Below, in pieces: positions 1-64,000 of a stretch of 64,000 nt of DNA. The stretch lies in the sequence record NC_019526.1; one strand, written 5' to 3'. The notes below the pieces were generated by a model, which saw nothing but the letters and a program-made list of their open reading frames with translations, ran no database searches and was not told where the DNA came from. The position numbers were made by a program, and so were the translations under genes. How positions within the stretch are numbered: the first letter of the stretch is position 1; the number at the start of each line of letters is the position of its first letter.

Positions 1-2
1 AT

Positions 3-881
3 AAAATTATATGTAATGAATGCACTCCCGTTCATATAAGCACACAACACAAAGAGATATTAAATTTTATAGAAAATCTTGGTATTGAATGTGTAACGAA
101 TACACGCTCTGTTTTAAAAAGTACTATGGAATTGGATATTTTTATACCTGACTTGAATGTTGCAATAGAAATTAATGGTATGTACTGGCATAGTACTGAA
201 TACAAAGAACGACTGTATCATCAAAACAAAATGCTGGAATGTAAAGAACATGGCATTCACTTAATACAGATATGGGAAGATGAATGGAATACCAAACAAG
301 ATTTGGTTAAATTTCGTTTGATGAATGTATTAAAATGCTCCAGTACTATATATGCAAGAAAATGTAAAATAAAAGAAATCAATAAAAAAGAATGTGATAA
401 TTTTATTAATACATACCATATCCAAGGTTCTAGTTCATCATCTATTAGAATTGGTTTATATTACGAAAATGAATTATATGCAGTTATGACATTTGGAAAA
501 TCCAGATTTGATAAAACTGTTCAGTATGAATTGATACGATATTGTTCAAAAAGTACAGTCGTTGGCGGTGCATCTAAATTATTAAAGTACTTTGAGAAGA
601 AATACAAACCAGTGTCGTTGATTTCTTATGCAGATGCGTGTTGGAGTACGGGTGATTTATATATTAAACTTGGTTTTACATATAATGGATTAACTGAACC
701 TGGTTATTTTTATTACAAATCAAGTACTGGTAGAATTTCAAGGCATCAATGTCAAAAGAAAAAACTAGTCAATCAGGGATATGATGAAAATTTATCAGAA
801 TATCAAATATGTACCACTGTACTTAAATATAACAAAATATTTGATTGTGGTAATTTTAAATTCACTAAATATTACATATAA
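3..881 (+). CDS. Hef-like homing endonuclease, 5'-partial (PD-(D/E)xK nuclease plus C-terminal GNAT-like domain)
   Basis: Frame is open from the window edge; ELDIFIPDLNVAIEINGMYWH nuclease motif; YARKC...ELIRY...SYAD module shared with 19038..20747. Confidence 0.75.
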   Translation, partial: KIICNECTPVHISTQHKEILNFIENLGIECVTNTRSVLKSTMELDIFIPDLNVAIEINGMYWHSTEYKERLYHQNKMLECKEHGIHLIQIWEDEWNTKQDLVKFRLMNVLKCSSTIYARKCKIKEINKKECDNFINTYHIQGSSSSSIRIGLYYENELYAVMTFGKSRFDKTVQYELIRYCSKSTVVGGASKLLKYFEKKYKPVSLISYADACWSTGDLYIKLGFTYNGLTEPGYFYYKSSTGRISRHQCQKKKLVNQGYDENLSEYQICTTVLKYNKIFDCGNFKFTKYYI

Positions 882-900
882 CTTATAAGGAATATATAAA

Positions 901-1524
901 ATGTCTGACATTAAAAAAATCATGGAAGCTGAAAATCGTGTAGAAGCACTGAAGTTCATGCAGATTAATGAAAGTAATATTGAAAAACTGGAAGTGGTTC
1001 TCGCAATCAAATCTGGTATTGCCGATAAACTACAACGTGCTTCTGAGCAGTTGATGAACTACAGCGTTGACGTTCTCGGTCCAATTGTTGATCGTATTAA
1101 AGCAGAAGAAGGTATTGAAGTGGCCGAAGAATTTCAGTCCAGAGTTAAAAACATCCTTCAACATGCAGCAGATGTAGTTATGGATGCTAAAGACCAGATC
1201 ACTAACGAAACTCTTAAACTTACTGGTGATGTAGCTGATAATCCAGATGTGGCGGATATCGGTATTGATGATGATCTAACTGTTGATGAGGAAACCCCAA
1301 CTTTTGATATGGAATCTGATGCTTCCTTTGATGATATTGAAGAACCTGTACCGGAAGATCGTGCAATGAAAGAATCTGTACAATATACCCAAGTTGGTAT
1401 CAAAATGGAAAGTACTAAAGGTACTATTGGTACAAAATATTTCAGTACTCATAAAGAAGCTGAAAAATGGCTCAAAGAAAATGAATCTAAAGTCAAAAAA
1501 GTACTTGGGTTCGAGAAAAAATAA
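901..1524 (+). CDS. Hypothetical acidic protein
   Basis: 207 aa ORF, AAGGA RBS, phage-like codon use. Confidence 0.8.
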   Translation: MSDIKKIMEAENRVEALKFMQINESNIEKLEVVLAIKSGIADKLQRASEQLMNYSVDVLGPIVDRIKAEEGIEVAEEFQSRVKNILQHAADVVMDAKDQITNETLKLTGDVADNPDVADIGIDDDLTVDEETPTFDMESDASFDDIEEPVPEDRAMKESVQYTQVGIKMESTKGTIGTKYFSTHKEAEKWLKENESKVKKVLGFEKK

Positions 1525-1532
1525 GGTTAATT

Positions 1533-1883
1533 ATGAAATTTCGTGATATTGTAAAAATCACAGAAGATGCACCACCAAAAGATATTCGCAATATGATCAC
1601 CAGTATTGCATTATCACTAGTTGCATCTGGTAGGGAAGAGGTTGGTATTCAGTCATTGGTTAATGAAATTAAGAAAAGGACTGGTATTGATGTTCCTTAT
1701 AATGTGATGATGGATATTTTAAATTCGTTGCCATTTGTTCAGGATGCAAATTCTGATAGAGTACAATTTTCAGGAACTGATACCAGTACTGACTTTAAGC
1801 AACCTAATTCAGAAGAAAGTTCTGAACAAAAAGTACAAGATATGGCTGGTAAAGCAGCCACCGACAGTATGAAATCACTATAA
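1533..1883 (+). CDS. Hypothetical protein
   Basis: 116 aa ORF with RBS, tightly packed. Confidence 0.8.
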   Translation: MKFRDIVKITEDAPPKDIRNMITSIALSLVASGREEVGIQSLVNEIKKRTGIDVPYNVMMDILNSLPFVQDANSDRVQFSGTDTSTDFKQPNSEESSEQKVQDMAGKAATDSMKSL

Positions 1884-1888
1884 AATTT

Positions 1889-1918
1889 TTGAACAAAAAG
1901 ACAAAAATAAGCTATAAT
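1889..1918 (+). promoter_or_regulatory. Sigma70-like promoter (TTGAAC-18-TATAAT)
   Basis: TTGAAC 1889-1894 and TATAAT 1913-1918 upstream of the 1936 ORF. Confidence 0.6.
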
Positions 1919-1935
1919 TATGGAGTAACAAGGGA

Positions 1936-2643
1936 ATGTTTGTTCCACCTATTATTAGCAGATATTCTTATGTTGATTATAAAAGAATTGAAGGCGGCTC
2001 TCAGGGTCGCCTTTATTCTACCCCAACCGGAAATCTGCCATCGGTAACTACAATTCTAAGTGCCACATCCAATGATGAAGGATTGAAAAAATGGCGTGAA
2101 TTTGTGGGAGAAGAAAAAGCCAATGCTATCACACTGGAAGCAACGACAATTGGTACCTTTATGCATGAAAATTTAGAAAATAGATTAAATTCTAAGCCAG
2201 ATCATGAAGGTGGTATGCCAGTACGTGTATTAGCAAGAAAAATGGCTGATAAAATTCAAGAAGAAGCGTGGCCTAAAATTAATGAAGTATGGGGTCAGGA
2301 AGTACCACTGTACTATGAAGGTCTATGGGCTGGAACAACAGATTTGGTTGGAATTCATGACGGAATTCCAACCATCATGGATTACAAAAATTCTAGAAAA
2401 AAGAAAACATGGAATCATATTGAAAATTACCGTTTACAAATTGCCGCATATGCGTTGGCTCATAACTATATGTATGGAACTGATATACGACGTGGTGTAA
2501 TATTTGTTTGTGTAAGAGAAGATCCTCAAAATTTACAATATCAGGAATTTATAATTGAAGGTGATGATTTTGATGAAGCCGTACAAATGTGGATTTCTAG
2601 AGTAGAGCAATATTATATAATGAATGGGCAAATTATAAATTAA
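1936..2643 (+). CDS. Cas4-like PD-(D/E)xK exonuclease
   Basis: LPSVTTIL, GTFMHENLE, AGTTDLV, IMDYKNS, QIAAYALA motifs. Confidence 0.85.
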   Translation: MFVPPIISRYSYVDYKRIEGGSQGRLYSTPTGNLPSVTTILSATSNDEGLKKWREFVGEEKANAITLEATTIGTFMHENLENRLNSKPDHEGGMPVRVLARKMADKIQEEAWPKINEVWGQEVPLYYEGLWAGTTDLVGIHDGIPTIMDYKNSRKKKTWNHIENYRLQIAAYALAHNYMYGTDIRRGVIFVCVREDPQNLQYQEFIIEGDDFDEAVQMWISRVEQYYIMNGQIIN

Positions 2644-2663
2644 ATTAGCAAACTGGAGTAACA

Positions 2664-3200
2664 ATGAAAGACAACGTATACATTTATATTATTAAAGTAC
2701 TGGAAGGTAAAGGTTACGATATCAATGAAGTAATCAAGAAAAGCGATAAAGAAATCAAATCTCTTCCTCTATCTCGTCAGATTATTGAGGGTATTATTTC
2801 TTATAAAGAAAAAGGTTCCCCAAAACTAGAAGAAATCGAAAAGGAAATCTTTGATAAGAGATATAACCCAGACGTGGAAGTAAAAACTTCAGATATTATC
2901 GAATATGTAAAAAACACCGATGAACAAAATGAAGTCCTGGATAATATTAAACAAGAACAACTTGAAGAAATTCCTGATGATGTAATTGTAATTAAACATA
3001 CTGCTCCGAACAAAGAAGATTTGGATATCATCAAAGATGCCCTTCAACAAAAAGAACTCCGTACAATTGCAAAATATGTTAAACACCTGAAAGACACCGT
3101 TCCTTCTGCTATTATGTCTGCTGTTGATAGTGTGACTATTAATGACCTAATTAATGCACGAATTGCAGAAGTAAAATCAGCAGAAGAAAAAACTAAATAA
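2664..3200 (+). CDS. Hypothetical protein
   Basis: 178 aa ORF, GGAG RBS. Confidence 0.8.
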   Translation: MKDNVYIYIIKVLEGKGYDINEVIKKSDKEIKSLPLSRQIIEGIISYKEKGSPKLEEIEKEIFDKRYNPDVEVKTSDIIEYVKNTDEQNEVLDNIKQEQLEEIPDDVIVIKHTAPNKEDLDIIKDALQQKELRTIAKYVKHLKDTVPSAIMSAVDSVTINDLINARIAEVKSAEEKTK

Positions 3201-3231
3201 TCCTATAACGAACTTTGATTAAGGGTTTAAT

Positions 3232-3807
3232 ATGGCTCAACAACAAATCGCTTTACAACAAATCAGAACAGGTAAACAGCGTGATTTACCGGATGCGTTG
3301 GAAAAAGGACAACTAGGATTCAGTACTGACGTAGGTCGTATGTTCGTTGGTTTACCATCCTCATCTGATCCTGCAAGTTTAGTAGCAGGTCGTAATTGGG
3401 ACAATGCACCAAATAGTGGGAAAGAAAATGTAGAAATTATTACGGAGTTTACACCATGGCAGGTTGTTTCTAATATTGTAAACCGACCGTATGTATTCTC
3501 TGTACCGAAGGGTGGTAGTACGCAAATTTCAATTCAAAGTGATAATAGAGTGTTTCTTGATTATATGGCATATAACGATACTTCCAGTATTCTGGAAAGT
3601 GGTAATGTACAAATGTTGTGTAATGATTCAAAAACACTACTGGCACAATTTAATAATACAACTCAAGAAGAGGGTATCATTTCATTGACTTTCTCGGATG
3701 CAACATTCGATGAAAGTACTAAATTGATGGTATTCACTATCACTAATAATGACACGGAAAGTGATTATAGTATAGAATTCGTATATAGAGGCTGGGATAA
3801 ACCGTAA
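3232..3807 (+). CDS. Putative virion structural protein
   Basis: N-terminal QIRTG...LP..LEKGQLGFSTDVGRMFVG motif typical of phage fibre/structural N-termini. Confidence 0.5.
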   Translation: MAQQQIALQQIRTGKQRDLPDALEKGQLGFSTDVGRMFVGLPSSSDPASLVAGRNWDNAPNSGKENVEIITEFTPWQVVSNIVNRPYVFSVPKGGSTQISIQSDNRVFLDYMAYNDTSSILESGNVQMLCNDSKTLLAQFNNTTQEEGIISLTFSDATFDESTKLMVFTITNNDTESDYSIEFVYRGWDKP

Positions 3808-3826
3808 AAGGCTCCCAGCCTTTTTA
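3807..3826 (+). terminator. Rho-independent terminator
   Basis: AAAGGCT-CCC-AGCCTTTTT. Confidence 0.6.
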
Positions 3827-3873
3827 TCCCCTAAAATAATTAAAAACAATAAAAACACTTAAAAGGATGTAAA

Positions 3874-6189
3874 ATGATTAACGTTATTAAACGTGATGGA
3901 TCAAAAGAACCACTCGACCTTGATAAAATTCACCAGATTTTATTTTTTGCATGTGAAGGTATTTCTGGTGTGTCTGTGTCCGAAATTGAAATTCGTGCTA
4001 AATTGCAATTTCATGAAGGAATTAAAACTTCTGTAATTCATGATATCCTAATTAAAAGTTCATCAGAGCTTATTTCTGAAGATACTCCAAATTATCAATA
4101 CGTAGCGGGTCGTCTTTTGAATTATAGTATTCGTAAAGAAGTTTATGGTCAGTATGAACCAATTCCTTACGGAGAATATGTAAATAACATGGTTCAAAAA
4201 GGTATATACGATCCTATCATTCTGGAAAAATATAATTCAGCAGAAATCGAAGAACTCGGGAAATGCATTAAACACAAACGTGATGATAAATTTACTTTTG
4301 TTGCAATGAGTCAATGGCAAGGTAAGTATCTGTGTAAAAACCGTGTAACTAAAGAAATTTATGAAACACCACAAATGGCTTATATGACTATCGCTGCTAC
4401 GATTTTCTCTGAATACAGTACTGAAATTCGTTTGTCATATGTTAAGAAGTTCTATGATGCTATTAGTACTTTTGATATTAGTTTACCAACTCCGATTATG
4501 TCCGGTCTTCGCACTAATACACGTCAGTTCTCAAGTTGTGTAGTACTGAATGTTGGCGATAGTCTTGATAGTATTGGTTCCAGTAATCATGCAATCCTGC
4601 GTTATATTTCACGTAAAGCAGGGCTTGGTGTTAATATGGGACGTATTCGTGCAATTGATTCTGCAATTCGTGATGGCGATGCAGTACATACTGGTGTAGT
4701 ACCATTCTTATCTGCATTAGCAAAAACTGTCAAAAGCTGTTCCCAGGGAGGTGTAAGAGGCGGGGCAGCAACCGTACATTTTCCAATGTGGCATTTGGAA
4801 TTTGAAAATATTGTAGTACTGAAAAATAATAAAGGAACTGAATTTAACCGAGTAAGACAACTGGACTATTGCTTCCAAATCAATAAGACATTATATCAAC
4901 GATTGATTGATGGAAAAGACATTACATTCTTTAGCCCACATGATGTTCCTGATCTATATGATGCATTTTGTGCTGATCAAGAAGAATTTGAACGTCTGTA
5001 TATTAAGTATGAACTCGATGAAACTATTCGTAGGAAAACTATGCCAGCGATTGAAGCATTTAGTCATCTAATACAAGAGCGTGCAGAAACTGGCCGCATT
5101 TATATTCAGAATATTGATAATGCCAATGAGCATGGTTCATTTATTCCAGAAATTGCACCAATTGAGCAAAGTAATTTGTGTCAGGAAATTGATTTACCAT
5201 CTGTTCCATTTGAAGATATTAATAATGGTGAAGGTCTTATTAGCCTATGTACTTTGAGTGCTATTAACTGGGGTAATTTTGACAAACCCGAAGATATGGA
5301 AGAAGCGTGTGATTTGGCTGTCCGTGCCCTGGATGCTATTCTTGATTATCAGGATTATCCAGTACTACATGCTGAACGAGCTACAAAGCTCTACAGACCA
5401 CTTGGTGTTGGTATTATGAGCCTAGCCTATTTCCTGGCTAAACGTGGCTTAAAATACGATACAAACGCATTGAACACTATTAACGAATGGTCAGAAGCGT
5501 GGTCTTATTATTTGATTAAAGCATCCGTAAACCTTGCAAAAGAAAAAGGGCATTGTGATGGATTTAAGAATACTAAGTACTCACTGGGTTTATTCCCACA
5601 TGACACTTATAAATCAGATTCATATATCAATGAAATTGCACCATATGAATTAAAACAAGATTGGGATTCCCTACGTGAAGAAATGATGGTGTATGGTATT
5701 CGTAATGCTACATTACATGCAAATATGCCAGGAGAAACATCATCACAAATCAGTAATAGTACTGCTGGTATTGAAAAGATTCGTTCTCTTGTAACAGTAA
5801 AAACTTCTAAAGATGGTGTTCTTAAACAAGTTGTACCTGAAATTTCAAAATTAAAGAACAAATATGACCTACTATGGGAACAATCTGATAATATTGGTTA
5901 TCTTCAGGTGTGCGGCGTTATGCAGAAATATATGGATCAAGGTATAAGTACTAATACGAGTTATAATCCTGAAAAGTTCCAAGATGGAAAAGTGCCAATG
6001 TCAGTACTGTTAACAGAACTTCTAATGGCTTATAAACTTAACACAAAACAACTATACTATCATAACGTGTTGGACAATGCTTCTGAAGTTGATATTGACA
6101 AATATATGGAAGAAAAAAATAAATTAACAAAAAATGATATTGTTTTGCCTGAGCTACCAGAAGATGATTGTGAGAGTTGTAAATTGTAA
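3874..6189 (+). CDS. nrdA: Ribonucleotide reductase class Ia alpha subunit
   Basis: ATP cone (VIKRDG), PTPIM, SSC, SQGGVRGG, SNLCQEI, C-terminal CxxC. Confidence 0.97.
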   Translation: MINVIKRDGSKEPLDLDKIHQILFFACEGISGVSVSEIEIRAKLQFHEGIKTSVIHDILIKSSSELISEDTPNYQYVAGRLLNYSIRKEVYGQYEPIPYGEYVNNMVQKGIYDPIILEKYNSAEIEELGKCIKHKRDDKFTFVAMSQWQGKYLCKNRVTKEIYETPQMAYMTIAATIFSEYSTEIRLSYVKKFYDAISTFDISLPTPIMSGLRTNTRQFSSCVVLNVGDSLDSIGSSNHAILRYISRKAGLGVNMGRIRAIDSAIRDGDAVHTGVVPFLSALAKTVKSCSQGGVRGGAATVHFPMWHLEFENIVVLKNNKGTEFNRVRQLDYCFQINKTLYQRLIDGKDITFFSPHDVPDLYDAFCADQEEFERLYIKYELDETIRRKTMPAIEAFSHLIQERAETGRIYIQNIDNANEHGSFIPEIAPIEQSNLCQEIDLPSVPFEDINNGEGLISLCTLSAINWGNFDKPEDMEEACDLAVRALDAILDYQDYPVLHAERATKLYRPLGVGIMSLAYFLAKRGLKYDTNALNTINEWSEAWSYYLIKASVNLAKEKGHCDGFKNTKYSLGLFPHDTYKSDSYINEIAPYELKQDWDSLREEMMVYGIRNATLHANMPGETSSQISNSTAGIEKIRSLVTVKTSKDGVLKQVVPEISKLKNKYDLLWEQSDNIGYLQVCGVMQKYMDQGISTNTSYNPEKFQDGKVPMSVLLTELLMAYKLNTKQLYYHNVLDNASEVDIDKYMEEKNKLTKNDIVLPELPEDDCESCKL

Positions 6190-6286
6190 TATATTAATTA
6201 CTAAAAATATCACAAATTAATATCAATAGTAAAAAGCTAAACACCATATAACGGTTTTTACTTTCGAATACAAATAATAATATAAT

Positions 6287-6313
6287 AAATCCCACAATTA
6301 AGTGGGATTTTTA
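6287..6313 (+). terminator. Rho-independent terminator
   Basis: AATCCCAC-AATTAA-GTGGGATT followed by T run. Confidence 0.65.
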
Positions 6314-6339
6314 TTCTATAAAACAAAGGAATGTAACAA

Positions 6340-7464
6340 ATGTCAGTGTTTCAAAAAAATACAAAATCACATTTAGAAAAGAATATGTTTTTTGATGAAG
6401 CGGTAGATATCCAACGCTTTGAAACTAACAAGTATTCTACCATTGAGAAATTAACCGAACAACAAAAAGGATTTTTCTGGAGTCCCGGTGAAGTTGACGT
6501 AAATAAAGACAAAATTGATTTTACTAAATTATCTGAAGCGGAAAAGCATATTTTCACTTCCAACCTCAAACGTCAGATACTACTTGATTCAGTACAGGGC
6601 CGTGGTCCAAACACGGTACTTCTACCACTGGCTTCGTTACCGGAAGTAGAAAATTTTATTGAAACTTGGGCGTTCTTTGAAGGTGCAATTCATAGTAAAT
6701 CATATACTCATATTATTCGTAACATCTACACCAATCCATCTGAAGTATTTGATACTATGCTTGATATTCCTGAAATTCTGGATTGTGCCGTTGACGTATC
6801 TAAGTACTATGATGATTTAGAAGAATACGGTACTTGGTATCGTATGCTTGGTGTTGGCACACATACTATCAATGGTAAAGAACTTGTTATTGACATGTAT
6901 GAACTGAAAAAGAAACTGTGGTTGTGCTTAAATTCCATTAACGTATTGGAGGGTATACGATTTTATGTCTCATTCGCTGCATCCTTTGCATTTGGTGAAA
7001 ATAAAATCATGGAAGGTAATGCCAAGATCATTAGACTAATTGCGAGGGATGAGTCTCTCCATTTAGCAGCAACTCAAATGATGCTTCGTTTGTTGAAAAA
7101 AGAAGATCCAGACTTTGTTAAAATTTCTGAAGAATGCTATGATGAAGTCCAGAGTATGTTCCTGGATGCTATTAAGCAAGAAGAAGACTGGGCTGATTAT
7201 CTATTTAAAGATGGTTCTATTATCGGTCTTAATGCTGAAATACTAAAACAGTATGTTCGCTGGATTGGATCTAAACGTATGGCAGCAGTTGGAATTAAGT
7301 GTCCATATGCTGTAACGAAAAATAGCCCACTCCCATGGATGGAACATTGGATTAGTAGTGCGGGTGTGCAGGTTGCACCACAAGAAACTGAAATTAGTTC
7401 CTATGTAATTGGTGGTATCAAAGCCGATATTACAGAAAACACGTTCAGTACATTTAAACTATAA
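6340..7464 (+). CDS. nrdB: Ribonucleotide reductase class Ia beta subunit
   Basis: FFWSPGEV, DSVQGR, EGAIHSKSY, EGIRFY, RDESLH, APQETE. Confidence 0.97.
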   Translation: MSVFQKNTKSHLEKNMFFDEAVDIQRFETNKYSTIEKLTEQQKGFFWSPGEVDVNKDKIDFTKLSEAEKHIFTSNLKRQILLDSVQGRGPNTVLLPLASLPEVENFIETWAFFEGAIHSKSYTHIIRNIYTNPSEVFDTMLDIPEILDCAVDVSKYYDDLEEYGTWYRMLGVGTHTINGKELVIDMYELKKKLWLCLNSINVLEGIRFYVSFAASFAFGENKIMEGNAKIIRLIARDESLHLAATQMMLRLLKKEDPDFVKISEECYDEVQSMFLDAIKQEEDWADYLFKDGSIIGLNAEILKQYVRWIGSKRMAAVGIKCPYAVTKNSPLPWMEHWISSAGVQVAPQETEISSYVIGGIKADITENTFSTFKL

Positions 7465-7469
7465 AATAC

Positions 7470-7503
7470 AAAATTCAGTACTGATTAAGTACTGAATTTT
7501 TTA
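7470..7503 (+). terminator. Rho-independent terminator built from two AGTACT sites
   Basis: AAAATTCAGTACT-GATTA-AGTACTGAATTTT plus T run. Confidence 0.7.
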
Positions 7504-7516
7504 TAAGGTATAAATT

Positions 7517-7708
7517 ATGGATGAAATAAATCATATTACAAAAGATGTTTTTACTATTGATTACGGGGTTGAATACAAATTCGTAATGCAAGGTGGGTTT
7601 GAAATTTTAGGCACCGTTGTTGATGTGTTTGATAACGGGATTGAGCTATCAGATGGCACTCGACTGGTGCAGGAGCATATTCTTTTATTCAAAGCGATGA
7701 AACGATAA
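7517..7708 (+). CDS. Hypothetical protein
   Basis: 63 aa ORF, AAGG RBS. Confidence 0.7.
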   Translation: MDEINHITKDVFTIDYGVEYKFVMQGGFEILGTVVDVFDNGIELSDGTRLVQEHILLFKAMKR

Positions 7709-7713
7709 AATTT

Positions 7714-7743
7714 TTGAACAGACACAAATTCATGTGATATAAT
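7714..7743 (+). promoter_or_regulatory. Sigma70-like promoter (TTGAAC-18-TATAAT)
   Basis: Same motif as the other TTGAAC promoters. Confidence 0.6.
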
Positions 7744-7780
7744 AAACTTGATAAAACACCAACACTAAGGAAACAAACAA

Positions 7781-8023
7781 ATGAACGAACTAAACAAAGA
7801 AGCTCTAAATGAAATGGTAGAAAACAACATCGAAGCAGCACAAGAAGAAATTGGTTATGAATTGTCAGAAGAAGATCTGGCAAAATCTCGTGATATCATT
7901 GCTCAACTGACTAAGTACTACAACATCAAAGATCAGAAACAAGAACATAACAAAAAGATCAAAGCACAACGCCGAGCTAAAAATAAAGTACAACGTAATT
8001 CTCGTCGTATTAACCGAAAATAA
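7781..8023 (+). CDS. Hypothetical protein with basic C-terminal tail
   Basis: 80 aa ORF, AAGGA RBS. Confidence 0.8.
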   Translation: MNELNKEALNEMVENNIEAAQEEIGYELSEEDLAKSRDIIAQLTKYYNIKDQKQEHNKKIKAQRRAKNKVQRNSRRINRK

Positions 8024-8038
8024 AAAGAGGTACCCAAG

Positions 8039-9156
<1,118 letters not shown>

Positions 9157-9157
9157 T

Positions 9158-9184
9158 AAAAAAGGAGGACCGTTGTCCTCCTTA
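9158..9184. terminator. Bidirectional terminator between convergent genes
   Basis: AAAAAAGGAGGAC-CGTT-GTCCTCCTT. Confidence 0.7.
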
Positions 9185-9826
9185 TAGTTTATTTAATTCA
9201 GTACCAATGAACTGCATTTGATCTTTGATTTTATTGACAAGTAATTCAACTTCGAATTTATTACAAGGTTTATCAACTGTAATCATTGTATATCCTACGA
9301 TTTCATACCCTTTGGTGTCCAAAATAGGAATAGTGATAACAGTATCATATGTGACCCTTGTGCTTTTAACATAAGCACATGTGAAGTTTTTCGGATCATA
9401 ATTTTGACTACATTCGTTGTTTGAAGTATAGATATTTTCAAAATGTACTTTGTTTAAAAGTAATTCTTGAAAAGTATTATTTTTCTTGTCAATCAAATAC
9501 ATATAATTACTTATCTTTCTTTCTGGATAACGGTTTTTAAATGCTATCCCTTCTTGTGATACTATTATTTTTGTATTTTTATCTTTGTTAAATTTATATA
9601 CAACTATATATTGTACTGAATCATCAAGATTTATAATTTCTTGCATATTGGTATCAATCCTGTTGATATGATAACTATATGGAAAAGCATTCTCTTGAAT
9701 ATGCGGAACTATTTGATTAACCAAAAAATCAGTTATTGTATCTTTATTGTAAATCATTAAAGAGAGTATAGTAACGAAAAACGCTATAATACAAAGCTTT
9801 GATAGACCATGTTTTGTGCTGAGCAT
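9182..9826 (-). CDS. T4 gp t (holin T)-like membrane protein
   Basis: One N-terminal TM helix; periplasmic domain with VVYKF and VITIPIL...IVGYTMIT pattern like T holin. Confidence 0.55.
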   Translation of the reverse strand: MLSTKHGLSKLCIIAFFVTILSLMIYNKDTITDFLVNQIVPHIQENAFPYSYHINRIDTNMQEIINLDDSVQYIVVYKFNKDKNTKIIVSQEGIAFKNRYPERKISNYMYLIDKKNNTFQELLLNKVHFENIYTSNNECSQNYDPKNFTCAYVKSTRVTYDTVITIPILDTKGYEIVGYTMITVDKPCNKFEVELLVNKIKDQMQFIGTELNKL

Positions 9827-9838
9827 AAGTTTACCTCC

Positions 9839-10561
9839 TTAATATTCCAAATAATAACCAACATCATTCGCAATATTTTGTGCTATGTTGTTGAATTGCT
9901 CAACTTCAGCTTCATCTTTAGGAACTCTTTTGAAATATACAGCAATATACCCAGTTATTGTTGCAAATTTAACAGGAGCAGAAACAAGATAAACATTTCC
10001 ATCATTAACTAATGCAGGATAGTTAATCTGAGATGTATATTCGTTTCGTGTCTCGTTACTATCTTTCAAATACTCTGTGTATATTTTTTTTATTTCAACA
10101 TAATATATGTGATTATTCCATAATTTATTAGTTTCTGCAAGAAATGAACTTAGTGGCAAGTTATCTAAATGGTAGACACTAATATCGTCTTTATTTGGTG
10201 GATTAACCTTATAGGTAACTAAAATACGTCTTTCTGAAAATTGTGTATTTTCAGGAACATACTTATAAACTAATATCATAGATATATCATTTGGATAAGC
10301 ATTGATTGCTTTAGTTAGCCCTTTATCAATAGTATCTTTATTTTCTTTCTTTATAGTATACTTCGTAGAATTTCCTAGTTCTTCATGTTTATTGGGATTG
10401 TTTAATGTATTATTGATATATAATGTCCAAGAATCTGCTGTACTATATATAATAAAACCAATAACCAAGCAAAAAAACACTGTAATTATTTTAGAAGTCT
10501 TCCATTTCGTGATCATATCAAGGAGTTTATTAATATTTTCACTATCAAAATTGATATTCAT
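9839..10561 (-). CDS. T4 gp t (holin T)-like protein
   Basis: N-terminal TM; VYKYVPEN ~ T4 VYSFRPKN; YLVSAPVKFATITGYIAVYFKR ~ T4 YMYSCPYF..IYAGTITMYWYR; GGGGA RBS. Confidence 0.65.
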   Translation of the reverse strand: MNINFDSENINKLLDMITKWKTSKIITVFFCLVIGFIIYSTADSWTLYINNTLNNPNKHEELGNSTKYTIKKENKDTIDKGLTKAINAYPNDISMILVYKYVPENTQFSERRILVTYKVNPPNKDDISVYHLDNLPLSSFLAETNKLWNNHIYYVEIKKIYTEYLKDSNETRNEYTSQINYPALVNDGNVYLVSAPVKFATITGYIAVYFKRVPKDEAEVEQFNNIAQNIANDVGYYLEY

Positions 10562-10583
10562 ATCTCAATCCCCATGAGTAGAC

Positions 10584-10599
10584 TATATAGAGTATTTAC
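10584..10599 (-). promoter_or_regulatory. Putative late promoter GTAAATACTCTATATA
   Basis: 15/16 identical to 22209-22224, which precedes the baseplate gene. Confidence 0.5.
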
Positions 10600-10634
10600 C
10601 CAAAAACTAATTTTACCATGAGATAATTCTTAAT

Positions 10635-10991
10635 ATGATAATTTTATACTTTCTATGGATTAATATATTATTAGTACTGATAACTTCAGGATTTAGTACT
10701 ACTGCAATTGTTGTTTATATTTTAAGTTCAGTGTTTATGATTATGAGATCATTATCTATAATTTTCAGTACTGAATTAACAAAAAAGAATAATGATTTTT
10801 ATGTCTTTTTATCAGAACTCAAAGATGATAATCCAAAATTAACTAAAAGTAATATCGTGTGTTCTAATATAATACACTTGGTACTAATATTTGTATTTTT
10901 ACATAGTTATATTGCATTGGGCTTTGTATTATTTAATGTTATTATTAGACTTATCGAATCATATAAAATGGAGAAATTATTTAATGGCTAA
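10635..10991 (+). CDS. Membrane protein
   Basis: Several hydrophobic segments. Confidence 0.7.
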   Translation: MIILYFLWINILLVLITSGFSTTAIVVYILSSVFMIMRSLSIIFSTELTKKNNDFYVFLSELKDDNPKLTKSNIVCSNIIHLVLIFVFLHSYIALGFVLFNVIIRLIESYKMEKLFNG

Positions 10992-11508
10992 AATTATTTT
11001 ATGTACAGATAAAAATTACGGTATAGGATATAAAAATACAATTCCGTGGCATAGCAGTGAAGATTTTAAACACTTCAAAGAAGAAACTTTGAATAAAACT
11101 GTTGTGATGGGATATAATACATGGAAATCCCTACCAAATAAACCATTGTCAAAAAGACTTAATATTGTGCTTGTTAATCGTGCATATGAAGATCGTGATA
11201 TGTATGATCAAACCAACGTCTTATTTCTGGATGAAGATAATTTAGAAAGTATTATTCGTAATAACCCTGATTGTGTTATTATTGGCGGTGCATCAATTTA
11301 TAAAATGAGTTTGCCTCATGTAGATGAAATCGTACATAGTATAATTCCCAAAGAATTTGTATGTGATTGCTTTTTTGACTTCACTATTGATAAGCGTGTG
11401 ATTATTGAACGTGAAAGTTGTAAAACACTTGATGATGGTATTATGGTGGATTATTATAAATGCAACCCAAATCCAGATTATGATGATTACGTGGATTCAT
11501 ATCAATGA
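10984..11508 (+). CDS. frd: Dihydrofolate reductase
   Basis: GIGYKNTIPWH..EDFKHFKEET, VVMGYNTWKSLP.KPL.KRLNIV, IIGGASIY; start moved to MAKII. Confidence 0.93.
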   Translation: MAKIILCTDKNYGIGYKNTIPWHSSEDFKHFKEETLNKTVVMGYNTWKSLPNKPLSKRLNIVLVNRAYEDRDMYDQTNVLFLDEDNLESIIRNNPDCVIIGGASIYKMSLPHVDEIVHSIIPKEFVCDCFFDFTIDKRVIIERESCKTLDDGIMVDYYKCNPNPDYDDYVDSYQ

Positions 11509-12089
11509 AGATAAAGGATATGGAAGTTCGTTTATGTGAGCGTGGTGAAATTTCTTCATTCATTGAAGAACATCATTATTCTAAAAATATTAATGGTTGT
11601 ATAACTGATTATTGTTTCAAATTAACATATAATAATGAAATAATTGGTGCTATGTTTTATGGAAAAATGGCTATGGCTAACCAATACAAAAGATTTGTTG
11701 ATAGAGAAGAAGATTGTATTGAGTTGCGTAGATTATGCTGTATTGATGATACACCAAAAAACACTGAAAGTTTTTTTATTGGTAAAACACTAAAATGGCT
11801 TAAAAAGAACACGCAAATAAAGGTGGTTGTTAGTTATGCAGATCAAGAATATGGTCATAGTGGTATAATTTATAAAGCATCTAATTTTGAATATAATGGA
11901 TTTAAAAAAGGTGCTAAAGTTATAATCCACAATGGCAAACAATATCATGATAAAGCTATTAGAACTAAGTATAAAGGGAAGTTAAAACCATTTGCACAAA
12001 GATTAAAAGATGCATTAGACAGTGGTGATGCTTATTATAAACAAACTGCTGGAAAACATACTTACACTTACAAGTTAAGGAAAACTTAG
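11505..12089 (+). CDS. Mom-like GNAT-fold DNA (adenine) modification protein
   Basis: IELRRL...DDTPKNTESFFI, VVSYAD..GHSGIIYKASNF match the Mu Mom family pattern. Confidence 0.7.
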   Translation: MKIKDMEVRLCERGEISSFIEEHHYSKNINGCITDYCFKLTYNNEIIGAMFYGKMAMANQYKRFVDREEDCIELRRLCCIDDTPKNTESFFIGKTLKWLKKNTQIKVVVSYADQEYGHSGIIYKASNFEYNGFKKGAKVIIHNGKQYHDKAIRTKYKGKLKPFAQRLKDALDSGDAYYKQTAGKHTYTYKLRKT

Positions 12090-12112
12090 TATCATATACT
12101 CAAGGAAGAATA

Positions 12113-13471
12113 ATGTCAATAAAAAAAGAAACTACAAAATTAAAACCCACCGCAGATCAGAAAGTTATACTTGATGATTTTTTGGATAGAGTTGATAATT
12201 ATCCAGGTAGGACTGAAGCTGTTCTTTCTGCACCTGCTGGTACTGGTAAAACGTTCACCACTGCTGAAATTATTAAATTACTTTATAAAGATTATAATAT
12301 TGCGGTAACTTCTCCTACACACAAAGCAAATTCCGTAATTCAAAATATGCTTATCAACCAAGCAGGGATTACAAAAGAAGATGCAAAGGTAAGTACTATT
12401 CATTCTTTTCTTGGGCTTAAATTGGTACAGGAAAAAAATCATCAAGTACTGAAGCACGATCCACATAGTAAATTATCAACAACCAACGTTGATGTTCTTA
12501 TCGTGGACGAATGTTCTATGATTTCAGAAGAATTATATTTCCATATACAGAATCAATTACATCGTGTACGAAGGGCAGTGTTATACATTGGCGATAAATG
12601 TCAGTTACCACCAGTAGAAGCTGAAGTTATTGGTAAAGAAAAATTATCCCCAACCTTTGATGTTTCAGTACAGTATACATTAACTGAAGTACTACGTCAG
12701 GCAATGGACAATCCAGTACTATCAGTCGCTACTGCTATCAGAGAATGCATCGGTACCAATAAAGATCCAATGCATATTATGGTCAATAACACAAAAGGTC
12801 ATGATACTATCACACCCATTGATGATGAAGATTTATTTCTGAATGTATATAAGGATTTTATTATTGAAAACAAAGGTAATAGTAATAAAATTTTTGATTT
12901 CGTGAATGAAAATAAAATCCTTGCATATACGAATATGAGAGTTAATATTGCAAACATGTATATCAGAAATCAATTATATGATGTACTTGATGAATTCGTA
13001 AAAGGGGAACCTATTGTATTTGAGAGTATTACCGAAAATAGTCCATATTCTGTTCAACAAATTATTCAGTGTCCAAGAGTGAGAAAAGAATCATTTATGG
13101 GTATTGATTGTTGGCAGTTTCAGTTACTTAATGGTAGTTTCATTTACGGAGTTGGTCCTTCATCACGTGCGGCAATGGAAGATCATTTACAGGATATGGT
13201 AAGAAAGATTGAAAAGAAAGTTTTTAATCCATTGACAAAACGACCATATGTATGGCAGGATTATTATATCATTCGCAATAAAATGCATATCATTAATTAC
13301 CCATACGCAACAACTGTCCACAAATCACAGGGTAGTACATTCGATAATATTTGGTTTGATACTGATTTCATTGAGAGAATCCCAAACAATGATATGAAAT
13401 GTCGAATTCTTTATACTGCAATGACACGTCCCAGATATAGTGTAATGTTAAGACAGAATGATTACTATTAA
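12113..13471 (+). CDS. dda: Dda-like SF1 DNA helicase
   Basis: APAGTGKT, IVDECSM, GDKCQLPPV, LTEVLRQ, YATTVHKSQGSTF, YTAMTR. Confidence 0.9.
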   Translation: MSIKKETTKLKPTADQKVILDDFLDRVDNYPGRTEAVLSAPAGTGKTFTTAEIIKLLYKDYNIAVTSPTHKANSVIQNMLINQAGITKEDAKVSTIHSFLGLKLVQEKNHQVLKHDPHSKLSTTNVDVLIVDECSMISEELYFHIQNQLHRVRRAVLYIGDKCQLPPVEAEVIGKEKLSPTFDVSVQYTLTEVLRQAMDNPVLSVATAIRECIGTNKDPMHIMVNNTKGHDTITPIDDEDLFLNVYKDFIIENKGNSNKIFDFVNENKILAYTNMRVNIANMYIRNQLYDVLDEFVKGEPIVFESITENSPYSVQQIIQCPRVRKESFMGIDCWQFQLLNGSFIYGVGPSSRAAMEDHLQDMVRKIEKKVFNPLTKRPYVWQDYYIIRNKMHIINYPYATTVHKSQGSTFDNIWFDTDFIERIPNNDMKCRILYTAMTRPRYSVMLRQNDYY

Positions 13472-13510
13472 AATAAATAACAAAAAGAACTCTATGTTTT
13501 GGAGAACAAA

Positions 13511-14071
13511 ATGAATAACCAAATGCATGTTTTTAAAATTACAGTACCAGGTAAAGTACTGGATGATAAACTATATTATCAATATACCGATTTCGAAGAT
13601 GTAGTAGGTGATGCTACTAAACCACCAAGTGATGCACAAACTGTTGAGAAAAGTAAGGCGTATGTTCGTATGCGTTATTTCAATATTCAACTGGCATCTC
13701 TAATGATTCCTGTGTATGCTACATTTGAACCAACTACTGCTGGTACTTGTGCTGTTATTCCAGATACACCAGTACTGCACATTGGATACGTAAGTTATGA
13801 ACCGTTCCTTAGTACTCTAAGTGATGCCGCACGTGCAGCCTTGGATACTGAAGACAAACGCACCGCTGCCGCAGCAAGTGTTATTGAACAACTTCTAATC
13901 GACGCCCTGGCTAAAGATCTGGTTGGTGAACAAGTACAAGTTCAAAAAACCACCAATCGCACTACAAGTCCACTAACAACCACTGAGGTTGATTATCGTG
14001 AAATCAGTATCGTGGAACTTGATGTTCCAGGAAGTGAAGTATTAGTTACTGTAGAATATGTAAAATTATAA
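13511..14071 (+). CDS. Hypothetical protein (possibly virion-associated)
   Basis: ORF with GGAG RBS; Thr/Ala/Val-rich. Confidence 0.75.
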   Translation: MNNQMHVFKITVPGKVLDDKLYYQYTDFEDVVGDATKPPSDAQTVEKSKAYVRMRYFNIQLASLMIPVYATFEPTTAGTCAVIPDTPVLHIGYVSYEPFLSTLSDAARAALDTEDKRTAAAASVIEQLLIDALAKDLVGEQVQVQKTTNRTTSPLTTTEVDYREISIVELDVPGSEVLVTVEYVKL

Positions 14072-14092
14072 TTTTTCAATTGGAGTCTTGAC

Positions 14093-14281
14093 ATGCAGGA
14101 TAAAAAATTCTATGATCGCATTATTGAAGATGAACAATTCTTTGATAAAGTAATCTATGATATTGAGCATTTTATTGAAAATGCTCCAACGGTGAAAGCA
14201 CGTCAACTAGGCTATGCAGTAAAACAAGGCTTAGTTGAAATCAAAAAAATTGCATCATACTATTCTGATGCTAAAAAATAA
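14093..14281 (+). CDS. Hypothetical protein
   Basis: 62 aa ORF, GGAG RBS. Confidence 0.7.
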   Translation: MQDKKFYDRIIEDEQFFDKVIYDIEHFIENAPTVKARQLGYAVKQGLVEIKKIASYYSDAKK

Positions 14282-14349
14282 TGCTTTACTAATGTTTTAA
14301 AATAACATATAATACAATCTTACCAATAAAAAACGGAGTAGTATAATAC

Positions 14350-14859
14350 ATGAAAGAAATTATTGCCAATGACAAAATTATTGCTAAAACTGTTCGTTTA
14401 GTAATGGACGGTTCTAGTGAAGTAATGGCAATTGCTAAAGCACGTCAGGAAGCCGATAATTTGGGTCTTGATATTGTGGTTGTAAATAATGGGGATGTGC
14501 CTGTAGTTAAAATTGTAGACCTTAACAAATACAAATACGAACTCAAACAATCAGAAAAAGCATCTCTGAAAAAACAGCGTCAGAATGTTATCAGTACTAA
14601 GGAGATTCAATTCACTTTCGGTACTCAGGATAATGATTTGATCGTTAAGGCTAAATCTGCTACTAAGTTTTTATCAGAAGGTAAAAATGTATTAATTGTT
14701 ATGAAAACCGTTGGTCGTGGAAATACACCTCAATTAGTTAAACAAAATATTGATGCGATGAATGCTTTTGTGAAACGTCTTGGTGAAGTAGACTTTATCC
14801 AAAAAGTCGAATATCAGGGCAAAAAAGTAACATGCACTGTCAAAAGTACTGTAAAATAA
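14350..14859 (+). CDS. infC: Translation initiation factor IF-3 homolog
   Basis: VVKIVDLNKYKYE, KEIQF...DLIVKAKSATKFLSEGKNV, GR motif. Confidence 0.85.
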   Translation: MKEIIANDKIIAKTVRLVMDGSSEVMAIAKARQEADNLGLDIVVVNNGDVPVVKIVDLNKYKYELKQSEKASLKKQRQNVISTKEIQFTFGTQDNDLIVKAKSATKFLSEGKNVLIVMKTVGRGNTPQLVKQNIDAMNAFVKRLGEVDFIQKVEYQGKKVTCTVKSTVK

Positions 14860-15414
<555 letters not shown>

Positions 15415-15419
15415 TAATA

Positions 15420-16039
<620 letters not shown>

Positions 16040-16051
16040 GGAGTAAATCCA

Positions 16052-16969
16052 ATGCCTAGTAAGAGTCAATCACAAGCACGATTATTTGCAGCAATGGCAC
16101 ATGATCCAGAAATTGCAAAACAACATGGTGTTTCTATGAGTACAGCAAAAGAATGGAATAAATCAGATGCAGAAATGGGTAATCTAAATAAAAGTTCTAA
16201 ACTACCAAAGCATGTAAAAAAAGAAAAGACTGAAGAAAGTTCTACTCGTGATATTCTGGATTATCTCAATAATCTGGAATTACAGGACGAAATAGAACAA
16301 GAAGAGAAAGCGGTACAGTACAGTACAGAACGCTCTAGAATGCATCAAGAAGGCTGTCAGTGCGACGATTGTTCCAATAATGAGCACCACTATTACCCTG
16401 ATGTACAACACGCCCAGGATTGCTCCTGTGATGATTGTGCTTCACATGTTGAGTTACAGGAAATGCCACAGAGATTTGATGCATTTGCTGGACAAGACCG
16501 AGATGAATTCGTTGATAAAACCGCTGAAATGACAGGCAGACACAACATGGTTCCATTTGCTGAACATGCTGATTATACTGTGTATAAAAATAAAAACGGT
16601 TCAGGGTTTATTGCTTATGGTAAAGATGGTAAACAGCTTGCAGTACTTAGTGGGTATGTGAGTGATAATGCAGTACATGGAGTACCAAATGTATTTGTTG
16701 AAGAAGCAATTGCATCCAAGACTGGTACTAAGGGTGTAATTTATACTATTTTCACTGATCTGTTAAATGCAGGATATAAAATTTTAAGTGATGAATTACA
16801 TTCAGATGATGCAATTGCTTTTTGGTCTAAATTGATTTCATCTCATCAGGTATATGTGGTTGGTGACGGTGAAGTACTGGCTCGTGCTAATACTCAAAAA
16901 TTACACAAGTATTGGAGTTCAGATGAAACAAGTCCAAGTGCAGAATTACGTTTATTACTAGTAAAATAA
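16052..16969 (+). CDS. Hypothetical protein with Cys/His repeats
   Basis: MPSKSQSQARLFAAMAH phage N-terminal motif; two H-x3-C-x-C-D-D-C repeats. Confidence 0.75.
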   Translation: MPSKSQSQARLFAAMAHDPEIAKQHGVSMSTAKEWNKSDAEMGNLNKSSKLPKHVKKEKTEESSTRDILDYLNNLELQDEIEQEEKAVQYSTERSRMHQEGCQCDDCSNNEHHYYPDVQHAQDCSCDDCASHVELQEMPQRFDAFAGQDRDEFVDKTAEMTGRHNMVPFAEHADYTVYKNKNGSGFIAYGKDGKQLAVLSGYVSDNAVHGVPNVFVEEAIASKTGTKGVIYTIFTDLLNAGYKILSDELHSDDAIAFWSKLISSHQVYVVGDGEVLARANTQKLHKYWSSDETSPSAELRLLLVK

Positions 16970-17066
16970 AAAATGGGAGCTTATGCTCCCATAAATATTT
17001 TTGAACAAAAACATTAAAATCAACTATAATTTATACGTTATAACAAAGATACAAAAGGATTTAATA

Positions 17067-19034
17067 ATGGCTAAGAAACAAGAAAGTTCAGTACTTCAAG
17101 AACATGATGTACAACGCCTTAATGATTATCAACATGCTCGTCTACGCAGTGAAATGTACTTAGGTTCAAGAAGTATCCATGAAAGTCAAGTTCTCATTTT
17201 TGGGGAAAATTCATACCAAGTTACTAACATGGAATGGGTTCCTGCATTACTCACTGCATGTCGTGAATTATGGGATAATTCACTTGATGAGTTTAAAAAA
17301 GCCGGTACTAAAGAACCGGTACTTAAAATTGAATTTGATGAAAATGAATTAACATTCAGTTGTATTGATAATGGACGCGGTATTCCGATTGATTATGTTC
17401 CAGATTTCAATACTAATCTCTGTACTATGGTAATGACTGAAACAAAGACTGGTAGAAACTTTGATGATTCAAAGCGTGATGAAACTATTGGTCAAAATGG
17501 TCTTGGTGGATCCGTGGCAATGCTTGTAAGTTCTAAAGCTGAAATGGAAATACATCGAAAAGGTCGTCCATATAAAACATCAGCGTCCAATGATTCATAT
17601 GATGGATTTTATAAATTCAGTCAAAATTTTAAAGAAGGTACTGAATTTATTCCAGAAATTCAAATTTCTGAACCAGTAATTAGAAAAATTAGTTCTGATA
17701 AAACAGGAACAAGTATTCGTCTAACATTTAGTCCCTCTGTATTTCCTAACAGAAAGTTGCCAATTGAACTGTTGTACAGTATTCTAAAAGAAATGGCATC
17801 AGCAAATCCAACATATAAAATCTTTTTGAATAATAAGCGAATTAATGTTAAACCAACTCCAGAAAAAACATTATTCAATGCATCTAAACTAATGCAACTA
17901 AATGTTAACGATGAATCTTTTAACTTTAACAGTACTTTTTATATTATTCCAAATGCTGTTAATAATATGAATACCAATTTTCATATGCATGGTTTAGTTA
18001 ATAATGCACCAGCGTTCGATGGTGGTACTCATTTAGATACATTCAAGAAACATTTTTCACTTGGTATTGCTAATGCTCTTGAAAAAGAAGCTAAGAAACG
18101 TAAGATGAAGCCAAATCGTTCTGATATTGAAGAAGGGCTTCTGATTTATAACGTAACTACTATGAAAGCACCTTCATTCAATTCACAAATTAAATCCAAA
18201 TTAACTAACGAAAATGTAGTTAAACCAATTCAACAAGCAATGAGTACTGAATGGTTCGACGAATTAGTTAAAAAGAATAAAGATTGGGTTGATGAAATAT
18301 TTGAACGCTGTGCTGCACGTACAAATAAAAAAGATGCAGAAGAAGATCGTCGTCTTGCTAAAAAACTTCTTAAAGGTAAAGTTGCCAAACTACTTGATTC
18401 AGTTGGTACTGATCGTTCCAAATGTATTCTAATGTTGGCAGAAGGTGATTCTGCTATTTCTAACATGGCTAGTGCTCGTGATCCTAATATTCATGGTATC
18501 TTACCTTTACGTGGTAAAATTATGAATGTTAGTGGTGAAGAGAAAACGAAAGAATTAATGGATTCTGATGCATTGCATGATATCATGGCTAGTATTAACC
18601 TAGTTCCAGGCGTGAAGGCAAATCGTGATGAATTGAGTTTTGGTAAATTATACATAGCAACGGATGAAGATACTGACGGCCTTAATATAGCCGCATTGAT
18701 TTGTAATTTTCTTTATAAATTCTGGCCTGAATTATTTCAGGATGCCGATAATCCGTTTGTGTATGTATTCAAAACTCCATTTATTATTCTGGAGAAAGGG
18801 AAAGAATCAAAATACTTCTATGGTTATAATGTTTCTGAATACAATCCTGAAGATTGGAAGGGTTGGAAAGCCACACGTGCAAAAGGATTAGGAACATTGG
18901 AAAAGAGTAATTTCAGAGACGCATTCACCAATAGTGTAGCGGTTGCAATTACCGATGATGGTAATTTAGGTGAAACACTGGATTTGATATTCAATAAAAA
19001 GAGAGCAGATGATCGTAAAGCATGGATGGCTTAG
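17067..19034 (+). CDS. Type II DNA topoisomerase large subunit (GyrB/gp39+60-like)
   Basis: ELWDNSLDE, DNGRGIP, GQNGLG, AEGDSA, PLRGKIMNV, TDEDTDG, KGLG. Confidence 0.95.
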   Translation: MAKKQESSVLQEHDVQRLNDYQHARLRSEMYLGSRSIHESQVLIFGENSYQVTNMEWVPALLTACRELWDNSLDEFKKAGTKEPVLKIEFDENELTFSCIDNGRGIPIDYVPDFNTNLCTMVMTETKTGRNFDDSKRDETIGQNGLGGSVAMLVSSKAEMEIHRKGRPYKTSASNDSYDGFYKFSQNFKEGTEFIPEIQISEPVIRKISSDKTGTSIRLTFSPSVFPNRKLPIELLYSILKEMASANPTYKIFLNNKRINVKPTPEKTLFNASKLMQLNVNDESFNFNSTFYIIPNAVNNMNTNFHMHGLVNNAPAFDGGTHLDTFKKHFSLGIANALEKEAKKRKMKPNRSDIEEGLLIYNVTTMKAPSFNSQIKSKLTNENVVKPIQQAMSTEWFDELVKKNKDWVDEIFERCAARTNKKDAEEDRRLAKKLLKGKVAKLLDSVGTDRSKCILMLAEGDSAISNMASARDPNIHGILPLRGKIMNVSGEEKTKELMDSDALHDIMASINLVPGVKANRDELSFGKLYIATDEDTDGLNIAALICNFLYKFWPELFQDADNPFVYVFKTPFIILEKGKESKYFYGYNVSEYNPEDWKGWKATRAKGLGTLEKSNFRDAFTNSVAVAITDDGNLGETLDLIFNKKRADDRKAWMA

Positions 19035-19037
19035 GAT

Positions 19038-20747
19038 ATGAAACATGATGAAGTAGTTAGTATAATTAAAAAATTTGCCAATGAAGTCAAGTCCAATGGG
19101 GAATCAGTACTAAAGCAAATTAAAAAGATGGATAGATATGAAGAAGTTATTTCATATCTAAAAAGCTATTATGGTGACTATGATATTAAAGTTCTAATTG
19201 GTTCAGTACTAAATGATTTAGATACCATTCCCATTGCTGCTTGTGGGAATGTATGTAGATTTGATGGATTAAAATTGAGGTACGTATGTGCCTCATATAA
19301 AATGAACAAAGAAGAAACATGTCCTGAGTGTCATATTAAATTAAAAGAAATAATGAACAACAACAGAATGCAATCTGTGGAAATGAAGTACGGTACTCCA
19401 TATATATCTAAAGTTCCAGAATTTAGAGAGAAAGCAAAAAATACAATGTTTAATGAGTATGGTGTATATAATATTTCTAATTTGGATTCTGTGAAAAAGA
19501 AAAAAAGTGATAATTATCACAATAAAAGTTTAGAAGAAAAAGAACGTATTAAAGAAAAAAATAAGAAAAAAGTAATACAGACATATGGTGTTGATAACGT
19601 ATCTAAATCTGAAATTGTAAAACAAAAGAAACTTGGTAATAAAAATCCATTCAATAATAGTACTTTTAAAATTAAAAATATCATTAATACAACCAAACGA
19701 AGATATAATAGCATAACAGACTATTTAAAAACCAATGATAAACCATATACACTAACTTACATGCCATTTGCATATAAAGATGACCATGTATTTCAATGTA
19801 AGTGTGGTGAAATTATAAGTTGTAAAATACAATCGTTTGATACAATACGTTGTTATAAATGTTTCCCATTGGAAGTAAGTTCTGGTGAACTTTGGTTGAG
19901 ACAAGAAATTGAAAATATTATAAGTAATACATCAACAAGTACTGAAATGTTATTAAATCAAAGGTATGATTTTATTGATAACAGAGAAATTGATATATAC
20001 TTACCTGAATTGAAAATAGGTTTTGAATTCAATGGTTCGTACTGGCATAATGATGAACACAAAGATAAGTACTATCATCAGAAGAAATCGATTTCTGCAA
20101 AAAACAATGGTATCAATTTAATACATATCCATGAATCTGATTATAATAAAATAAAAGATAAAATTGTAATGAGATTAAAACATGTATTAAACAAAAATGA
20201 TAAAACAATTTATGCAAGAAAATGTATTGTAAAAGAAGTATCATTTAAAGAAAGTGAAGTATTTTTGAATGAATATCATTTTCAACAATCATGTGTATCA
20301 GGTATAAGAATTGGATTATATTATGATAATGAATTAGTAGCATTGGCTACGTATGGAAAATCCAGATATGACAAAAAATATGAATATGAATTATTGAGAT
20401 TCTGTACCAAGTATTCGGTACCTGGTGGATTTAGTAAAATAATGAAATACTTTGAGCAAACATACAACCCTAAATCATTGATGACATATGCCGATCTTGA
20501 CTGGAGTAATGGTAATGTTTATGAAAAAAATGGGTTTGAGTTTGTGAAATACACCGAACCAAGTTACTTTTATGTGGATAAATATCAAAATAAAATTTCA
20601 AGATATGATTGTCGTAAAACGGAATTATTAAAACTGTATGATTGGGCTACCAATGATATGACGGAAACTGAAATCTGTAAAAAATTAAATTACAATAAAA
20701 TATATTCATCTGGAAATATAGTTTATCGTAAAATATATAACAAATAA
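19038..20747 (+). mobile_element. Free-standing Hef-like homing endonuclease gene between the topoisomerase subunits
   Basis: Repeated KYG/YGV motifs, Zn-ribbon cysteines, EIDIYLPELKIGFEFNGSYWH, GNAT-like tail. Confidence 0.75.
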
Positions 20748-20762
20748 CAAAGAGGCAATGGA

Positions 20763-22169
20763 ATGGCTAAAAAAGAAAAAACTCAAGGTATTGATAATGC
20801 AACATTAACGCTATTAGATTACAACAGTTCTGAATATTTGAATAGCACTTCACTAGAATATTCAATGTATACATTAGATCGTGCTATTCCCGGAATTGAT
20901 GGTCTAAAGAGTTCACAACGAAAAGCAATTTTTACGCTAAGTAAAATATCAGGTGAAATTAAAACAGTATCATGTGCTGGTCGCATGATTAGTGATGGTA
21001 TCTATTTACATGGTGATTCATCTGCAAGTGGTACACTACAACAACTGGCATCACCTGTAGCAAACAATTATCCACTCATTGGTAAACGTGGTGGTTTTGG
21101 TACACAGGTAAACAGTACACCAGCATCCCCGCGATACACATATGTGAAGAAGAACAAAAGTACTGAAGAATTAATTCTTCGTGATATGGAAATTATCCCA
21201 ATGCAAGAAAACTATGATGGTACCACTATGGAACCAACACATTTTCTTCCAATCATTCCATTATCGTTGTTTGGTAATGACAGTATGTCGGTTGGTTATA
21301 AGAGTACAATTCTTCCTTATAAAATTAAAGATATTATTGATAACTGTATCCGCGTTATTGATAAAACTGAACTAAGAGAAATGACCCCATATTATGTATC
21401 AGTTGGTGCAAGCGAAACTGTAACTAAACTTGATGAAAACAAATATGAGTTCTATGGAACAGCAGAAGTTATTGATGCCAGTACCGTAAAAGTTACTGGA
21501 TTGCCACCAAACTATAGCGTTGAAAAATTTGTTGAAAAATTAATTAAGATGGGTGATGATGGTGAAATTCGTGATTATGATAATGGTAGTACTGATACCA
21601 TTGATATAACGATAAAATTACCACGTGGTACATCAAGCAAATGGACTGAAAAGGATGTAATTGATTATTTTGGTCTATCCAAGAAAATTACACAAATTCT
21701 CACAGTACTCGATGCGAATGGTCGTGTTCGTGTATATGATAACACTTCTGACCTAATTAAAGATTTCGTCGAATTTCGTTTTGGCTACTATATTAAACGT
21801 TATGAGAAAAAAGTTAAAGATTGTACTGAAGAAGTTATATATAAAATTCTAATTAAAGAATGCTTTGATAATGATATGATTGGTAAAGTTAAATCATTTA
21901 AGAATCGTGCTGAGTTAGTTGATTTTGTAACTAAACTCAATATTGATATTGGGGCAAGTGAAGATAATATTCAAAGCATAGTTAATTATCCTTCTTATCG
22001 CTGGACACAAGAAAACTATAATGCAGTATTGAAAGATATTCAGGATAATATGGATTTAATTGATAAGTACAACGATTTACTTAATAATAAAAATAAAATT
22101 TGGGATATCTACAAAGAAGAACTTAAAGAGCTTCGTAAGATTGATTTTACACCAAAACAAGAAAACTAA
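20763..22169 (+). CDS. Type II DNA topoisomerase small subunit (GyrA/gp52-like)
   Basis: RAIPGIDGLKSSQRK, YLHGDSS, ASPRYT catalytic Tyr. Confidence 0.95.
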   Translation: MAKKEKTQGIDNATLTLLDYNSSEYLNSTSLEYSMYTLDRAIPGIDGLKSSQRKAIFTLSKISGEIKTVSCAGRMISDGIYLHGDSSASGTLQQLASPVANNYPLIGKRGGFGTQVNSTPASPRYTYVKKNKSTEELILRDMEIIPMQENYDGTTMEPTHFLPIIPLSLFGNDSMSVGYKSTILPYKIKDIIDNCIRVIDKTELREMTPYYVSVGASETVTKLDENKYEFYGTAEVIDASTVKVTGLPPNYSVEKFVEKLIKMGDDGEIRDYDNGSTDTIDITIKLPRGTSSKWTEKDVIDYFGLSKKITQILTVLDANGRVRVYDNTSDLIKDFVEFRFGYYIKRYEKKVKDCTEEVIYKILIKECFDNDMIGKVKSFKNRAELVDFVTKLNIDIGASEDNIQSIVNYPSYRWTQENYNAVLKDIQDNMDLIDKYNDLLNNKNKIWDIYKEELKELRKIDFTPKQEN

Positions 22170-22179
22170 TAATAAAGTC

Positions 22180-22208
22180 TGGAGCACATATAATAGTGCT
22201 CCTTTTTA
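22180..22208 (+). terminator. Rho-independent terminator
   Basis: GGAGCAC-ATATAATA-GTGCTCC-TTTTT. Confidence 0.7.
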
Positions 22209-22224
22209 GTAAATACCCTATATA
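22209..22224 (+). promoter_or_regulatory. Putative late promoter GTAAATACCCTATATA
   Basis: Near-identical to 10584-10599 (-); TAAATA core resembles the T4 late promoter. Confidence 0.5.
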
Positions 22225-22242
22225 AAACGGGAGAAAAGAAGA

Positions 22243-24570
22243 ATGGAAAATTTTACTCCTTTATGGGATATAAAATCGGAATCTGAATTTATTCAAGAGA
22301 GTGCTGACATATTAGTAACAACAAATATTAATAAAGATCCAGATGATAAAAACACTTCGTATGTTCTCAAGGACGGGGAATATATACTAATTCAGTTTCT
22401 AATAGAAACAAAAAATAAAGATGATACCAGTTTTGTGGCAGAAGACCATTATACGTTGTATGCCGGTGAAGATGTTAATAATTTGAAAAACATAACCACT
22501 GGTATTACTAAAAATAAATCAATCGCAGGAAATCACTATGCTAAATTAACAAAAGAGCAATTTGATTTAATTGATGAAAATACATCACCCATCTGGTATT
22601 TCAAATTACATTGTAAAAATAACGGAACATTTGATAGTATTGAAATTACTACATTTACAATAGTGAGTGTAACTCGCGTTTCTCCATCTGATAGCATTAC
22701 CATTGGTACAATTACAACCAGTTCACAATCTATCACTTATAACAGTACTGAATTTTGGGTTACTCCGGGTGTAGTTGTTGGTGATGATAATAATAATTAT
22801 TGTATAGGGGATATTAGTTTCGGTAATGATAGTACTCTGTTTGTACAGGCGTTTGGTCGTAAAGTACCAGGAACCACACCTAGAGTATTTTATCCAATTT
22901 ATCGTTTAATGTCTATTACAGAAAATGAATTACCACAAACTGATATTACTGGAAAGAGAGCAATTCTTTTTCCACAAAATGAAGATTTTCCAATTACTGG
23001 TAATAACAAAGAAGTGAAAGTGAATATTCTTGATGAAACAACCAAGACCTATGATACGGGTTTGGTATTCAATCCGAATGGACAATTTCTACAAGCATTT
23101 TTATATGATTCATCACCATATGATTTGTATTTTAAAGTACAAATACAAGATATAGAAAGTTCATATACTAATGATAGTGAGCGTTATGCAATTTCACAAA
23201 GTTTTAAATCCGGTCAGATGTTTTTATGTCCAAGTGAATTTGATTTCATTTATTCAAACGATGTTCCAGTCGCTAATCATTTATATCAGTTGAAATCTGG
23301 TGTTACTTACCCATATGTTGTTGACAGTGATACAGAAGACGGTTTGGAAAAACCCGTATTTAATAGTGATGACTGGGTTGATCTTGGTTTGTATGATAAA
23401 ACACTGGGTACAGGGATTATTGGTGAAACAAAAATATTCAGAATGCTTGCAAACTCTGGTACTTCTGGTAAAATTAGTTTTATTACTGATAGTGATTTGG
23501 GTACTATTCATGTAGGTGAATATTTTGGTCACAGTACTTATCCTGTTATTGAAACAGATTCTGAACTTAACGTATCTTTTAAAATAGTATCAGGTTCTGA
23601 TATTACAAAATATGGACTTGAATTAAAACCAAATGGTTATTTATGTGGTACTGCGTATGCTAAAAGTACTGATTTCACTGCAAATGATGATATCCCACTC
23701 GAATTTGAAGTTGAGGCTTATGATACTTCTGGTCTGAGAAATACAAAAACATTCCAATTAAGAATTATTCGTGGATTTGGAGAAAACTATATAAGTTCAC
23801 ATTTAGTACCATCTGTACAATTCGAAAGAGAATGGTTTAAATGTATTAGTTCTACGATATTTGGTAATCAGCAATTATTCAGAATTTCTGACGAACGATA
23901 TGGGTTACAAAAAGTTCCGCGTATTCTATTAAAAGAGAATTATGTTTCACAGGATTATAATTATAATACACTAAAAGAACTAAAAAGAGTACTAAGGAAA
24001 AATATTATTGATGAAAATAATATCCCACAAGGTACTTTCAATTTAGTAATGGGTAATTACAAAGTACTATCATGTCTTGACAATTTAGGAAATTTACAGT
24101 ACGATTTATTATTCAGAGAAGTACACCCATCTGGTTCTATTATTTCAGTAAGTAATAATCCAAGAAGTTATTCGATTAAAAATTATACTTCTTTGACTGA
24201 AGTTTTTGGTTTAAGACAGAATTTGTTCAATGCTATTGGAGAAGACACTACCAATCTCATAACAGATCCAGATGATTTGAATAACAGGGGGTTATATGTA
24301 ACGGGTTTGGACAGTTCACAAATGCTCGATACCGTTCCTCGTTTCATGAATCATCCATATGAAGGTGATGGTCTTAGTTCTGAATTCATGGTATTAATAC
24401 CGGTTGCTTACTGTTTGCCGGGTAAAGGTGATGATTTGTTCTATAATCTCTATCAAAACAATGAGCACAAACTTATGGTAGGTACTGAATTTGAAGTTCC
24501 AGCAGTTGAATTTATTACTCATGTTGGCTATATGAAGGAAAAATTTCAAATTATTTTACAAAAATCTTAA
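22243..24570 (+). CDS. Putative baseplate wedge/structural protein
   Basis: 775 aa, beta-rich Ig-like segment (GSDITKYGLELKPNGYLCG), P.FM..P...IPVAYC.PGKG tail typical of jumbo baseplate proteins. Confidence 0.55.
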   Translation: MENFTPLWDIKSESEFIQESADILVTTNINKDPDDKNTSYVLKDGEYILIQFLIETKNKDDTSFVAEDHYTLYAGEDVNNLKNITTGITKNKSIAGNHYAKLTKEQFDLIDENTSPIWYFKLHCKNNGTFDSIEITTFTIVSVTRVSPSDSITIGTITTSSQSITYNSTEFWVTPGVVVGDDNNNYCIGDISFGNDSTLFVQAFGRKVPGTTPRVFYPIYRLMSITENELPQTDITGKRAILFPQNEDFPITGNNKEVKVNILDETTKTYDTGLVFNPNGQFLQAFLYDSSPYDLYFKVQIQDIESSYTNDSERYAISQSFKSGQMFLCPSEFDFIYSNDVPVANHLYQLKSGVTYPYVVDSDTEDGLEKPVFNSDDWVDLGLYDKTLGTGIIGETKIFRMLANSGTSGKISFITDSDLGTIHVGEYFGHSTYPVIETDSELNVSFKIVSGSDITKYGLELKPNGYLCGTAYAKSTDFTANDDIPLEFEVEAYDTSGLRNTKTFQLRIIRGFGENYISSHLVPSVQFEREWFKCISSTIFGNQQLFRISDERYGLQKVPRILLKENYVSQDYNYNTLKELKRVLRKNIIDENNIPQGTFNLVMGNYKVLSCLDNLGNLQYDLLFREVHPSGSIISVSNNPRSYSIKNYTSLTEVFGLRQNLFNAIGEDTTNLITDPDDLNNRGLYVTGLDSSQMLDTVPRFMNHPYEGDGLSSEFMVLIPVAYCLPGKGDDLFYNLYQNNEHKLMVGTEFEVPAVEFITHVGYMKEKFQIILQKS

Positions 24571-24583
24571 AAAGGAGTGTATA

Positions 24584-24892
24584 ATGTCTCATCCATTATT
24601 TGATGCCAGTGATTTTACAGATAAGGAATTATATGCTAAAATTAATGAGCAAATTTTACGTATAGCAAAAGCACGCTCGATTGGTATGAGTGAATCAGTA
24701 ATTAGTCAAATGCAGATGCTTTTGGATTCTTATTATACAGAAATTGAAAACAGATCAACCAAAAAGGTTATAAGTAAAATGGAAGATTCAGATCCTTGTG
24801 TGTTTGATTTGAGTTCATATCTGGAAGACAACGACGGTGTGAAGAAGAAAAATGAAAGTACAGGGAAACAGATATATAAGTCCCAATGGTGA
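24584..24892 (+). CDS. Hypothetical protein
   Basis: 102 aa ORF, AGGAG RBS. Confidence 0.8.
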   Translation: MSHPLFDASDFTDKELYAKINEQILRIAKARSIGMSESVISQMQMLLDSYYTEIENRSTKKVISKMEDSDPCVFDLSSYLEDNDGVKKKNESTGKQIYKSQW

Positions 24893-25370
24893 TGTTAAAT
24901 GTAATCTAAATGTAGTAGTTTATGCCATTAATTGTGGTGCTGATATTCAGTACTTGCAATTAATGGATTTGGATGAAAGAGAAAGATTACTTTTCAATGA
25001 TAACTGTAAGAAGTTTGGTTTAGAACAACGTATGTTGGACTACACAATAGATCATGAACGTAATCATGAATTATGGTGCTATGATCCATTCTATGATAAA
25101 ATCAACCTCAAAGAGTTCTTTTTGAGTAAATGTGAAACGCCAGAAGCAAGAGAGCGAGTTCTTTATGAACTGGAATTGTATGAATTTTACAATATGTCCA
25201 AATTACTTCGTTGTATGATTTGGTTGGTTGATTACTTTAAAGAAAATAATATCTTTTGGGGTTTGGGTCGTGGTAGTTCAGTATCATCTTATTGTTTATT
25301 TTTGATTGGATTACATTTGGTGGATTCGTTGAAATATGATTTAGATGTTAATGAATTTTTGAAATATTGA
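24852..25370 (+). CDS. Truncated DNA polymerase III alpha (DnaE)-like fragment
   Basis: ERVLYELELY...WGLGRGSSVSSYCLFLIGLHLVDSLKYDL; ends before the catalytic DxD. Confidence 0.75.
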   Translation: MKVQGNRYISPNGDVKCNLNVVVYAINCGADIQYLQLMDLDERERLLFNDNCKKFGLEQRMLDYTIDHERNHELWCYDPFYDKINLKEFFLSKCETPEARERVLYELELYEFYNMSKLLRCMIWLVDYFKENNIFWGLGRGSSVSSYCLFLIGLHLVDSLKYDLDVNEFLKY

Positions 25371-25373
25371 TTT

Positions 25374-25402
25374 TTGAACAAAAATCACAAAAATGATATA
25401 AT
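25374..25402 (+). promoter_or_regulatory. Sigma70-like promoter (TTGAAC-17-TATAAT)
   Basis: Motif match upstream of 25435. Confidence 0.6.
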
Positions 25403-25434
25403 AAAGAAAACAGTTAATAAAAAGGATTTTTAAA

Positions 25435-25794
25435 ATGGTAAAGCACGTATCTTATCGTGGTAAAGTTGTTGATATGGAATTACTTAAATCACAAAACCAA
25501 TATAAAGCTGCAATTGGTAATGCACAACTAAATGCTCGCGGCGATAAAATTGGTCGAGGTGGTACGGTCATTAAAACGCGTGAACAATTGATGCAAGAAC
25601 GTGAAGCTGCACTACAGGTTCCTGATTTTATTCCAGTACAGAATTCTTCCAGTACTGAATATTCAACTGAATGGGATGATTCACAATTTAATGCATTTCC
25701 TGACATTACGGAATCACCACAAGAAGCACCAGCAGAAGTTCAGACGAAAAAAGCTGCACCACGTAGGACAAAAAAGGGTTCAAGTAATGAGTGA
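25435..25794 (+). CDS. Hypothetical protein
   Basis: 119 aa ORF, AAGGA RBS. Confidence 0.8.
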   Translation: MVKHVSYRGKVVDMELLKSQNQYKAAIGNAQLNARGDKIGRGGTVIKTREQLMQEREAALQVPDFIPVQNSSSTEYSTEWDDSQFNAFPDITESPQEAPAEVQTKKAAPRRTKKGSSNE

Positions 25795-26119
25795 TAAAGT
25801 ATTGAAAGCATGTAGAGGTAAAGTACTCGTAACTGATTTGGAAGTAGGTGAGCGAGTAACAAATGGTGGTATTGTTTTAACTAATGACAACGGTCGCAGT
25901 CGAGGTATTCGTTCCCGATGGGCTAAAGTTTATTCAATTGGTGAAGGTGTAACTGGTATTGAAGAAGGTCAATGGATTTTAATTGATCATGGTCGATGGA
26001 GCCGCACTATTGAAGTTGACGGTATTAAACTAAATCTAGTTGATTATCCAGCTTCGGTAATGTTAGTGTCAGATGACGACCCACGCCAGCGTTGCACTTC
26101 ATTTGGTTATTTTTCTTAA
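25787..26119 (+). CDS. groES: Co-chaperonin GroES-like protein
   Basis: GKVLV...ERVTNGGIVL...AKVYSIGEG...GQWIL; start moved to MSDKV. Confidence 0.8.
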   Translation: MSDKVLKACRGKVLVTDLEVGERVTNGGIVLTNDNGRSRGIRSRWAKVYSIGEGVTGIEEGQWILIDHGRWSRTIEVDGIKLNLVDYPASVMLVSDDDPRQRCTSFGYFS

Positions 26120-26170
26120 TATTATTAAAAGTCCAGAATATTCTGGACTTTATTTTTTAATGAGGAAAAT

Positions 26171-26440
26171 ATGATAACACCAGAAGGACAATTCAGCTTC
26201 AAAGATATTATATTAGTGTCAAAGAATAATAGATTTATGCTGGAAGACAGAAAAAGAAAAAACAAAGTATATGAAGTACAACACGATACTTTTAAAACTA
26301 TGTTAGTACTTGCTGCACAAGCAAAGGGGAGAGGATTTACTAAAAAAGTAAATTCATTTGAGTTTTTATATAACCAATTAGAAGTTACAGAAGATTTATT
26401 CACTGCATTAATGTATGATTTTACTGATTGGACTAATTAA
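26171..26440 (+). CDS. Hypothetical protein
   Basis: 89 aa ORF with RBS. Confidence 0.7.
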   Translation: MITPEGQFSFKDIILVSKNNRFMLEDRKRKNKVYEVQHDTFKTMLVLAAQAKGRGFTKKVNSFEFLYNQLEVTEDLFTALMYDFTDWTN

Positions 26441-26451
26441 AGGAAAAATAA

Positions 26452-27411
26452 ATGAGTAGTAGTACTTTATGGACAGAAAAATATCGCCCACTTACTATGG
26501 ATGATTATGTTTCAAAAAATGACGCCCTTCGTCAAAAGATGGAAGAATGGATCCGTACTGGTGATATTCCACATATTGGTTTTTTTGGTCCAGCAGGAAC
26601 TGGTAAAACGAGTGCGATTGGTGTTTTACTGAATGGATTGGAACAAAACGGTCACATTGATATGGGTGATGTGACTATTCTTAATATGAGTTCAGAAGGT
26701 ATGGATGCTATTCGTGAAAAAATCGAAAGCACAGCACAGTTATCATGTTATGGAAGATACAGGATTTTTGTTCTCGAAGAGTTTGAAACTACTTCACAGC
26801 GTTCACAAGGTTCAATGAAACGTATTATGGAAGATTATCATGAAACTTCTCGTTTCATCATTACCAGTAATGAACCACATAAAATCCAAAAACCTATCAT
26901 CTCCCGATTACAAGTAATTAATATCGAAAAACATGATATTGACCAATTCATGACGCGAGTACTCGATATCCTTATCAAAGAAGGTGTTGAACTTGATACA
27001 GAAGAAAGTATTAATACAGTACAGGAATACATCAAAGCATCATACCCAGATTTTCGTAAAACACTAAATGTATTGCAACAAAATGTCATTAATGGTAAAC
27101 TTGTCCACATGGAAGATAGTATTGAATCTTCTGCAACGTACAGAACCGAGATAGTAGAAGCACTGAAAAACGGTACTATTCGTGCTATGCGTGAAAAAAT
27201 TGTACAAAGTATTCCAGAAGATGAGATGGATGCATTCTTTTCTTATCTGTACCGTAATGCTGAAATGTTCAGTACTGAGCCTGTTACTTTGATGAAAATT
27301 AAAGTAAAAATTCGTGATGCGGTTGTTAAACAAGCCACAGTATCAGACCGAGAAATGAATCTAAGTGCTCTACTTTGTGAAATAGATTTAATCTGTTCAG
27401 GAAATATGTAA
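26452..27411 (+). CDS. Clamp loader AAA+ subunit (RFC/gp44-like)
   Basis: LWTEKYRP, GPAGTGKT, LEEFE, FIITSN, IISRL, PDFRK. Confidence 0.92.
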   Translation: MSSSTLWTEKYRPLTMDDYVSKNDALRQKMEEWIRTGDIPHIGFFGPAGTGKTSAIGVLLNGLEQNGHIDMGDVTILNMSSEGMDAIREKIESTAQLSCYGRYRIFVLEEFETTSQRSQGSMKRIMEDYHETSRFIITSNEPHKIQKPIISRLQVINIEKHDIDQFMTRVLDILIKEGVELDTEESINTVQEYIKASYPDFRKTLNVLQQNVINGKLVHMEDSIESSATYRTEIVEALKNGTIRAMREKIVQSIPEDEMDAFFSYLYRNAEMFSTEPVTLMKIKVKIRDAVVKQATVSDREMNLSALLCEIDLICSGNM

Positions 27412-27412
27412 A

Positions 27413-28036
27413 ATGAATAAGCAAGATTGTCTTGTATTTGATTGCGATGAAGTTCTTCTTAATCACTTAGGAGCTTTTCGCTCCTTTGTTTTTGAACATT
27501 ACAATATCACACCAAATACTGAATACCCCGTTGAATATGATTTGGGATCGTGGTTTGATGTTTCTAACACTGAAATTAACGAAATGATCAAACACTTCAA
27601 TGAACGATCTTATCAATTCGGATTACTCGAACCACTACAGCACAATACTGTAGAAGTAATGCATGAATTGCGAAGAGAATTCCCTAATAAAAAAATTGTA
27701 GTATTAACTAAATCAGGCACTGGCGGTCATGGTGAAGTACTTAGAAAAGTAAATTTAATTAATGCCTTCGGGTATATATTCGATGACATTATTATAATTG
27801 AAATGTATGAATCCAAAAAAAGTGCACTATATCAATTACAACAAAAATATAATGTAAAATTTTTGGTTGATGATTATATTAAAAATATCAAGGATGCTAT
27901 GCAATTGGAAATTCGTGGTATTATGCTTAAATCCACATATAATGAAATTTATAGTACCAGTACTGAATTTGATTATGTAAATAACTGGAGTGAGCTTAGA
28001 TTAAAAATATACGAAATTTTGAACAGTAGTAAATAG
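27413..28036 (+). CDS. HAD-family 5'(3')-deoxyribonucleotidase-like phosphatase
   Basis: VFDCDEVL motif I; LVDDYIKNI motif IV. Confidence 0.75.
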   Translation: MNKQDCLVFDCDEVLLNHLGAFRSFVFEHYNITPNTEYPVEYDLGSWFDVSNTEINEMIKHFNERSYQFGLLEPLQHNTVEVMHELRREFPNKKIVVLTKSGTGGHGEVLRKVNLINAFGYIFDDIIIIEMYESKKSALYQLQQKYNVKFLVDDYIKNIKDAMQLEIRGIMLKSTYNEIYSTSTEFDYVNNWSELRLKIYEILNSSK

Positions 28037-28073
28037 TATATATGATTGTAGATTTATAAAGGAATATAAAATT

Positions 28074-28619
28074 ATGCAAAACCCACAATCTACTATACAA
28101 CAGTTATATGATAATCAGGGAATGTTGGATATTCTTATTGCTATTGAAAAATATTTTGAAGATAATGATTTATATGCATATAAAGATATCCAAAGTGGTG
28201 AAATCGTTGAAGGCCCAAATATTGAAAAATACTGGGTGGAAATTGTACTGAAATATTATCGTGAAAATTTTCCAGATCCAGCCGCATTTAAAATTCTGGA
28301 ACGTCATGGTACTAAAGTTAAAGTTAAAGGTGATTATGAAATTCACCCAATTGAACACCCACGTTCCCGTAGAGATATGGAGCAAGTTCCTGCACAAAAT
28401 GGTACTGTTTCTATGCCTAAAGAAGAACGAGTACCAGTACTTTTAGTTAGAGTTCAAATTCCACGAAGTGTTATTAATCCAGAAAGCTTTGATGAATACA
28501 AACTAAGTATTGCTGAATTAAATAAATCTCAAATTCAGGATGTATCAGAATTTGAATCTGATGTGGAACAAGATGCTCCGGTGTCAGATGATGAACAATC
28601 AAATGCCGGGGGTATGTAA
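28074..28619 (+). CDS. Conserved hypothetical protein
   Basis: 181 aa ORF with RBS. Confidence 0.8.
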   Translation: MQNPQSTIQQLYDNQGMLDILIAIEKYFEDNDLYAYKDIQSGEIVEGPNIEKYWVEIVLKYYRENFPDPAAFKILERHGTKVKVKGDYEIHPIEHPRSRRDMEQVPAQNGTVSMPKEERVPVLLVRVQIPRSVINPESFDEYKLSIAELNKSQIQDVSEFESDVEQDAPVSDDEQSNAGGM

Positions 28620-29296
28620 TGAAAGAACAACTAAATGAACAAGGACTGCGACCAAATATTCTTCATGATTTGGTATATCCAATTATTAGTATAGATGAAT
28701 ATGAACCTAAAATTAATCAAGATAATATCGTGGTTATGTTTCAGGTATTGAATAATTATGATGCAGCATATGATTTATCTTCTTTTATTGAGAAGACAAG
28801 CAAAAATGCCATTGATACTGAAGCAGCGGAAACGCCTAATCTTGATGGTCGTTATACTGTATTTGTCGAGATGCCACGAAATGTTGAATTTCCAGAAGCA
28901 TTGTATGATATGATCGTTAATATTCAAAATCTGTGTCCAGATCCGAGTTGGAAATTACAGTTATATGGGGTTAATGATCCAATTGATTTGGATGTAAAGG
29001 AAATCACCAAACTGATTAATTTGAGTTCACCTGAGAGTATTAAAGAATTTTTAGATGTAGAAGACGTAAAAATACTAAATGAGGGTGTTTTACAAATTTC
29101 AGTACACAATAAGGATTTGTATTATAGTACTGCATCTGCATTTGGTTCGGAAGATTATGTAAAAAAACTTCTTTCCGAGAATGTTGATATTGATAACACA
29201 CCTTTATCTAATTATCTGAGTACTGATTTTACTGTTGTTAGAAGTAATGACAAGTACATTGTTGAAAAGAATGGGAAATATTTAATACTTAAATAG
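28619..29296 (+). CDS. Conserved hypothetical protein
   Basis: 225 aa ORF, translationally coupled (TAATG). Confidence 0.8.
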   Translation: MKEQLNEQGLRPNILHDLVYPIISIDEYEPKINQDNIVVMFQVLNNYDAAYDLSSFIEKTSKNAIDTEAAETPNLDGRYTVFVEMPRNVEFPEALYDMIVNIQNLCPDPSWKLQLYGVNDPIDLDVKEITKLINLSSPESIKEFLDVEDVKILNEGVLQISVHNKDLYYSTASAFGSEDYVKKLLSENVDIDNTPLSNYLSTDFTVVRSNDKYIVEKNGKYLILK

Positions 29297-29307
29297 GGAT
29301 TTATTGT

Positions 29308-30123
29308 ATGAGAGTATTGAAATATGTACAAGCATTACACCAGAATACTAAAATTGATGAATTCAAAAAAGAAAACGTCAAGAAACATGACAACAAAGAT
29401 ATAGCTATTAGGATGTATCTTCGTCGATTTGAGGTTAATCGAATTGGAAAAAACTGGAGTGGTGAAGTAAGAGAAGATTTGGATACTGATGCAATACTAA
29501 AATCATATCTAGCCCGAAAAATTTACATCAACGAAAAGAGAATTTATATAGATCACTATCGTGAAATGGAAGAAAAGTTCACCGCTGGGTTATGGAAAAT
29601 CTGGAGTATTGAACAATTTGGACACGAAGTACCTGAATTGAATGTACCAACTACATTCGAAGAATTACATAATATTTTAGTTAACAAAAATATTCATGAT
29701 AAATTTTCTTTGAAAGATACTATAGATTTAGCATTGACACACAGTATGCTACATGGATACAATGGTTTCTTCGAAACGTTTGATGAATTCGATTTACTAT
29801 GTGCACTACCAGGAGAGAAAAGTTGGACTTTGAGTCAAACATTTTCTCAAAAAAGCGATAACCGAAAACTGAGTCCACAACGCTGTATTCAAGTTGCTAT
29901 TGCTATGTATAAACTGGACTATCTGAATTGTTCAGAACCATATCCACACTTCTGGAAGCAAAAAGCAATGGAATGTATGAACTATGCTTTGTGTAATATG
30001 GAAAAAAGTTATGAAATAAAATTCAGGAACGCAACTGTATACGACAATCCTGAAATTTGTGAGAACCCAGACAGATACCCTCCACCAAAACCAATAGCTG
30101 AATACATCAAAAAAAGGACGTGA
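29308..30123 (+). CDS. Hypothetical protein
   Basis: 271 aa ORF followed by a terminator. Confidence 0.8.
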   Translation: MRVLKYVQALHQNTKIDEFKKENVKKHDNKDIAIRMYLRRFEVNRIGKNWSGEVREDLDTDAILKSYLARKIYINEKRIYIDHYREMEEKFTAGLWKIWSIEQFGHEVPELNVPTTFEELHNILVNKNIHDKFSLKDTIDLALTHSMLHGYNGFFETFDEFDLLCALPGEKSWTLSQTFSQKSDNRKLSPQRCIQVAIAMYKLDYLNCSEPYPHFWKQKAMECMNYALCNMEKSYEIKFRNATVYDNPEICENPDRYPPPKPIAEYIKKRT

Positions 30124-30139
30124 AAACGTCCTTTTTTAT
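30111..30139 (+). terminator. Rho-independent terminator
   Basis: AAAAAGGACG-TGAAAA-CGTCCTTTTTT. Confidence 0.7.
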
Positions 30140-30168
30140 TTGACAAATCATTTCAAAAGAGTTATAGT
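30140..30168 (+). promoter_or_regulatory. Sigma70 promoter TTGACA-17-TATAGT
   Basis: Direct motif match. Confidence 0.65.
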
Positions 30169-30206
30169 ACTGAAAATGTTTAATTGAATAGGACGGATAA
30201 ACCCAA

Positions 30207-31322
30207 ATGAAAGGTAAATTTTTCTTCAAAGAAAAAGGTAAAGAAATCGAAATCCAGGAGTTTGATTTCGAATACGTTCTTAATTCTTTGTGTAAAGAAT
30301 ATAATCGCCATTCCAACAAAGAGTATTGCTATACTGTGATTGTTAGTAGAACTTATAATTCTCTTGGGGAACCAGTTTTTGATGTTCGCACATTAAATTT
30401 AAAAGAAATTTATTACGACAATGTTCGTTTGTGTGTATATGATCTCATGATGGACAAAATTGCATTTCGCCGTCCAGAAATCAAAAACTTACCAGTTCCT
30501 GCATTACAGAAAGAATACCAGGAATGGAAAGAAGGTAAAGTTAAAAAATCTAGTACGCCAGTTGTTGTCGATATTCCTTTTAAAGAACTAAAACGTACTG
30601 AAATCTCCAGTAACGATCATCGTATTCCAGATATTATGTCACAATTTAATGTGGATAGTTCTAAAGCATTAAAAGTACTGGACTGGATTGTTAATCTTCC
30701 AGTATGTACACAAGAAGTGACAATTAAAGTTCAAAACATCAGTACAAGACAACTGGAACTCAATGATGCATTACAACAACACAGTGAATATATTCATAAA
30801 CTAATGAATAACTTAACATCTGCGTTAGAAACATTATTTCCATTAAAGCCAACATTTACTCAGAAGTTATTTGGTAAACAACCAGTTATTAAAATAGAAC
30901 AATCTGATTTAAAAAATGTGATGGATACATTGAAGAAAGCAGTACAGTATGACACCACTAAGTTTAATGGTATTGATACTATGTTTTCTTCTTTAATTAG
31001 TGATATTCGTGCAATGCAGGATGAGTTTGGTACAGCAGAAAATGCATGTGATTTTGCTATCAGTACATTAGAAGATAACTTTGAATTTGAATTAATGAAA
31101 AATCGCATTCTGAAAATGTCGATTACTAATACATCATCAGAAGCTGCACTAATTGGGTTCAATAAGAAATACAGAATAGATGTGGATCAAATGGTTGATA
31201 TTCAAACAACAACGATTCCATGGATTATCATGCGTTTGCAGAATCAGGTAGGACAAACTGTTGATTCTGAAACAGTTGATATTCTTAAAAATTTGGCATA
31301 CGGTAAAAAAGATGACAAATAA
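30207..31322 (+). CDS. Hypothetical coiled-coil protein, possibly TelA-related
   Basis: Helical C-terminal half; FTQKLFGK motif; adjacent to the TelA gene. Confidence 0.6.
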   Translation: MKGKFFFKEKGKEIEIQEFDFEYVLNSLCKEYNRHSNKEYCYTVIVSRTYNSLGEPVFDVRTLNLKEIYYDNVRLCVYDLMMDKIAFRRPEIKNLPVPALQKEYQEWKEGKVKKSSTPVVVDIPFKELKRTEISSNDHRIPDIMSQFNVDSSKALKVLDWIVNLPVCTQEVTIKVQNISTRQLELNDALQQHSEYIHKLMNNLTSALETLFPLKPTFTQKLFGKQPVIKIEQSDLKNVMDTLKKAVQYDTTKFNGIDTMFSSLISDIRAMQDEFGTAENACDFAISTLEDNFEFELMKNRILKMSITNTSSEAALIGFNKKYRIDVDQMVDIQTTTIPWIIMRLQNQVGQTVDSETVDILKNLAYGKKDDK

Positions 31323-31325
31323 CGG

Positions 31326-31353
31326 TTGACACAGTAGCAGAGTGCTGTATAAT
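31326..31353 (+). promoter_or_regulatory. Sigma70 promoter TTGACA-16-TATAAT with extended TG
   Basis: Direct motif match. Confidence 0.7.
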
Positions 31354-31414
31354 CTTTTATATCGAAACAACATACAGCACTTAAAACTTTTAATTCACCG
31401 AAGGAAACATTACA

Positions 31415-32542
31415 ATGTCCGAGAAAGAAATTAATCCCACTAAAGCAACCAAGAAAACTAACACTAAAACGCGTAAAGCTCTAGCTATGGATGATTCTAT
31501 CCTGGAAACTCCAAAAAAGAATCTACCGTCAAATGTTGCTTTGCGTGATACCAAAGGTACTCAACTCGCATTAACTATTGAAAACATCAATAGCATTGGT
31601 ACTGTAACTGGTACTAAAGTTGCTGCATTAAGCAATGACATTCTAACTAAAGTCAATGCAAGTGATACCAGTACTGAATTTGGTAAATCAGTATCCACTA
31701 TTCTGAATCTTACTCGTTCAGTTGATATTGAATCACTTGTACAGGACAAAAGCCTTATCGGTTGGTTGCGTTCTAAATTTGTTGATGTTAAACAAAAAGT
31801 AGGCGATCAGTACAAAAATAGTAAAGAACAAATTGATGAAATTCTTACAACCATGGAACGCGGTATTATCCGCCAACAAGGTGAGCAGACGTGGCTGGAA
31901 AATTCCTATAATGAAAGTAAGAACTATCTCTTTGAATTACGTGATTCACTTGATAATTTGCTTGAAGTAACTGCTGAACAACAATCTATTCTTACTGAAT
32001 ACCAGAAAGATGAAAATGTTGATGTATATGTTATTCAAGATCAAAAAGCAATCGTGGATGCATTGGAACGTCAGGTTGATACCGTCCGTCGACTGATTCT
32101 GATGGTGGAAATTAATATTCCACAGATCGCGGCGATGAAGAAAGTGAATCTCAGTACTATCTCAAAATTCCATGATATGAAAACTATCATGATTCCGAGT
32201 TGGACTACTACTCTTAGTCAGAACTTGATCAGTGACCGCCAGAAAAAAGATCAAGAACTTACTGAATTGTTGGCTAATGAAACAAACCGTATGTTGCGTG
32301 TGGGAAGTGAAATGGTTGGTAAGAATATGATCGCGGCAGCTAAAGCAGCAGGTCGAGGTGTAGTTGATGTTGAAACTCTTCGTATTGCACAGAAAAACAT
32401 CGTCGATGGTATGACTCAAGTTATTCATGAAGAGAAGAAACTGAAAGAAGAACGTGCTAATGCTGCAATTGAAATGAGTAAAATGTCACTTGAGTTAAAA
32501 GAAACTCTTCGTGATATTGCAGAGAAATCCGGTAAAATCTAA
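31415..32542 (+). CDS. TelA/KlaB toxic-anion-resistance family protein
   Basis: LIGWLRSKF...QYKNSKEQIDEI..., IPQI..MKKVN...IPSW pattern; long coiled coil. Confidence 0.75.
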   Translation: MSEKEINPTKATKKTNTKTRKALAMDDSILETPKKNLPSNVALRDTKGTQLALTIENINSIGTVTGTKVAALSNDILTKVNASDTSTEFGKSVSTILNLTRSVDIESLVQDKSLIGWLRSKFVDVKQKVGDQYKNSKEQIDEILTTMERGIIRQQGEQTWLENSYNESKNYLFELRDSLDNLLEVTAEQQSILTEYQKDENVDVYVIQDQKAIVDALERQVDTVRRLILMVEINIPQIAAMKKVNLSTISKFHDMKTIMIPSWTTTLSQNLISDRQKKDQELTELLANETNRMLRVGSEMVGKNMIAAAKAAGRGVVDVETLRIAQKNIVDGMTQVIHEEKKLKEERANAAIEMSKMSLELKETLRDIAEKSGKI

Positions 32543-32563
32543 TATACAATCATACTCACAGTT

Positions 32564-32593
32564 AAAAAGGTTCCACTTCTGGAACCTTTTTTT
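32564..32593 (+). terminator. Rho-independent terminator
   Basis: AAAAAGGTTCCA-CTTC-TGGAACCTTTTTTT. Confidence 0.75.
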
Positions 32594-32610
32594 AATATTG
32601 GAGGTTATTA

Positions 32611-33291
32611 ATGACAAAGTTGTTATCACTTGATATTGAATCATTTGGTGTACCTGAACGTTCTGGGTATAATATCGTAGTACCAAATTATGCGGTTGTG
32701 CTTATCCCAGATAATCCTATGCATTTAATTGAATCTTTTTCGTATGTAAAACTACCATTTCAACCACAAGTAGAAAATGGGTTAAAAGTTGATGCAGGTT
32801 CGATGGATTTTTGGTTCAATGAATGTAGGAAGTATTACCCAAATGCACTAAATGAAGTTACAAGTACTTTCAATTTAAAAGAACCTGAAGTTTATCAAGT
32901 AACAAAATCTTCTAGATTTAAATCCAATGATGTTATTTCTATGTGGAAAGACCTAAGATATAATATCTATGGTGAAGAAGAATCGTTGGAAATTTGGGGC
33001 AATGGTTGTAACTTTGATTGTAGTATTTTACAAGCAAATCATTTACTTCAATTCAATAAAGGTGACTTGTGGAATTATGCTTCACCACAAAACGCCCGTT
33101 CTTTAAAACGATTGTTAAGTGCTGAAGAGCGTGAAGAAATGGATGAAATTGTTAAAAAACAGTTATTAAAATTCACTGACTTTGCAGCAGGGCATGGTTT
33201 TAACGCACTGGAACTGCATCACCCATTATATGATGCAGCACGAGAAGCCATTCAGATTTCTTATTGCTTGAATAAAAAATCATCAAAATAA
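32611..33291 (+). CDS. DEDDh 3'-5' exonuclease (Rv2179c/DUF5051-like)
   Basis: SLDIESFG, IWGNGCNFDCSIL, HHPLYDA. Confidence 0.8.
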   Translation: MTKLLSLDIESFGVPERSGYNIVVPNYAVVLIPDNPMHLIESFSYVKLPFQPQVENGLKVDAGSMDFWFNECRKYYPNALNEVTSTFNLKEPEVYQVTKSSRFKSNDVISMWKDLRYNIYGEEESLEIWGNGCNFDCSILQANHLLQFNKGDLWNYASPQNARSLKRLLSAEEREEMDEIVKKQLLKFTDFAAGHGFNALELHHPLYDAAREAIQISYCLNKKSSK

Positions 33292-33305
33292 AAGTTGAAA
33301 AAATT

Positions 33306-34454
33306 TTGAATACAGGATATACTAGTTATATCCTTTTTAATTTAAGAGATGATCAAATGTTAAGTTATGTCATTTTGTTACTACCTGCACTTATTGTTAT
33401 GTTTGTGATGAAATACATTTATAACAAAGAAATTAGTACTAAAGAATTTTTGATTCATGGGGCTATTTGTATTATTAGTGCAACTGTTGTATTGGCACTT
33501 TCTTATGCAATAAATTACGCTTCATTGACTGATACCCAGATTTTAAATGGTAAAGTACTAAGTAAGAACAAACACGTTGAGACTTGTACTCAATATAGCT
33601 CGTGTGAGCATTATTATGTAAAAGAAAAATGTCATTATTACACAGATAGTAAAGGAAAACGTCACAAAAGTTGTGAAACATATAAAGTGTTTGATTATCC
33701 GTATGAAGTTGACTGGTATGTCAATACCAGTGTGGGTGACTTCAAAATTAAACGAGTCAACCGACAAGGTACTACAACACCAAATAGATGGTCAGTTGTT
33801 AAAATAAATGATTATGCAAGTAATACTTCATATTATATAAATTATCTTCTTTCTGATAAAAATTCATTATTCAGTACTGAAAATGATATCAAAAATTACA
33901 GCGAAAAATATTTGAATTCTCTACCAGAATATCCTGAAATTTTTGATTATTATCATACTGAACATGTAATCAATACAACAAAAGCAGATGTTTCTGGTTT
34001 TGATGAATACATTAAAGATGAACTGAAAGATTTGGGATCATCTAAACAAGTAAACATTGAAATATTAATTTATGATTACAAAGATGTTGACTTTGTTGAT
34101 GCAGTATTGTTAAAATGGAAGGGTGGTAAGAAAAATGATGTTATCATGTTCTTTGGTATTGATGAAAATTCAATTGTAAAATCTTTCGTAAGTACATCTT
34201 TCGCCAAAGGGGTTGGTAATGAAGAATTACATTCCAAAATGAGAATTGATGCATTACAAGAGAAATTAAATCTTGACTTAATCAAGAAAGAAGTACATAA
34301 TATCAGTACAAAGTTCGTAAGACAACCAAATGAAAACTTTTCTTATCTAGCAACAAAACTGGAACCAAGAAAAGATGTGATGATTTTGGTGTCTATTCTA
34401 CTGTTAATTCTGTCCTATTTCGTTGGACTATATATGAGAGATAATGAAGTATGA
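33306..34454 (+). CDS. Membrane protein with TPM-like extracytoplasmic domain
   Basis: N-terminal TMs and C-terminal TM; KWKGGKKNDVIMFFG resembles the TPM W..G....NGVL motif; start uncertain (ATG at 33356 is likely). Confidence 0.55.
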   Translation: MNTGYTSYILFNLRDDQMLSYVILLLPALIVMFVMKYIYNKEISTKEFLIHGAICIISATVVLALSYAINYASLTDTQILNGKVLSKNKHVETCTQYSSCEHYYVKEKCHYYTDSKGKRHKSCETYKVFDYPYEVDWYVNTSVGDFKIKRVNRQGTTTPNRWSVVKINDYASNTSYYINYLLSDKNSLFSTENDIKNYSEKYLNSLPEYPEIFDYYHTEHVINTTKADVSGFDEYIKDELKDLGSSKQVNIEILIYDYKDVDFVDAVLLKWKGGKKNDVIMFFGIDENSIVKSFVSTSFAKGVGNEELHSKMRIDALQEKLNLDLIKKEVHNISTKFVRQPNENFSYLATKLEPRKDVMILVSILLLILSYFVGLYMRDNEV

Positions 34455-35005
34455 ATAAAAATCTAATTGCTGTTTGTGCTGGACTGGTTTTAATCTTTTT
34501 GTGTGCAGTAGGTTATGTATCGATGTATAGTTCTGCTCATGATACTGCTGTGTCATTTGAAGAGAATATTAAAAAGTATTATGATGCTAGTGAATCACAA
34601 TTGAGTACATATACACTGACTATTCAGGAAAAAGTACAAATTTCCGACAAATATAAAGATGGCCTGAAAGAAGTAATTGAATCATATTTCAAAGGTCGTG
34701 AAGGTGCAGATCAAAACTTTGTAATGTCATATGTTCAACAGCATGTCCCAAATCTTGATCCTAAAATGTATCAAGAACTAATGGTGACGATTGATTCAGG
34801 GCGAGAGAAGTTTAACAATCTTCAGAAAATGAAAATTGAACAATGTACTGAATATGGTAAATTCAGAAAAGGATTCTGGAATTCCAAAATTCTGGATAAG
34901 GATGTATTCCCAGGTAAAGATATTGAACATTACTGTGCAGTGGTATCCGATACACGTACCAAGAATGCAATGAAAACTGGAGTACAAGAAGTTATTAAAT
35001 TATAA
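34451..35005 (+). CDS. LemA-like membrane-anchored protein
   Basis: N-terminal TM followed by helical bundle; PNLDPKMYQEL...REKFN pattern. Confidence 0.55.
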   Translation: MNKNLIAVCAGLVLIFLCAVGYVSMYSSAHDTAVSFEENIKKYYDASESQLSTYTLTIQEKVQISDKYKDGLKEVIESYFKGREGADQNFVMSYVQQHVPNLDPKMYQELMVTIDSGREKFNNLQKMKIEQCTEYGKFRKGFWNSKILDKDVFPGKDIEHYCAVVSDTRTKNAMKTGVQEVIKL

Positions 35006-35051
35006 TTTGAAGGGGAGACGAAAGTCTTCCCTTTTCTTGTTAGGTGAATAT

Positions 35052-35642
35052 ATGTATCACAATGAAACAATAGAGCTATTTGAAATAATCAACTCATTTG
35101 AGCCGGAGATGTTAAAAACATTACCCAGTTATGATGTACAACACAACGGACGTTCTTTCAGTTATATTTCAACATATGCAGAATCAGAACATCCAATAAA
35201 ATACAACGAATTTACGGTTAAATGGGTAACAGAAAGGGAAGATGAAGTTGTACCAACTATTTCAGTTGGTTCTTCAACTTTAACATCATTGACTCGTACT
35301 TACAATAATGTCAGTACTGATTTATTGAATACTTGTACAGTACTTGTATCAAGTGATTTATCCAGATTGATTTCAGTACAATGGGAAATGGGCTTGAATA
35401 GCAATATGATTTACCCACAGGCTATGATTAGTTCTACAATTATTAAAAAAACAACATCTGAAATGAAATTGATGAATGCGTTGTATTTGCGAAATGAAAG
35501 TGTATTAATTAATGGTGTACTTTATGATTTAAATGCAAATGCAAATGCATTCACTGAAGATATTAGTGATGATAAATCACATTTTTCTATACTAAACGTC
35601 ATTAATTTAAGGAACATTTTTAATGAATTACGATTGGCTTGA
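35052..35642 (+). CDS. Hypothetical protein
   Basis: ORF; start moved to the ATG after the AGGTG RBS. Confidence 0.7.
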   Translation: MYHNETIELFEIINSFEPEMLKTLPSYDVQHNGRSFSYISTYAESEHPIKYNEFTVKWVTEREDEVVPTISVGSSTLTSLTRTYNNVSTDLLNTCTVLVSSDLSRLISVQWEMGLNSNMIYPQAMISSTIIKKTTSEMKLMNALYLRNESVLINGVLYDLNANANAFTEDISDDKSHFSILNVINLRNIFNELRLA

Positions 35643-36186
35643 AACCCTTATTAACGAATCATGTAATGCACTAAAAGAATATGATATTTCAGTGTTTTTC
35701 AATCCACTATTCAATGATCACAAATTTGAATCATTTGATATAGAAAAAAGAGATAATTTTATTATCTTAAAAAATGGTATTAGTCAGAAAGAAGTCGTGA
35801 CATATAAAAAGAATTCAAGTCCTTATAATATTAGTACTGCGATAGTTGGTAGTTCTGCGATAAATGGTAATATCAATGTTTATAACAAAAATCCATTTCA
35901 TGATGATTTACCTGATTATCACAGTATTGAGTATGTAAATTACACTTATTCATTTGTTTTCAGACAAGATGGTTTCATTGGGTTTGATGTAAAGAAAAAA
36001 TCAGAAACTTTATTGAATATTATTGTTGGAAATAGTGATATTTTGATATACAATGAAAATGGTTATAACTGGTACAACAAAGAAACATTTGAAGAATTTT
36101 CATTTCAAAATTCATTAATTGAACCAAGAAAAAATTTTGATTTATTTTATATTAATTCTGTACTTAAAAATTTTAAATTAGTTTAA
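35623..36186 (+). CDS. FQxS-motif family protein
   Basis: EEFSFQNSLIEP near the C-terminus. Confidence 0.7.
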   Translation: MNYDWLETLINESCNALKEYDISVFFNPLFNDHKFESFDIEKRDNFIILKNGISQKEVVTYKKNSSPYNISTAIVGSSAINGNINVYNKNPFHDDLPDYHSIEYVNYTYSFVFRQDGFIGFDVKKKSETLLNIIVGNSDILIYNENGYNWYNKETFEEFSFQNSLIEPRKNFDLFYINSVLKNFKLV

Positions 36187-36196
36187 GGATAATAAA

Positions 36197-36559
36197 ATGT
36201 GGTATATTATTAGTGTAGTAGTACTTTCTGTTTTGGTTGGTATTGTATTACTGAAAGGTGTAACGTATACAATGTCTAAAATAGACAAGTACCAGGAAAA
36301 TTCAGTAATCGATTTGTTTATTGATTACCCAAAAAGCATCATTGCTTTTCTGTTTGTTATGGTACTGATTGGTTTTTATATGGTATCTCATCAAATTGGA
36401 GAAATGTACACTTGTGCCATCCGAAGTAGTTCACAGAATGTAGAAACCGAATATAGTTGGTATTTTGATAAATGTCGCTTCAAAAATAAAGATGGTGCAT
36501 GGGTAGATATTGATCGTTTATTGGGTATGCCTGATGGCAAAGAACATGAACAACAATGA
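36197..36559 (+). CDS. Membrane protein
   Basis: Two hydrophobic segments. Confidence 0.7.
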   Translation: MWYIISVVVLSVLVGIVLLKGVTYTMSKIDKYQENSVIDLFIDYPKSIIAFLFVMVLIGFYMVSHQIGEMYTCAIRSSSQNVETEYSWYFDKCRFKNKDGAWVDIDRLLGMPDGKEHEQQ

Positions 36560-37070
36560 ACATAAATTCTTCATAGAGCCAGAAGATGAAATAGACTATT
36601 TTGATGCAATAGACAGTACTGAAGATGGATATACACATATCAATATATATAGTAAAGGTAAAACTAAATTAGGACGCGATTTATCTAATTTTAGTCCCTA
36701 TAGTTTTACGCTTGAACCATATGGATGGTTTCCATCAGTAGAGTCATTTTATTTCTGGTTTTTAACTGGACAAAAACACCATGAGCTACGTAAGCTCTCT
36801 GGGGCGGCAGCTAAGGCTGCCGCGGAAAAGTATACCCATGATAGGCTTGAGATGACCGATGAGCGTCTTGTTGTGATACAGGCCGCTATTTGTGCCAAGA
36901 TAGCACAGAACCCCGACTTAGCAGAGCGTTTAAAGAAAAGTACATTAGCTTTTAAGCATTATTATTGCTATGGTACTAAAGTAATAAACGTGGAAGATGA
37001 ACATGGGTGGTTTGTTCAAACAATCGAAGATATAAGGACTGTATTAAAAGAAGGAGATGAACATGAATAA
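36546..37070 (+). CDS. NADAR-family protein (T4 gp30.3-like)
   Basis: LSNFSPYSF..., PSVESFY, LSGAAAK, AKIAQNPDLAERLKKS...KH. Confidence 0.65.
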   Translation: MNNNEHKFFIEPEDEIDYFDAIDSTEDGYTHINIYSKGKTKLGRDLSNFSPYSFTLEPYGWFPSVESFYFWFLTGQKHHELRKLSGAAAKAAAEKYTHDRLEMTDERLVVIQAAICAKIAQNPDLAERLKKSTLAFKHYYCYGTKVINVEDEHGWFVQTIEDIRTVLKEGDEHE

Positions 37071-37296
37071 TACACAGTTTGAATCATTTGATATAGAGAG
37101 TATATTAAAACCAACTGATAACTGTACTGTACTTATGAATATGTACTGGATAGTCAAAGATGAAAAAGTCTTTAGATCATTACGAACTAAAGTATGGCAA
37201 TGCAATAAATTTGAGAGTGTAGTTAAACATGTAATCGAATCTTATCCTGGTTGTGAGGTTCGTTTTCTTGAATATGCTTATGTAAAGAAGGATTGA
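37057..37296 (+). CDS. Hypothetical protein
   Basis: 79 aa ORF, GGAG RBS. Confidence 0.7.
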   Translation: MNMNNTQFESFDIESILKPTDNCTVLMNMYWIVKDEKVFRSLRTKVWQCNKFESVVKHVIESYPGCEVRFLEYAYVKKD

Positions 37297-37739
37297 TTAT
37301 GAAATATTATATGGTAACGGAAGGTGATTCGAGTGGTATTCATTTTTTATGGTCTTATTATGAATTGCTTGACTGTTGCACAGTAGAAGATGCAGAAGAT
37401 TTATACAGAGAAGAAAATGGATATTCACTGGATGCACCTTATGGATTGAGAATTTATAGTAAAGAAATTACAGAAAAAGAATATCATGATGGATTGCATT
37501 TTAACGATTATTATGGTGTTAGAACGCTAATTACCGAATTGATGTTTAAAAATAACATTTTCCCACTAAAAAGTTGGGCTTTAATGTTTGCAAATCCAAA
37601 AAAACCTGTTAGAATAGGGTTTCCTGGTTCACATCTAGTCTATCGTATGAATGATAAACGAGAGCTTAGCTACCAGTATGATTATGATTCACATAAGTTT
37701 GGTCTTCTACCAGCATTTAAAGGTTTGACAAATGAGTAA
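37293..37739 (+). CDS. Hypothetical protein
   Basis: 148 aa ORF, coupled. Confidence 0.7.
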   Translation: MIMKYYMVTEGDSSGIHFLWSYYELLDCCTVEDAEDLYREENGYSLDAPYGLRIYSKEITEKEYHDGLHFNDYYGVRTLITELMFKNNIFPLKSWALMFANPKKPVRIGFPGSHLVYRMNDKRELSYQYDYDSHKFGLLPAFKGLTNE

Positions 37740-38067
37740 AGATTCATTAGAATTTATTTTACGTTGTGATTGTGGTGAAAAATCAGATCATGTAATTCAC
37801 ATTGCACAGTACGATCTAGACGAAGAGTACGGTGATAATAAACTTGGCACTTGTTTAATCAGTGCTCGTTTAGAACCATGTAAAACATGGTATGAACGTG
37901 TTTGGATTGGTATCAAATACATCTTTGGTTACAATAGTTATCAGTATATGGATACAATGGTTGATGTTGATATCCTACGTGAAGTAGTACAACAGTTAAA
38001 AGATGAACGTTCAGAAGAAGACAAAAAAGCTTCTCGTGAAAAACGCTCAGAGGTTAAGGTTCTATGA
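37732..38067 (+). CDS. Hypothetical protein
   Basis: 111 aa; CDC...H and WYERVWIGIKYIFGY motif common in phage ORFs. Confidence 0.75.
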   Translation: MSKDSLEFILRCDCGEKSDHVIHIAQYDLDEEYGDNKLGTCLISARLEPCKTWYERVWIGIKYIFGYNSYQYMDTMVDVDILREVVQQLKDERSEEDKKASREKRSEVKVL

Positions 38068-38258
38068 GTGTGTTATTTGAAAAGAAATATTGTACTAAAT
38101 GCTTGACAGCTTATACAATTCAGGGTATGATTTGTTGCTCAAACTGTCAAAGCACAGATGCTCAAACGTTTTTGGTTGATGATCGTTACACCGATTTAAT
38201 TCAATTCAAAGCGAATCGAAATTTAAAACATTTTAGTGCTTTACACGACAAAGATTGA
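38064..38258 (+). CDS. Small zinc-ribbon protein
   Basis: CxxC...CxxC. Confidence 0.6.
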   Translation: MSVLFEKKYCTKCLTAYTIQGMICCSNCQSTDAQTFLVDDRYTDLIQFKANRNLKHFSALHDKD

Positions 38259-38303
38259 ATGCTATAATCATCTTAACTTAAACAAAAACAGGAATTACTT
38301 TAT

Positions 38304-38795
38304 ATGACTAACGTTAATACCAATCTAGTAACTGATATCAAAAAAGTTGTTACTTCACATCATTTCTTTGCACCAGAAAAACAACGAGTCATCTCTGATA
38401 TCAAAGAAGATGAACTGAGTATTATTATTCGTTTTAAAGAACCCGGTGATGAAATTTCATCACAGTTCACTGTACTTCGTGGTAAATTCCGCGAAGAAGG
38501 CGTTGACAAGATCCCAGCTTACATTCTTTTTATTACACTTGGTAGTGTAATTAAGCTGGAAATTGATGAAAATCTGGAGCGTTCATATAAATTCATGCTT
38601 GCACCAGTTACAGATGATGATAACATTGAACTGGATTTCAAGAATGATTTCACTGAAGAAGAATTCTTTCAGCAAAGTACAATCCATGATTTCCGTTCAG
38701 TAACTTATGAGCATGTCGAACTTATCAAAGATATGATTGAACCAGTTACCAGTTACGAGAAATATCTCGATGGTCAAGCTGAAGGCAACGAATAA
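38304..38795 (+). CDS. FQxS-motif family protein
   Basis: EEEFFQQSTIHD. Confidence 0.8.
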   Translation: MTNVNTNLVTDIKKVVTSHHFFAPEKQRVISDIKEDELSIIIRFKEPGDEISSQFTVLRGKFREEGVDKIPAYILFITLGSVIKLEIDENLERSYKFMLAPVTDDDNIELDFKNDFTEEEFFQQSTIHDFRSVTYEHVELIKDMIEPVTSYEKYLDGQAEGNE

Positions 38796-38800
38796 AAATA

Positions 38801-38827
38801 AATAACCCACTTCGGTGGGTTATTTTC
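38801..38827 (+). terminator. Rho-independent terminator
   Basis: AATAACCCAC-TTCG-GTGGGTTATT-TT. Confidence 0.75.
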
Positions 38828-38845
38828 TATATAAGGATATAAATT

Positions 38846-39403
38846 ATGTTAAAAGAAATTCAAAAATTAACAAATTCAATTGTAGATTTTCTTAAAGATA
38901 AAAATGGTTTTAGTACTGAAGTATCAAAACAAGGTGTTCAGCTAATCGTTAAAAATCCTAATGGTACTGAAACTTTGTATGATGTTTATGAATTGCTTTT
39001 ATATAAACTTAGTGCTAATAAACTAGGCGGTGATATTCAGTTAAACATTAATGATAGTACTGAGGGTAAGATTTTTGCAATTAACACGAATGTAAATTTT
39101 GATATTCATTCCAAAATCCTCGAAATTAATAATTCATTTGATGATTACAAACACGACACTATTCGTGGTGTTTTTGTTAGTACTCAATTGTCTGAAAGTA
39201 CAAATCCATTTTCGGTACTAACCATGTATAAAAATGGTACATGGGTTCGTTACGATTTAACACTGTCGGAATTACTGTACGCTTGTGTAAATGGGTATAA
39301 ATTACAATTGAACGATTCAGGTTTTGTATACAATGAATTACGTGAATTGTGTGAAAATGTAAAAAAAGAAATGAAGCAAGAAGAAAATACAATATCCAAA
39401 TAA
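38846..39403 (+). CDS. Hypothetical protein
   Basis: 185 aa ORF. Confidence 0.75.
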   Translation: MLKEIQKLTNSIVDFLKDKNGFSTEVSKQGVQLIVKNPNGTETLYDVYELLLYKLSANKLGGDIQLNINDSTEGKIFAINTNVNFDIHSKILEINNSFDDYKHDTIRGVFVSTQLSESTNPFSVLTMYKNGTWVRYDLTLSELLYACVNGYKLQLNDSGFVYNELRELCENVKKEMKQEENTISK

Positions 39404-39419
39404 TGAGGTAGATCTCTGT

Positions 39420-39842
39420 ATGACATTACATGAAGTACTGAATAGTTTCTTTGAATTGAATATTTCAGAAATGAAAACCAAACAAAATAGACACCAACAT
39501 AGTGTTTGGTATGATGCCCAACCACAACCGTTTTTAATCAATTTTAAAGAAACAGAAACATACACAATAATGAGATTTCATCATTTTGATGGTGAAAATA
39601 ATTACAGGGTATCATATGATGCAGGAACTGATCGACTGATTTACACAGTAATGGGTACAATTTCATCAACCATTACGATTGGAAACTTCTCTTCTTATAA
39701 ATCAGAAGATAATTTTTTTCAGGATTCACTGATTAATGATTACAATGATTTATCATTCGAAGATATTGACAAAATGATGAATATGTTCTATAATGTAAAA
39801 AATACAAGTTTATCCCTATTTGGTGAAGATGATGAAATTTGA
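39420..39842 (+). CDS. FQxS-motif family protein
   Basis: EDNFFQDSLIND. Confidence 0.75.
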   Translation: MTLHEVLNSFFELNISEMKTKQNRHQHSVWYDAQPQPFLINFKETETYTIMRFHHFDGENNYRVSYDAGTDRLIYTVMGTISSTITIGNFSSYKSEDNFFQDSLINDYNDLSFEDIDKMMNMFYNVKNTSLSLFGEDDEI

Positions 39843-40269
39843 TTTAGAAAAATTTCTGGATTTGGATTTAGATTCATTTTATATCAGAAAGTTTATTTTT
39901 AAACCACACACAAATGTGGTTGATTATGCTGTGATTGAACTACATGAATCAGACTATACAATTTGGTACGATGTTGATGATTGTATTCAACTAAAGGAAT
40001 GTGATGAATGTAAAGGTTATGTTCTGTTGTATGACCTCAATACAAATGAAATTACATTAAAAACTTCACATTATGATGAATACGGTATTATAACAAGACG
40101 TGAATGTGTTGCATTTTCACATGATGATTACACAGAAGAATCATTTTTTATGATTAGTACCTTACATGATGTTGGGGAATTTACATTTGAAACTTTCGAT
40201 AAATTTAATAAAATTTTGAAAAAGATTAAATCAATGATAAAGGAAATTGAAAATGAACAGTCCAAGTAA
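39829..40269 (+). CDS. FQxS-motif family protein
   Basis: EESFFMISTLHD. Confidence 0.75.
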   Translation: MMKFDLEKFLDLDLDSFYIRKFIFKPHTNVVDYAVIELHESDYTIWYDVDDCIQLKECDECKGYVLLYDLNTNEITLKTSHYDEYGIITRRECVAFSHDDYTEESFFMISTLHDVGEFTFETFDKFNKILKKIKSMIKEIENEQSK

Positions 40270-40666
40270 ATGTTATATTGTTATTCGTAATGATTTGGAT
40301 ATGCCAGAAGGTAAATTTGGTGCACAAATCGGTCATGGCATCGACGCGGTATGGAAAGAGGTTTTGGTAGCCGGTACAATGGTGCGTGCTGCAAATATAG
40401 CCAATGAACAACCAAAAGAGCGTGATATCAAAATACAGGATGAAATTTCTAAATGGGTGAGTGATGGTAGTAGAAAGATTATTCTAAAAACAAAATCAGA
40501 AGACGAATTACTGAAAATTTATAAAAAGGTATTGTCTGAAGGTTGTATTTGTACTAAAATTTATGATTACGGATTTAATTTTTTTGATGGTTTAACTTTA
40601 ACTGGTATTGTTGTACATCCATGTTCAGAAGAAATTAAAACATTAAAACGAGTACGCTTATGGTAA
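40253..40666 (+). CDS. Peptidyl-tRNA hydrolase type 2 (PTH2)
   Basis: IVIRNDLDMPEGKFGAQIGH, W...G.RKIILK, LTLTGI. Confidence 0.85.
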   Translation: MNSPSKCYIVIRNDLDMPEGKFGAQIGHGIDAVWKEVLVAGTMVRAANIANEQPKERDIKIQDEISKWVSDGSRKIILKTKSEDELLKIYKKVLSEGCICTKIYDYGFNFFDGLTLTGIVVHPCSEEIKTLKRVRLW

Positions 40667-41034
40667 ATGAACATTTAAAAGAATTATGTTCTTTATGGAA
40701 ATCATCTGATGTAAGATTTGAACCTGTACCCAAAAATAAAGATAACTGGCATAATTCTATTGTTATGGGGTCTTGTGGTTTTTTTCTTTTACCTATGGTA
40801 CTAAAAGATAAAAAAATAGGTATTGTTGTTTTATACAATGATCTTATATATTATTTTTTGTACGAAGATGAAATTCAGTACGTACATAATAATATGACAC
40901 ATACATATAAAAGAGATACCACACATGAAGAACTATTCCAACTAAGTACTTTATACGATGGAGTAATTCAGTACGAAAACTTAATAGAAGTTTTTAACTT
41001 ATATGATTCCGTAATGGAGGTAATTGAAAGATGA
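40660..41034 (+). CDS. FQxS-motif family protein
   Basis: EELFQLSTLYD. Confidence 0.75.
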   Translation: MVNEHLKELCSLWKSSDVRFEPVPKNKDNWHNSIVMGSCGFFLLPMVLKDKKIGIVVLYNDLIYYFLYEDEIQYVHNNMTHTYKRDTTHEELFQLSTLYDGVIQYENLIEVFNLYDSVMEVIER

Positions 41035-41372
41035 TGAGTCATTGTAAATTCTGGCTTCCTGTTATGGTTGTTCTGTTTATTATTTTTACAGTAGTAAACT
41101 ATAAAATCCACAATTCTATTCCAAGACAGCCTACAGCAGAAGAATTAGCTATTCATCAAAATAGTGGTTTATATGCTGAAGTACTCAATAAAATCAAAAA
41201 CAAATGTACTGGTATCAGTGATAATGAAAGGAATACATTCTATACATGTCAGGACGGTTCTAAAGTATCAGTGATTTACTGGAAACGACAAGATAGAAGT
41301 GGGTATGTCACTCGTGATTTTGATAAAAATGGTAAATTAATTTCGATTTATGGACACCCAGATGATATCTAA
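41031..41372 (+). CDS. Membrane-anchored hypothetical protein
   Basis: N-terminal TM. Confidence 0.7.
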   Translation: MMSHCKFWLPVMVVLFIIFTVVNYKIHNSIPRQPTAEELAIHQNSGLYAEVLNKIKNKCTGISDNERNTFYTCQDGSKVSVIYWKRQDRSGYVTRDFDKNGKLISIYGHPDDI

Positions 41373-41814
41373 AGAACAACATAAATTTTTATTCAAAATA
41401 TTGAATTCTTATAAAGTTAATAAGTTCAGTACTAAACACGTTCACAATCCAAAAATTGTTATTAGCACAAGGCGATATATAGGAAATAACAATTTTGAAA
41501 TATACTTATATAAAGGAACTATTTCATTAGAAATTCAAAGATATGGTATTATTTTATTATTAATTGAGTATAATCCAATTTCTGACAATATGACGTTATT
41601 ATTCAATGATAATGAACATTGTTCTGAAATCGTTTATCGTATAAACGATGTGTCGGAAATTCTTGAAGAAGATGGTTATTTTCAACAAAGTCTTGTACAA
41701 AATCTTCCATTGGAATATAATGATTTTTGTAAAATGATGGATGATATCACAACCATCAAAAATTCAATGCTGGAACGTTTTGAGTTAACAGAGCAAGTGT
41801 GCGACAATGACTAA
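41350..41814 (+). CDS. FQxS-motif family protein
   Basis: EEDGYFQQSLVQN. Confidence 0.75.
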   Translation: MDTQMISKEQHKFLFKILNSYKVNKFSTKHVHNPKIVISTRRYIGNNNFEIYLYKGTISLEIQRYGIILLLIEYNPISDNMTLLFNDNEHCSEIVYRINDVSEILEEDGYFQQSLVQNLPLEYNDFCKMMDDITTIKNSMLERFELTEQVCDND

Positions 41815-42061
41815 AGTAGTTAGAAAGCGTAGAGTACTTGATAATGATGAATTCAAATCATTAGAGATTCATCGTCAATTGTTTCACCGTCTTTGTGCTG
41901 GCGAGAAACAAATTGTAGTTACTGAAACATATGAAGAACCAGAAAATATTTTCGGTAACTATTTCCCTGTATTCAATTTGTATATTAAACGCGGTCTATT
42001 GGAAGTAATTACAATAGATCAGTTACCGGAAGATGAACATGAATTTACTGTTATCAAATAA
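41807..42061 (+). CDS. Hypothetical protein
   Basis: 84 aa ORF. Confidence 0.65.
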   Translation: MTKVVRKRRVLDNDEFKSLEIHRQLFHRLCAGEKQIVVTETYEEPENIFGNYFPVFNLYIKRGLLEVITIDQLPEDEHEFTVIK

Positions 42062-42122
42062 AGAACCATTAGATCGTGATGATGATTTTTATGATGAACG
42101 TTATGGTGAATCGGAGGAATAA

Positions 42123-42677
42123 ATGGGATTAGATATCTATAAATGTAAAATTAGTTCTACTAAACAAGAACATGGTTTTATTACATGTTCACAAGAAGAG
42201 ATTGATTCAAATAAATCAATTAAAGAACTATTCCAGAAATATAAAAATTATATCAATATCGGCACTGAAGAATACATTGATATTGAACAAAGTTTAATCA
42301 AATTTAATCTTTCTGATGAATGGTTTTTATCTGGATATGAGTTCAATGAAGATGAGGATTCATATTATGCAGTATTTGATTGTACTCTACCATTGTTCGA
42401 TTCCGTAAAAGTATTATATAATGAACTCATCACAAAAGATGAAAAAGTTTATACATTATATTACACAGAAATTGGCTATCAACGTAGAGATTATAAACCC
42501 GGAATCTATGCTGATCTTTGGGGATGTGACCATGAAGAACACGACGGATATTACAGCTTAAATGTTGTAACAGATAATTCAGTACTTGAACTTGTTAAAA
42601 TGTATGCGAATGAAAATTCTCCACTTAGTCAATGGGTACTAAACGATAATGATGAATTTATTATCTTCGATTATTGA
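42123..42677 (+). CDS. Hypothetical protein
   Basis: MGLD start motif, GGAGG RBS. Confidence 0.75.
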   Translation: MGLDIYKCKISSTKQEHGFITCSQEEIDSNKSIKELFQKYKNYINIGTEEYIDIEQSLIKFNLSDEWFLSGYEFNEDEDSYYAVFDCTLPLFDSVKVLYNELITKDEKVYTLYYTEIGYQRRDYKPGIYADLWGCDHEEHDGYYSLNVVTDNSVLELVKMYANENSPLSQWVLNDNDEFIIFDY

Positions 42678-42707
42678 GATTTCTAAATAAAATAAAACAT
42701 AACAAGG

Positions 42708-43601
42708 ATGTTTATGAAACCTATTACAGTACTGTCATTATTCAATGGGATGAGTGTTGGGTATATGGCACTAAAGAATGCTGGAATTCCAGTACAGAAA
42801 TATTACTCATCAGAAATTGATAAATTTGCTATTGCTGAATCACAAGCCAACTACCCTGATATTATTCAGTTAGGTGATATAACTAAATGGGAAGATTGGG
42901 ATATCGACTGGGGTAGTATTGACCTACTTATTGGTGGAAGTCCTTGTACTGATGTAAGTTTTGCGGGAAAACAAGAGGGGTTAGTGAAACCAGATGAAAA
43001 CGGTGATGGTGGAACAAGAAGTGGTTTATTTTATATAATGATTGACATATTCAATCATATTAAATCGATAAATCCAGATTTAAATTTTTTATTTGAAAAT
43101 GTCAAGATGAAAAAAGAACATCTTGAAGAATTTAATAATAATATAGGGGTTGATCCTGTTCTAATCAATTCTGAATTATATACTGCTCATTACAGACAGA
43201 GATATTACTGGATTAGCTCAAATAAGCTAATTCTCAATCCCACCTACAAAGCCCCAGTACTTCAAGATATTATTGTTAATGCATATACTGACAGGAATAA
43301 ATCATATTGCATTGATGCCAATTACTGGAAAAAGGGGAATATCACACAGTACTTACGCAAATCAAGAAGACAGATTGTTTATCTAAGAGACGATCATGAT
43401 TTATTCAGTACTGAAGAAAAAATTAACACATTTAAACTCAATGTTGACTATAGACATTTAACAGTAGACGAAGTATGTTTATTACAGGGTGTACCTGTTG
43501 GATTTTTTAAAGTAAGTAGTGCAACACAAGCATACAAAATGCTAGGTAATGGATGGACATGTCCAGTTATTGAACATCTATTAAAGGAAATTTTCTTTTA
43601 A
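42708..43601 (+). CDS. DNA (cytosine-5) methyltransferase
   Basis: LSLFNGM (motif I), GGSPC (IV), FENV (VI), RQRYYW (VIII), LGNGW (X). Confidence 0.92.
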   Translation: MFMKPITVLSLFNGMSVGYMALKNAGIPVQKYYSSEIDKFAIAESQANYPDIIQLGDITKWEDWDIDWGSIDLLIGGSPCTDVSFAGKQEGLVKPDENGDGGTRSGLFYIMIDIFNHIKSINPDLNFLFENVKMKKEHLEEFNNNIGVDPVLINSELYTAHYRQRYYWISSNKLILNPTYKAPVLQDIIVNAYTDRNKSYCIDANYWKKGNITQYLRKSRRQIVYLRDDHDLFSTEEKINTFKLNVDYRHLTVDEVCLLQGVPVGFFKVSSATQAYKMLGNGWTCPVIEHLLKEIFF

Positions 43602-43630
43602 TTAATAATTTAAAATGGAAAATAATATCA

Positions 43631-43840
43631 ATGATTAGTAAAGTATACCTTGATGAAAATATTTCTAACGAAAAGACACAATATGCAGTTTATGATTCCT
43701 TGACTGATAAAGTACTAACAGAGAGTATTCATTCTTATAAAGCAGATGTTGAAGATTTTATGACACACAAATATGGTGCTGACTGGCGTACAACACATGC
43801 ATTATATAGTATTCGTGAAATTAAAATCGTAGTGTTATAA
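43631..43840 (+). CDS. Hypothetical protein
   Basis: 69 aa ORF. Confidence 0.65.
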   Translation: MISKVYLDENISNEKTQYAVYDSLTDKVLTESIHSYKADVEDFMTHKYGADWRTTHALYSIREIKIVVL

Positions 43841-43860
43841 ACATAAAAAATCCACCACAT

Positions 43861-44331
43861 GTGGATTTTTTTCTATTTGAGATTAAATTAAACATGCACA
43901 ATGAAGAAATAATTCATTTTCTTAAATTTTATTTAAAATGTATCAATGCTGTTCAAAAATTAATGGAATGTGAAATGATTAATGATTTTAATGATCATTT
44001 TGGATATATAAGTACAGATTTATATCCCGTCCCTGTTCGTGCAAAATGGAATTATGATCAAGATGCATATGCAATGCAACTGGATTTTGATTTATTCGGA
44101 CTACCATCTAAATTTAATATAGAAACTATTTGTTTTGATAAAAATGATGGTTTGATTTTAATTTGTTATAACAATAAAACAGAAGTTGATTTAAAATACA
44201 GAGAATGGTTAACCGAAGAATCGTATTTTCAGTCCTCATTAATTTATGATTTGGGTAGTACTGATTTACAGTACTGGAAAAAATGCATTGATTTATTTGA
44301 AAAGATTGAAGGAGTAATGACAGGTGTTTAA
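43861..44331 (+). CDS. FQxS-motif family protein (paralog of 53747..54196)
   Basis: WLTEESYFQSSLIYDLGSTDLQYWKKCI; start uncertain. Confidence 0.75.
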   Translation: MDFFLFEIKLNMHNEEIIHFLKFYLKCINAVQKLMECEMINDFNDHFGYISTDLYPVPVRAKWNYDQDAYAMQLDFDLFGLPSKFNIETICFDKNDGLILICYNNKTEVDLKYREWLTEESYFQSSLIYDLGSTDLQYWKKCIDLFEKIEGVMTGV

Positions 44332-44719
44332 AATAAAACTAATTTATACCACCGGCGATACATTCGAAACACGTGAAGTAGAAAGATTTATTAATTGCGA
44401 ATGGGATACAGAAGAGAAAGCTATTCATGAAATGAATAAAATCCGAGAGCACTGGATTTTTAATAAAAAAATTAGTTCTACTCGTGATAAAGGCACAAAG
44501 AAGAGATTGGTATCACAAGCTATTATGCAATCATGGTATAAACCTGGTAATTCTGAATATACTATGCTGCTAGTTGATAATGATGGAAATTCTTTTGAGA
44601 TGTATGCTGCATGGTTAGGGTATTTTGAAATTCTTCATAGTACTGAAGTAGTCAATACAAACCAATTAGACAACTATATTGATTTCGATGAATTAAGATC
44701 AAACATGGGATTGTGGTAA
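44324..44719 (+). CDS. Hypothetical protein
   Basis: IYTTGDTF...WLGYFEILHSTEV motif common in phage ORFs. Confidence 0.75.
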   Translation: MFKIKLIYTTGDTFETREVERFINCEWDTEEKAIHEMNKIREHWIFNKKISSTRDKGTKKRLVSQAIMQSWYKPGNSEYTMLLVDNDGNSFEMYAAWLGYFEILHSTEVVNTNQLDNYIDFDELRSNMGLW

Positions 44720-45153
44720 TGAATGGTCCAACTGTACTAAAAATCCTTCGTAAATTTAAACACCCAATATTGGTCGGTCGCTGGAAATCATTAAAAGAAA
44801 ATAAAAATACCGACGATCAAAAAAATATCAATTATAGATGGTATTGGGATTATTCTAAAGATTATGGTGATTCACTTTGTGTAAAAATTAAATTCAATAA
44901 TTATAATAAATGGTCTAGAGATAAAAAATATGTATATTCATATGATATTCACTTATCAAAGGAACATGTATTTATTTTTCATAGAAGTTACAACAAATTT
45001 TCAACTAAACATTATGTACTATTTTCTATAAATGAATTATATGAAGATTTAGAAAGTGTATTATTTCAGCAATCATTATTGACTTCTACTGGTATGGTGA
45101 GTACTCAAGAAATTGAAGTACTTAAAGAATTAAAAGATATATATTTTACATAA
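44713..45153 (+). CDS. FQxS-motif family protein
   Basis: ESVLFQQSLL. Confidence 0.7.
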   Translation: MVMNGPTVLKILRKFKHPILVGRWKSLKENKNTDDQKNINYRWYWDYSKDYGDSLCVKIKFNNYNKWSRDKKYVYSYDIHLSKEHVFIFHRSYNKFSTKHYVLFSINELYEDLESVLFQQSLLTSTGMVSTQEIEVLKELKDIYFT

Positions 45154-45172
45154 TACAAATTGAGGATAATAA

Positions 45173-45700
45173 ATGTTTGGTATTTTATATAAATGCAATG
45201 ATGGTAGAGACTATTATTGTACGTCTTCGAGATTTGCACATTTCTCAGAAGATATTGAATCGATTGCTGAATTTGCACAACAAAAAACTGCTGAAAAAAT
45301 TGCAAACCATTTTACCAAAACAAATGATTTTGAAGAATTATATGGTACTGGTAAATTGTTAGTGATTAAAGTAGTTAAAGTACCTTTAAGTCTAAAGGAA
45401 ATTCCATTGATTAAACTAAAATCTGGATACCGAATTTATTCAGAAGAAAATGATGAATATTATAGTGGTAATAAAAATCCAAAAAGTTTCAATCATTTAA
45501 ATCTTGATGATTTACATTGTAGTACTGTTTATAAGTCAGAAAAAGAAGCACAAAAAACGATTGATGCTATGATTAAAGAATTTTATGATTATGCATTCAA
45601 CACTTATGAACCAGGTCATAGTCGTTATGAATATCACGTAAAGATATATGAAACAGATTACCTCATTGCTTCTAAATTAAAAATTGTTTATATTGAATAA
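45173..45700 (+). CDS. Hypothetical protein
   Basis: 175 aa ORF, GAGG RBS. Confidence 0.75.
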   Translation: MFGILYKCNDGRDYYCTSSRFAHFSEDIESIAEFAQQKTAEKIANHFTKTNDFEELYGTGKLLVIKVVKVPLSLKEIPLIKLKSGYRIYSEENDEYYSGNKNPKSFNHLNLDDLHCSTVYKSEKEAQKTIDAMIKEFYDYAFNTYEPGHSRYEYHVKIYETDYLIASKLKIVYIE

Positions 45701-45705
45701 AAAGC

Positions 45706-45733
45706 TTGACATATAAATTGACAATGATATAAT
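45706..45733 (+). promoter_or_regulatory. Sigma70 promoter TTGACA-16-TATAAT
   Basis: Direct motif match. Confidence 0.6.
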
Positions 45734-45763
45734 AATTGCAAATCAACCAAAGAGTGAATTTGT

Positions 45764-46003
45764 ATGAAATATTATAATGGCTTTAGTGATATTGGTGTAA
45801 AGTTTGAAAATGGTAAAGGATACTATTTCCATGGTATGTCACCTTGGATTGAAACCAATGTATCTGAAGGATTAATTAAGTCCCTTGCATACTATAAAAA
45901 ACTTAATGAATATGATATTCCTATGCGTGAAAAATCATCATTCAGTACTTCAATCGTTGATAACAAAGATCTTCTTATGGAGAAATTTAATGCCTTATCG
46001 TAA
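45764..46003 (+). CDS. Hypothetical protein
   Basis: 79 aa ORF. Confidence 0.7.
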   Translation: MKYYNGFSDIGVKFENGKGYYFHGMSPWIETNVSEGLIKSLAYYKKLNEYDIPMREKSSFSTSIVDNKDLLMEKFNALS

Positions 46004-46148
46004 AAGTCGCGGTAAAATGAATCCTGAAACAAAAGCTGCATTAATTAATACGATGCTGATCGGAACAAATTATCATTGTATTGTTATTAATGGTGAAGTA
46101 CATAAAATTAATGTCAAAGAAATCCTTGACGAACGTCCTGATCTTTGA
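45990..46148 (+). CDS. Hypothetical protein
   Basis: Start moved to MPYRK (GGAG RBS). Confidence 0.55.
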   Translation: MPYRKSRGKMNPETKAALINTMLIGTNYHCIVINGEVHKINVKEILDERPDL

Positions 46149-46196
46149 TATAATCGTTTACATCATCTACTGATACTATTAATTAAAGGAAATACC

Positions 46197-46628
46197 ATGA
46201 AATCTAAAATTCAGATGCGTCGTGCCAAACATATGATTGCTATTTGGTTAAAACCAGGTGATAAAGAATCATTAAAAGATGCATTTGATACTGCTAAACG
46301 TTGCTGGAATCGTTCTTCACAACGTGTATTGAAAACATGGGCTAAGGAACTCTATAAGAATCCCGAACGTTATGAATTCACTGGTATGGCACATAAAGAG
46401 TTGAAATTGGAAGATTTCTTCACTGAAGATGATTGTCAATATGTACTTGATACTGTACAAGAACACGTATCAGGTAGTGACAATCATTATGCTATTCGTA
46501 GTATTATCCAACACAAATGGGTTTATGGACTTAGCACTGATTACGCTATCCAATATGGCTTAGAAGCATACTTTGGCAAAGGTTTAAAATTTCGCCCCAA
46601 ACGTCCAGTACTGAAAGGTATCAAATAA
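46197..46628 (+). CDS. Hypothetical protein
   Basis: 143 aa ORF, AAGGA RBS. Confidence 0.75.
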   Translation: MKSKIQMRRAKHMIAIWLKPGDKESLKDAFDTAKRCWNRSSQRVLKTWAKELYKNPERYEFTGMAHKELKLEDFFTEDDCQYVLDTVQEHVSGSDNHYAIRSIIQHKWVYGLSTDYAIQYGLEAYFGKGLKFRPKRPVLKGIK

Positions 46629-46984
46629 TGAAACAATATGCTATCAAATATAAACCCAATGGGAAAATCATTTCTTTGTATAATACAAAAGAAGCTGCAT
46701 TGGAACGTTGTAAGTTTATTGGTGGTGATTCTAATGTATTTGGTGTATTTGAAGTATTTGTATATTTCGACCGTTATGATTCATCATATGAATGGATCGG
46801 TGTAGTACTGAAATCTAATAATACTGTATTGAATATCTTTGCTGATACTGGTGAAATTTCTAATAGTTGCCAGTACTTAATTAAAAACAAGCATTGCTAT
46901 ACCAAAAAAGTACAGATCCGTACTAATGGAAAAGAAATCAAAGCACCAAAAGTCAAAAAAGATGAGTTTTCATTTGAGGATTAA
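46628..46984 (+). CDS. Hypothetical protein
   Basis: 118 aa, coupled. Confidence 0.7.
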   Translation: MKQYAIKYKPNGKIISLYNTKEAALERCKFIGGDSNVFGVFEVFVYFDRYDSSYEWIGVVLKSNNTVLNIFADTGEISNSCQYLIKNKHCYTKKVQIRTNGKEIKAPKVKKDEFSFED

Positions 46985-46987
46985 ATA

Positions 46988-47530
46988 ATGGCTGGTATTG
47001 AAAAAGTTTGTGAATATAGTGGTGAATATCCGGGCGGTTTAATGTATGGATATAAGCGTAATCATATTCAGGTTATTCCAAAATATCGCAAAGAATTTCG
47101 TGGTAAGAAAGCAACACTGCATGTATTTAAAAATGGTTTAAAAGAAGTATATAAATGTGGTGCACGAAGTGATGCAGAACTCAAATGCATAAATCCTAAT
47201 CCATCCGAAGAGAATTGGGATAATCATGAGTACTATCGAATGGGTAAACGTACTCCCTGGGGAAAACCAGAAGTTTATGGTGTGTTCTTTGAAAATATCA
47301 AAGAATATAAAAATGCATTGAAGCAATATCATCAACGCCTTCTAATGGAATATGCTTATATTCTTGAAGTTCCAGAAGTTCAAGGCGAAGTCAATGGTTT
47401 GTACAGTAATTACAGTACAGATCTGACTTCGGTAAAACGCCGTATGCGTCGTTTGGTTGGACGAAAAAACTTGACAATCATTTATCATGATTGTACAATG
47501 TACGAATTCTATGAATCATTGGGGTATTAA
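46988..47530 (+). CDS. Hypothetical protein
   Basis: MAGIEKVCEYSGEY...KRNHIQV phage motif. Confidence 0.75.
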   Translation: MAGIEKVCEYSGEYPGGLMYGYKRNHIQVIPKYRKEFRGKKATLHVFKNGLKEVYKCGARSDAELKCINPNPSEENWDNHEYYRMGKRTPWGKPEVYGVFFENIKEYKNALKQYHQRLLMEYAYILEVPEVQGEVNGLYSNYSTDLTSVKRRMRRLVGRKNLTIIYHDCTMYEFYESLGY

Positions 47531-47531
47531 T

Positions 47532-47798
47532 ATGAAAAAGATTATCATTGCAGCATTGCTCTGTACTCTAACTGGAGTAGTATCCAGTACAGCAAATGCT
47601 TCTCTTCTTGGTAATAACAACAATAAAGAAGAACAAAAAGGAAAATACCATATTACATGTTGGCATCCAAATGGTAGTGAATACGTCAATCGTGATATTA
47701 AAGACTTTTATTCTTATAATTCTTTACTATTGAAGATTATCAATTTAAATGATAGTGTTGACTATGTTAATAGTGAATGTTATATTGAAAAATATTAA
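47532..47798 (+). CDS. Putative exported protein
   Basis: MKKIIIAALLCTLTGVVSSTANA signal peptide. Confidence 0.7.
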   Translation: MKKIIIAALLCTLTGVVSSTANASLLGNNNNKEEQKGKYHITCWHPNGSEYVNRDIKDFYSYNSLLLKIINLNDSVDYVNSECYIEKY

Positions 47799-47988
47799 TT
47801 CTATTTCGAGAAATATGGTTTGGTTAATACAATCGATATTTCTTACTATATTGACATTGTTGATTTTATTTACACCATCCATGATATATGTATATTTTGG
47901 TGGTAGTGATCCAAATATTGAATTTTCATGCAGAGTATTGGGATTTATTATTTGGTTGACCATTCTTTTGTATATAATGAGAAAATAA
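47749..47988 (+). CDS. Small membrane protein (start uncertain)
   Basis: Two hydrophobic segments. Confidence 0.5.
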   Translation: MIVLTMLIVNVILKNINSISRNMVWLIQSIFLTILTLLILFTPSMIYVYFGGSDPNIEFSCRVLGFIIWLTILLYIMRK

Positions 47989-47989
47989 T

Positions 47990-48819
<830 letters not shown>

Positions 48820-48823
<4 letters not shown>

Positions 48824-49092
48824 AAATTTTAAAACTTCGTGTATCTGATTTTAGTTCAGAAATTTATGTTGGTAACGATTTTAGCCCAGATCCTCTCGAA
48901 ATGCTTGAAAAGATTCGAACTGCTGGTGCTATTGGGACTGAAACAGATCGTACAATGTATTTTCTTACTGAATCTAAAGATAAATTCGAAAAAGCACAAG
49001 AAGATGTAAAAAAGCTCTTGACAAAGAATGGTTATGTACTATATAATCCATGTACTGTCCTGATTGATTGTAAGACTGAGAAGAGAAAATAA
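48820..49092 (+). CDS. Hypothetical protein
   Basis: 90 aa, coupled. Confidence 0.7.
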
Positions 49093-49093
49093 T

Positions 49094-49390
49094 ATGTCAG
49101 AATTGCAAGAAAAATACATCTCTCTTAAAAAAGAACTCAACTCTGCTAAAGAGCAGAAAGAAAAATTGCTACCGCGTTATAAAGAACTCAATGAACTAGA
49201 TAACAACGGGTATAGTGTTGCACTAAATGACTTGGTAAATAAACGTACCAAAGCAGAAGAACGTGAGTTCAATAACCTAAGCAAAAATATTAGTGCACTA
49301 AATAGCAAAATCACTGGATTGCAGAAAACGATCATCAAACTCGGTTCTGAAATCCTTGAAGAAATCGCTAAAAAAGCTGAACAAAATTAA
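49094..49390 (+). CDS. Coiled-coil hypothetical protein
   Basis: Heptad-rich; start moved to MSELQ. Confidence 0.7.
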   Translation: MSELQEKYISLKKELNSAKEQKEKLLPRYKELNELDNNGYSVALNDLVNKRTKAEEREFNNLSKNISALNSKITGLQKTIIKLGSEILEEIAKKAEQN

Positions 49391-49489
49391 TTTTTAGTGA
49401 TATAATATAAACATCAGTAAAAAGCTGATAAACATGGCGTCTCAATGAAGAGACATTCTATAAAAGAAACAAAAAAGGGTTATACAACA

Positions 49490-49690
49490 ATGGCTAATGA
49501 AGTAAACAACAACGAACTAATCGATATCACCGATGTTGAACGTACTGAAAACTACATTCAGTTCCAAATCTCTCAAGCAGAATCGATGTTGGAAGAACAT
49601 CATCGCGTTGGTTCTAGGCCATTTATTTTCCACCACATTGTGACGTGGAAGAAAAATCTTCAATCTGAGCTTGATGCTCTTCGTAAGTAA
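49490..49690 (+). CDS. Hypothetical protein
   Basis: Start moved to MANEV. Confidence 0.65.
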   Translation: MANEVNNNELIDITDVERTENYIQFQISQAESMLEEHHRVGSRPFIFHHIVTWKKNLQSELDALRK

Positions 49691-49769
49691 TATCAAATCA
49701 AGCCACTACGTATATGTAGTGGCTATTATTTTAAGTACATGTTTAAGTACATTACAAAGGTGAATTATC

Positions 49770-50273
<504 letters not shown>

Positions 50274-50301
50274 TATTTTATAATAAAAAGGGATATTTTA
50301 T

Positions 50302-50547
50302 ATGAATGAAAAAATTGTAAAACTAAACACTTTACTACAAGAAATTGTAGATCTAAGTTCTCACATGGATGATACACATATTCATATGGTTGAGGAATTA
50401 TGTTCATCTGTACTTGCAGTATTTGCTGATCATGATTATGTTCCTATGGTACACGTAGAGGCACCTGAAGAAGACGGTGAAACTGAAATTTCTCATGGTG
50501 TATTTGCTGTTCGCAAGGACAATAAAATTACGATTGTTAAAAAATAA
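50302..50547 (+). CDS. Hypothetical protein
   Basis: 81 aa ORF followed by a hairpin terminator. Confidence 0.7.
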   Translation: MNEKIVKLNTLLQEIVDLSSHMDDTHIHMVEELCSSVLAVFADHDYVPMVHVEAPEEDGETEISHGVFAVRKDNKITIVKK

Positions 50548-50580
50548 TATTAAGGAGACTGCTAATAGTCTCCTTTATTT

Positions 50581-51479
<899 letters not shown>

Positions 51480-51481
51480 AT

Positions 51482-51688
51482 ATGCATGTAAAAATTAACC
51501 CAGAAAAGAACTTTTATAATGAAGTATTCGGTTCTGAAGATTTAGTACGTCATTTTCCTGAATTAGAAACAACTGGCGTCGAAGTTTATTATGATGGTGA
51601 CTTGTATCATATCATTAAAGATGGTAAACTAGCTGGAGATTGCTGTTTCTTTGATGAAGAAGAAATGGAACATCTTACCATTCTATAA
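51482..51688 (+). CDS. Hypothetical protein
   Basis: 68 aa ORF, AGGA RBS. Confidence 0.7.
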   Translation: MHVKINPEKNFYNEVFGSEDLVRHFPELETTGVEVYYDGDLYHIIKDGKLAGDCCFFDEEEMEHLTIL

Positions 51689-51700
51689 ATAAAAAAAAAT

Positions 51701-52192
51701 GGAGGCGACTGTATTCAGTACTGAATCAATTGATCGTTGCGTAATCAGATTCAGTTAGCGTAGTATTAGCTGGGACGCGTACTTGTGAGCCGCAACCACA
51801 ACGTACTTAAAATCCAACGCGTGGAGGGTAAGCATTCTGTACTGAATAGCAGAAGGGCTACAAAAACTTATACTTCAAAAAGGTTCGGGAAGTATTCGTA
51901 ATAAACCGTTTAATCGTCTTATCAGTGCTATGAACAACCAATATATTTGTGGTGGATATTATTGGACTCAAGTAGATGATGTTATCTTTGTACGCTTTCT
52001 AACCAAAAGGTCAGATAATAAAAATGTAAGAAAATTTCAGTACTGATAGCTGGAACCTTACTATAGTAAAAAGACCTGATATGACTCGCTTAGGTCTTTA
52101 AATTATATAATGCGAGGGACGCTACGCCTTAGTTTAGGGCTAAATCGTAAGGATTGCGTACTAAACCGCCTTGAGAGTCCCAAGGCAACTTT
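51701..52192 (+). ncRNA. Candidate large multi-pseudoknot ncRNA (~490 nt)
   Basis: GC-enriched, no long ORF; many hairpins; H-type pseudoknot 52070-52116; terminal hairpin followed by a U run. Confidence 0.6.
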
Positions 52193-52302
52193 TAATTTAA
52201 ATGAATTTGTACAAAACACAAAAAGGTGATATAATGATTCTATCTGAAGAAGATTGGGGTGTTTATCCTAAAGACGAATTTGATGGATTTTAATAAAAAA
52301 TC

Positions 52303-52332
52303 TTGAACAAAAACAAAATAATGTGATATAAT
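52303..52332 (+). promoter_or_regulatory. Sigma70-like promoter TTGAAC-18-TATAAT
   Basis: Directly precedes the ncRNA at 52343. Confidence 0.6.
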
Positions 52333-52342
52333 ATTAGCACTT

Positions 52343-52460
52343 AATGAGGATAGGTGCAGTTGGTGAGATACCGCATGAGAAATCATAGACACCGTAGAAA
52401 GCTAAGGGCTTGGTGAGCGACGGCAAAACCCAACCGTAGTAGAAGCTCTAGGAACTCATT
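52343..52460 (+). ncRNA. Candidate structured ncRNA (~118 nt)
   Basis: Closing stem AATGAG/CTCATT; internal GGTG/CACC, ATGA-GAAA-TCAT, ACGG/CCGT. Confidence 0.55.
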
Positions 52461-52486
52461 CAGTACATTTTAATTTAAAGAATTAA

Positions 52487-52574
52487 GGCCGTATGTCCAA
52501 ATTGGTAAAGGAGACAGACTTAAAATCTGTTGGTGATATTCACCTTCTCGATTCGAGTTCGAGTGCGGCTACCA
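52487..52574 (+). tRNA. trnL: tRNA-Leu(TAA)
   Basis: Cloverleaf GGCCGTA/TGCGGCT, anticodon loop CTTAAAA, long variable arm, encoded CCA. Confidence 0.92.
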
Positions 52575-52603
52575 AATCTATAGTACTTCATTAGGTAAAC
52601 AAT

Positions 52604-52927
52604 ATGTGTACTGAAGCAAGAAGATATGTTTATATTTTGGTTCGCAAAGATTTAGAACTAAAGGATATTATTGTTCAAACTGCTCATGCTTCATATGAAA
52701 GTGCAAAAGAATTCAAAAATAATGCTGATAGAACATCTATTATAGTTTTAGAAGTCAAAGACTTATACAAACTAAATGATGCTAAAAGTTATTTAAATTC
52801 TAATGGTATTAATTGGACTGTGTATACTGAAAAATCTTTAGGATTTGGAGAAACTGCTATCAGTACTGAAGCACTCAATAACGAACAACGAAAAATTATG
52901 CGTAAGTTCCAATTATTGAAAGTATAA
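52604..52927 (+). CDS. PTH2-like peptidyl-tRNA hydrolase (second copy)
   Basis: YVYILVRKDL...VQTAHAS...IIVLEV...ETAIST. Confidence 0.7.
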   Translation: MCTEARRYVYILVRKDLELKDIIVQTAHASYESAKEFKNNADRTSIIVLEVKDLYKLNDAKSYLNSNGINWTVYTEKSLGFGETAISTEALNNEQRKIMRKFQLLKV

Positions 52928-52940
52928 ATATAATAACAAA

Positions 52941-53016
<76 letters not shown>

Positions 53017-53021
53017 AATTC

Positions 53022-53117
53022 AACAGGTAGTAACGCTCTTAGGTGTACATTAATATAGGAATAAGGGTTAACAGTACTGTACACAAACGAGTAACCCCGA
53101 AAGACCCGAAACCTGTT
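53022..53117 (+). ncRNA. Candidate pseudoknotted ncRNA (~96 nt)
   Basis: AACAGGT/ACCTGTT closing stem; crossing helices GTGTAC/GTACAC and GGGTTA/TAACCC. Confidence 0.55.
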
Positions 53118-53127
53118 AAAGTTTTAC

Positions 53128-53177
53128 GGATGATTATAAATCTGAATTGACAGAAACAGCTAAAACTGTTATTATCC
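53128..53177 (+). ncRNA. 50-nt three-way-junction RNA, copy 1
   Basis: GGATGAT-TATAAA-TCTG AATTGA CAGA-AACA GCTAAAAC TGTT-ATTATCC. Confidence 0.75.
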
Positions 53178-53185
53178 TATTTTAT

Positions 53186-53370
53186 TCCACAATCAGACGT
53201 ATATGGTGTAAGTTACGTCGATGAAATCCAGAACAAGATCTCTGGTACTCTAGGAAGTGGTGAATGTTAACCTAGACGGGCTTGTTAATTGGACGATAAG
53301 CAATTAATACTTGACTAGCAGGTTTAAATTAGAGGTGACTGTCCTTCACTATACTGGAAAACCGGATGGA
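53186..53370 (+). ncRNA. Candidate structured ncRNA (~185 nt) with pseudoknot
   Basis: Four hairpins; loop TGGTGAA can pair with TTCACTA at 53345. Confidence 0.5.
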
Positions 53371-53388
53371 TTTTTAATTAAAAAAGTG

Positions 53389-53417
53389 TTGAACAAAATG
53401 TTCAATAATGATATAAT
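53389..53417 (+). promoter_or_regulatory. Promoter TTGAAC-17-TATAAT containing the inverted repeat TTGAAC-N5-GTTCAA
   Basis: Repeated at 54264, 54432 and 54639. Confidence 0.7.
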
Positions 53418-53423
53418 AATTAT

Positions 53424-53505
53424 CAATGTAAGGCGTGGAACAATGTTTACAGAAGTTACTTAGTAGCCTGTACGCCCCACGTCAAGGTAGCCGAAAGGCA
53501 AGTTT
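53424..53505 (+). ncRNA. Candidate structured ncRNA (~80 nt)
   Basis: GGCGTGG/CCACGTC, TACAG/CTGTA, GCC-GAAA-GGC; starts right after a promoter. Confidence 0.45.
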
Positions 53506-53508
53506 AAT

Positions 53509-53558
53509 GGGTGGTTATAAATCTGAATTGACAGAGACTATTAAAACAGTCACCATCC
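53509..53558 (+). ncRNA. 50-nt three-way-junction RNA, copy 2
   Basis: GGGTGGT-TATAAA-TCTG AATTGA CAGA-GACT ATTAAAAC AGTC-ACCATCC. Confidence 0.75.
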
Positions 53559-53581
53559 AAATTTTAATTTAATAGTTTAGT

Positions 53582-53725
53582 ATGAATAAAAAACAAATAC
53601 ATAAACATTATGATGAAATTGCAGTGAAGGTTTTTCGTGGTGAATTAGGTTATAAACCATCTGTTAAATCTAAATATTCAAAATCTTCTTCAATAAAGTT
53701 CAATCATAAAATAGAGTTTAAATAA
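53582..53725 (+). CDS. Possible small basic protein (47 aa)
   Basis: Open frame filling the gap; no clear RBS. Confidence 0.3.
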   Translation: MNKKQIHKHYDEIAVKVFRGELGYKPSVKSKYSKSSSIKFNHKIEFK

Positions 53726-53746
53726 TACTGGACAATAATATATAAA

Positions 53747-54196
53747 ATGAATATCACTAATGTAAAAGATTTTTTAGAATATTTTATTAAGAATACTCGT
53801 GCACGTGATGAATTAGAAAAGAATGGATTCATCCAAGGTTACGATTGCACTAATTTCTTTTATACTATTGATAAACATGAATATTATGTCGATGCAATTT
53901 TAATTGATGATGATGGGTATTGCGTTGGATTTTCATTCGAAGATATATCACAAGATGCACCAATAAACTTTTATGCATTATATTATAATAAAAAAGATAA
54001 TATTTTGAAATTAGGATTTACTCGTGAATCAGATGAAGATGTTGTATTCGATTGTAACACATGGTTGGAACATGATTCATTCTTTCAAAGTACATTAATT
54101 CATAACTTTATGACAACAGATTTAGAGTACTGGAAAAATTGCATAGAATTACTTAATGTAATTTATAATGAACAAATCAAACAAAAATGGCAATAA
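53747..54196 (+). CDS. FQxS-motif family protein (paralog of 43861..44331)
   Basis: WLEHDSFFQSTLIHNFMTTDLEYWKNCI. Confidence 0.75.
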   Translation: MNITNVKDFLEYFIKNTRARDELEKNGFIQGYDCTNFFYTIDKHEYYVDAILIDDDGYCVGFSFEDISQDAPINFYALYYNKKDNILKLGFTRESDEDVVFDCNTWLEHDSFFQSTLIHNFMTTDLEYWKNCIELLNVIYNEQIKQKWQ

Positions 54197-54263
54197 TCAC
54201 AGGACGGTTCGGTATTTGGTAGTATGTTTGGCTGAATAAAGTATAAACGTTTAAAAAAAAGTG

Positions 54264-54291
54264 TTGAACAAAAAGTTCAGTACTATATAAT
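54264..54291 (+). promoter_or_regulatory. Promoter with TTGAAC-N5-GTTCAG inverted repeat
   Basis: Directly upstream of tRNA-Arg. Confidence 0.7.
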
Positions 54292-54302
54292 TGACTTACT
54301 AC

Positions 54303-54376
54303 GTCCCCTTAGTTCAGTTGGATAGAACAACTGCCTTCTAAGCAGTAGGTCACTGGTTCGAGTCCAGTAGGGGATA
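54303..54376 (+). tRNA. trnR: tRNA-Arg(TCT)
   Basis: GTCCCCT/AGGGGAT, ACTGC-CTTCTAA-GCAGT, GGTTCGAGTCC; CCA not directly encoded. Confidence 0.93.
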
Positions 54377-54431
54377 TACCATACAATATGGGAATAGTTA
54401 GAAGATATTCCCAATTTTAATTTAAAAAGTG

Positions 54432-54460
54432 TTGAACAAAAAGTTCAATAATGATATAAT
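54432..54460 (+). promoter_or_regulatory. Promoter with TTGAAC-N5-GTTCAA inverted repeat
   Basis: TTGAAC-17-TATAAT upstream of tRNA-Ser(GCT). Confidence 0.7.
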
Positions 54461-54524
54461 GGTATTATAAAAGGTTGTAATACTTAATATTAACTTTTAA
54501 GAAGATAATTAGTTATCATACACA

Positions 54525-54616
<92 letters not shown>

Positions 54617-54633
54617 TAAAATTCAATTAAAAA

Positions 54634-54767
<134 letters not shown>

Positions 54768-54775
54768 GATTTTAT

Positions 54776-54825
54776 GGATAGTTATAAAGTTGAATTAACA
54801 GCGACACTTAAAATTGTCACTATCC
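54776..54825 (+). ncRNA. 50-nt three-way-junction RNA, copy 3
   Basis: GGATAGT-TATAAA-GTTG AATTAA CAGC-GACA CTTAAAAT TGTC-ACTATCC. Confidence 0.75.
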
Positions 54826-54846
54826 AAATTTTAATTTAAATAGTAC

Positions 54847-54875
54847 TTGACAAAAATGTTCAGTACTGATACATA
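54847..54875 (+). promoter_or_regulatory. Promoter TTGACA-17-TACATA
   Basis: Variant of the tRNA-cluster promoter repeat, upstream of tRNA(CAT). Confidence 0.5.
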
Positions 54876-54884
54876 AAGAATATT

Positions 54885-54962
54885 GGCCCTTTACTCTCAA
54901 GTGGTTAGAGAATCCGACTCATAATCGGTAGGCTCTGAGTTCGAATCTCAGAAGGGCCACCA
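54885..54962 (+). tRNA. tRNA(CAT), probably Ile2 (lysidine) rather than Met
   Basis: GGCCCTT/AAGGGCC-ACCA acceptor and CGACTCATAATCG anticodon arm resemble E. coli ileX. Confidence 0.85.
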
Positions 54963-54981
54963 AATTTTAAAACATAATCTA

Positions 54982-55689
54982 ATGAAAATACAATTACAAT
55001 ATCCATATAATCAAGATTGGGATACAGGTTCATTAACAATTAATCCCGAAGGTCGAAGAACTGTTATTTTATATAACAAAACTACAAAAATCACAAGTAG
55101 TACTGCTTATGCACGATATTTGTTAGCAGTGCACAATAACAGATATTTAACTGAAAATGAAGAAGCTGACCATATTGATGAAGATTTCACTAATGATGAT
55201 ATATCTAATCTTCAAATTTTGACAATAGAAGAACATAGAGCTAAATCAATTGCGAATGGTATTCAAGCTAAATATGATGAATTTGTGTGTAAAGGTTGTG
55301 GAATAAAATTTTTAAGAAGACATAATCAAGTTAAGTCATATACAAAATATTGTAGTAAAAAATGTTCTTGGAAAAATAATCCTCCACCAACAAAAACAAA
55401 AAATGGTGACACGACAATCGATTATGATAAAGTAAAAGAATATATAAACGATGGATTGTCAGATACTGAAATTGCAAAGAAAATGAATATAAATCGCAAT
55501 TCAGTACTAAATTATAGAACTAAACACAATATACCTTCTAAAAAATTTGCTAATGTTAATATTTTAGAAGATAATATTGATGAAATAAAACAACGTTTGC
55601 TTTCTGGTGAAAAGAAAGTTGATATATACAAAAGCTATGGTTCTTCAAAAAATGTTTTTGCAAGATTTTTAAAGAGACATGGATTATAA
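54982..55689 (+). mobile_element. HNH homing endonuclease with HTH tail, inside the tRNA cluster
   Basis: EEADHIDEDFTNDDISNLQILTIEEH (HNH), CxxC/YCSKKC, two HTH-like segments. Confidence 0.8.
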
Positions 55690-55698
55690 TAGAATAAT

Positions 55699-55771
55699 GA
55701 CTCTGTAGCACAATCGGTGGTGCGATTGACTGTTAATCAATTGGTTGGGGATTCGAGTTCCTCCAGAGTCG
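55699..55771 (+). tRNA. trnN: tRNA-Asn(GTT)
   Basis: GACTCTG/CAGAGTC, ATTGA-CTGTTAA-TCAAT; no encoded CCA. Confidence 0.9.
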
Positions 55772-55790
55772 CTTAACAAACCAAAGAATT

Positions 55791-55937
55791 GTACCTAAAT
55801 AACGAGTATATGGATTCTCTATGATTGTCCCTGTATGAGTTAGAGAGATTATTCATAAGAAGTCGAGTGTATAGATTCTCAAAGAAATGATTGTTTATAC
55901 ATGAGTTATCTTAAAACGAATATCTCAAGGTACACCA
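55791..55937 (+). ncRNA. Candidate CCA-ended RNA with pseudoknot (~147 nt)
   Basis: GTACCT/AGGTAC + ACCA; TCTCTA/TAGAGA with TATGAGT/ATTCATA pseudoknot. Confidence 0.5.
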
Positions 55938-55944
55938 AACAATT

Positions 55945-55993
55945 GACTCTGTAGTTCAGTTGGTAGATCTTATATAGTTACCAACCAGAGTCG
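55945..55993 (+). ncRNA. tRNA-Asn-derived mini hairpin (lacks anticodon and T arms)
   Basis: Acceptor strands identical to tRNA-Asn (GACTCTG/CAGAGTC-GCT); D-arm-like GTTCAGTTGGTAGA. Confidence 0.55.
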
Positions 55994-56001
55994 CTTACAA
56001 T

Positions 56002-56066
56002 GGAAGGTGGTAATACGTCAGTATTACCTTTTAAGACCGAAGATATGAGTATCTTCCCTTCCACCA
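56002..56066 (+). ncRNA. 65-nt tRNA-like RNA ending in ACCA
   Basis: GGAAGG/CCTTCC-ACCA; GGTAATAC-GTCA-GTATTACC; GAAGATA-TGAG-TATCTTC. Confidence 0.6.
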
Positions 56067-56068
56067 CA

Positions 56069-56157
56069 CATTGTACTCTTCTCCCGTAAGGAGAATGACA
56101 AAAAACTATCCGAAAGATAGAAAGCCTGAAATAACAGGGTGCAATTAAATTACAATG
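56069..56157 (+). ncRNA. Candidate four-way-junction RNA
   Basis: CATTGTA/TACAATG enclosing three hairpins. Confidence 0.5.
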
Positions 56158-56160
56158 GGA

Positions 56161-56353
<193 letters not shown>

Positions 56354-56377
56354 TTAATTTAAATGGAGTACTGAATA

Positions 56378-56578
56378 ATGTCCAAATATGTTAATCGTCA
56401 AAAACGAAAAGCACGTACTAAGGACGAAATTCTACAGTTGATTCAAAAAAATCAAAAAGATGTAGTTATTGAAGAATATATTTTTCAGTACGGTAATCAA
56501 CAATCAATGGTACAAGAAAGTAATGGTAAGTATCATTCTGAACATTACGACCTTATTAAAAGAATTCTTTTGAAATAA
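56378..56578 (+). CDS. Hypothetical protein
   Basis: 66 aa ORF, GGAG RBS. Confidence 0.65.
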   Translation: MSKYVNRQKRKARTKDEILQLIQKNQKDVVIEEYIFQYGNQQSMVQESNGKYHSEHYDLIKRILLK

Positions 56579-56733
56579 ACAATAATACTCATCATCTAAT
56601 ATCAGTACTGATGCGTATCAGCAGGTGGCTTGATGGGCAGTACTGACAGGATACATCGTTCTCCGGTGGCGGGTTCGGTGGATATACGTAAAGTCGTATT
56701 GGGTATACCAAATATAATAATAAAAATATGTAA

Positions 56734-56809
56734 TAATGTGATAGCTCAAATAGGTAGAGCGGGAGGCCAAAGTGCTGACTGGTTTGTGAGTTCGATTCTC
56801 ACCCATTAT
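56734..56809 (+). pseudogene. Degenerate tRNA (anticodon arm not canonical)
   Basis: TAGCTCAAATAGGTAGAGC D arm and GTGAG-TTCGATT-CTCAC T arm intact; acceptor imperfect. Confidence 0.6.
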
Positions 56810-56820
56810 TAATAAAATTG

Positions 56821-56851
56821 TAAGCTACCCTGTTATTTGGGTAGCTTTTTC
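56821..56851 (+). terminator. Rho-independent terminator
   Basis: AAGCTACCC-TGTTATTT-GGGTAGCTT-TTT. Confidence 0.75.
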
Positions 56852-56874
56852 TTTTTATATAACAAGAGATTATT

Positions 56875-57291
56875 ATGAGTAAATTAACTTTACTGAATAT
56901 TTTACAAGAATGCTATGAAAAACTTGAAAATTCCAATCCAAGTGTCATATTCAACTCATCATTTGATAATTATTCTACTTCAAATTATAAAGCAAAAATT
57001 TTAGTATATAATCACTTTGATTTATCATCATTAAGTGATTGTAGTAACATTTACTTACACATTTGTGACTACAATGATGATAGTGGGTATACTATGACGA
57101 TTGATATTTACAAAGGATATTTTTATTATAAAAATAAAAAATTTGACAATTTTGAAAATTTATTCCCATTGACTGAAGATACAATGTTTCAGTACTCAAC
57201 ACTTTATGACACATCCTCCTTGACAATGGATGAGTTAAATTTTATAATGTCTATTAGTTTGGATATTCCAATTTATGAAGCAGCATTATAA
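56875..57291 (+). CDS. FQxS-motif family protein
   Basis: TEDTMFQYSTLYD. Confidence 0.75.
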   Translation: MSKLTLLNILQECYEKLENSNPSVIFNSSFDNYSTSNYKAKILVYNHFDLSSLSDCSNIYLHICDYNDDSGYTMTIDIYKGYFYYKNKKFDNFENLFPLTEDTMFQYSTLYDTSSLTMDELNFIMSISLDIPIYEAAL

Positions 57292-57308
57292 AATCTAGGA
57301 GCATTTTT

Positions 57309-57461
57309 ATGAAAATTAAGTGTTGTGTATGTGATTGTGAAATTGATGAAAAGCATGTATATGGCGAATGGGATGATTACTGCTCTGATTGCTGGGAATC
57401 TGAAGGACGTGATACAGAACGTTGGGAAGATGAGAGCGAGTGGGATGAGGATGAAGAATGA
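57309..57461 (+). CDS. Small acidic zinc-binding protein (50 aa, not in the ORF track)
   Basis: MKIKCCVCDCEIDEKHVYGEWDDYCSDCWESEG...; GGAG RBS. Confidence 0.6.
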   Translation: MKIKCCVCDCEIDEKHVYGEWDDYCSDCWESEGRDTERWEDESEWDEDEE

Positions 57462-57607
57462 AAGACCAAAATTGGTTGGGTTGACCATCAAAAAGTATCA
57501 CTATGTGGTTCAAAGAAAGTCGCAGTAATGATACGGTGGGATATAAGAAGCGTATGTTAGAAGAGTTATCATCAACGTCAAGAAACTAATATTATCACGG
57601 AGAAAGT

Positions 57608-57928
<321 letters not shown>

Positions 57929-57942
57929 TGAATAGATTTATA

Positions 57943-58040
57943 GGACATACTGCGGGATCTGTTTTTAAGGCTTAGGTACTTCAGTACTAAAACAATACCT
58001 TAGAAACGGAGTCCAAGTTGAATTCTTGGAATGTCCACCA
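57943..58040 (+). ncRNA. 98-nt tRNA-like RNA (6-bp acceptor + 6-bp T stem, ACCA end)
   Basis: GGACAT/ATGTCC-ACCA; TCCAAG-TTGAATT-CTTGGA; 12-bp central helix. Confidence 0.65.
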
Positions 58041-58044
58041 AATT

Positions 58045-58118
58045 ACCGCCTTAGAACAATTGGTAGTGTAACTTGATTTGTAATCAGTAGGTTATATGTT
58101 CGAGTCAGATAGGTGGCA
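58045..58118 (+). pseudogene. Degenerate tRNA-Thr(TGT)
   Basis: Cloverleaf with TTTGTAA loop but mismatches in the acceptor, D, anticodon and T stems. Confidence 0.65.
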
Positions 58119-58284
58119 CAAATAATAATAGTACTAGTAAGGTTTATTTACAGTTATGGATTCTTCTTTATATTCTAGTACTATTTCGTTTTTTAATAAA
58201 CAATTCAAAACTTTATTTTTTTTAATTTACTTAGGCTGATTCATTGAATCGGCCATTTTCTTTGTTAACAAAAGAGATAAAAAT

Positions 58285-58692
58285 ATGAAAAAATTTCTTT
58301 CAAAAGAACACGAAGAAAATATTCTTAATGCATTGAGTGTATTTCCAGAGAGTGTTATAAGTAATAATAAGAATTCTACATATTACTATGGTAAAGGTAA
58401 TTGGTTTTATTTTAGCGACAGTTCATATATGTGTGTATTAAATCTATGTACTGAAGAATATTCTTATTGTTTAAGGATCGATCCTGGTCATAAATTAATC
58501 CTACTATGCGAAAAGAATGATGAATTTTATGAAAGTGATATAGATGATACTGATTCATATATTAGTGATTTTTATCTTGAAGAAGAAAATTATTTTATGG
58601 ATAGTACTGTGAATGAAATTACCATTCCTTTTAGTATAATGAAACGTTCATATGAATTTCTAAAATACAACAGAGAAAAATTTCATGACTGA
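58285..58692 (+). CDS. FQxS-motif family protein
   Basis: EEENYFMDSTVNE. Confidence 0.75.
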   Translation: MKKFLSKEHEENILNALSVFPESVISNNKNSTYYYGKGNWFYFSDSSYMCVLNLCTEEYSYCLRIDPGHKLILLCEKNDEFYESDIDDTDSYISDFYLEEENYFMDSTVNEITIPFSIMKRSYEFLKYNREKFHD

Positions 58693-59071
58693 TATAAATG
58701 AAGTTATCGAGCATTTTTATAATTGGGTACTAACGGATCCAATAAAAACTGGATTAATTGAAAAATATAACTGCTCTATGTATTCTTATTGTTCAAATAA
58801 AGCTACGATGTATAGTAAGGATGTTGATAATTATTTACTAATCACTGACGATGTAGTTTATGATGTATTTGACAATGAAATTGTCATTGATGGCAGTGAT
58901 GTTGATGGCAGTGATGTTGATATTGTAAAATTACATGATATGGATTTCTCATGTACTGAATCATCGGCGTTTCAATTAAGCACATTATATGATTTCCGAT
59001 GCAGTACTGAAAGTATTGTATTATTATTGAAAATAGTACATATTTTAAGAAAAAAGAGAATGGTATTATAA
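58685..59071 (+). CDS. FQxS-motif family protein
   Basis: TESSAFQLSTLYD. Confidence 0.75.
   Translation: MTDINEVIEHFYNWVLTDPIKTGLIEKYNCSMYSYCSNKATMYSKDVDNYLLITDDVVYDVFDNEIVIDGSDVDGSDVDIVKLHDMDFSCTESSAFQLSTLYDFRCSTESIVLLLKIVHILRKKRMVL
58887..58921 (+). repeat. 15-bp tandem duplication (DGSDV x2)
   Basis: TTGATGGCAGTGATG x2 plus TTGAT. Confidence 0.85.
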
Positions 59072-59487
59072 TGGTGGAATTTAAGGTTCAAGATTTTTAT
59101 GATTTTGTAATGAAAGCCGAAAAGAATAATCGTGAATATATTAAAACAATTGGGGATAATACATATCGACACTACTGTTATTCTTTAACGGAGGGAATGT
59201 CTGCATTTACAAATTCAACTATGGATAATGTATTATATAATTTATTAATGCATAATTGTCATTATGTATTTGATGTTTACAGTAATCAAATAATTTATAA
59301 AATTATATTTTTTGATAAAAAACAAATTGAAAATACAATTAATTTGGATTGTTATGATTCTGAATCAAAAGAAGGATTTGCTTTTCAGTTATCAGTTTCA
59401 TATGATTTCCCATTTAGTACTGAAGATTATATTTTAATGTTAAAGATTGTTGATAAATTAAGACTAAACGAAAGGAATTTCAAATGA
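59071..59487 (+). CDS. FQxS-motif family protein
   Basis: KEGFAFQLSVSYD. Confidence 0.7.
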   Translation: MVEFKVQDFYDFVMKAEKNNREYIKTIGDNTYRHYCYSLTEGMSAFTNSTMDNVLYNLLMHNCHYVFDVYSNQIIYKIIFFDKKQIENTINLDCYDSESKEGFAFQLSVSYDFPFSTEDYILMLKIVDKLRLNERNFK

Positions 59488-59930
59488 ACATTACTAGTGT
59501 TAAACTAATTTTTGAAAACTGTGAAGCAATAGACATTCCTTTTAATGATATATTGTTTTTGCATATAGGGAAAGAATACAAAAAAACACATAGAACTTTT
59601 AATTCTTTGTCTATATAAACGGTTTTAAAAGAATTTGCTATTGCACTGAATAAGGATATTGAATGTAATTTCTGGAATAACCAGAGCATCGAAGAAAGAC
59701 TTGCTATGCGTGATATAACATGGGTAGAACTGTGCAATAATAATGAGAAAGTATCATATTATATTGAATGGCCTGAATACGATGAACATTATAGTACTGC
59801 ACAACGTTTGCAGTACACACCAGATGGTAATTTAATTTTTACCAGTTCTACTCAATCATTCATCAAAATCGAAACTGATGATATCGATCATATGGCTAAA
59901 TCAATTGGGATATACGGACATGAAAAATGA
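59484..59930 (+). pseudogene. Gene interrupted by an in-frame TAA at 59616-59618
   Basis: MNITSVKLIFENCE...SLSI*TVLKEFAI...RLAMRDITWVEL in one frame; ATGA coupling at 59484. Confidence 0.6.
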
Positions 59931-60363
59931 TAACGATGGGGATTTTATAAAAATTCATTTAAAAAGAACCTGGACAGATGTTGCATCAGGTGATATAATG
60001 AACGTAGAATATAGCACAGAAAAGATTTTAGTTAAAAACCAACTTAATGCAAATGATGAAGCAAATGATTTCATTGAAAAAAATGTTGGCGTTTATGTTC
60101 TTGATGGAATAGAATATAAAACTGAACTCATCGAGAAGGATGTCATGAAAGATAAACAGGTATTTTTAACTAAAGAACAAATGTTCGATTTTATTCTCAA
60201 TAATACTGTGACAATCATTCCAGATAACACCATCTGGACTGATGAAAATGGTAATAAAGTCAAAAAGAAATATACGGTATCGATTAATTCAACATCAATG
60301 TGTGGGTTTGACTTAGAAGATGCTATTAATTACTACGTAAACAATAGGAGTTCAATGAAATGA
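59920..60363 (+). CDS. Hypothetical protein
   Basis: Start moved to MKNDN. Confidence 0.7.
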   Translation: MKNDNDGDFIKIHLKRTWTDVASGDIMNVEYSTEKILVKNQLNANDEANDFIEKNVGVYVLDGIEYKTELIEKDVMKDKQVFLTKEQMFDFILNNTVTIIPDNTIWTDENGNKVKKKYTVSINSTSMCGFDLEDAINYYVNNRSSMK

Positions 60364-60689
60364 TATTCATTATTGTCGCAGTTATTTGTTGTGTTACGGT
60401 TATTATCTGTAAATCAATTCAGGTAAAAAGTTATCATAAAGCACTGGAGATGGAAAAGAATTTATATAGTACTGAAATTCTTTGTGAAGACCCTAATGCG
60501 AAAAAATCACCATATTCACTAACAAGAGAACTCCATGTAGAATCAGAAACATGGGGATGGACTGTAAACAGAAACGGTGAAAAAGTCAAAAGTTCAAATG
60601 GTTATTATCAAATTCTCAACTTAGATAAAGCACAAGAACTGATGAATACTATGGAAAAAATTGATGGATACAAAATAACCAAATTTTAA
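60360..60689 (+). CDS. Membrane-anchored hypothetical protein
   Basis: N-terminal TM. Confidence 0.7.
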   Translation: MIFIIVAVICCVTVIICKSIQVKSYHKALEMEKNLYSTEILCEDPNAKKSPYSLTRELHVESETWGWTVNRNGEKVKSSNGYYQILNLDKAQELMNTMEKIDGYKITKF

Positions 60690-60706
60690 TCCAGGAGAAA
60701 ATATAT

Positions 60707-61045
60707 ATGGATATTAGTAGTACTATAAAATTCTTGGCAGAGAATTTTGAAAAGATTATCACAAGGGGTGGTTTAATAGTTCACCCCAATACGAATATTA
60801 TGTATCAAATTAGGTTTGACACTCAGTCTTACGATCAAGTACTTGTATTTTCCAAGTTCAATGATTATAAAGAAGTAGTGATGTTTTGTTGTACAGAATT
60901 TGGTGTATATATCAAAGATACTGAAACTCAAACAATTTCCCATTACTTTTACCATACATTAATGGGCACTGATTTATTTGGTCTTAAATTTAATGATTTG
61001 GCTAATTTACATTACATGTTCAAACACTATCCACACACTAACTAA
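60707..61045 (+). CDS. Hypothetical protein
   Basis: 112 aa ORF, AGGAG RBS. Confidence 0.75.
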   Translation: MDISSTIKFLAENFEKIITRGGLIVHPNTNIMYQIRFDTQSYDQVLVFSKFNDYKEVVMFCCTEFGVYIKDTETQTISHYFYHTLMGTDLFGLKFNDLANLHYMFKHYPHTN

Positions 61046-61054
61046 GGAAGTACA

Positions 61055-61891
61055 ATGAAAAATATTATTTTTAAAAACATTGCGTTTGTAAAAGATCTAT
61101 ACACTGGTGCATATGTATCTGGTAATAAACTAATTATCTCTGCTGGTAATGATTATGAAGTGCAATTTGAGTCCAGTGATAAGGCATTTGAAGGTTTAAC
61201 TGAACTAGATAGTCTGTTGAATGCAGAAGAACATACCAAATCACCAAAAGCAAATACTGTTTCTGATGAAATTACTTCTCTCTTGAACGGTATTAAAAAC
61301 GGTTCAGTACTGAATACTATTAACGGCATTAATGATAAACTTCGTAATAAAGTAAGTTCATTTAAAAACGATGCACAAGAAAAAGCAATGGAAATCGCAT
61401 TTGAAAAACTATTTAAAGAAGGTTCACTTGCTATCGATAAAGCTATTTCTGATCTGGACAACGCTTTCAACGTTCTGTTCCCTGAAGATGAAACAGAAAC
61501 ACCAAAACAACCAAATACAACTAGCACAAAACCCACTGAAACCACTGAAAGCACAGAAAGTATTAAATCCAAAAAATTTAACATTGATGATATTTTTAGT
61601 ACTCTAAATGTTGGTCAGGATCAAAGTGTACTAACTTTTGATAAAATCATGGCTTCTGATAAGATCATTGATGATATGACAAGTACTGAACTTCGTCGTA
61701 TTATTGATATTTTCATTGATGAAATTGTGAATTCCGAAAAAGGTAAAGAGATGATTGATTCAATCAAAACCAATTTTGGTACAGCAGAAGTTGATGCCGC
61801 GATCCAGAAAATCAAAGATACTGCATATCAGGTTTGTATTGAAAATTCAAATCTAACATTTGCTGATGTGATGCAAAAATACTTCTTTTAA
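61055..61891 (+). CDS. Hypothetical protein with Thr/Pro/Glu linker
   Basis: 278 aa ORF, AAGGA RBS. Confidence 0.8.
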   Translation: MKNIIFKNIAFVKDLYTGAYVSGNKLIISAGNDYEVQFESSDKAFEGLTELDSLLNAEEHTKSPKANTVSDEITSLLNGIKNGSVLNTINGINDKLRNKVSSFKNDAQEKAMEIAFEKLFKEGSLAIDKAISDLDNAFNVLFPEDETETPKQPNTTSTKPTETTESTESIKSKKFNIDDIFSTLNVGQDQSVLTFDKIMASDKIIDDMTSTELRRIIDIFIDEIVNSEKGKEMIDSIKTNFGTAEVDAAIQKIKDTAYQVCIENSNLTFADVMQKYFF

Positions 61892-61912
61892 TGTATAAAA
61901 TTTGATATAATA

Positions 61913-61940
61913 AAAGCCTCCCTTCGTGGAGGCTTTTTTC
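61913..61940 (+). terminator. Rho-independent terminator
   Basis: AAAAGCCTCC-CTTCGT-GGAGGCTTTTTT. Confidence 0.75.
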
Positions 61941-61968
61941 GTTCTTTTTTTTTAATTTAAATTGAGTC

Positions 61969-61997
61969 TTGACAAATAATACATTTTTATGTATAAT
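61969..61997 (+). promoter_or_regulatory. Sigma70 promoter TTGACA-17-TATAAT
   Basis: Perfect consensus. Confidence 0.75.
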
Positions 61998-62032
61998 AAT
62001 CCTAATAATTAGAAAAGTATCAGGTGTGATTT

Positions 62033-62617
62033 ATGTTAAGTACTTTTAAGCGAGTTTATTTAAGAAACAACAAAATGCAAGTTCGTTTACACAAAGACGA
62101 AGCTGATTCGTTTATGGCTAAAGCTATTGTTAAATCTGAATTGTACAAACGCCTTTCACCAAAAGAAAGCTCGCCATATGGATTTAATCACCCACACAGC
62201 CATTATGTTGGATTGGTGTGTGAACACGCTGCTTATGTGTTGTTCACGGAACTGGAAGAAATGACTGGCATCAAATACGATATCGATCCAGCATTCCAGA
62301 ATAGTAAAAGAGATGGTGAATGTGATTTAATTGTTAACAATCTACGTATAGAAGTGAAGGGTATTAAGTACAAATCATGGACTAATTATGGTCCGTGTAT
62401 CAGTACAAGACAATTGAAGAATATTGAGAAAAAAGCAGATATCATTCTGTGGGTTTTGTATAATGAAAAACGTCATGAATTTTCGTTTGAAGGTTTTAAT
62501 TATGTAAAAGATGTACATACTGTACCAGTTAAAATTACTGGTGCTAAAGGTAAACCACAAATTAAAAATCATCCAGTTATTGATATTATTAAACCATTAC
62601 AGGAATTACCAATATGA
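62033..62617 (+). CDS. Putative PD-(D/E)xK-fold nuclease-like protein
   Basis: GLVCEHAA...DGECDLIVNNLRIEVKG. Confidence 0.55.
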   Translation: MLSTFKRVYLRNNKMQVRLHKDEADSFMAKAIVKSELYKRLSPKESSPYGFNHPHSHYVGLVCEHAAYVLFTELEEMTGIKYDIDPAFQNSKRDGECDLIVNNLRIEVKGIKYKSWTNYGPCISTRQLKNIEKKADIILWVLYNEKRHEFSFEGFNYVKDVHTVPVKITGAKGKPQIKNHPVIDIIKPLQELPI

Positions 62618-62871
62618 TCAAATGTAATATCGTAGTGTATAATTATGAGATTAATTCACGCGATGGAAGTGAAGAATTAGTGAATTCATATTTAGAATAT
62701 GTAGTTAATTTTCCAGTACTGCCGGCGATTGGTTCTGAATTGAAAATTTATACATACAATGAAAAAGTATATGTAGTACTGGATATCGAATACAGAACAC
62801 GTATTATGGACTGTCATAATGTTGACAATCCAAGTACCATGGAAATTAATATCATTGTTAAGGAAGTATAA
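62614..62871 (+). CDS. Hypothetical protein (likely paralog of the next ORF)
   Basis: LPAIGSEL...VYVVLDIEY. Confidence 0.7.
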   Translation: MIKCNIVVYNYEINSRDGSEELVNSYLEYVVNFPVLPAIGSELKIYTYNEKVYVVLDIEYRTRIMDCHNVDNPSTMEINIIVKEV

Positions 62872-63113
62872 TGAACCAACAATACATGATTAAAGTGGTT
62901 TTGTACAAAAATGATAGTCAGAGAACTAAAATCTGTTCTTCTTATGTTCAGTCATTACCAAGAACCGGAGAACTTATTACAGTACTTAATGATAAATTCA
63001 TTGTTGAACAGATTGAACACACACTGTATCCAATTAGTACAACCGATACTGTTTCGTGGAATATGAATCAACATTCTGAATCTGGTATTGCTATTATTTG
63101 TACAAAAACATAA
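62871..63113 (+). CDS. Hypothetical protein
   Basis: LPRTGELI...FIVEQIEH. Confidence 0.7.
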   Translation: MNQQYMIKVVLYKNDSQRTKICSSYVQSLPRTGELITVLNDKFIVEQIEHTLYPISTTDTVSWNMNQHSESGIAIICTKT

Positions 63114-63123
63114 GGTACCACAT

Positions 63124-63570
63124 ATGATGTATTTTATATTTCTGTACTTAATATGTCACCTTGTTATTGTTACTATTATGGACAGACATTCACACTTTGG
63201 ATATAGTTATAAAGTTGCTAAGATTTATGGTTTTAAATCTTATTTTGTTGCACTATTTTATAGTTATATACTCGATCCAAAGTATATGATATTGTCTCTT
63301 ATACTACAAAAAGAAGCAAACATTGATACTATTTCTAAAATAGAATTCGTATGTAGGCGATTTCTTAATTCAGATGATAAATGTTCAGTTAAATTTCATT
63401 CGGATAAAGTTATTTTTGTATATAACAATGTATTCACTTGTGGTATTGAATTAAATCAGGTATTAGGTATAGTTGATATTTCATGGAATCATAACGTCAT
63501 TATGCATCCAAGAACTATCAAGCTAATAGAAGCATGTAAAATAAAAGTTGACAGCGACACAAAGAGATGA
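63124..63570 (+). CDS. Membrane protein
   Basis: Hydrophobic N-terminus; start moved to MMYF. Confidence 0.65.
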   Translation: MMYFIFLYLICHLVIVTIMDRHSHFGYSYKVAKIYGFKSYFVALFYSYILDPKYMILSLILQKEANIDTISKIEFVCRRFLNSDDKCSVKFHSDKVIFVYNNVFTCGIELNQVLGIVDISWNHNVIMHPRTIKLIEACKIKVDSDTKR

Positions 63571-63604
63571 TATTATATAGAATAAACATATTAAAGAGGT
63601 GTAT

Positions 63605-64000
63605 ATGGATGCTTTAGCTACTCTATTCAAACTGAATACTTCAGAAAAAGAAGGTTATTTGAGTATCAGTGATCTTGAAAATACAAGTGAATATATTTTC
63701 AAAAATACAATCAAAATTAAAGCGAATAAGGATAAAAGCAATACACATTTCACAAAATGGATTGCTTATTGGGAGGGTGTTAATTTCGCAGTTGAAATGA
63801 CAGTTCTACCAAAAGTATTAAGTACCGGATTTGTTAAAGTTGTTATTATTGATAAAAATCTTCGACCAATTTCAGAAATTGGTGAATACCCAGTTAAGGG
63901 TACTAAAGTTTTTGGTACCATGATCAATAATAAGTTCATGATCGAAAAAACAAAAACTCAATACATCAATCAGGTTATTTCTGAATTCGAGAACAAACCT
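63605..64000 (+). CDS. Hypothetical protein, 3'-partial
   Basis: GAGGTG RBS; frame is open to the window end. Confidence 0.7.
   Translation, partial: MDALATLFKLNTSEKEGYLSISDLENTSEYIFKNTIKIKANKDKSNTHFTKWIAYWEGVNFAVEMTVLPKVLSTGFVKVVIIDKNLRPISEIGEYPVKGTKVFGTMINNKFMIEKTKTQYINQVISEFENKP

Follow-up and report, generated by a model that had tools for sequence, protein, structure and literature searches.

Distribution of AGTACT in the RaK2 genome

The window analyzed here is a 64,000-nt stretch of the Klebsiella jumbo phage vB_KleM_RaK2 (NC_019526.1, record positions 124,001–188,000). Besides nrdB, several tRNA genes, and genes for a C-5 cytosine DNA methyltransferase and a Mom-like protein, it contains 151 copies of the palindrome AGTACT. 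The sites, which have no strand, are dispersed over positions 1–64,000, in non-coding DNA as well as in each of the three reading frames; their density is 2.4 per kb, their spacing is near-Poisson, and the extended consensus is TTC-AGTACT-GAA. In 100 dinucleotide-preserving shuffles the count was 13.4 ± 3.4 (maximum 21), bearing out the strong over-representation claimed in a preliminary description of this DNA, whose manual counts (nine sites in 1–2000 and eight in 57500–59500) were exact. The Markov observed/expected ratios in the window were 6.9, 11, 5.2, and 2.4 at orders 0, 1, 2, and 3, respectively; the ratio of 1.1 at order 4 is uninformative, because the AGTAC and GTACT counts themselves come from AGTACT. 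With the sites masked from the background, the order-3 expectation was 51 versus 302 both-strand counts, a six-fold excess. Among the 4,096 hexamers, AGTACT ranked first by over-representation. The whole 346-kb RaK2 genome has 937 sites, and the genome-wide enrichment is approximately 10-fold.

The strictly conserved unit is the bare hexamer, and its flanks vary by lineage. C at −1 / G at +1 was found in 42–50% of the sites, and G at −1 in 6%. The extended form described earlier is real but confined to a minority of the 151 sites: CAGTACTG occurs at 35 and TCAGTACTGA at 14, the latter versus approximately 0.05 expected in the window at order 1. Enrichment climbed with palindrome length (GTAC < AGTACT < CAGTACTG < TCAGTACTGA). 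The left and right flanks varied almost independently of each other, which fits a dimer that contacts two half-sites. None of the one-mismatch neighbors of AGTACT was depleted, not even AGTATT/AATACT, which would arise by deamination of its cytosine; AGCACT/AGTGCT showed no enrichment (ratio 1.05–1.65), and AGCGCT was absent.

AGTACT in coding and non-coding DNA

By reading frame, the window has 71 copies as AGT-ACT, 50 as xxA-GTA-CTx, and 13 as xAG-TAC-Txx, with 17 in non-coding DNA. Every frame exceeded its synonymous-shuffle expectation 2–6-fold, so all three frames previously listed (ST, VL, QY/KY) are enriched. The 135 coding copies compare with 39.6 ± 5.4 after synonymous shuffling of the window and with 56.4 ± 5.7 in shuffles keeping the protein, the codon usage, and every dinucleotide, while the 17 non-coding copies compare with approximately two expected; the density is alike in non-coding and coding DNA. 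Correction for k-mer and dicodon bias had been named as a possible refutation, and the excess persisted through both masking at order 3 and synonymous shuffling. Together with the frames and the non-coding sites, the shuffles confirm that codon choice alone is an unlikely cause. The excess of AGTACT arises at the level of DNA rather than of codons.

Its imprint extends to proteins. Ser-Thr and Val-Leu, the AGTACT dipeptides, were the two most over-represented dipeptides of the proteome, and the reversed pairs TS and LV showed no enrichment in the same comparison. AGT-ACT underlies 71 of the 142 Ser-Thr pairs, and AGT accounts for 33% of the Ser codons. A phage tRNA-Ser(GCU), which decodes AGY (54529–54617, + strand), fits the heavy AGT use that AGTACT imposes. 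The pressure for AGTACT is strong enough to distort amino-acid sequences.

Promoters and hairpins

Approximately 25 sigma70-type early promoters bear two copies of AGTACT exactly 20 bp apart, in the architecture AGTAC-TTGACA-N9-AGTACTG-TATAAT, where one copy abuts the −35 hexamer and the other lies just upstream of −10. Pairs at exactly 20 bp numbered 19, versus 1–5 at neighboring distances. The spacers vary among these double-motif promoters with AGTACT kept, and uncultivated RaK2-like contigs show the same architecture. One such early-type promoter lies upstream of tRNA-Met (54885) at 54842–54880 (+ strand, record position 178842); it comprises AGTAC-TTGACA, nine bases, and AGTACTG, with the copies 20 bp apart and a weak −10 hexamer. 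Two further sigma70-type promoters on the + strand each match at 10/12 positions. Upstream of tRNA-Arg (54303), TTGAAC-N16-TATAAT (54264–54291) has AGTACT (54279) one base upstream of the −10 hexamer, and upstream of tRNA-Ser(UGA) (54680), AGTACT-G (54654) gives the TG of an extended −10 (AGTAC-TG-A-TATAAT; promoter 54639–54667).

The end of nrdB (7464) is followed by a terminator-like hairpin (7470–7500, + strand; arms AAAATTCAGTACT / AGTACTGAATTTT; −15.6 kcal/mol) with AGTACT in each arm (7477, 7488) and then a T-run. These tRNA promoters and the nrdB hairpin, along with palindromes in 5′ UTRs, agree with the reported presence of AGTACT in promoters, terminators, and RNA stems. AGTACT is both fixed in early promoters and dispersed over the genome. 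Cryptic promoters were tested as a cause of the excess and were unsupported. The fixed place of AGTACT in early promoters, the clade-wide spread, and the turnover of the sites are absent from the preliminary description.

Clade distribution and turnover

AGTACT was enriched in phAPEC6 (observed/expected, 69/11), GAP32 (114/14), and fHe-Yen9-04 (94/10), and no excess was detected in PA5oct (3/14), Atu_ph07 (2/3), T4 (12/9), or T5 (10/14). The enriched genera (Alcyoneus-, Asterius-, Mimas-, and Eneladusvirus) make up the RaK2-like jumbo phages that infect Enterobacterales. The excess is a property of this whole clade and ends at the Pseudomonas-infecting relative. The same clade is completely purged of GCGC and eight 6-bp palindromes, with CTGCAG among the avoided words. 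The excess of AGTACT stands out all the more against this avoidance of 6-bp palindromes, which the preliminary description named as usual for phages.

The density stays at approximately 1.6–2.7 per kb whatever the gene class or frame, and in intergenic regions as well. Between genera, the positional conservation of the sites was 25% and 20%, versus 14% and 9% for controls. With silent sites saturated between the genera, this indicates that the maintenance of AGTACT is active. Single sites are weakly constrained and continually replaced, and the pressure acts on density. At approximately 1% divergence, 15 of 696 columns in sites were variable, versus 2.0% genome-wide, and the changes among close relatives comprised eight losses, two gains, and four ambiguous cases. 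Since this corresponds to the background mutation rate, selection per site is undetectable at short range, where drive is indistinguishable from weak selection.

A putative reader of AGTACT

The best explanation, to which we give slightly less than even confidence, is that AGTACT is a selected signature word of the RaK2-like Enterobacterales jumbo phages, read on double-stranded DNA by a clade-specific phage-encoded factor. The putative reader would most likely be a symmetric DNA-binding protein. It may act as an operator-type regulator at the early promoters, and the approximately 850 dispersed copies could mark or coat the whole phage chromosome for organization, protection, or self-specific control. 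Per kb, AGTACT is roughly ten-fold more frequent on phage than on host DNA. Counting against this explanation are the background mutation rate at sites among close relatives and the strict hexamer with variable flanks, a pattern that suits enzymes of the restriction-modification type better than helix-turn-helix regulators.

Speculatively, the reader might be the clade-restricted, possibly H-NS-like, early family of predicted DNA-binding proteins represented by ORF332. The family has homologues in 67 phage records, every one of them belonging to the enterobacterial clade, and the gene is often located at a genome terminus or inside the terminal repeat. Such a phyletic pattern would be common to many other clade-specific genes. 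ORF332 matched PF22470, the N-terminal coiled-coil oligomerization domain of H-NS, at E = 1.7e-4 and 21.9 bits, below the 24.5-bit cut-off, and precomputed PF22470 matches exist on six of seven close relatives. Its predicted model has a long coiled coil and a C-terminal topology that fits the beta-hairpin/helix DNA-binding domain of H-NS. The hhalign alignment with that domain was co-linear but weak (E = 0.003, probability 9.5%), with G-N opposite G-R; the QGR of the H-NS Q/RGR-loop motif is replaced. A Foldseek search gave no significant match, and the H-NS likeness was sub-threshold in every test. Domains of the H-NS type usually recognize the minor groove of AT-rich stretches rather than one specific hexamer.

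A more specific form of the proposal, which we regard as unlikely, is a private chromosome code: an immediate-early clade-specific protein, possibly of the ORF332 family, would bind AGTACT, coat, organize, or protect the incoming 346-kb genome, and switch off the early promoters. If true, it would be without precedent on two counts: as a virus-encoded identity word with a nucleoid protein of its own as reader, and as a HIP-like element to which a reader can be assigned.

Alternative explanations

AGTACT might instead be the target of a phage methyltransferase or other modifying enzyme, with its density selected for genome-wide use of the modified sites in protection, discrimination of old and new strands, or methylation-timed promoter activity. 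A strict 6-bp palindrome with lineage-variable flanks is indeed like the targets of type II enzymes, and copies at −35 and −10 would permit epigenetic timing. RaK2 encodes the C-5 cytosine DNA methyltransferase gp194 (42708–43601, + strand; PF00145, E = 1.7e-30), a PF05869 Dam-family methyltransferase, and a Mom-like DNA-modification protein (11505–12089, + strand; PF25680, E = 4e-37), and most restriction enzymes reportedly fail on its DNA (PMC3622015). However, the sole methylation reported is at CpG, which is absent from AGTACT (PMC3622015). For gp194 and the methyltransferase gp447, orthologues with >60% identity turned up in Asteriusvirus alone and not across the four enriched genera, and gp194 is a possible but unsupported modifier of the AGTACT cytosine. 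In phAPEC6 and fHe-Yen9-04, an RNase HI gene lies between frd and dda, where RaK2 has the Mom-like gene; the Mom-like protein is therefore RaK2-lineage-specific at its locus and not the clade-wide reader. Moreover, approximately one site per 400 bp would give poor protection, and modification alone leaves the graded palindromic flanks unexplained. We consider a modification target an improbable cause.

A neutral bias of mutation or repair that generates AGTACT, for instance through VSP-like short-patch repair or through biased gene conversion amid the intense recombination that accompanies T4-like replication, seems slightly more doubtful still; promoters and hairpins would then have co-opted an already abundant word. 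The near-Poisson, frame-indifferent placement, the turnover of most sites, and the background mutation rate at sites among close relatives are all compatible with it, and the HIP1 precedent is likewise one whose cause, to our knowledge, is not settled. Against it, no one-mismatch neighbor is depleted (AGTATT/AATACT included), the promoters retain their copies although the spacers have diverged, longer palindromes are more enriched in the manner of a binding-energy gradient, and no Vsr-type candidate was noticed among the annotated genes. From the preliminary suggestion of a motif-binding or motif-modifying system, the DNA-level signal stands; a methylase or repair drive finds no support in the undepleted neighbors and the Asteriusvirus-only orthologues.

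It is very unlikely that AGTACT acts at the level of the phage RNA, where it might form hairpins with a GUAC loop, for instance, or be cut by a ribonuclease. The palindrome is identical in either transcript orientation and lies in the stems of five long perfect 5′ UTR palindromes and one terminator, but flank complementarity is marginally above independence and gone beyond ±3, the copies upstream of −35 would not be transcribed from those promoters, and 571 of the 937 sites lack any palindromic extension.

Recruitment or titration of the host nucleoid-occlusion factor SlmA, which would block or free host division during infection, is scarcely credible. The SlmA-binding sequence (SBS), GTGAGTACTCAC, has AGTACT at its center (positions 4–9); SlmA requires G1, T2, and a purine at position 3 and tolerates central changes (PMC3020112). 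AGTACT matches the A4-G5-Y6 / R7-C8-T9 core, and the taxonomic range also agrees, in that the enriched phages all infect Enterobacterales, which have SlmA, and the Pseudomonas and Agrobacterium relatives are not enriched. Nevertheless, the phage profile, with a strict center and T-T-C flanks, is opposite to what SlmA needs. The required flanks are under-represented (GTR half-flanks at 20 of 1,874 versus approximately 47 expected; 1.1% versus 2.5% background), there is one full SBS in the 346 kb of RaK2, where TTC is the preferred flank, and the SlmA-type pyrimidine exchange at position 6 is unmatched by AGCACT/AGTGCT or AGCGCT. The SBS numbers approximately 50 per bacterial chromosome, versus 937 AGTACT per phage genome, and T4 and T5, with the same host, lack the enrichment. 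A SlmA reading of sites such as TTCAGTACTGAA is largely refuted by the flanks.

Finally, an origin of the excess in codon usage, preferred dipeptides, or low-order composition, with which the preferred codons (including AGT, ACT, and GTA) and the ratio of just 1.1 at maximal Markov order might agree, is refuted by the synonymous shuffles, the non-coding sites, the enrichment in all three frames, the excess of ST and VL without TS and LV, and the three AGTACT per 50 kb in PA5oct, which has equal GC.

Implications and comparison with known systems

Highly iterated palindromes are an old puzzle, known mainly from cyanobacteria, whose genetics are slow, and the same type of signal is now found in culturable lytic phages. 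Because the hosts are E. coli and Klebsiella, the phylogenetic limit is sharp, early promoters offer a clear functional foothold, and candidate readers are few, the cause is directly testable. One phage genome has been shaped by both extreme palindrome avoidance and extreme selection for one palindrome. A pressure able to rewrite proteins matters for the reading of codon and dipeptide statistics, and recoding therapeutic-candidate phages of this clade could destroy hundreds of functional sites. AGTACT density combined with the absence of GCGC provides a simple metagenome signature of the clade.

The resemblance to HIP1 of cyanobacteria (GCGATCGC), proposed at the outset, holds. Both are short perfect palindromes with an order-of-magnitude excess, occur in all frames and in non-coding DNA, leave a codon and amino-acid imprint, and are lineage-specific with no known mechanism; the excess of AGTACT after low-order correction, its dispersal, and its lineage-wide turnover are likewise HIP-like. 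HIP1 has been linked to cognate methyltransferases. Unlike HIP1, AGTACT is viral, 6 bp long, AT-rich, and a fixed sigma70 promoter element in a genome otherwise purged of palindromes. As a restriction-modification target of the ScaI type, it would share the strict hexameric recognition sequence, but phage genomes avoid such targets, as this clade does with GCGC, CTGCAG, and others, and AGTACT is enriched 11–12-fold. The stoperators of cluster A mycobacteriophages similarly combine an early-promoter operator with many dispersed copies. They are asymmetric 13–14-mers of temperate phages, orientation-biased and mostly intergenic, with approximately 20–35 copies, whereas AGTACT is a palindromic hexamer with approximately 940 mostly intragenic copies in a lytic jumbo phage. 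Chi, DUS/USS, and KOPS are also genome-wide over-represented words under weak selection with turnover, by which a protein machine distinguishes self DNA from any other; they are asymmetric and strand-oriented with known readers, whereas AGTACT is symmetric.

Strength of the AGTACT Enrichment

The window is 100% identical to positions 124,001-188,000 (plus strand) of the Klebsiella phage vB_KleM_RaK2 genome (JQ513383 / NC_019526, 345,809 bp, Alcyoneusvirus), and encodes replication and nucleotide metabolism functions, numerous small ORFs, and a tRNA cluster. We counted 151 AGTACT sites, against 13.4 ± 3.4 (maximum 21) in dinucleotide-preserving shuffles. The palindrome is therefore over-represented across the window, as the preliminary description had proposed, and its local counts of 9 and 8 sites were reproduced exactly. 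The excess is real and strong. The observed/expected ratios were 6.9, 11.2, 5.2, and 2.4 at Markov orders 0, 1, 2, and 3, respectively, while the ratio of 1.1 at order 4 is uninformative, because the AGTAC and GTACT counts themselves come from the motif. Against a motif-masked order-3 background, the window showed 302 both-strand counts versus 51 expected. AGTACT deviated most among all 4,096 hexamers, whether the window or the full RaK2 genome was analysed. The enrichment rose with palindrome length, from GTAC (431 sites in the window versus ~155 expected at order 1) through AGTACT to CAGTACTG (35 versus ~0.5) and TCAGTACTGA (14 versus ~0.05). Genome-wide, the symmetrised flank consensus was TTC-AGTACT-GAA, with C at 49% and G at 6% of the half-site -1 positions.

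The sites occupy all reading frames in the window (AGT-ACT, 71; xxA-GTA-CTx, 50; xAG-TAC-Txx, 13), in agreement with the earlier observation of differing frames. A further 17 lie in non-coding DNA, which makes up 10% of the window and would be expected to contain 1.9-2.3. Within-gene shuffling of synonymous codons yielded 39.6 ± 5.4 coding sites, and a stricter shuffle that keeps every dinucleotide, codon junctions included, yielded 56.4 ± 5.7, compared with 135 observed; every frame was 2-3.4-fold enriched over the stricter null. These values bear out the suggestion that codon choice alone was unlikely to account for the excess. Both synonymous nulls hold the amino acid sequence fixed, although that sequence is itself distorted: Ser-Thr (142 versus 76) and Val-Leu (157 versus 97) were the two most over-represented dipeptides, the reversed Thr-Ser and Leu-Val were not enriched, and AGT-ACT writes half of the Ser-Thr pairs, where codon usage predicts ~15%. 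The frame, shuffle, and dipeptide evidence therefore indicates a DNA-level pressure sufficient to alter proteins. The preliminary description had allowed that the excess might vanish after dicodon and k-mer correction; it persists in both synonymous shuffles and against the masked order-3 background. The shuffles and the non-coding excess thus rule out a codon, dipeptide, or dinucleotide artefact, and we regard the probability of a compositional origin as negligible.

Distribution along the RaK2 Genome

The whole genome contains 937 AGTACT sites (2.7 per kb), with 12-35 in each 10-kb bin, except in a hot zone at 220-250 kb, where the bins hold 52-69. Outside this zone the spacing was near-Poisson: the 0-220 kb region showed slight under-dispersion (spacing CV 0.905, P = 0.007) with a mild deficit of gaps <30 bp, and the 250-346 kb region showed no departure from Poisson. 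Sites were uniformly placed along gene length. Regular spacing was rejected, the sole periodic signal being a 20-bp pair at promoters.

Several local features were observed in the window. The genes for two topoisomerase II subunits (gp39-like and gp52-like, 17067-22169) are split by a Hef-like homing endonuclease gene of 1.7 kb, which has 2.9 sites per kb, and hef at 1-881 has 5.7 per kb. The minus strand carries three genes, ORF145w, ORF146w, and ORF220w (186 nt); the adjacent ORF145w and ORF146w (9182-10561, 1.37 kb together) are without AGTACT, where ~3 sites are expected.

Phyletic Pattern and Site Turnover

AGTACT was also the top hexamer in sampled relatives from three other genera, phAPEC6 (E. 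coli, Asteriusvirus; 69 versus 11 expected), GAP32 (Cronobacter, Mimasvirus; 114 versus 14), and fHe-Yen9-04 (Yersinia, Eneladusvirus; 94 versus 10). The frequency of C at -1 across the four genera was 49%, 44%, 36%, and 21%; the bare hexamer is the conserved unit, and the flank preference varies. Uncultivated RaK2-like contigs, retrieved via the promoter pattern described below, share both its architecture and the AGTACT density. No excess was found in the more distantly related phages PA5oct (Pseudomonas; 3 versus 14 in 100-150 kb, a ~5-fold depletion) and Atu_ph07 (Agrobacterium; 2 versus 3), or in T4 (12 versus 9) and T5 (unmodified DNA; 10 versus 14). Since T4 and T5 grow on the same host without enrichment, a general host effect is rejected, and the excess is a trait of the phage clade rather than of the host environment. 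A single 30-kb sample of E. coli K-12 (3.80-3.83 Mb), too small to interpret, held 9 sites (0.3 per kb) versus 2.8 expected at order 1.

In orthologue codon alignments, 25% of the RaK2 sites occurred at the same position in phAPEC6 (14% for controls) and 20% in fHe-Yen9-04 (9% for controls). Most sites are thus lineage-specific, and the excess is 6.5-12-fold in all lineages despite silent-site saturation, which argues for active maintenance of AGTACT. A comparison of four Alcyoneusvirus genomes, which differ by 0.65-1.3%, showed polymorphism at 14 of 116 sites (eight clear losses, two clear gains, four ambiguous). Variable columns made up 2.2% at AGTACT sites and 2.0% genome-wide; with site columns varying at the background rate, no strong per-site purifying selection is visible at 1% divergence, and per-site constraint is too weak to see at this range. 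The short-range data fit either weak selection on many sites or a biased-conversion drive of equivalent effect, which are inseparable here.

The same genomes are purged of other words. GCGC is absent from RaK2 (346 kb), where ~122 sites (244 both-strand counts) are expected, and from the samples of Asterius-, Mimas-, and Eneladusvirus, and is near-normal in PA5oct, Atu_ph07, T4, and T5. AGGCCT, CCTAGG, CTGCAG, GAGCTC, GCATGC, and TCCGGA are likewise missing across the four genera, and CAGCTG occurs at most once; PA5oct and T4 have most of these words at roughly normal counts. Their total loss in phages of four host genera points to either avoidance of a very wide range of restriction systems or cleavage of these words by a phage-encoded nuclease. 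Against such extreme palindrome avoidance, a twelve-fold AGTACT excess is hard to read except as actively maintained. Two non-palindromic pairs are also nearly gone from RaK2, GACATC/GATGTC (2 versus 144 both-strand counts) and CTCCTC/GAGGAG (3 versus 41), a hint that type IIS, type III, or similar systems are being avoided.

AGTACT in Promoters and RNA Stems

The hot zone is a region of tiny early ORFs, in which the motif is built into a stereotyped sigma70-type promoter with the layout AGTAC-TTGACA, 9 variable bases, AGTACTG-TATAAT. Motif pairs exactly 20 bp apart number 19 genome-wide, versus 1-5 at neighbouring distances. These double-motif promoters keep both AGTACT copies and differ from one another in their spacers, and further promoters hold the -10-proximal copy only. 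Promoter-associated copies account for <10% of all sites. The only double-motif promoter in the window (54842/54862) precedes tRNA-Met. Two other tRNA promoters carry AGTACT-G just upstream of the -10 element, at 54279 and at 54654; the 54654 copy contributes the TG of an extended -10. Both arms of a terminator hairpin 3′ of nrdB include AGTACT (7477/7488), and in five 5′ UTRs the motif forms the centre of a long perfect palindrome directly before the ribosome-binding site. The motif was thus located in each of the settings previously claimed for it, promoters, terminators, and RNA stems. A role at the RNA level, to which these stems would point, is nevertheless very improbable: flank complementarity is barely above independence, and 571 of the 937 sites lack a palindromic extension, arguing against a hairpin or cruciform requirement. 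Cryptic intragenic promoters were also rejected, a -10-like hexamer following 10.4% of dispersed sites and 9% of random positions.

Other regulatory features were recorded. ARAGORN predicted eight tRNA genes in the window, where the RefSeq record annotates five; the additional ones are tRNA-Leu(UAA) (52487-52574), tRNA-Gly(UCC) (52941-53016), and tRNA-Met(CAU) (54885-54962). Five Fur-box-like palindromes (AATGATAATGATTCTCATT) lie at about 225.6-226.1 kb of the RaK2 record, in a 1.5-kb gene-free gap with ~20 AGTACT sites, and at least two pass straight into CAGTACTG. The gap matched no Rfam family; the palindromes may mark an unannotated regulatory locus or early transcription that responds to iron. 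In the RaK2 genome, TAAATA/TATTTA is 2.7-fold under-represented and TATAAATA occurs at 23 sites versus 89 expected, a pattern consistent with T4-type late promoters being avoided where they would be spurious; ATAAATA is the late promoter predicted for the clade in the CBB paper. Separate IMG/VR viral contigs (~41% GC) carry one promoter with the layout AGTAC-TTGACA ... AGTAC-TGTATAAT, followed by a GC-rich discriminator. They look unrelated, with normal GCGC, and gave no match to cultured phages, tRNAs, or Rfam families.

Possible Mechanisms

The motif is absent from the papers on RaK2, CBB, and Sharanji, from a jumbo-phage review, and from full-text searches; the excess is thus unreported in the literature accessible to us. 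We favour, with somewhat less than even confidence, a signature word under selection and recognised by a putative clade-specific phage factor. At early promoters AGTACT would act as an operator-type element, and elsewhere it would serve as a chromosome-wide mark.

One of two main rivals, that AGTACT is a modification target, is unlikely. RaK2 does encode modification genes, namely the C5 methyltransferase gp194, the PF05869 Dam-family enzyme gp447, and the Mom-like ORF149. As clade-wide readers, gp194 and gp447 are too patchy, with orthologues of >60% identity seen in Asteriusvirus only, and ORF149 is lineage-specific, RNase HI taking its place in relatives. The target context of Mu Mom does not fit AGTACT. 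The RaK2 paper describes restriction resistance and gives CpG methylation as the only methylation (PMC3622015).

The other main rival, a neutral drive that generates AGTACT, is distinctly unlikely. It would be compatible with the short-range turnover, but a VSP-type repair drive is rejected, as none of nine neighbour classes was depleted; GTAC-keeping one-mismatch neighbours were 1.35-1.63-fold enriched, and the remainder about 1.0-1.2-fold. Recruitment of SlmA, the E. coli nucleoid-occlusion factor, is extremely improbable: SlmA binds GTGAGTACTCAC, requires G1, T2, A4, and G5, and accepts any purine at position 3, with the greatest flexibility at position 6 (PMC3020112), so that the core matches, but the phage flanks and specificity profile are opposite (GTR half-flanks, 20/1,874 versus ~47 expected; one full SlmA site in 346 kb; no enrichment of AGTACT centre variants; no SlmA homologue in RaK2). 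The weight remaining after the favoured reading and its two main rivals is shared by the RNA role, SlmA, artefact, and mechanisms outside this list.

A Candidate Reader of AGTACT

Ten larger early-region proteins were screened for a factor that might read the signature word. ORF332 (166 aa; record positions 230,247-230,747) is an early or terminal-repeat gene, annotated as a DNA-binding protein in two relatives. A search with a divergent member found homologues in 67 phage records; every one belongs to the enterobacterial clade, with no Pseudomonas or Agrobacterium phage among them. The gene is frequently the first gene or lies within the terminal repeat, and contigs encoding the family are AGTACT-rich and without GCGC. 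This distribution matches that of the motif, as would that of many other clade-specific genes, and ORF332 is accordingly offered as a lead only. Its own promoter carries AGTACT immediately 3′ of the -35 hexamer.

The AlphaFold model of ORF332 (pLDDT 80) comprises a coiled coil, a linker, a beta-hairpin, and a helix. Foldseek returned no significant fold match; its most suggestive hit, ranked 7, was a plasmid H-NS. ORF332 matched the H-NS N-terminal domain below threshold (E 1.7e-4), and this family is precomputed on six of seven close homologues. A profile alignment with E. coli H-NS, although weak (E 0.003, probability 9.5%), was co-linear over 85 columns.

Follow-up and report, generated by a model that had tools for sequence, protein, structure and literature searches.

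Why should some fifteen small phage proteins, apparently unrelated over most of their length, carry nearly the same short string of residues close to their C-termini? The question is raised by a window of 64,000 nucleotides (the whole stretch of DNA that was analysed), which derives from the Klebsiella jumbo phage vB_KleM_RaK2, bases 124001–188000. An earlier note described the string as E-E-x-x-F-Q-x-S-[TL]-[ILV]-x-D in 15 ORFs and read it as a shared docking or targeting signal. In an undescribed family of small, mostly acidic RaK2 proteins with about 50 diverged copies, the motif is the helix that is conserved best; the members are probably early host-interaction proteins. The observation itself is confirmed and its interpretation partly supported.

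Motif and family

All 15 ORFs were recovered on the + strand where they had been placed, together with the motif strings quoted for them. RefSeq puts the start slightly downstream of the one first chosen in four cases (43894, 44719, 50593 and 51000); for ORF196 the first choice was an upstream GTG at 43861. The recurrence is significant against shuffled ORFs, a control proposed in the earlier note and run here. Of the 110 + strand ORFs in the window with 60 aa or more, 14 contain the core F-[QM]-x-[SL]-[TLV]; 2000 shuffles gave 1.7 ± 1.3 (maximum 7), and on the minus strand 1 of 54 ORFs has it. An iterative HMM seeded with six ORFs gathered 12 window ORFs at E < 1e-20, and broader profiles added ORF 44713 (E 3e-6; 5e-10) and ORF 50581 (E 7e-3; 4e-6), while reversed and shuffled control ORFs gave nothing below E 4e-3. 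ORF 35623 stayed below acceptance (E ~0.01–0.02) and was missing from the converged-profile matches. As the profiles never accepted it, 14 of the 15 ORFs are supported as homologous and the membership of ORF 35623 is unconfirmed (Table 1).

A repeat at the DNA or RNA level, such as a recombination site or regulatory signal, has next to no chance of explaining the motif. The recurrence itself and a slight preference for CAG among the Gln codons (CAG 23, CAA 12, i.e. 23/35 vs 31% genome-wide) could be cited for it. However, the motif Ser is drawn from both codon families (AGY 26, TCN 12), Gln, Glu and Phe are likewise written with varying codons, the residues at the x positions are free to differ, and the motif always lies in frame in a coding-strand ORF. 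Because synonymous codons vary, the motif is conserved as protein, and the codon data refute a nucleotide-level element.

The figure of about 15 proteins understates the genome. Iterative profile searches over the parts of RaK2 examined returned 48 members, 14 of them in the window, and an iterative HMM search of the whole genome of the sister phage K64-1 returned 50 family ORFs. The genes form two clusters, at 38.3–59.5 kb of the window and at 245.6–276.1 kb of RaK2, the latter holding most copies. They are clustered on the same strand, with overlapping neighbours including 39420/39829, 50593/51000 and 58285/58685/59071; ORF187 starts 14 nt before ORF186 ends. The products are acidic in 13 of the 15 window ORFs (pI 4.3–5.1). 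ORF196 has its nearest paralog in ORF218 (E 4e-14 to ORF 53747), and ORF214 carries Met in place of the motif Gln and a longer C-terminal tail.

Outside this lineage the family is scarcely found. At E ≤ 1e-3, 61 representatives were retrieved among 1.84 billion proteins, tblastn matches were confined to Klebsiella and Salmonella jumbo phages, and fold matches to uncharacterised proteins of RaK2-like jumbo phages. The strict motif pattern had just three matches in 185,579 cellular genomes, judged to be chance. No Pfam family was matched by 20 members at E ≤ 0.1–1, and a PDB profile search returned nothing relevant even at E ≤ 10. Among curated defence and counter-defence models, PADLOC gave three isolated weak matches for 59 members and NCBIfam nothing meaningful. 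Profile similarity among copies, clustered tandem genes and a restricted taxonomic distribution are thus all found, and the 14 supported ORFs belong to one paralog family that is specific to the lineage of RaK2-like jumbo phages and massively expanded there. In PHROGs the family is divided into more than ten unlinked groups, each labelled as of unknown function. Window members match their own groups (phrog_23322, 24941, 24510, 21500, 17453, 27994, 22160 and 30841) at E 1e-48 to 1e-79, with weak cross-matches via the motif region to 27549, 24321, 38573, 12674, 13866 and 19795. PHROGs records neither the motif that unites them nor the shared fold nor the ~50 copies. The RaK2 genome paper gives ~10% of proteins as paralogues, with nothing further noted (PMC3622015).

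Table 1. Family members and associated features, in window coordinates
Feature	Position	Strand	Support or remark
RaK2 ORF177, 187 aa, with just a motif-like string, membership unconfirmed	35623..36186	+	E 0.021, 0.011
Sigma-70-type consensus site, 11/12, extended -10 TG	38240..38268	+	36 nt upstream of ORF184
RaK2 ORF184, member, 163 aa, pI 4.6	38304..38795	+	profile E 4e-15
Invariant Phe codon of ORF184	38667	+	
RaK2 ORF186, member, 140 aa, pI 4.6; modelled protein	39420..39842	+	pLDDT 95.7; BFVD H6X3Z3 TM 0.94
ORF186 motif segment, residues 95–109	39702..39746	+	peak information content of entire alignment
Sigma-70-type consensus site, perfect 12/12	39766..39794	+	35 nt upstream of ORF187
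RaK2 ORF187, member, 146 aa	39829..40269	+	BFVD H6X3Z4 TM 0.72 over 146 columns
RaK2 ORF189, member, 124 aa	40660..41034	+	profile E 3e-16
RaK2 ORF191, member, 154 aa	41350..41814	+	profile E 2e-12
RaK2 ORF196, member, 145 aa (RefSeq start)	43894..44331	+	profile E 5e-20
RaK2 ORF198, divergent member, basic, pI 9.2	44719..45153	+	E 0.0045, then 3e-6, 5e-10
RaK2 ORF213, divergent member, Leu replacing motif Ser	50593..50991	+	E 0.007, then 4e-6
RaK2 ORF214, member, 159 aa, basic, pI 9.7	51000..51479	+	BFVD H6X421 TM 0.75
RaK2 ORF218, member, 149 aa, motif variant shorter by one residue	53747..54196	+	profile search
RaK2 ORF223, member, 138 aa	56875..57291	+	profile search; phrog_17453
RaK2 ORF226, member, 135 aa, leads three adjacent overlapping members	58285..58692	+	profile search
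RaK2 ORF227, member, 128 aa	58685..59071	+	tandem paralog of ORF228, E 4e-10 to 59071
RaK2 ORF228, member, 138 aa	59071..59487	+	profile search

Fold and place of the motif

The AlphaFold model of ORF186 is a single compact domain (pLDDT 95.7, pTM 0.87) composed of a helix at residues 3–11, seven strands within residues 19–87, and helices at 96–105 and 113–133. The motif makes up the first of the two C-terminal helices, internal to the chain (residues 96–105 of 140, block pLDDT 96–98) and flanked by the sheet and the final helix; the segment 95–109 comprises a Ser/Thr N-cap, the helix and an Asp-aromatic-Gly turn. The amphipathic helix predicted to follow the motif is indeed present in the model (residues 113–133). 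The proposed distance of 20–45 aa from the C-terminus applies to most members, the full range from the invariant Phe being 28–57 residues in the 12 scanned. The BFVD model of the same protein superposes with TM 0.94, and BFVD models of other members (RaK2, Yersinia fHe-Yen9-03/04, Cronobacter GAP32) superpose over their full length with TM 0.62–0.80. In an alignment of 59 sequences the inward sheet positions 51/53, 62/64/66 and 73/75/77 are fully hydrophobic and alternate with variable outward ones. Judged by the ORF186 model, three BFVD RaK2 models and this hydrophobic pattern, the window-cluster proteins appear to have one common fold. The N-terminal parts are unrelated by sequence, as N-terminal-only profiles do not link the paralogs, and related by predicted fold in the members tested. 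The notion of variable front ends joined to a constant detachable tail is not supported by the single-domain model and the full-length superpositions. A linear docking motif or detachable tag does not agree with the model either, the motif lying in neither a disordered nor a terminal segment and forming a helix inside a folded domain.

Conservation within the helix can be read in two ways. Column shares in the 59 sequences are 59/59 for Phe100, 55/59 for Ser103 and 53/59 for Glu96; position 101 is Gln in 52 and Met in the remaining seven. Positions 98, 102 and 106 carry low information, with the period of four expected for a single exposed stripe, and this periodicity suggests that the unconserved positions do form such a stripe. 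The helix would then be a packing element: Ser/Thr N-cap and two acidic residues would start it, the invariant Phe, small Ser and aliphatics would pack against the sheet on its conserved hydrophobic side, and Asp-aromatic-Gly would end it. Burial of Glu96, Glu/Asp97, Gln101 and Asp107 is likewise deduced from helical periodicity. Because it packs on the sheet and caps the helix, the motif would be retained while the remainder drifts, members diverging to ~13–24% identity outside it.

Alternatively, the conserved acidic-aromatic helix could bind one common host or phage partner, the variable remainder of each paralog carrying a different target to this hub in the manner of an adaptor. Polar conservation (Glu96 90%, Glu/Asp97 93%, Gln/Met101 100%, Asp/Asn107 93%) is unusually strong given that column identity in the family averages 13%, and the acidic motif residues have no conserved basic residue to pair with in the domain. 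The second gene cluster, moreover, is linked to the window cluster by the motif segment only (hhalign, 20 columns, probability 95%, E 4e-8), and in this subfamily Tyr is frequent at 102 (11/23) and 106 (12/23), occupying an otherwise variable face. Conversely, the motif is internal to a compact, confidently modelled domain, being neither a disordered tail nor a separate module. Replacement of Gln101 by Met only, and a small, nearly invariant Ser103, are typical of packing positions, and in cluster 1 the three low-information positions fit an unconstrained exposed stripe. Ser/Thr N-caps and acidic first-turn residues are ordinary helix-capping features, and no candidate hub was identified. On balance a shared docking helix, and with it the adaptor-to-one-hub reading, appears possible but rather unlikely. 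Unpaired in this way across the 59-sequence alignment, the conserved Glu96, Glu/Asp97 and Asp/Asn107 would also fit an external shared ligand.

A processing site, with the Gln-x-Ser stretch cut by a phage or host protease, deserves barely any weight. The acidic-aromatic-Gln-Ser string is superficially like some Gln-specific protease sites, but it lies within a helix of pLDDT > 95, Met replaces Gln in 12% of sequences, and the proteins are missing from virion annotations, where prohead-protease substrates would appear.

Gene setting, virion content and divergence

The members are located amid dense consensus sigma-70 promoters. Sites matching at least 11 of 12 consensus positions, which are consensus matches and not mapped transcription starts, number 17 on the coding strand and 2 on the other, with 3.4 expected per strand; 16 of the 17 lie at or past 29.7 kb. 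In phage CBB, the genes of the corresponding homologous region were proposed to act in early host takeover (PMC5259590). None of the 48 RaK2 members carries a virion structural annotation from published mass spectrometry, although neighbouring genes do (PMC3622015), and the LC-MS/MS flag that many neighbours bear in a 40-kb stretch of fENko-Kae01 is missing from all ~10 members encoded there.

These data bear on the capsid-loading or ejection tag put forward earlier, by which the motif would have the proteins packaged in the capsid and so delivered to the cell. In T4-type phages, capsid-targeting sequences are N-terminal, the prohead protease cleaves them off, and the proteins that carry them are present in virions. 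The analogy to such packaged internal proteins is that a short conserved segment likewise occurs in otherwise dissimilar small phage proteins, here encoded by multi-copy, variable genes. The RaK2 motif differs in being an internal folded helix with carriers missing from virion annotations in both phages, and its genes lie among sigma-70 consensus promoters and not beside structural genes. A virion tag is thus disfavoured and retains a slim chance.

The remaining suggestion of the earlier note, a diversified family, agrees with a motif that is real, conserved as protein and a mark of small non-virion proteins; we favour a diversified host-interaction or anti-defence family, on inference. Specifically, we propose that these proteins are binders encoded by an expanded family of early genes, each combining a conserved scaffold helix with a hypervariable surface on the sheet; taken as a whole, this explanation has about even odds. 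Each window-cluster protein would be one small cytoplasmic domain, usually acidic, in which an N-terminal helix is followed by a seven-stranded antiparallel meander sheet and then by two C-terminal helices; the motif would be the first of these two helices plus its caps. The genes would be transcribed early by host RNA polymerase. Their products may act as a panel of binders, in which the other, hypervariable sheet face and the loops each recognise a different protein of the host, of a defence system or of a competitor, and duplication with divergence would broaden this panel.

Members diverge faster than their neighbours, although the effect is modest. Ortholog identity in a metagenomic relative (L014) is 60% for members vs 75.5% for 18 neighbours (p 0.017), and to K64-1 it is 97.1% vs 98.9% (p 0.006). 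In the relative one member, ORF218, has no ortholog, and ORF223 is just 51% identical to its own. Divergence of the second cluster from K64-1 is no different from that of neighbouring small ORFs (p 0.34). K64-1 orthologs are present for 47 of 47 RaK2 members tested, hence no recent turnover occurred within the genus. Along the orthologs, identity is highest in the motif (79%), lower in the tail (65%) and lowest in the N-terminal sheet part (58%).

Likeness to known systems

The p32 family (p32/gC1qBP/MAM33, acidic mitochondrial matrix proteins) has an N-terminal helix, seven antiparallel strands and two C-terminal helices, an order of elements like that of the window-cluster model, and acidity is common to both. 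The p32-family chains 1p32, 1yqf, 3jv1 and 3rpx recur atop the PDB fold search with both models. Membership of p32/MAM33 was rejected, as the Foldseek matches are not significant (best E 0.25, TM 0.19–0.36, rmsd 9–17 Å) and no Pfam or PDB sequence match accompanies them; the RaK2 proteins are also 30–50 residues shorter. The likeness is a resemblance of topology only.

In large eukaryotic DNA viruses, multigene families such as the poxvirus Bcl-2-like proteins comprise many paralogs that share a small fold but hardly any sequence identity; their genes cluster in variable parts of the genome, and each protein probably binds a different host factor. They offer an analogy of working principle only, fold and host domain being unrelated to the RaK2 family. 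Another parallel is the ~35-copy zinc-ribbon family of Bacillus phage G, called unprecedented (Iyer et al. 2021, PMC7824862) and interpreted as regulators or conflict proteins; it, too, is one small domain that is present tens of times in the genome of a jumbo phage. The RaK2 family differs in its fold, lacks metal-binding residues and is more numerous, with 48–50 copies.

Membership and extent of the paralog family

Window bases 38000-46000 match bases 162000-170000 of Klebsiella phage vB_KleM_RaK2 (JQ513383 / NC_019526) at 100% identity, which places the window at 124001-188000 on the RaK2 + strand. RaK2 is a jumbo myovirus of 345,809 bp (genus Alcyoneusvirus), and the window is AT-rich (about 31% G+C) with tightly packed small ORFs on the + strand. 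An earlier note reported a C-terminal motif, E-E-x-x-F-Q-x-S-[TL]-[ILV]-x-D, shared by 15 of these ORFs, which all carry the RefSeq label “hypothetical protein” (ORF177, 184, 186, 187, 189, 191, 196, 198, 213, 214, 218, 223, 226, 227 and 228). Translation of the window confirmed all 15 reading frames together with the quoted motif strings. When only ORFs of 60 aa or longer are counted, F-[QM]-x-[SL]-[TLV], the core of the motif, is present in 14 of 110 on the + strand, as compared to 1.7 ± 1.3 in 2000 residue shuffles (maximum 7), which rules out a chance motif; on the minus strand it occurs in 1 of 54 ORFs.

An iterative HMM seeded with six window ORFs recruited twelve and then no more, with three weaker ORFs ranking immediately after these. 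ORF 44713 (named, as below, by its start in the window) gave E 3e-6 with a broader profile and 5e-10 with another that had converged on K64-1, the sister phage, and ORF 50581 gave 7e-3 and 4e-6, respectively; such E-values are partly true by construction for sequences inside the training alignment. The case for membership lies in the stepwise recruitment and in controls with reversed and shuffled ORFs, which stayed clean (best E 0.016 and 0.004, respectively). Conversely, ORF 35623 fell below threshold in every profile, is missing from the converged-profile matches and was not counted among the members. Thus, the proposed family of 15 holds for 14 ORFs confirmed by the iterative HMM, while the fifteenth is doubtful. 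The motif Ser is encoded by AGY 26 times and by TCN 12 times in RaK2 members, and the motif Gln by CAA in 12 and CAG in 23 of 35 members (from the window and the RaK2 stretches 188001-238000 and 243-279 kb). As synonymous codons vary at the motif, selection acts on the protein and not on a DNA repeat, and the latter explanation is ruled out. It should be noted that CAG is commoner at this conserved Gln (23/35) than in window genes generally, where it accounts for 31% of Gln codons.

The family extends well beyond the window. In K64-1 (AB897757), which is 99.4% identical here and was covered as seven separate, unjoined 50-kb loci, the profile recovered the window-equivalent genes and about 30 more ORFs, nearly all motif-bearing. 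Most of the latter are grouped at 245.7-275.9 kb, where they form a second tandem cluster, and the others occur singly; iteration converged at 50 members among 1180 ORFs. For RaK2, 14 members in the window, 3 at 188-238 kb and 31 at 243-279 kb amount to 48 in the three stretches covered, i.e. roughly 9% of the 534 genes of this 346-kb phage. The RaK2 genome paper states, with no further detail, that nearly 10% of the products are paralogues (PMC3622015). A comparative survey of jumbo phages termed a roughly 35-copy family of phage G unprecedented (PMC7824862), an expansion that the RaK2 family exceeds in copy number. Proteins of the second cluster are longer, and their motif positions 102 and 106 are often occupied by Tyr. 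When the two clusters were compared with hhalign, only 20 motif columns aligned (probability 95%, E 4e-8).

Sequence and profile searches of Pfam, NCBIfam, PADLOC and the PDB returned no match for family members, and assignment to a known domain was rejected on these grounds. In PHROGs the members are spread over more than ten families, each of unknown function, which cross-match through the motif; recognition of the family unites these into one object with a confidently predicted fold. A profile search of the kind the earlier note had suggested, run exhaustively against 1.84 billion representative proteins, provided 61 matches at E ≤ 1e-3, all of 81-217 aa and 58 of them with the motif. This was more informative than a word-indexed homolog search with alignment, which found 6 close relatives only. 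In cellular genomes, a strict DNA pattern of the motif gave 3 matches, none with profile support. For a single metagenomic protein (P0047), nothing related was found in viral contigs, and tblastn gave no match in sequenced phages. The family is restricted to one clade of jumbo phages, and a description of it was not found in the open-access literature. One family accounts for about one in eleven RaK2 genes, yet it is unnamed in curated databases and without a relative of solved structure.

Predicted fold and position of the motif

The ORF186 protein was modelled with AlphaFold. An alignment of 12 paralogs resulted in a poor model (pLDDT 63), whereas 59 sequences gave a pLDDT of 95.7 and a pTM of 0.87. 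The motif coincides with the second helix of the latter model plus the preceding residue and the following turn. A search of BFVD with Foldseek, a program likewise named in the earlier note, picked up the ORF186 protein itself in an independently made model (TM 0.94). At TM 0.62-0.80, the model also aligned over the full length with two further RaK2 members and with uncharacterised proteins from Yersinia phages fHe-Yen9-03/04 and Cronobacter phage GAP32; no named protein was recovered with the ORF186 model. Against the PDB no match reached E ≤ 0.001. Chains of p32/MAM33 recur among the top PDB matches, yet their TM is only 0.19-0.36. The order of elements is the same as in the family, a likeness of topology only, and p32/MAM33 was rejected as the known fold. 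The models thus predict, with confidence, one fold shared by the window cluster, in which the motif is an internal scaffold helix.

Conservation across the 59 sequences (see table) was read in ORF186 numbering. The low-information motif positions are three, 98, 102 and 106, and their spacing of four agrees with a single exposed helix stripe. At position 98, Glu, Ser, Asn and Thr predominate, which we take to be compatible with a helix capping box. Gln101, exchanged only with Met, and the near-invariant small Ser103 look like packing positions, and the column pattern suggests that the conserved motif residues are buried. The first helix is hydrophobic at positions 3, 6 and 7. Variable positions in the strands alternate with fully hydrophobic ones (51/53, 62/64/66 and 73/75/77), indicating a sheet with a conserved inward and a variable outward face.

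We conclude that the members of the window cluster share one domain in which the motif serves as scaffold helix, and that their front ends are hyper-diverged forms of one sheet. The free constant tail or tag envisaged in the earlier note is not supported, as the motif is predicted to be a structural element within a single domain, an outcome which that note had itself set against its proposal. Its description of the N-terminal parts as unrelated stands insofar as N-terminal-only profiles fail to link the paralogs; still, these parts are better read as the same sheet, hyper-diverged. A protease site and a clamp-binding-type peptide were both dropped because the segment is modelled as a packed helix. 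No conserved basic partner for the conserved acidic motif residues was found inside the domain among the 59 sequences. This would fit a scheme in which all members bind a common partner via the conserved acidic helix, although we consider such a scheme unlikely.

Table: Sequence features and model elements. Conservation counts are out of 59 sequences unless given.
Feature	Location	Content	Source
ORF186 model elements	ORF186 residues 3-11; 19-87; 96-105; 113-133	helix; seven consecutive strands; helix; helix	AlphaFold
Motif column	ORF186 position 95	Thr 37, Ser 11	alignment
Motif column	ORF186 position 96	Glu 53	alignment
Motif column	ORF186 position 97	Glu 44, Asp 11	alignment
Motif column	ORF186 position 99	aromatic or aliphatic residues	alignment
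Motif column	ORF186 position 100	Phe 59	alignment
Motif column	ORF186 position 101	Gln 52, Met 7	alignment
Motif column	ORF186 position 103	Ser 55	alignment
Motif column	ORF186 position 104	Leu 28, Thr 28	alignment
Motif column	ORF186 position 105	Val, Ile or Leu, 56	alignment
Motif column	ORF186 position 107	Asp 45, Asn 10	alignment
Motif column	ORF186 position 108	Phe 26/57	alignment
Motif column	ORF186 position 109	Gly 24/51	alignment
Second cluster	RaK2 245582-276060 (2582-33060 of the 243-279 kb stretch)	larger tandem array, 31 motif-bearing ORFs, 111-224 aa	
tRNA-Leu(taa)	window 52487-52574		ARAGORN
tRNA-Gly(tcc)	window 52941-53016		ARAGORN
tRNA-Met(cat)	window 54885-54962		ARAGORN
Repeated cassette	window 52188-52249, 53368-53431, 54243-54288, 54411-54474, 54618-54681, 54826-54871	46-62 nt	
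Second repeat family	window 53122, 53503, 54770	70 nt	

Divergence, genomic context and possible roles

A metagenomic relative (L014, a contig of Logan SRR33442307) is syntenic with window 48.9-64 kb at 74-96% nucleotide identity, with gene order kept. Median identity is 60% for its orthologs of six members, lower than the 75.5% of 18 neighbours (one-sided p 0.017); an ortholog of ORF 53747 was not found in this contig. By region, orthologs retain 58% identity in the sheet part, which evolves fastest, 65% in the tail and 79% in the motif. Between RaK2 and K64-1, where every family member has an ortholog, divergence is slightly greater for the family than for other genes (97.1% vs 98.9% identity, p 0.006), but the second cluster alone shows no such difference (p 0.34). 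Separately, the contig carries three consecutive genes of 146 aa at 10001-11299.

Acidic proteins (pI 4.3-5.1, net charge -5 to -16) are encoded by 13 of the 15 window ORFs and basic ones by 2. Sigma-70 consensus sites matching at least 11 of 12 positions number 17 on the coding strand of the window and 2 on the other, with about 3.4 per strand expected from the shuffled window, and 16 of the 17 are located at or past 29.7 kb. The next 50 kb of RaK2 has 25 sites on the + strand (13 perfect) vs 6 on the minus strand and contains a phage sigma-factor gene. The equivalent region of phage CBB, with short ORFs, RpoD-like promoters and a sigma factor, was proposed as an early host-takeover region (PMC5259590), and small uncharacterised genes also account for most early transcripts of PA5oct, a distant relative (PMC7318152). 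On our reading, the family genes would be transcribed early by the host polymerase.

The RaK2 virion-protein annotations include no family member, though neighbours are included. In concentrated lysate of phage fENko-Kae01, LC-MS/MS identified 220 phage proteins (PMC11218385), and in a 40-kb stretch of this phage none of roughly 10 family members is flagged. The family, sited in a promoter-dense region, is undetected in virions, and the capsid-loading tag raised in the earlier note is disfavoured; a processing site is likewise disfavoured, and a DNA repeat refuted.

In the reading we favour, the paralogs would be a set of binding proteins, each using the variable face of its sheet to recognise different targets of the host or its defences. 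A further, rather improbable reading is that the ~50 paralogs form a phage adaptor system, in which the conserved acidic-aromatic helix docks all of them on one hub, be it a phage protein or a machine of the host, and the hypervariable sheet of each catches its own target among host or defence proteins. If true, a bacteriophage would possess an equivalent of the modular substrate-adaptor families known from eukaryotes and their large viruses. Should the members be early host-interaction proteins, they would constitute a natural, ready-made variant library on one scaffold, usable to map the bacterial functions touched by a jumbo phage. RaK2-like phages are under exploration as therapeutic phages for Klebsiella, Salmonella and E. 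coli, and the helix motif is a simple annotation marker for RaK2-like genomes.

Several further features of the window lie outside the family. Two small ORFs (40247-40666 and 52604-52927) are relatives of Pth2, the peptidyl-tRNA hydrolase of archaeal type, and lie one within the family cluster and one among tRNA genes (RefSeq note); the ortholog in the metagenomic contig has a weak PF01981 match. At 41793-42059, DNA-level conservation of about 77% is seen with Eneladusvirus jumbo phages of Erwinia and Serratia, the sole such part of window 38-46 kb; it corresponds to ORF192 (41807-42061), encoding an 84-aa non-family product. The Leu, Gly and Met tRNAs found by ARAGORN are missing from the RefSeq table, which there has Arg, Ser, Ser, Asn and Thr only. 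The repeated cassette, whose copies directly precede tRNA genes and small ORFs, resembles a reiterated promoter: it contains an A/T tract, a -35 of the TTGAAC type and the extended -10 TGATATAAT.

Follow-up and report, generated by a model that had tools for sequence, protein, structure and literature searches.

The tRNA islands of phages repeatedly carry elaborate RNAs, as exemplified by T4 rnaC and rnaD, ROOL and GOLLD. In T4, the small non-coding RNAs of the tRNA cluster are the species 1 and 2 RNAs, rnaC (139 nt) and rnaD (119 nt), which, according to annotation, are encoded adjacent to a tRNA gene and on the tRNA strand. The pRNA of phi29-like podoviruses, which serves the packaging motor, measures about 170 nt and features a covarying intermolecular loop-loop pairing that is central to its function. 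ROOL and GOLLD are RNAs of phages and prophages often located beside tRNA islands, with pseudoknots and kissing loops that were found by covariation (bioRxiv 10.1101/2024.12.08.627333). Moreover, abundant non-coding RNAs of 236-451 nt were confirmed by RNA-seq for the related jumbo phage PA5oct (PMC7318152).

The window analyzed here comprises 64,000 nucleotides of the Klebsiella jumbo phage vB_KleM_RaK2 (NC_019526 positions 124001-188000), and all coordinates refer to it. Within this window, positions 51698-51866 of the + strand, hereafter termed domain I, are considered to represent the conserved core of a new non-coding RNA family of phages, i.e., a compactly folded and stable RNA acting in trans (probability about 0.6). 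The family belongs to a known kind, the structured phage RNAs of tRNA islands, and is neither a tmRNA nor ROOL or GOLLD. It adds a compact RNA of about 170 nt with two covarying tertiary contacts to this kind. Like T4 rnaC and rnaD, domain I lies in a tRNA cluster, beside a tRNA and on the same strand; unlike these, for which no pseudoknot architecture is annotated, it is pseudoknotted. ROOL and GOLLD range from about 580 to over 800 nt and form 8- and 14-mer cages, whereas domain I has only ~170 nt. The PA5oct RNAs ncRNA001 and ncRNA002 (236 and 451 nt) are encoded in the terminal repeat and not adjacent to tRNAs, in contrast to the tRNA cluster position of domain I. The phi29 pRNA is similar in size, but RaK2 is a T4-like myovirus and no Rfam match to pRNA was obtained here.

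The region flagged by the initial annotation (51701-52192) is a non-coding gap, unannotated in RaK2 and in most of its relatives. On the 5' side, ORF215 ends at 51688, while a sigma-70-like promoter sets the 3' limit (Table 1). The tRNA genes begin at 52487 with tRNA-Leu, after which come seven others on the same strand (ARAGORN: 8 tRNAs). The gap had been described as a GC-enriched RNA of ~490 nt with multiple pseudoknots and no long open reading frame. A conserved + strand non-coding RNA linked to the tRNA cluster was borne out by comparison, and the longest open reading frame on either strand indeed does not exceed 39 aa. The comparative support, however, covers only ~170 nt (51698-51866) instead of the complete unit. 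Likewise, the GC enrichment holds for the 5' part (0.435 at 51700-51899 versus about 0.27-0.33 in the flanks), but not for the rest of the gap. The RNA is pseudoknotted as proposed, but its covarying contacts are 51736-41/51791-96 and 51712-18/51842-48, not the H-type knot at 52070-52116. The suggested stems ACTGAATC/GATTCAGT (51720/51748), TTGTG/CACAA and ATACTTC/GAAGTAT are all present, as are the GTTTAG/CTAAAC sequences. Of the stems, the first two were confirmed by comparative data and correspond to P2 and P4, respectively.

Table 1. Features in and around the non-coding gap of RaK2 (coordinates of the 64,000-nt window).
Feature	Position	Strand	Evidence
TATAAATA, T4-type late-promoter box, candidate promoter	51684..51691	+	T4 late-promoter consensus
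Domain I, conserved structured RNA, core of the finding	51698..51866	+	R1 match, A5 covariation
P1, closes three-way junction holding h1, P2/P2a and P3	51705-10 with 51772-78	+	3/6 pairs compensatory
h1, junction strand GUAUUCAGU, pseudoknot 5' half	51711..51719	+	pairs with h5
Pseudoknot h1:h5	51712-18 with 51842-48	+	15/15 sequences pair
P2 (ACTGAATC/GATTCAGT)	51719-27 with 51748-57	+	compensatory, Munch versus CBB
P2a	51731-34 with 51744-47, loop L2a 51735-43	+	3 compensatory pairs
Kissing loop, L2a side GUUGCG with L4 side CGCAAC	51736-41 with 51791-96	+	covariation
P3, small variable hairpin	51758-70	+	100% of cells pair
P4 (includes TTGTG/CACAA)	51779-87 with 51797-806	+	7/9 pairs compensatory between genera
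L4, P4 loop with conserved CAAC	51788-96	+	
Conserved UUAAAA junction and P5 hairpin	51807..51825; P5 51813-16 with 51822-25	+	2 compensatory pairs
P6	51828-33 with 51857-61	+	first pair G-C to A-U in CBB
P6a, loop h5 ACUGAAUA at 51841-48	51835-40 with 51849-54	+	compensatory
AT-rich stretch, Alcyoneusvirus only; holds start of 38-codon ORF and h1' (51920-29)	51867..52025	+	fold z -0.22
Putative second P6/P6a-like module: GUAAG/CUUAC around UUUCAGU/GCUGGAA, loop ACUGAUA	52026..52061	+	weak model matches
10-bp hairpin AAAGACCTGA/TTAGGTCTTT (RNA AAAGACCUGA/UUAGGUCUUU)	52070..52099	+	sequence, minimum-energy fold; invariant in all copies
Terminator-like hairpin GCCUUG/CAAGGC and U run	52168..52195 (hairpin 52168-86)	+	terminator scan
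Sigma-70-like promoter, extended -10 box; downstream boundary of element	52208..52235	+	promoter scan 10/12 matches, TG motif

Folding energies did not distinguish the gap from chance. Compared to shuffled sequences, the whole 492 nt were not more stable than expected (fold z -1.66 for the + strand and -2.67 for the - strand), and the three pieces of the gap, the first of which is domain I, gave fold z values of -1.06, -0.22 and -1.72. In addition, the minimum-energy fold of domain I differs from the fold supported by covariation. The comparison to Rfam, which the initial annotation had named as a check, covered the window and the relatives with 4227 models, using both the gathering score and E<=10 as thresholds; it revealed only tRNAs and chance-level matches, so the gap matches no known family. 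This includes RNase P RNA, group I and II introns, known self-cleaving ribozymes and riboswitches, for which no Rfam match was obtained. The proposed likeness to ROOL and GOLLD thus stands for the genomic context, but not for the models, since neither ROOL (RF03087) nor GOLLD (RF01998) matched RaK2 or its relatives at the gathering score or at E<=10. As thermodynamics and known families were uninformative, the case rests on the comparison with other phages. A description of the domain I RNA, or of the palindrome treated below, was not found in the literature searched, nor was the RNA in Rfam 15.

The whole region occurs in nine Alcyoneusvirus records with 94-100% identity. At relaxed thresholds, its first ~165 nt also match a non-coding stretch within the tRNA cluster of Asteriusvirus phages of E. 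coli and Salmonella, e.g., 121Q and PBECO4. With the 121Q element as query, 37 Asteriusvirus records were found, sharing 92-100% identity among themselves. A covariance model termed R1 was built from seven Asteriusvirus sequences alone, i.e., without any sequence from Klebsiella phages. Applied to the window, R1 matched 51698-51866 over the full model length and on the + strand only (77.1 bits, E 1e-16), with no other match. The element is always situated within the tRNA cluster and on the tRNA strand. In Asteriusvirus, it is preceded by an unrelated small ORF and followed by tRNA-Thr, and the ORFs next to the element are not homologous between the genera. A conserved neighboring protein as partner was accordingly rejected, as ORF215 and gp138 of 121Q are unrelated. 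Within the closer relatives of RaK2, OU509535 and phiKp_21 feature 25+12 differences per 200 nt in the domain and 0-5 per 100 nt in the flanking genes. Despite this divergence, both keep the pairing of the domain, a pattern which selection on structure predicts. Two pattern scans of IMG/VR returned RaK2 and 121Q only, and a single scan of metagenomes added one contig resembling Asteriusvirus, besides 8 matches at chance level. The tRNA regions of 16 IMG/VR relatives with a PTH2-like neighbor held no further copies with default filters, which would miss weak copies like that of CBB. As homologs, T4 rnaC and rnaD were rejected, with R1 (filters off) reaching at best 5.7 bits (E 0.31) in T4 70200-73200. 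The same applies to the PA5oct non-coding RNAs, where R1 scored at most 13 bits and the best match lay outside the annotated RNAs.

A third group of copies was reached by a model of both genera, Alcyoneusvirus and Asteriusvirus (R2), which gave a weak full-length match in the Erwinia phage Hallingskeid (L018:37124-37306, 20 bits), 59 nt before tRNA-Gly. Searches by blastn with the Hallingskeid and CBB sequences link this copy to Pectobacterium phage CBB, the Salmonella phages Munch, 7t3, SE_PL and PHA46, and Klebsiella phage fENko-Kae01. The copy of CBB is located between tRNA-Ile and gp524, while the domain ends 12 nt before tRNA-Gly in Munch and fENko-Kae01. When the architecture was transferred to a plain MAFFT alignment of four of these phages, 93% of the cells were paired and 12/43 pairs were compensatory, as opposed to 0-2 compensatory pairs in the slid controls. 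P1 was not recovered in the CBB/Munch group, and P5 is absent there, with AAAACGG leading straight into P6. The flanks of the CBB site also exist in phage GAP32, where they enclose no element, and a search of 40 kb of its tRNA region detected no copy. The element is thus dispensable in some relatives. Moreover, the CBB copy is flanked by short direct repeats TATTAATT (L048:490-700 versus GAP32 L019:38930-38965), which, together with the clean absence in GAP32, suggests that the element was gained or lost as a discrete cassette. With CBB and GAP32 as a natural presence/absence pair and with clear base pairs to target by compensatory mutagenesis, the role of a tRNA-island RNA becomes testable in laboratory hosts. 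As a separate observation, permuted tRNA-like pieces (T-arm then D-arm) occur in CBB at L048:375-465, between tRNA-Ile and the RNA copy, and in GAP32 at L019:38565-38900. Their match to YrlA (Y RNA-like) is weak (31.4 bits, E 7e-4, gathering score 69).

The secondary structure of domain I was evaluated on a 14-sequence alignment fitted to the model (A5); a further alignment, A7, was likewise model-fitted. In A5, 98.1% of the cells form standard pairs and 18/49 pairs are compensatory, part of these events being common by descent with about 4-5 independent lineages. Sliding the 3' partners by 1-3 columns reduced the pairing to 32-40% and the compensatory pairs to 1-4. About 44 cells of A5 hold G-U pairs; read from the opposite strand, these would be mismatched as A-C, which identifies the + strand as the one that folds. 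Compensatory changes support P2/P2a, P4 and P6/P6a. In P1, they are found within Alcyoneusvirus as well as between the genera. P2 reads UACUGG/CCAGUA in Munch and UACUAG/CUAGUA in CBB, P2a alternates between UGAU/AUCA and GGGA/UCCC, and P5 occurs as UCCA/UGGA, CCCA/UGGG and CCUA/UAGG. P6a is formed by UUCUGU/GCAGAA in RaK2 versus UUCAGU/GCUGAA in Asteriusvirus, and its closing pair changes between C-G and U-A in the CBB/Munch group. The loop of P3 varies in sequence and length. This compensatory pattern disfavors two readings which do not involve an RNA structure. One of them takes the 38-codon ORFs 51785-51901 or 51930-52046 as small proteins. These ORFs do exist and are annotated in two records, Muenster and K64-1, but their homologs are restricted to near-identical phages, a Pfam match is missing and the ORF at 51930 is not preceded by a Shine-Dalgarno sequence. 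Furthermore, the genera differ by indels of 1-2 nt along the domain and the annotations of the records conflict, some being placed on the opposite strand, so that a coding function is highly doubtful. The other reading concerns binding sites on the DNA and is taken up with the palindrome below.

Two tertiary contacts were recognized in addition to the helices. The kissing loop between L2a and L4 pairs in 100% of the cells, with 2/7 pairs being compensatory and a G-U intermediate. In Asteriusvirus, it is formed by GUUGUAAU/AUUACAAC or GUUGUGAU/AUUACAAC, while the kissing loop of Hallingskeid is weak and comprises 4 bp. The h1:h5 pseudoknot is invariant in Alcyoneusvirus and Asteriusvirus (UAUUCAGU/ACUGAAUA) and thus uninformative within those genera. 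In CBB, Munch and fENko-Kae01, both sides change from UAUUCAGU/ACUGAAUA to UAACCAGU/ACUGGUUA, and two adjacent pairs are compensatory. As h1 and the 5' strand of P2 adjoin directly, the h1:h5 helix should stack on P2. Covariation does not separate intramolecular from intermolecular contacts, neither for L2a-L4 nor for h1-h5, and this leaves room for a self-assembling RNA. In such an RNA, separate molecules would be joined into a homo-oligomer by the pairing of the loops and by the CAGUACUG core, which is self-complementary, as in ROOL, GOLLD or phi29 pRNA. The kissing loops of ROOL and GOLLD, first read as tertiary, proved to be intermolecular (bioRxiv 10.1101/2024.12.08.627333), and domain I shares with them the tRNA-island setting, in addition to having a palindromic core. 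On the other hand, the domain is with ~170 nt far below the size of ROOL and GOLLD, a single molecule could plausibly accommodate both contacts sterically, and ROOL, GOLLD and pRNA gave no Rfam match at E<=10. Self-assembly is compatible with the compensatory pattern, but is regarded as decidedly unlikely.

The core of domain I is further linked to a palindrome which is widespread in this genome. CAGTACTG is found 35 times in the window versus 0.44 expected (~80-fold enrichment), e.g., at 51716, 52038, 54653, 54861, 56603 and 56638. Its core AGTACT has 151 copies in the 64-kb window and 19 versus 2.1 expected in 8.6 kb, and the motif AGTACT/CAGTACTG recurs roughly every 0.4-2 kb along the genome. 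Inside + strand ORFs, 28 of the 35 CAGTACTG copies are located, almost only in the frames xxC-AGT-ACT-Gxx and xCA-GTA-CTG. An enrichment was also observed for 121Q, Hallingskeid (53 in 40 kb) and GAP32 (14 in 40 kb). As GAP32 has no RNA at the CBB site, the palindrome is a clade-level signature independent of the RNA. It could act as a signal for DNA binding, modification or nicking, or at the RNA level, and it is not mentioned in the genome papers of RaK2 or CBB. Apart from domain I, CAGTACTG fills the spacer of two sigma-70-like promoters (54639-54667 and about 54847-54875) just upstream of tRNA-Ser(UGA) and tRNA-Met; the TG of the extended -10 box belongs to the palindrome, whose position is operator-like.

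Within domain I, UUCAGUACUGAA is present twice, at the h1/P2 junction and in the P6a/h5 region. A cluster of the signature palindrome might accordingly represent protein-binding sites on the DNA, e.g., an operator-like region. The ~80-fold enrichment of CAGTACTG across the window, mostly within genes, its presence in the two promoter spacers and its abundance in GAP32, which lacks the RNA element, would fit such a function. Still, compensatory changes affect helices unrelated to the palindrome (P2a, P4, P5 and the kissing loop), the G-U pairs fit the + strand only, and in the CBB group the stem of P6a changes while the h5 loop is kept. A DNA-level element is hence very improbable. A cis-acting switch, in turn, is compatible with the compensatory pattern and would make use of the repeated UUCAGU/ACUGAA, of which five copies or half-copies exist (h1, the two P2 strands, the P6a 5' strand and h5). 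These could allow mutually exclusive folds that gate a terminator or the processing of the adjacent tRNA. The minimum-energy fold indeed pairs the full palindromes 51712-26 with 51834-48 (93% complementary), which excludes P2 and P6a. Downstream of the element, RaK2 and Asteriusvirus have a terminator, and in Munch, fENko-Kae01 and Hallingskeid tRNA-Gly lies only 12-59 nt away. Nevertheless, covariation favors P6a, as the A-to-U change of RaK2 is compensated in P6a, but results in a mismatch in the palindrome-palindrome stem. Moreover, 115-325 nt of unrelated sequence separate the domain from the terminator, and strong promoters right after the terminator make the downstream genes independent of read-through. 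Altogether, a switch appears unlikely. Similarly speculative is a direct tie of the RNA to AGTACT/CAGTACTG, in which the stack of h1:h5 and P2 would show UAUUCAGUACUGAAUC as a continuous helix plus exposed half-sites. The RNA might thereby titrate, guide or assemble with a factor reading the motif, or oligomerize via the motif into a ROOL/GOLLD-like particle; such a tie is improbable.

In the preferred reading, a trans-acting RNA, the seven helices (P1-P6a) are compacted by the L2a-L4 kissing and by the pairing of h1 with the P6a loop, and the h1:h5 helix would be stacked directly on P2. While the comparison demonstrates homology, strand, fold, both tertiary contacts and the genomic setting, the transcription, the processing and the role of the RNA described in the following are inferred. 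Transcription would run in the direction of the tRNA genes and yield a stable RNA. For RaK2, the 5' end may be due to initiation at the late-type TATAAATA box or to transcription continuing from the operon upstream. This box, which shares bases with the ORF215 stop codon, lies 7 nt ahead of the conserved start of the RNA, and the 64-kb window has just 2 such boxes on its + strand. Late genes of CBB and GAP32 are known to feature ATAAATA upstream (PMC5259590). Upstream of the element, ATAAAT(A) is found with varying spacing in phiKp_21, most Asteriusvirus and Hallingskeid, and is absent in 121Q, A4 and CBB. From sequence, a dedicated late-type promoter for domain I is thus possible. The GCCTTG/CAAGGC hairpin with its U run, already pointed out in the initial annotation, was also found by the terminator scan (52168-52186). 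It probably marks the 3' end of the RaK2 transcript (52168-95), which would then lie behind a genus-specific extension. The elements of Asteriusvirus end in a hairpin and U run as well, and a TTGACA promoter comes next. As tRNA-Gly begins 12-59 nt after the domain in Munch, fENko-Kae01 and Hallingskeid, the 3' end would there be generated by RNase P. As for the function, the RNA would most likely work in trans, offering a rigid scaffold or a decoy to some factor in the metabolism of tRNA or in translation, by analogy to what is suspected for T4 rnaC/rnaD and ROOL/GOLLD.

The remaining 3' tail (51867-52192, ~325 nt) is restricted to Alcyoneusvirus. Its copies are nearly identical, which renders the pairing and the comparison of conservation with the flanks uninformative. 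Asteriusvirus phages possess an unrelated, structured 3' tail of ~115 nt ending in the hairpin and U run, and nhmmer with an HMM of this Asteriusvirus part revealed no homology to the RaK2 3' part. On 51969-52066, R1 and R2 gave weak matches of 10.5 and 10.7 bits, respectively. Additionally, 52039-48 is complementary to 51920-29, and the sole variable base (G or A) keeps a G-U or A-U pair. This weak evidence suggests that the tail might hold a degenerate tandem copy of the domain. The hairpin at 52070-52099 proposed in the initial annotation is present and its loop CTCGC faces GCGAG at 52112. Its H-type pseudoknot pairing is invariant in every copy, and the complement of a 5-nt loop is found within 40 nt in 15% of shuffles. 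With 10-bp hairpins appearing about once per 1.9 kb in the window, the hairpin alone is unexceptional. The further ACGC/GCGT pairing does not persist, being broken by a C-to-A change in K64-1, KP13-7 and Muenster.

The 38-codon ORF is present at 51930-52046 as described and falls within what may be a second domain copy. The tmRNA layout it seemed to echo did not hold. No tmRNA was identified by ARAGORN, nor by Rfam in 51300-53500 at E<=10, and apart from the internal short ORF noticed before, the gap does not resemble tmRNA, lacking a tRNA-like domain and a tag. Upstream of the ORF, no Shine-Dalgarno sequence was found, and its 38-aa product gave tblastn matches only in 9 near-identical phages and no match in Pfam. 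In GenBank, the records of K64-1, Muenster, SHEFM2K, SD-6_S16, Turkey5 and others contain small hypothetical proteins annotated over the element on either strand. Such small ORFs (51785-51901, 51930-52046 and equivalents) are probably spurious, and the present analysis thereby corrects several genome records. The hosts of the element are culturable jumbo phages of E. coli, Klebsiella and Salmonella, some of which are candidates for therapy.

Further observations concern the surroundings of the element. Immediately after the downstream promoter, 52234-52293 represents a short ORF-like stretch (MILSEEDWGV...) with nucleotide-level conservation to 121Q (MFQEENWGF), whose ATG overlaps the predicted -10 box. 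The unannotated gap 52338-52486 upstream of tRNA-Leu is confined to Alcyoneusvirus (fold z 0.08, without Rfam match). In the other members, it is duplicated around an extra gene of 474 nt, which RaK2 does not possess. The gaps 53017-53390 and 56270-56830 within the tRNA cluster are likewise unannotated. Lastly, ORF216 (52604-52927), annotated as hypothetical, belongs to the PTH2 family (peptidyl-tRNA hydrolase 2), with 27.2 bits versus a cut-off of 23. The Pth2 reported in the RaK2 paper is a different protein (ORF188), and relatives of ORF216 are found across RaK2-like jumbo phages.

Follow-up and report, generated by a model that had tools for sequence, protein, structure and literature searches.

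The window analysed here, a stretch of 64,000 nucleotides, corresponds to bases 124001-188000 of the Klebsiella jumbo phage vB_KleM_RaK2 (NC_019526.1) and harbors a tRNA cluster in which positions 55791-55937 (RaK2 179791-179937), located on the tRNA strand, carry no annotation. In the RefSeq record of phage K64-1 a 21-codon 'hypothetical protein' is annotated within this element. The local order of features begins with a promoter-like repeat upstream of tRNA-Met (54885-54962), followed by a gene for an HNH homing endonuclease (54982-55689, plus strand), tRNA-Asn(GUU) (55699-55772, plus strand), which ends 18 nt before the element, the element itself (55791-55937, plus strand, 147 nt), a truncated tRNA-Asn-like hairpin without CCA that starts 7 nt further downstream (55945-55995, plus strand), and a CCA-ended mini-RNA of 65 nt (56002-56066). 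In the DNA that separates the element from the promoter preceding tRNA-Met, no terminator-like site was found. On the basis of its motifs, its fold z-score and its homologs we treat the element as a whole RNA gene and as the RaK2 copy of a conserved family.

The surroundings of the element show several features of their own. Repeats of ~70 nt occur at 53122-53191, 53503-53572, 54770-54839 and 53368-54871, each followed by a near-identical sigma-70-like promoter (TTGAAC, 17 nt, TATAAT) facing individual tRNA genes. The sequence AAAGAAT or AGAAT is found 1-5 nt upstream of the 5' ends of the RaK2 tRNA-Leu, tRNA-Met, tRNA-Ser(UGA) and tRNA-Asn genes and of the element (sites at 52470-52486, 54872-54884, 54668-54679, 55690-55698 and 55783-55790); it is not kept ahead of the Asteriusvirus copies of the element described below. 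The truncated hairpin at 55945-55995 (51 nt, z -3.6) has the 7-bp acceptor sequence and the 3' trailer of the tRNA-Asn at 55699 and a D-arm-like 5' part, and is without anticodon arm, T arm and CCA. The mini-RNA at 56002-56066 is a 65-nt three-way RNA composed of the acceptor sequence of tRNA-Ser(UGA) and ACCA (z about -5), and its location corresponds to that of the intron-containing tRNA-Met of phage Muenster. In Turkey5 (L118:1651-1955) and Muenster (L002:2695-3007) the anticodon loop of the tRNA-Met(CAU) gene is interrupted by a group I intron, matched in Turkey5 by Rfam RF00028 with 95 bits, and the RaK2 tRNA-Met at 54885-54962 is intronless. An identity of the element as a group I intron fragment was rejected, as RF00028 is unmatched at E≤10 over 55650-56400 and the Turkey5 tRNA-Met intron is a separate neighbour.

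The sequence motifs named in the original prediction are all in place: GTACCT (55791-55796) and AGGTAC (55928-55933) at the two ends, ACCA (55934-55937) directly thereafter, and, internally, TCTCTA (55816-55821), TATGAGT (55834-55840), TAGAGA (55841-55846) and ATTCATA (55851-55857). Folding of 55791-55937 gave a minimum free energy (MFE) of -39 kcal/mol and a z-score of -3.5, with none of 200 shuffled sequences being as good, and the closing stem has a pairing probability of 0.93-1.0 in the thermodynamic ensemble of the RaK2 sequence. By itself, the combination of a 6-bp closure and NCCA is near chance level, with 52 candidates on the plus strand of the window versus 17-47 in shuffled sequence. 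When the 127 candidates of this type on both strands were ranked by z-score, the element came second and the neighbouring mini-RNA first.

Searches with blastn in distant mode, using the element alone or together with its flanks, found it in RaK2, K64-1 and OU509535 only. These copies are all 100% identical, so no covariation can be read from the three. When only the RaK2 sequence with its MFE structure was used to build a covariance model, full-length matches were obtained in Turkey5 and TH47, two jumbo phages of E. coli, with E values of about 1e-8 per genome. These matches fall exactly inside tRNA arrays, and a blastn search started from that E. coli jumbo-phage copy retrieved 17 Asteriusvirus GenBank records. 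A pattern derived from the conserved columns led to a third lineage, the complete 366-kb uncultivated phage IMGVR_UViG_3300012988_000001, and to two contigs from metagenomes, which are of the Asteriusvirus and the RaK2 type, respectively. Several other candidates were rejected. Marginal matches of the model in Pectobacterium phage CBB and in Muenster lie within protein-coding sequence, and a marginal match at window positions 21481-21635 has the same length as the Muenster match and lies roughly at the expected ortholog site. A 16-mer pattern taken from the internal repeat of the element gave 102 single chance matches in IMG/VR; pattern matches in bacterial genomes were also attributed to chance, and neither these nor one further IMG/VR match fitted the model.

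Phage E9.1 has tRNA-Ser, 4 nt, the element, 6 nt, tRNA-Met, 4 nt and tRNA-Asn, and the uncultivated phage has tRNA-Arg, 4 nt, the element, 6 nt and tRNA-Met. From this order and spacing (4-7 nt between the element and tRNA genes in the homolog arrays) it follows that the element occupies the slot of a tRNA gene, with tRNA-like spacing, and its orientation is that of the tRNA genes in every case. In some jumbo phages of the RaK2-like and 121Q-like kinds, the family thus takes the place of a tRNA gene in the array.

The conserved fold has the form of a three-way junction composed of P1, P2 with hairpin A, P3, and P3b with hairpin B. In P1, GUACCU (55791-55796, plus strand), preceded by U55790 as the -1 base, pairs with AGGUAC, which together with the unpaired tail ACCA occupies 55928-55937 (plus strand). 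A55797 lies opposite A55927 and forms the seventh layer, so that P1 has seven layers of which one is non-canonical (A-A in RaK2, G-A in the others). P2 (55800-55803/55839-55842) encloses hairpin A (55806-55815/55827-55836); together these form unit A (55800-55842, plus strand), with G-A/G-A flanks. P3 is a long-range helix stacked on P1. Its 5' strand (55845-55854, plus strand) reads GAGAU, a bulged U and AUUC, and its 3' strand (55918-55926, plus strand) reads GAAU and AUCUC and is followed by one unpaired A and the 3' strand of P1; the helix thus consists of 4-5 bp (element positions 55-59 with 132-136), a bulge and 4 more bp. The P1/P3 stack comprises 11-12 layers and resembles, in length and in strand topology, the acceptor/T-stem half of a tRNA. 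P3b (55856-55860/55909-55913) encloses hairpin B (55867-55876/55893-55902), giving unit B (55856-55913, plus strand) with its invariant CGAG and UGAG flanks.

This architecture was scored on an alignment of seven sequences from three lineages, fitted to the model and effectively representing three independent lineages. In total 94.3% of the alignment cells pair and 21 pairs are changed on both sides, values that are reached by none of 500 column shuffles, and sliding the 3' partners by 1-3 columns lowers pairing to 28-51%. Five pairs of P1 are kept in all seven sequences and its third pair changes from A-U to U-A. Helix 2, in the P2/hairpin A region, pairs in 97.8% of the cells with four pairs changed on both sides, and, in the P3b/hairpin B region, helix 5 in 80% and helix 6 in 100% with five such pairs. 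For P3 (helix 4) the value is 96.4%, seven of its nine pairs being double-changed, and the outer part of this helix appears as GAGAU/AUCUC, GUGU/ACAC and GUAU/GUAC in the different lineages. RNAalifold run on a structure-blind MAFFT alignment recovered the same helices, P3 included. In RaK2 the consensus fold is identical to the MFE structure, and in the copies of E9.1 and the uncultivated phage it is at most 1.2 kcal/mol above the MFE; the uncultivated-phage copy has by itself an unremarkable z-score of -0.7. The fold is maintained by compensatory changes in three lineages. The original idea of a separate, structured RNA of ~147 nt with an acceptor-like closing stem is supported, and this RNA is encoded by the tRNA strand.

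The interior of the RNA is built in another way than was originally proposed. TCTCTA/TAGAGA had been described as a hairpin whose loop segment TATGAGT pairs with ATTCATA in an H-type pseudoknot, and a further local hairpin had been placed next to the acceptor in the T-arm position. All three helices have a probability of 0.0 in the RaK2 ensemble and forcing them costs 6.5-12 kcal/mol. In the covariation analysis, which had been suggested as a check, the closing stem was kept with the A-U to U-A compensation mentioned above, whereas the hairpin paired in 73%, the pseudoknot in 76% (75.6%) and the T-arm-like hairpin in 32% of the cells across the homologs, the central pairs of the pseudoknot being broken in most sequences. 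The pseudoknot and the TCTCTA/TAGAGA hairpin are unsupported and compete with hairpin A, which is backed by covariation both between lineages and between paralogs: UAUGAGU is the 3' strand plus flank of hairpin A. In place of a local T-arm-like hairpin, the long-range P3 adjoins the closing stem.

The complementary segments that suggested a pseudoknot are nevertheless present in RaK2, and AUUCAU can also pair with AUGAGU on the 3' side of hairpin B, so that an alternative conformation of the AUUCAU segment is possible. The modelled helix (55847-55856 with 55901-55910, element positions 57-66 with 111-120) forms 9 of 10 layers in RaK2 and would compete with P3 and with the base of hairpin B; in Asteriusvirus copies it reaches 14 bp and is iso-energetic with the consensus fold (E9.1). 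No covariation support was found for this AUUCAU/AUGAGU helix. In view of the pairing values given above, a tRNA mimic consisting of acceptor stem, T-arm-like hairpin and internal H-type pseudoknot, like viral tRNA-like structures, is most improbable. Viral tRNA-like structures with pseudoknotted acceptor arms share the tRNA-like end with the element, but a conserved pseudoknot is absent from the latter.

The two arms of the three-way junction are paralogous. Hairpins A and B each comprise 10 bp and are flanked by G-A/A-G juxtapositions, the two halves of the element are similar to each other to a degree that none of 500 shuffles scores as well, and the shared hairpin still pairs through two double and two single changes between the paralogs. 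An old tandem internal duplication gave rise to the two hairpins together with their CGAG and UGAG flanks, and both units are present in all three lineages. Constraint is tightest in the two GA-flanked hairpin bases and in the P1/P3 stack, while loops vary between lineages; this distribution may point, if only weakly, to recognition of shape by a partner, which might be two copies of one protein. The duplicated hairpins are likely to be the working part of the RNA, and one may speculate that they form two equivalent sites for binding a partner.

Each copy contains six to eight G-U pairs, of which several are invariant. The opposite strand, or a DNA cruciform, would have A-C mismatches in their place, and so the structure fits the tRNA strand only, as RNA. 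This bears on the idea that the element acts at the DNA level, as a target of a homing endonuclease or as a recombination or replication signal. HNH genes directly adjoin the element in RaK2 and in several Asteriusvirus genomes, as such a role would have it, but E9.1 and EJP2 carry the element without an HNH gene nearby, and the constant orientation along the tRNA genes also speaks for RNA; we regard a DNA-level element as highly improbable.

A second question is how far the near absence of variation around RaK2 can be taken as a sign of selection. In the block 54979-56016, which contains the HNH gene, tRNA-Asn, the element and the truncated hairpin, RaK2 and K64-1 differ at two positions, versus 2-5% in the flanks. 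In environmental contigs from four public runs, whose flanks are diverged by 2-3%, the element is unchanged. To the left of 55693, OU509535 and one public run carry unrelated DNA. The two-position divergence and the different DNA in OU509535 indicate that the block is a recently shared piece, and it looks like a mosaic that was spread by homing or recombination. The 100% identity in the RaK2 clade reflects this shared block and not measurable purifying selection. A search for loci that encode relatives of the neighbouring HNH protein returned one irrelevant locus.

The mosaic block, the patchy distribution and the abundance of tRNA debris and homing endonuclease genes nearby are also what would be expected if the element were a neutral relic, i.e. 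a decayed tRNA gene or debris of homing-endonuclease recombination that folds by chance. Part of its 3' end resembles a T-loop, T-stem and acceptor strand (CGAAU, 5 nt, 7 nt, ACCA). Set against this are about 20 base pairs that are double-changed yet paired across three lineages, the retention of both paralogous hairpins in each of them, and the blindness of tRNA models to the element even at E≤10, which together make a relic very unlikely.

The family is missing from a number of relatives. The model gave no match in 121Q (whole genome), Munch, fENko-Kae01 and GAP32, nor in Yersinia phage fHe-Yen9-04, Erwinia phage Hallingskeid and the tRNA region of T4. In 121Q the tRNA-Ser and tRNA-Met genes are 7 nt apart (L144:3333-3506) with no element between them, which makes this phage a naturally occurring null within Asteriusvirus. 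As the close relatives 121Q, Muenster, Munch, fENko-Kae01 and GAP32 are without it, the RNA is dispensable in the laboratory sense. Its patchy presence among near-identical phages fits an accessory, host-dependent role and equally weak selection.

The same distribution is compatible with a cis-acting structured spacer that would prevent misfolding of neighbouring tRNAs or guide processing, with the excised piece as a functionless by-product. The element does lie 4-7 nt from tRNA genes inside polycistronic arrays, close relatives manage without it, and its loop sequences differ between lineages. On the other hand, the 121Q arrangement shows that a spacer is unnecessary there, and a 140-nt three-way junction with two GA-flanked hairpins and compensation in three lineages exceeds what a spacer needs. 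Moreover, the RaK2 element keeps its form beside different neighbours (tRNA-Asn and the truncated tRNA-like hairpin). A spacer function is therefore considered unlikely, and an RNA that is itself retained remains the preferred reading.

Comparison with tRNA clarifies what kind of RNA this may be. ARAGORN identified eight tRNAs in the window, none of which is 55791-55937, and Rfam 15 gave no family over these positions, neither at the gathering score nor at E≤10, RF00005 included. Similar to tRNA (RF00005) and to the acceptor/T-stem minihelices that serve as RNase P substrates, the element stacks a closing stem of seven layers on a helix of 4-5 bp, continues after this stem with an unpaired purine and a CCA or near-CCA tail, and has U at -1, G at +1 and the genomic slot and spacing of a tRNA gene. 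Unlike tRNA it has no D arm, anticodon arm, T loop or elbow, one layer of its stem is non-canonical, and CCA is not conserved. The element is not a decoding tRNA.

The ACCA end that had been predicted holds in part. In the copies read, the A after P1 and the bases U(-1)/G(+1) never vary, and CCA is encoded in RaK2 and in UViG_3300012988, i.e. in two of the three lineages only; Asteriusvirus tails read CCC, UCA or UCC, and CCA as a fixed design was thus not upheld. CCA is not a defining feature of the family. Genuine tRNA genes without encoded CCA also occur in these arrays, for example tRNA-Asn and the tRNA-Met of Turkey5, and the missing CCA is consequently compatible with a tRNA-type 3' end. 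With respect to RNase P, the P1/P3 stack and U(-1)G(+1) are substrate features present in all lineages, and RCCA is only partly conserved. A single contig that possibly derives from RNA covers the element; it spans 55796-55946, has the length of a read and a depth of 4, and extends 9 nt past ACCA.

In the tRNA cluster of phage T4, two abundant non-tRNA RNAs have been known for about 50 years. These RNAs, RNAC and RNAD, are released from the tRNA precursor by processing and persist as stable RNAs. The T4 layout is homing endonuclease, tRNA and then small stable RNAs of 119 and 139 nt. Like the element, RNAC (species 1, 139 nt) and RNAD (species 2, 119 nt) are found where a tRNA cluster ends, have a homing endonuclease gene for a neighbour, share the strand of the tRNA genes and are separated from a tRNA by a few nucleotides; their size is similar and their ends pair, and neither they nor the element are decoding tRNAs. 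Differences are found in the construction: RNAC keeps a canonical T arm whereas the element has none, and in the element a GA-flanked hairpin has been duplicated internally. A scan of the T4 tRNA region with the family model returned nothing at E≤10, and the element is thus not homologous to rnaC/rnaD. The function of RNAC and RNAD is still unknown (PMC3014915, PMC9697503).

The explanation that we favour, with a probability of about 0.6, is that 55791-55937 is the RaK2 copy of an undescribed non-coding RNA gene family of 138-147 nt whose members are made in the manner of RNAC and RNAD. By analogy with these RNAs, the element is most likely cut from a tRNA precursor and kept as a small stable RNA. 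It would be transcribed from the tRNA-cluster promoters within a polycistronic tRNA precursor, RNase P would cleave twice, at the element's own U(-1)/G(+1) and where the following tRNA begins, and exonucleases would shorten the 3' end as far as the tail, CCA being repaired in those copies that do not encode it. The product, its ends sealed in P1, would then persist like the T4 RNAs. As CCA is not conserved and neither T loop nor elbow is present, we infer rather than observe recognition by RNase P or by the CCA-adding enzyme.

What the RNA might do once released is a further step. It could be an acceptor-half tRNA mimic that is processed by the host, receives CCA and acts in trans during infection, a proposal that we consider quite doubtful. 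Such a mimic might sequester, as a decoy or sponge, some host factor by which tRNA acceptor ends are recognised (a defence nuclease that targets tRNA, for example, or an enzyme of processing or CCA addition), or it might be a scaffold on which a dimeric protein of phage or host is held by the two identical GA-flanked hairpins. If true, this would be the first function for phage RNAs of the RNAC/RNAD type. Phage or bacterial Y RNAs (YrlA) are another group of non-decoding RNAs with a tRNA-like end, but the element is without a T-arm or D-arm module. A Y RNA identity was rejected, since PF05731 (Ro60/TROVE) is unmatched in the complete RaK2 genome and matches in the control genomes.

We found no description of this RNA in the papers searched, and the element is classified as a phage tRNA-cluster small RNA with a tRNA-like closure, belonging to an undescribed family. 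Unrelated giant phages of Klebsiella and E. coli keep a differently built RNA in a T4-like slot, and the shared slot suggests that phage RNAs accompanying tRNA genes form a general class that has been overlooked. Annotation pipelines miss the element or call a 21-codon ORF inside it. The phages with the gene (E9.1, Turkey5, RaK2) and near-identical ones without it (121Q, Muenster) constitute a natural experiment. Because near-identical carriers and non-carriers exist, function is directly testable by competition on host panels.

The element had also been proposed as a third CCA-ended non-tRNA with the same design as two others of the RaK2 cluster. It does belong with these RNAs: 56002-56066 and 57943-58040 lie in the same cluster and on the same strand and have in common with the element a 6-bp closure, ACCA and a helix stacked in the T-arm position. 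A shared design beyond the closure was not found, as 57943-58040 combines a canonical T arm (5 bp, 7 nt) with a single long arm and 56002-56066 is a two-hairpin mini-RNA of 65 nt, both being unrelated to the element in sequence and architecture, and the family model gave no match to either of them. The RNA at 57943-58040 comprises 98 nt immediately 5' of tRNA-Thr; its 6-bp closure is accompanied by an A-A layer and by ACCA, and next to its canonical T arm a long arm replaces the anticodon arm. Additionally, a non-coding stretch at 56160-56350, closed by GGACA...TGTCC, is common to RaK2 and Muenster. A diverged form of it follows the tRNA-Asn of Turkey5 (L007:2675-2805), and this stretch may be another conserved structured RNA.
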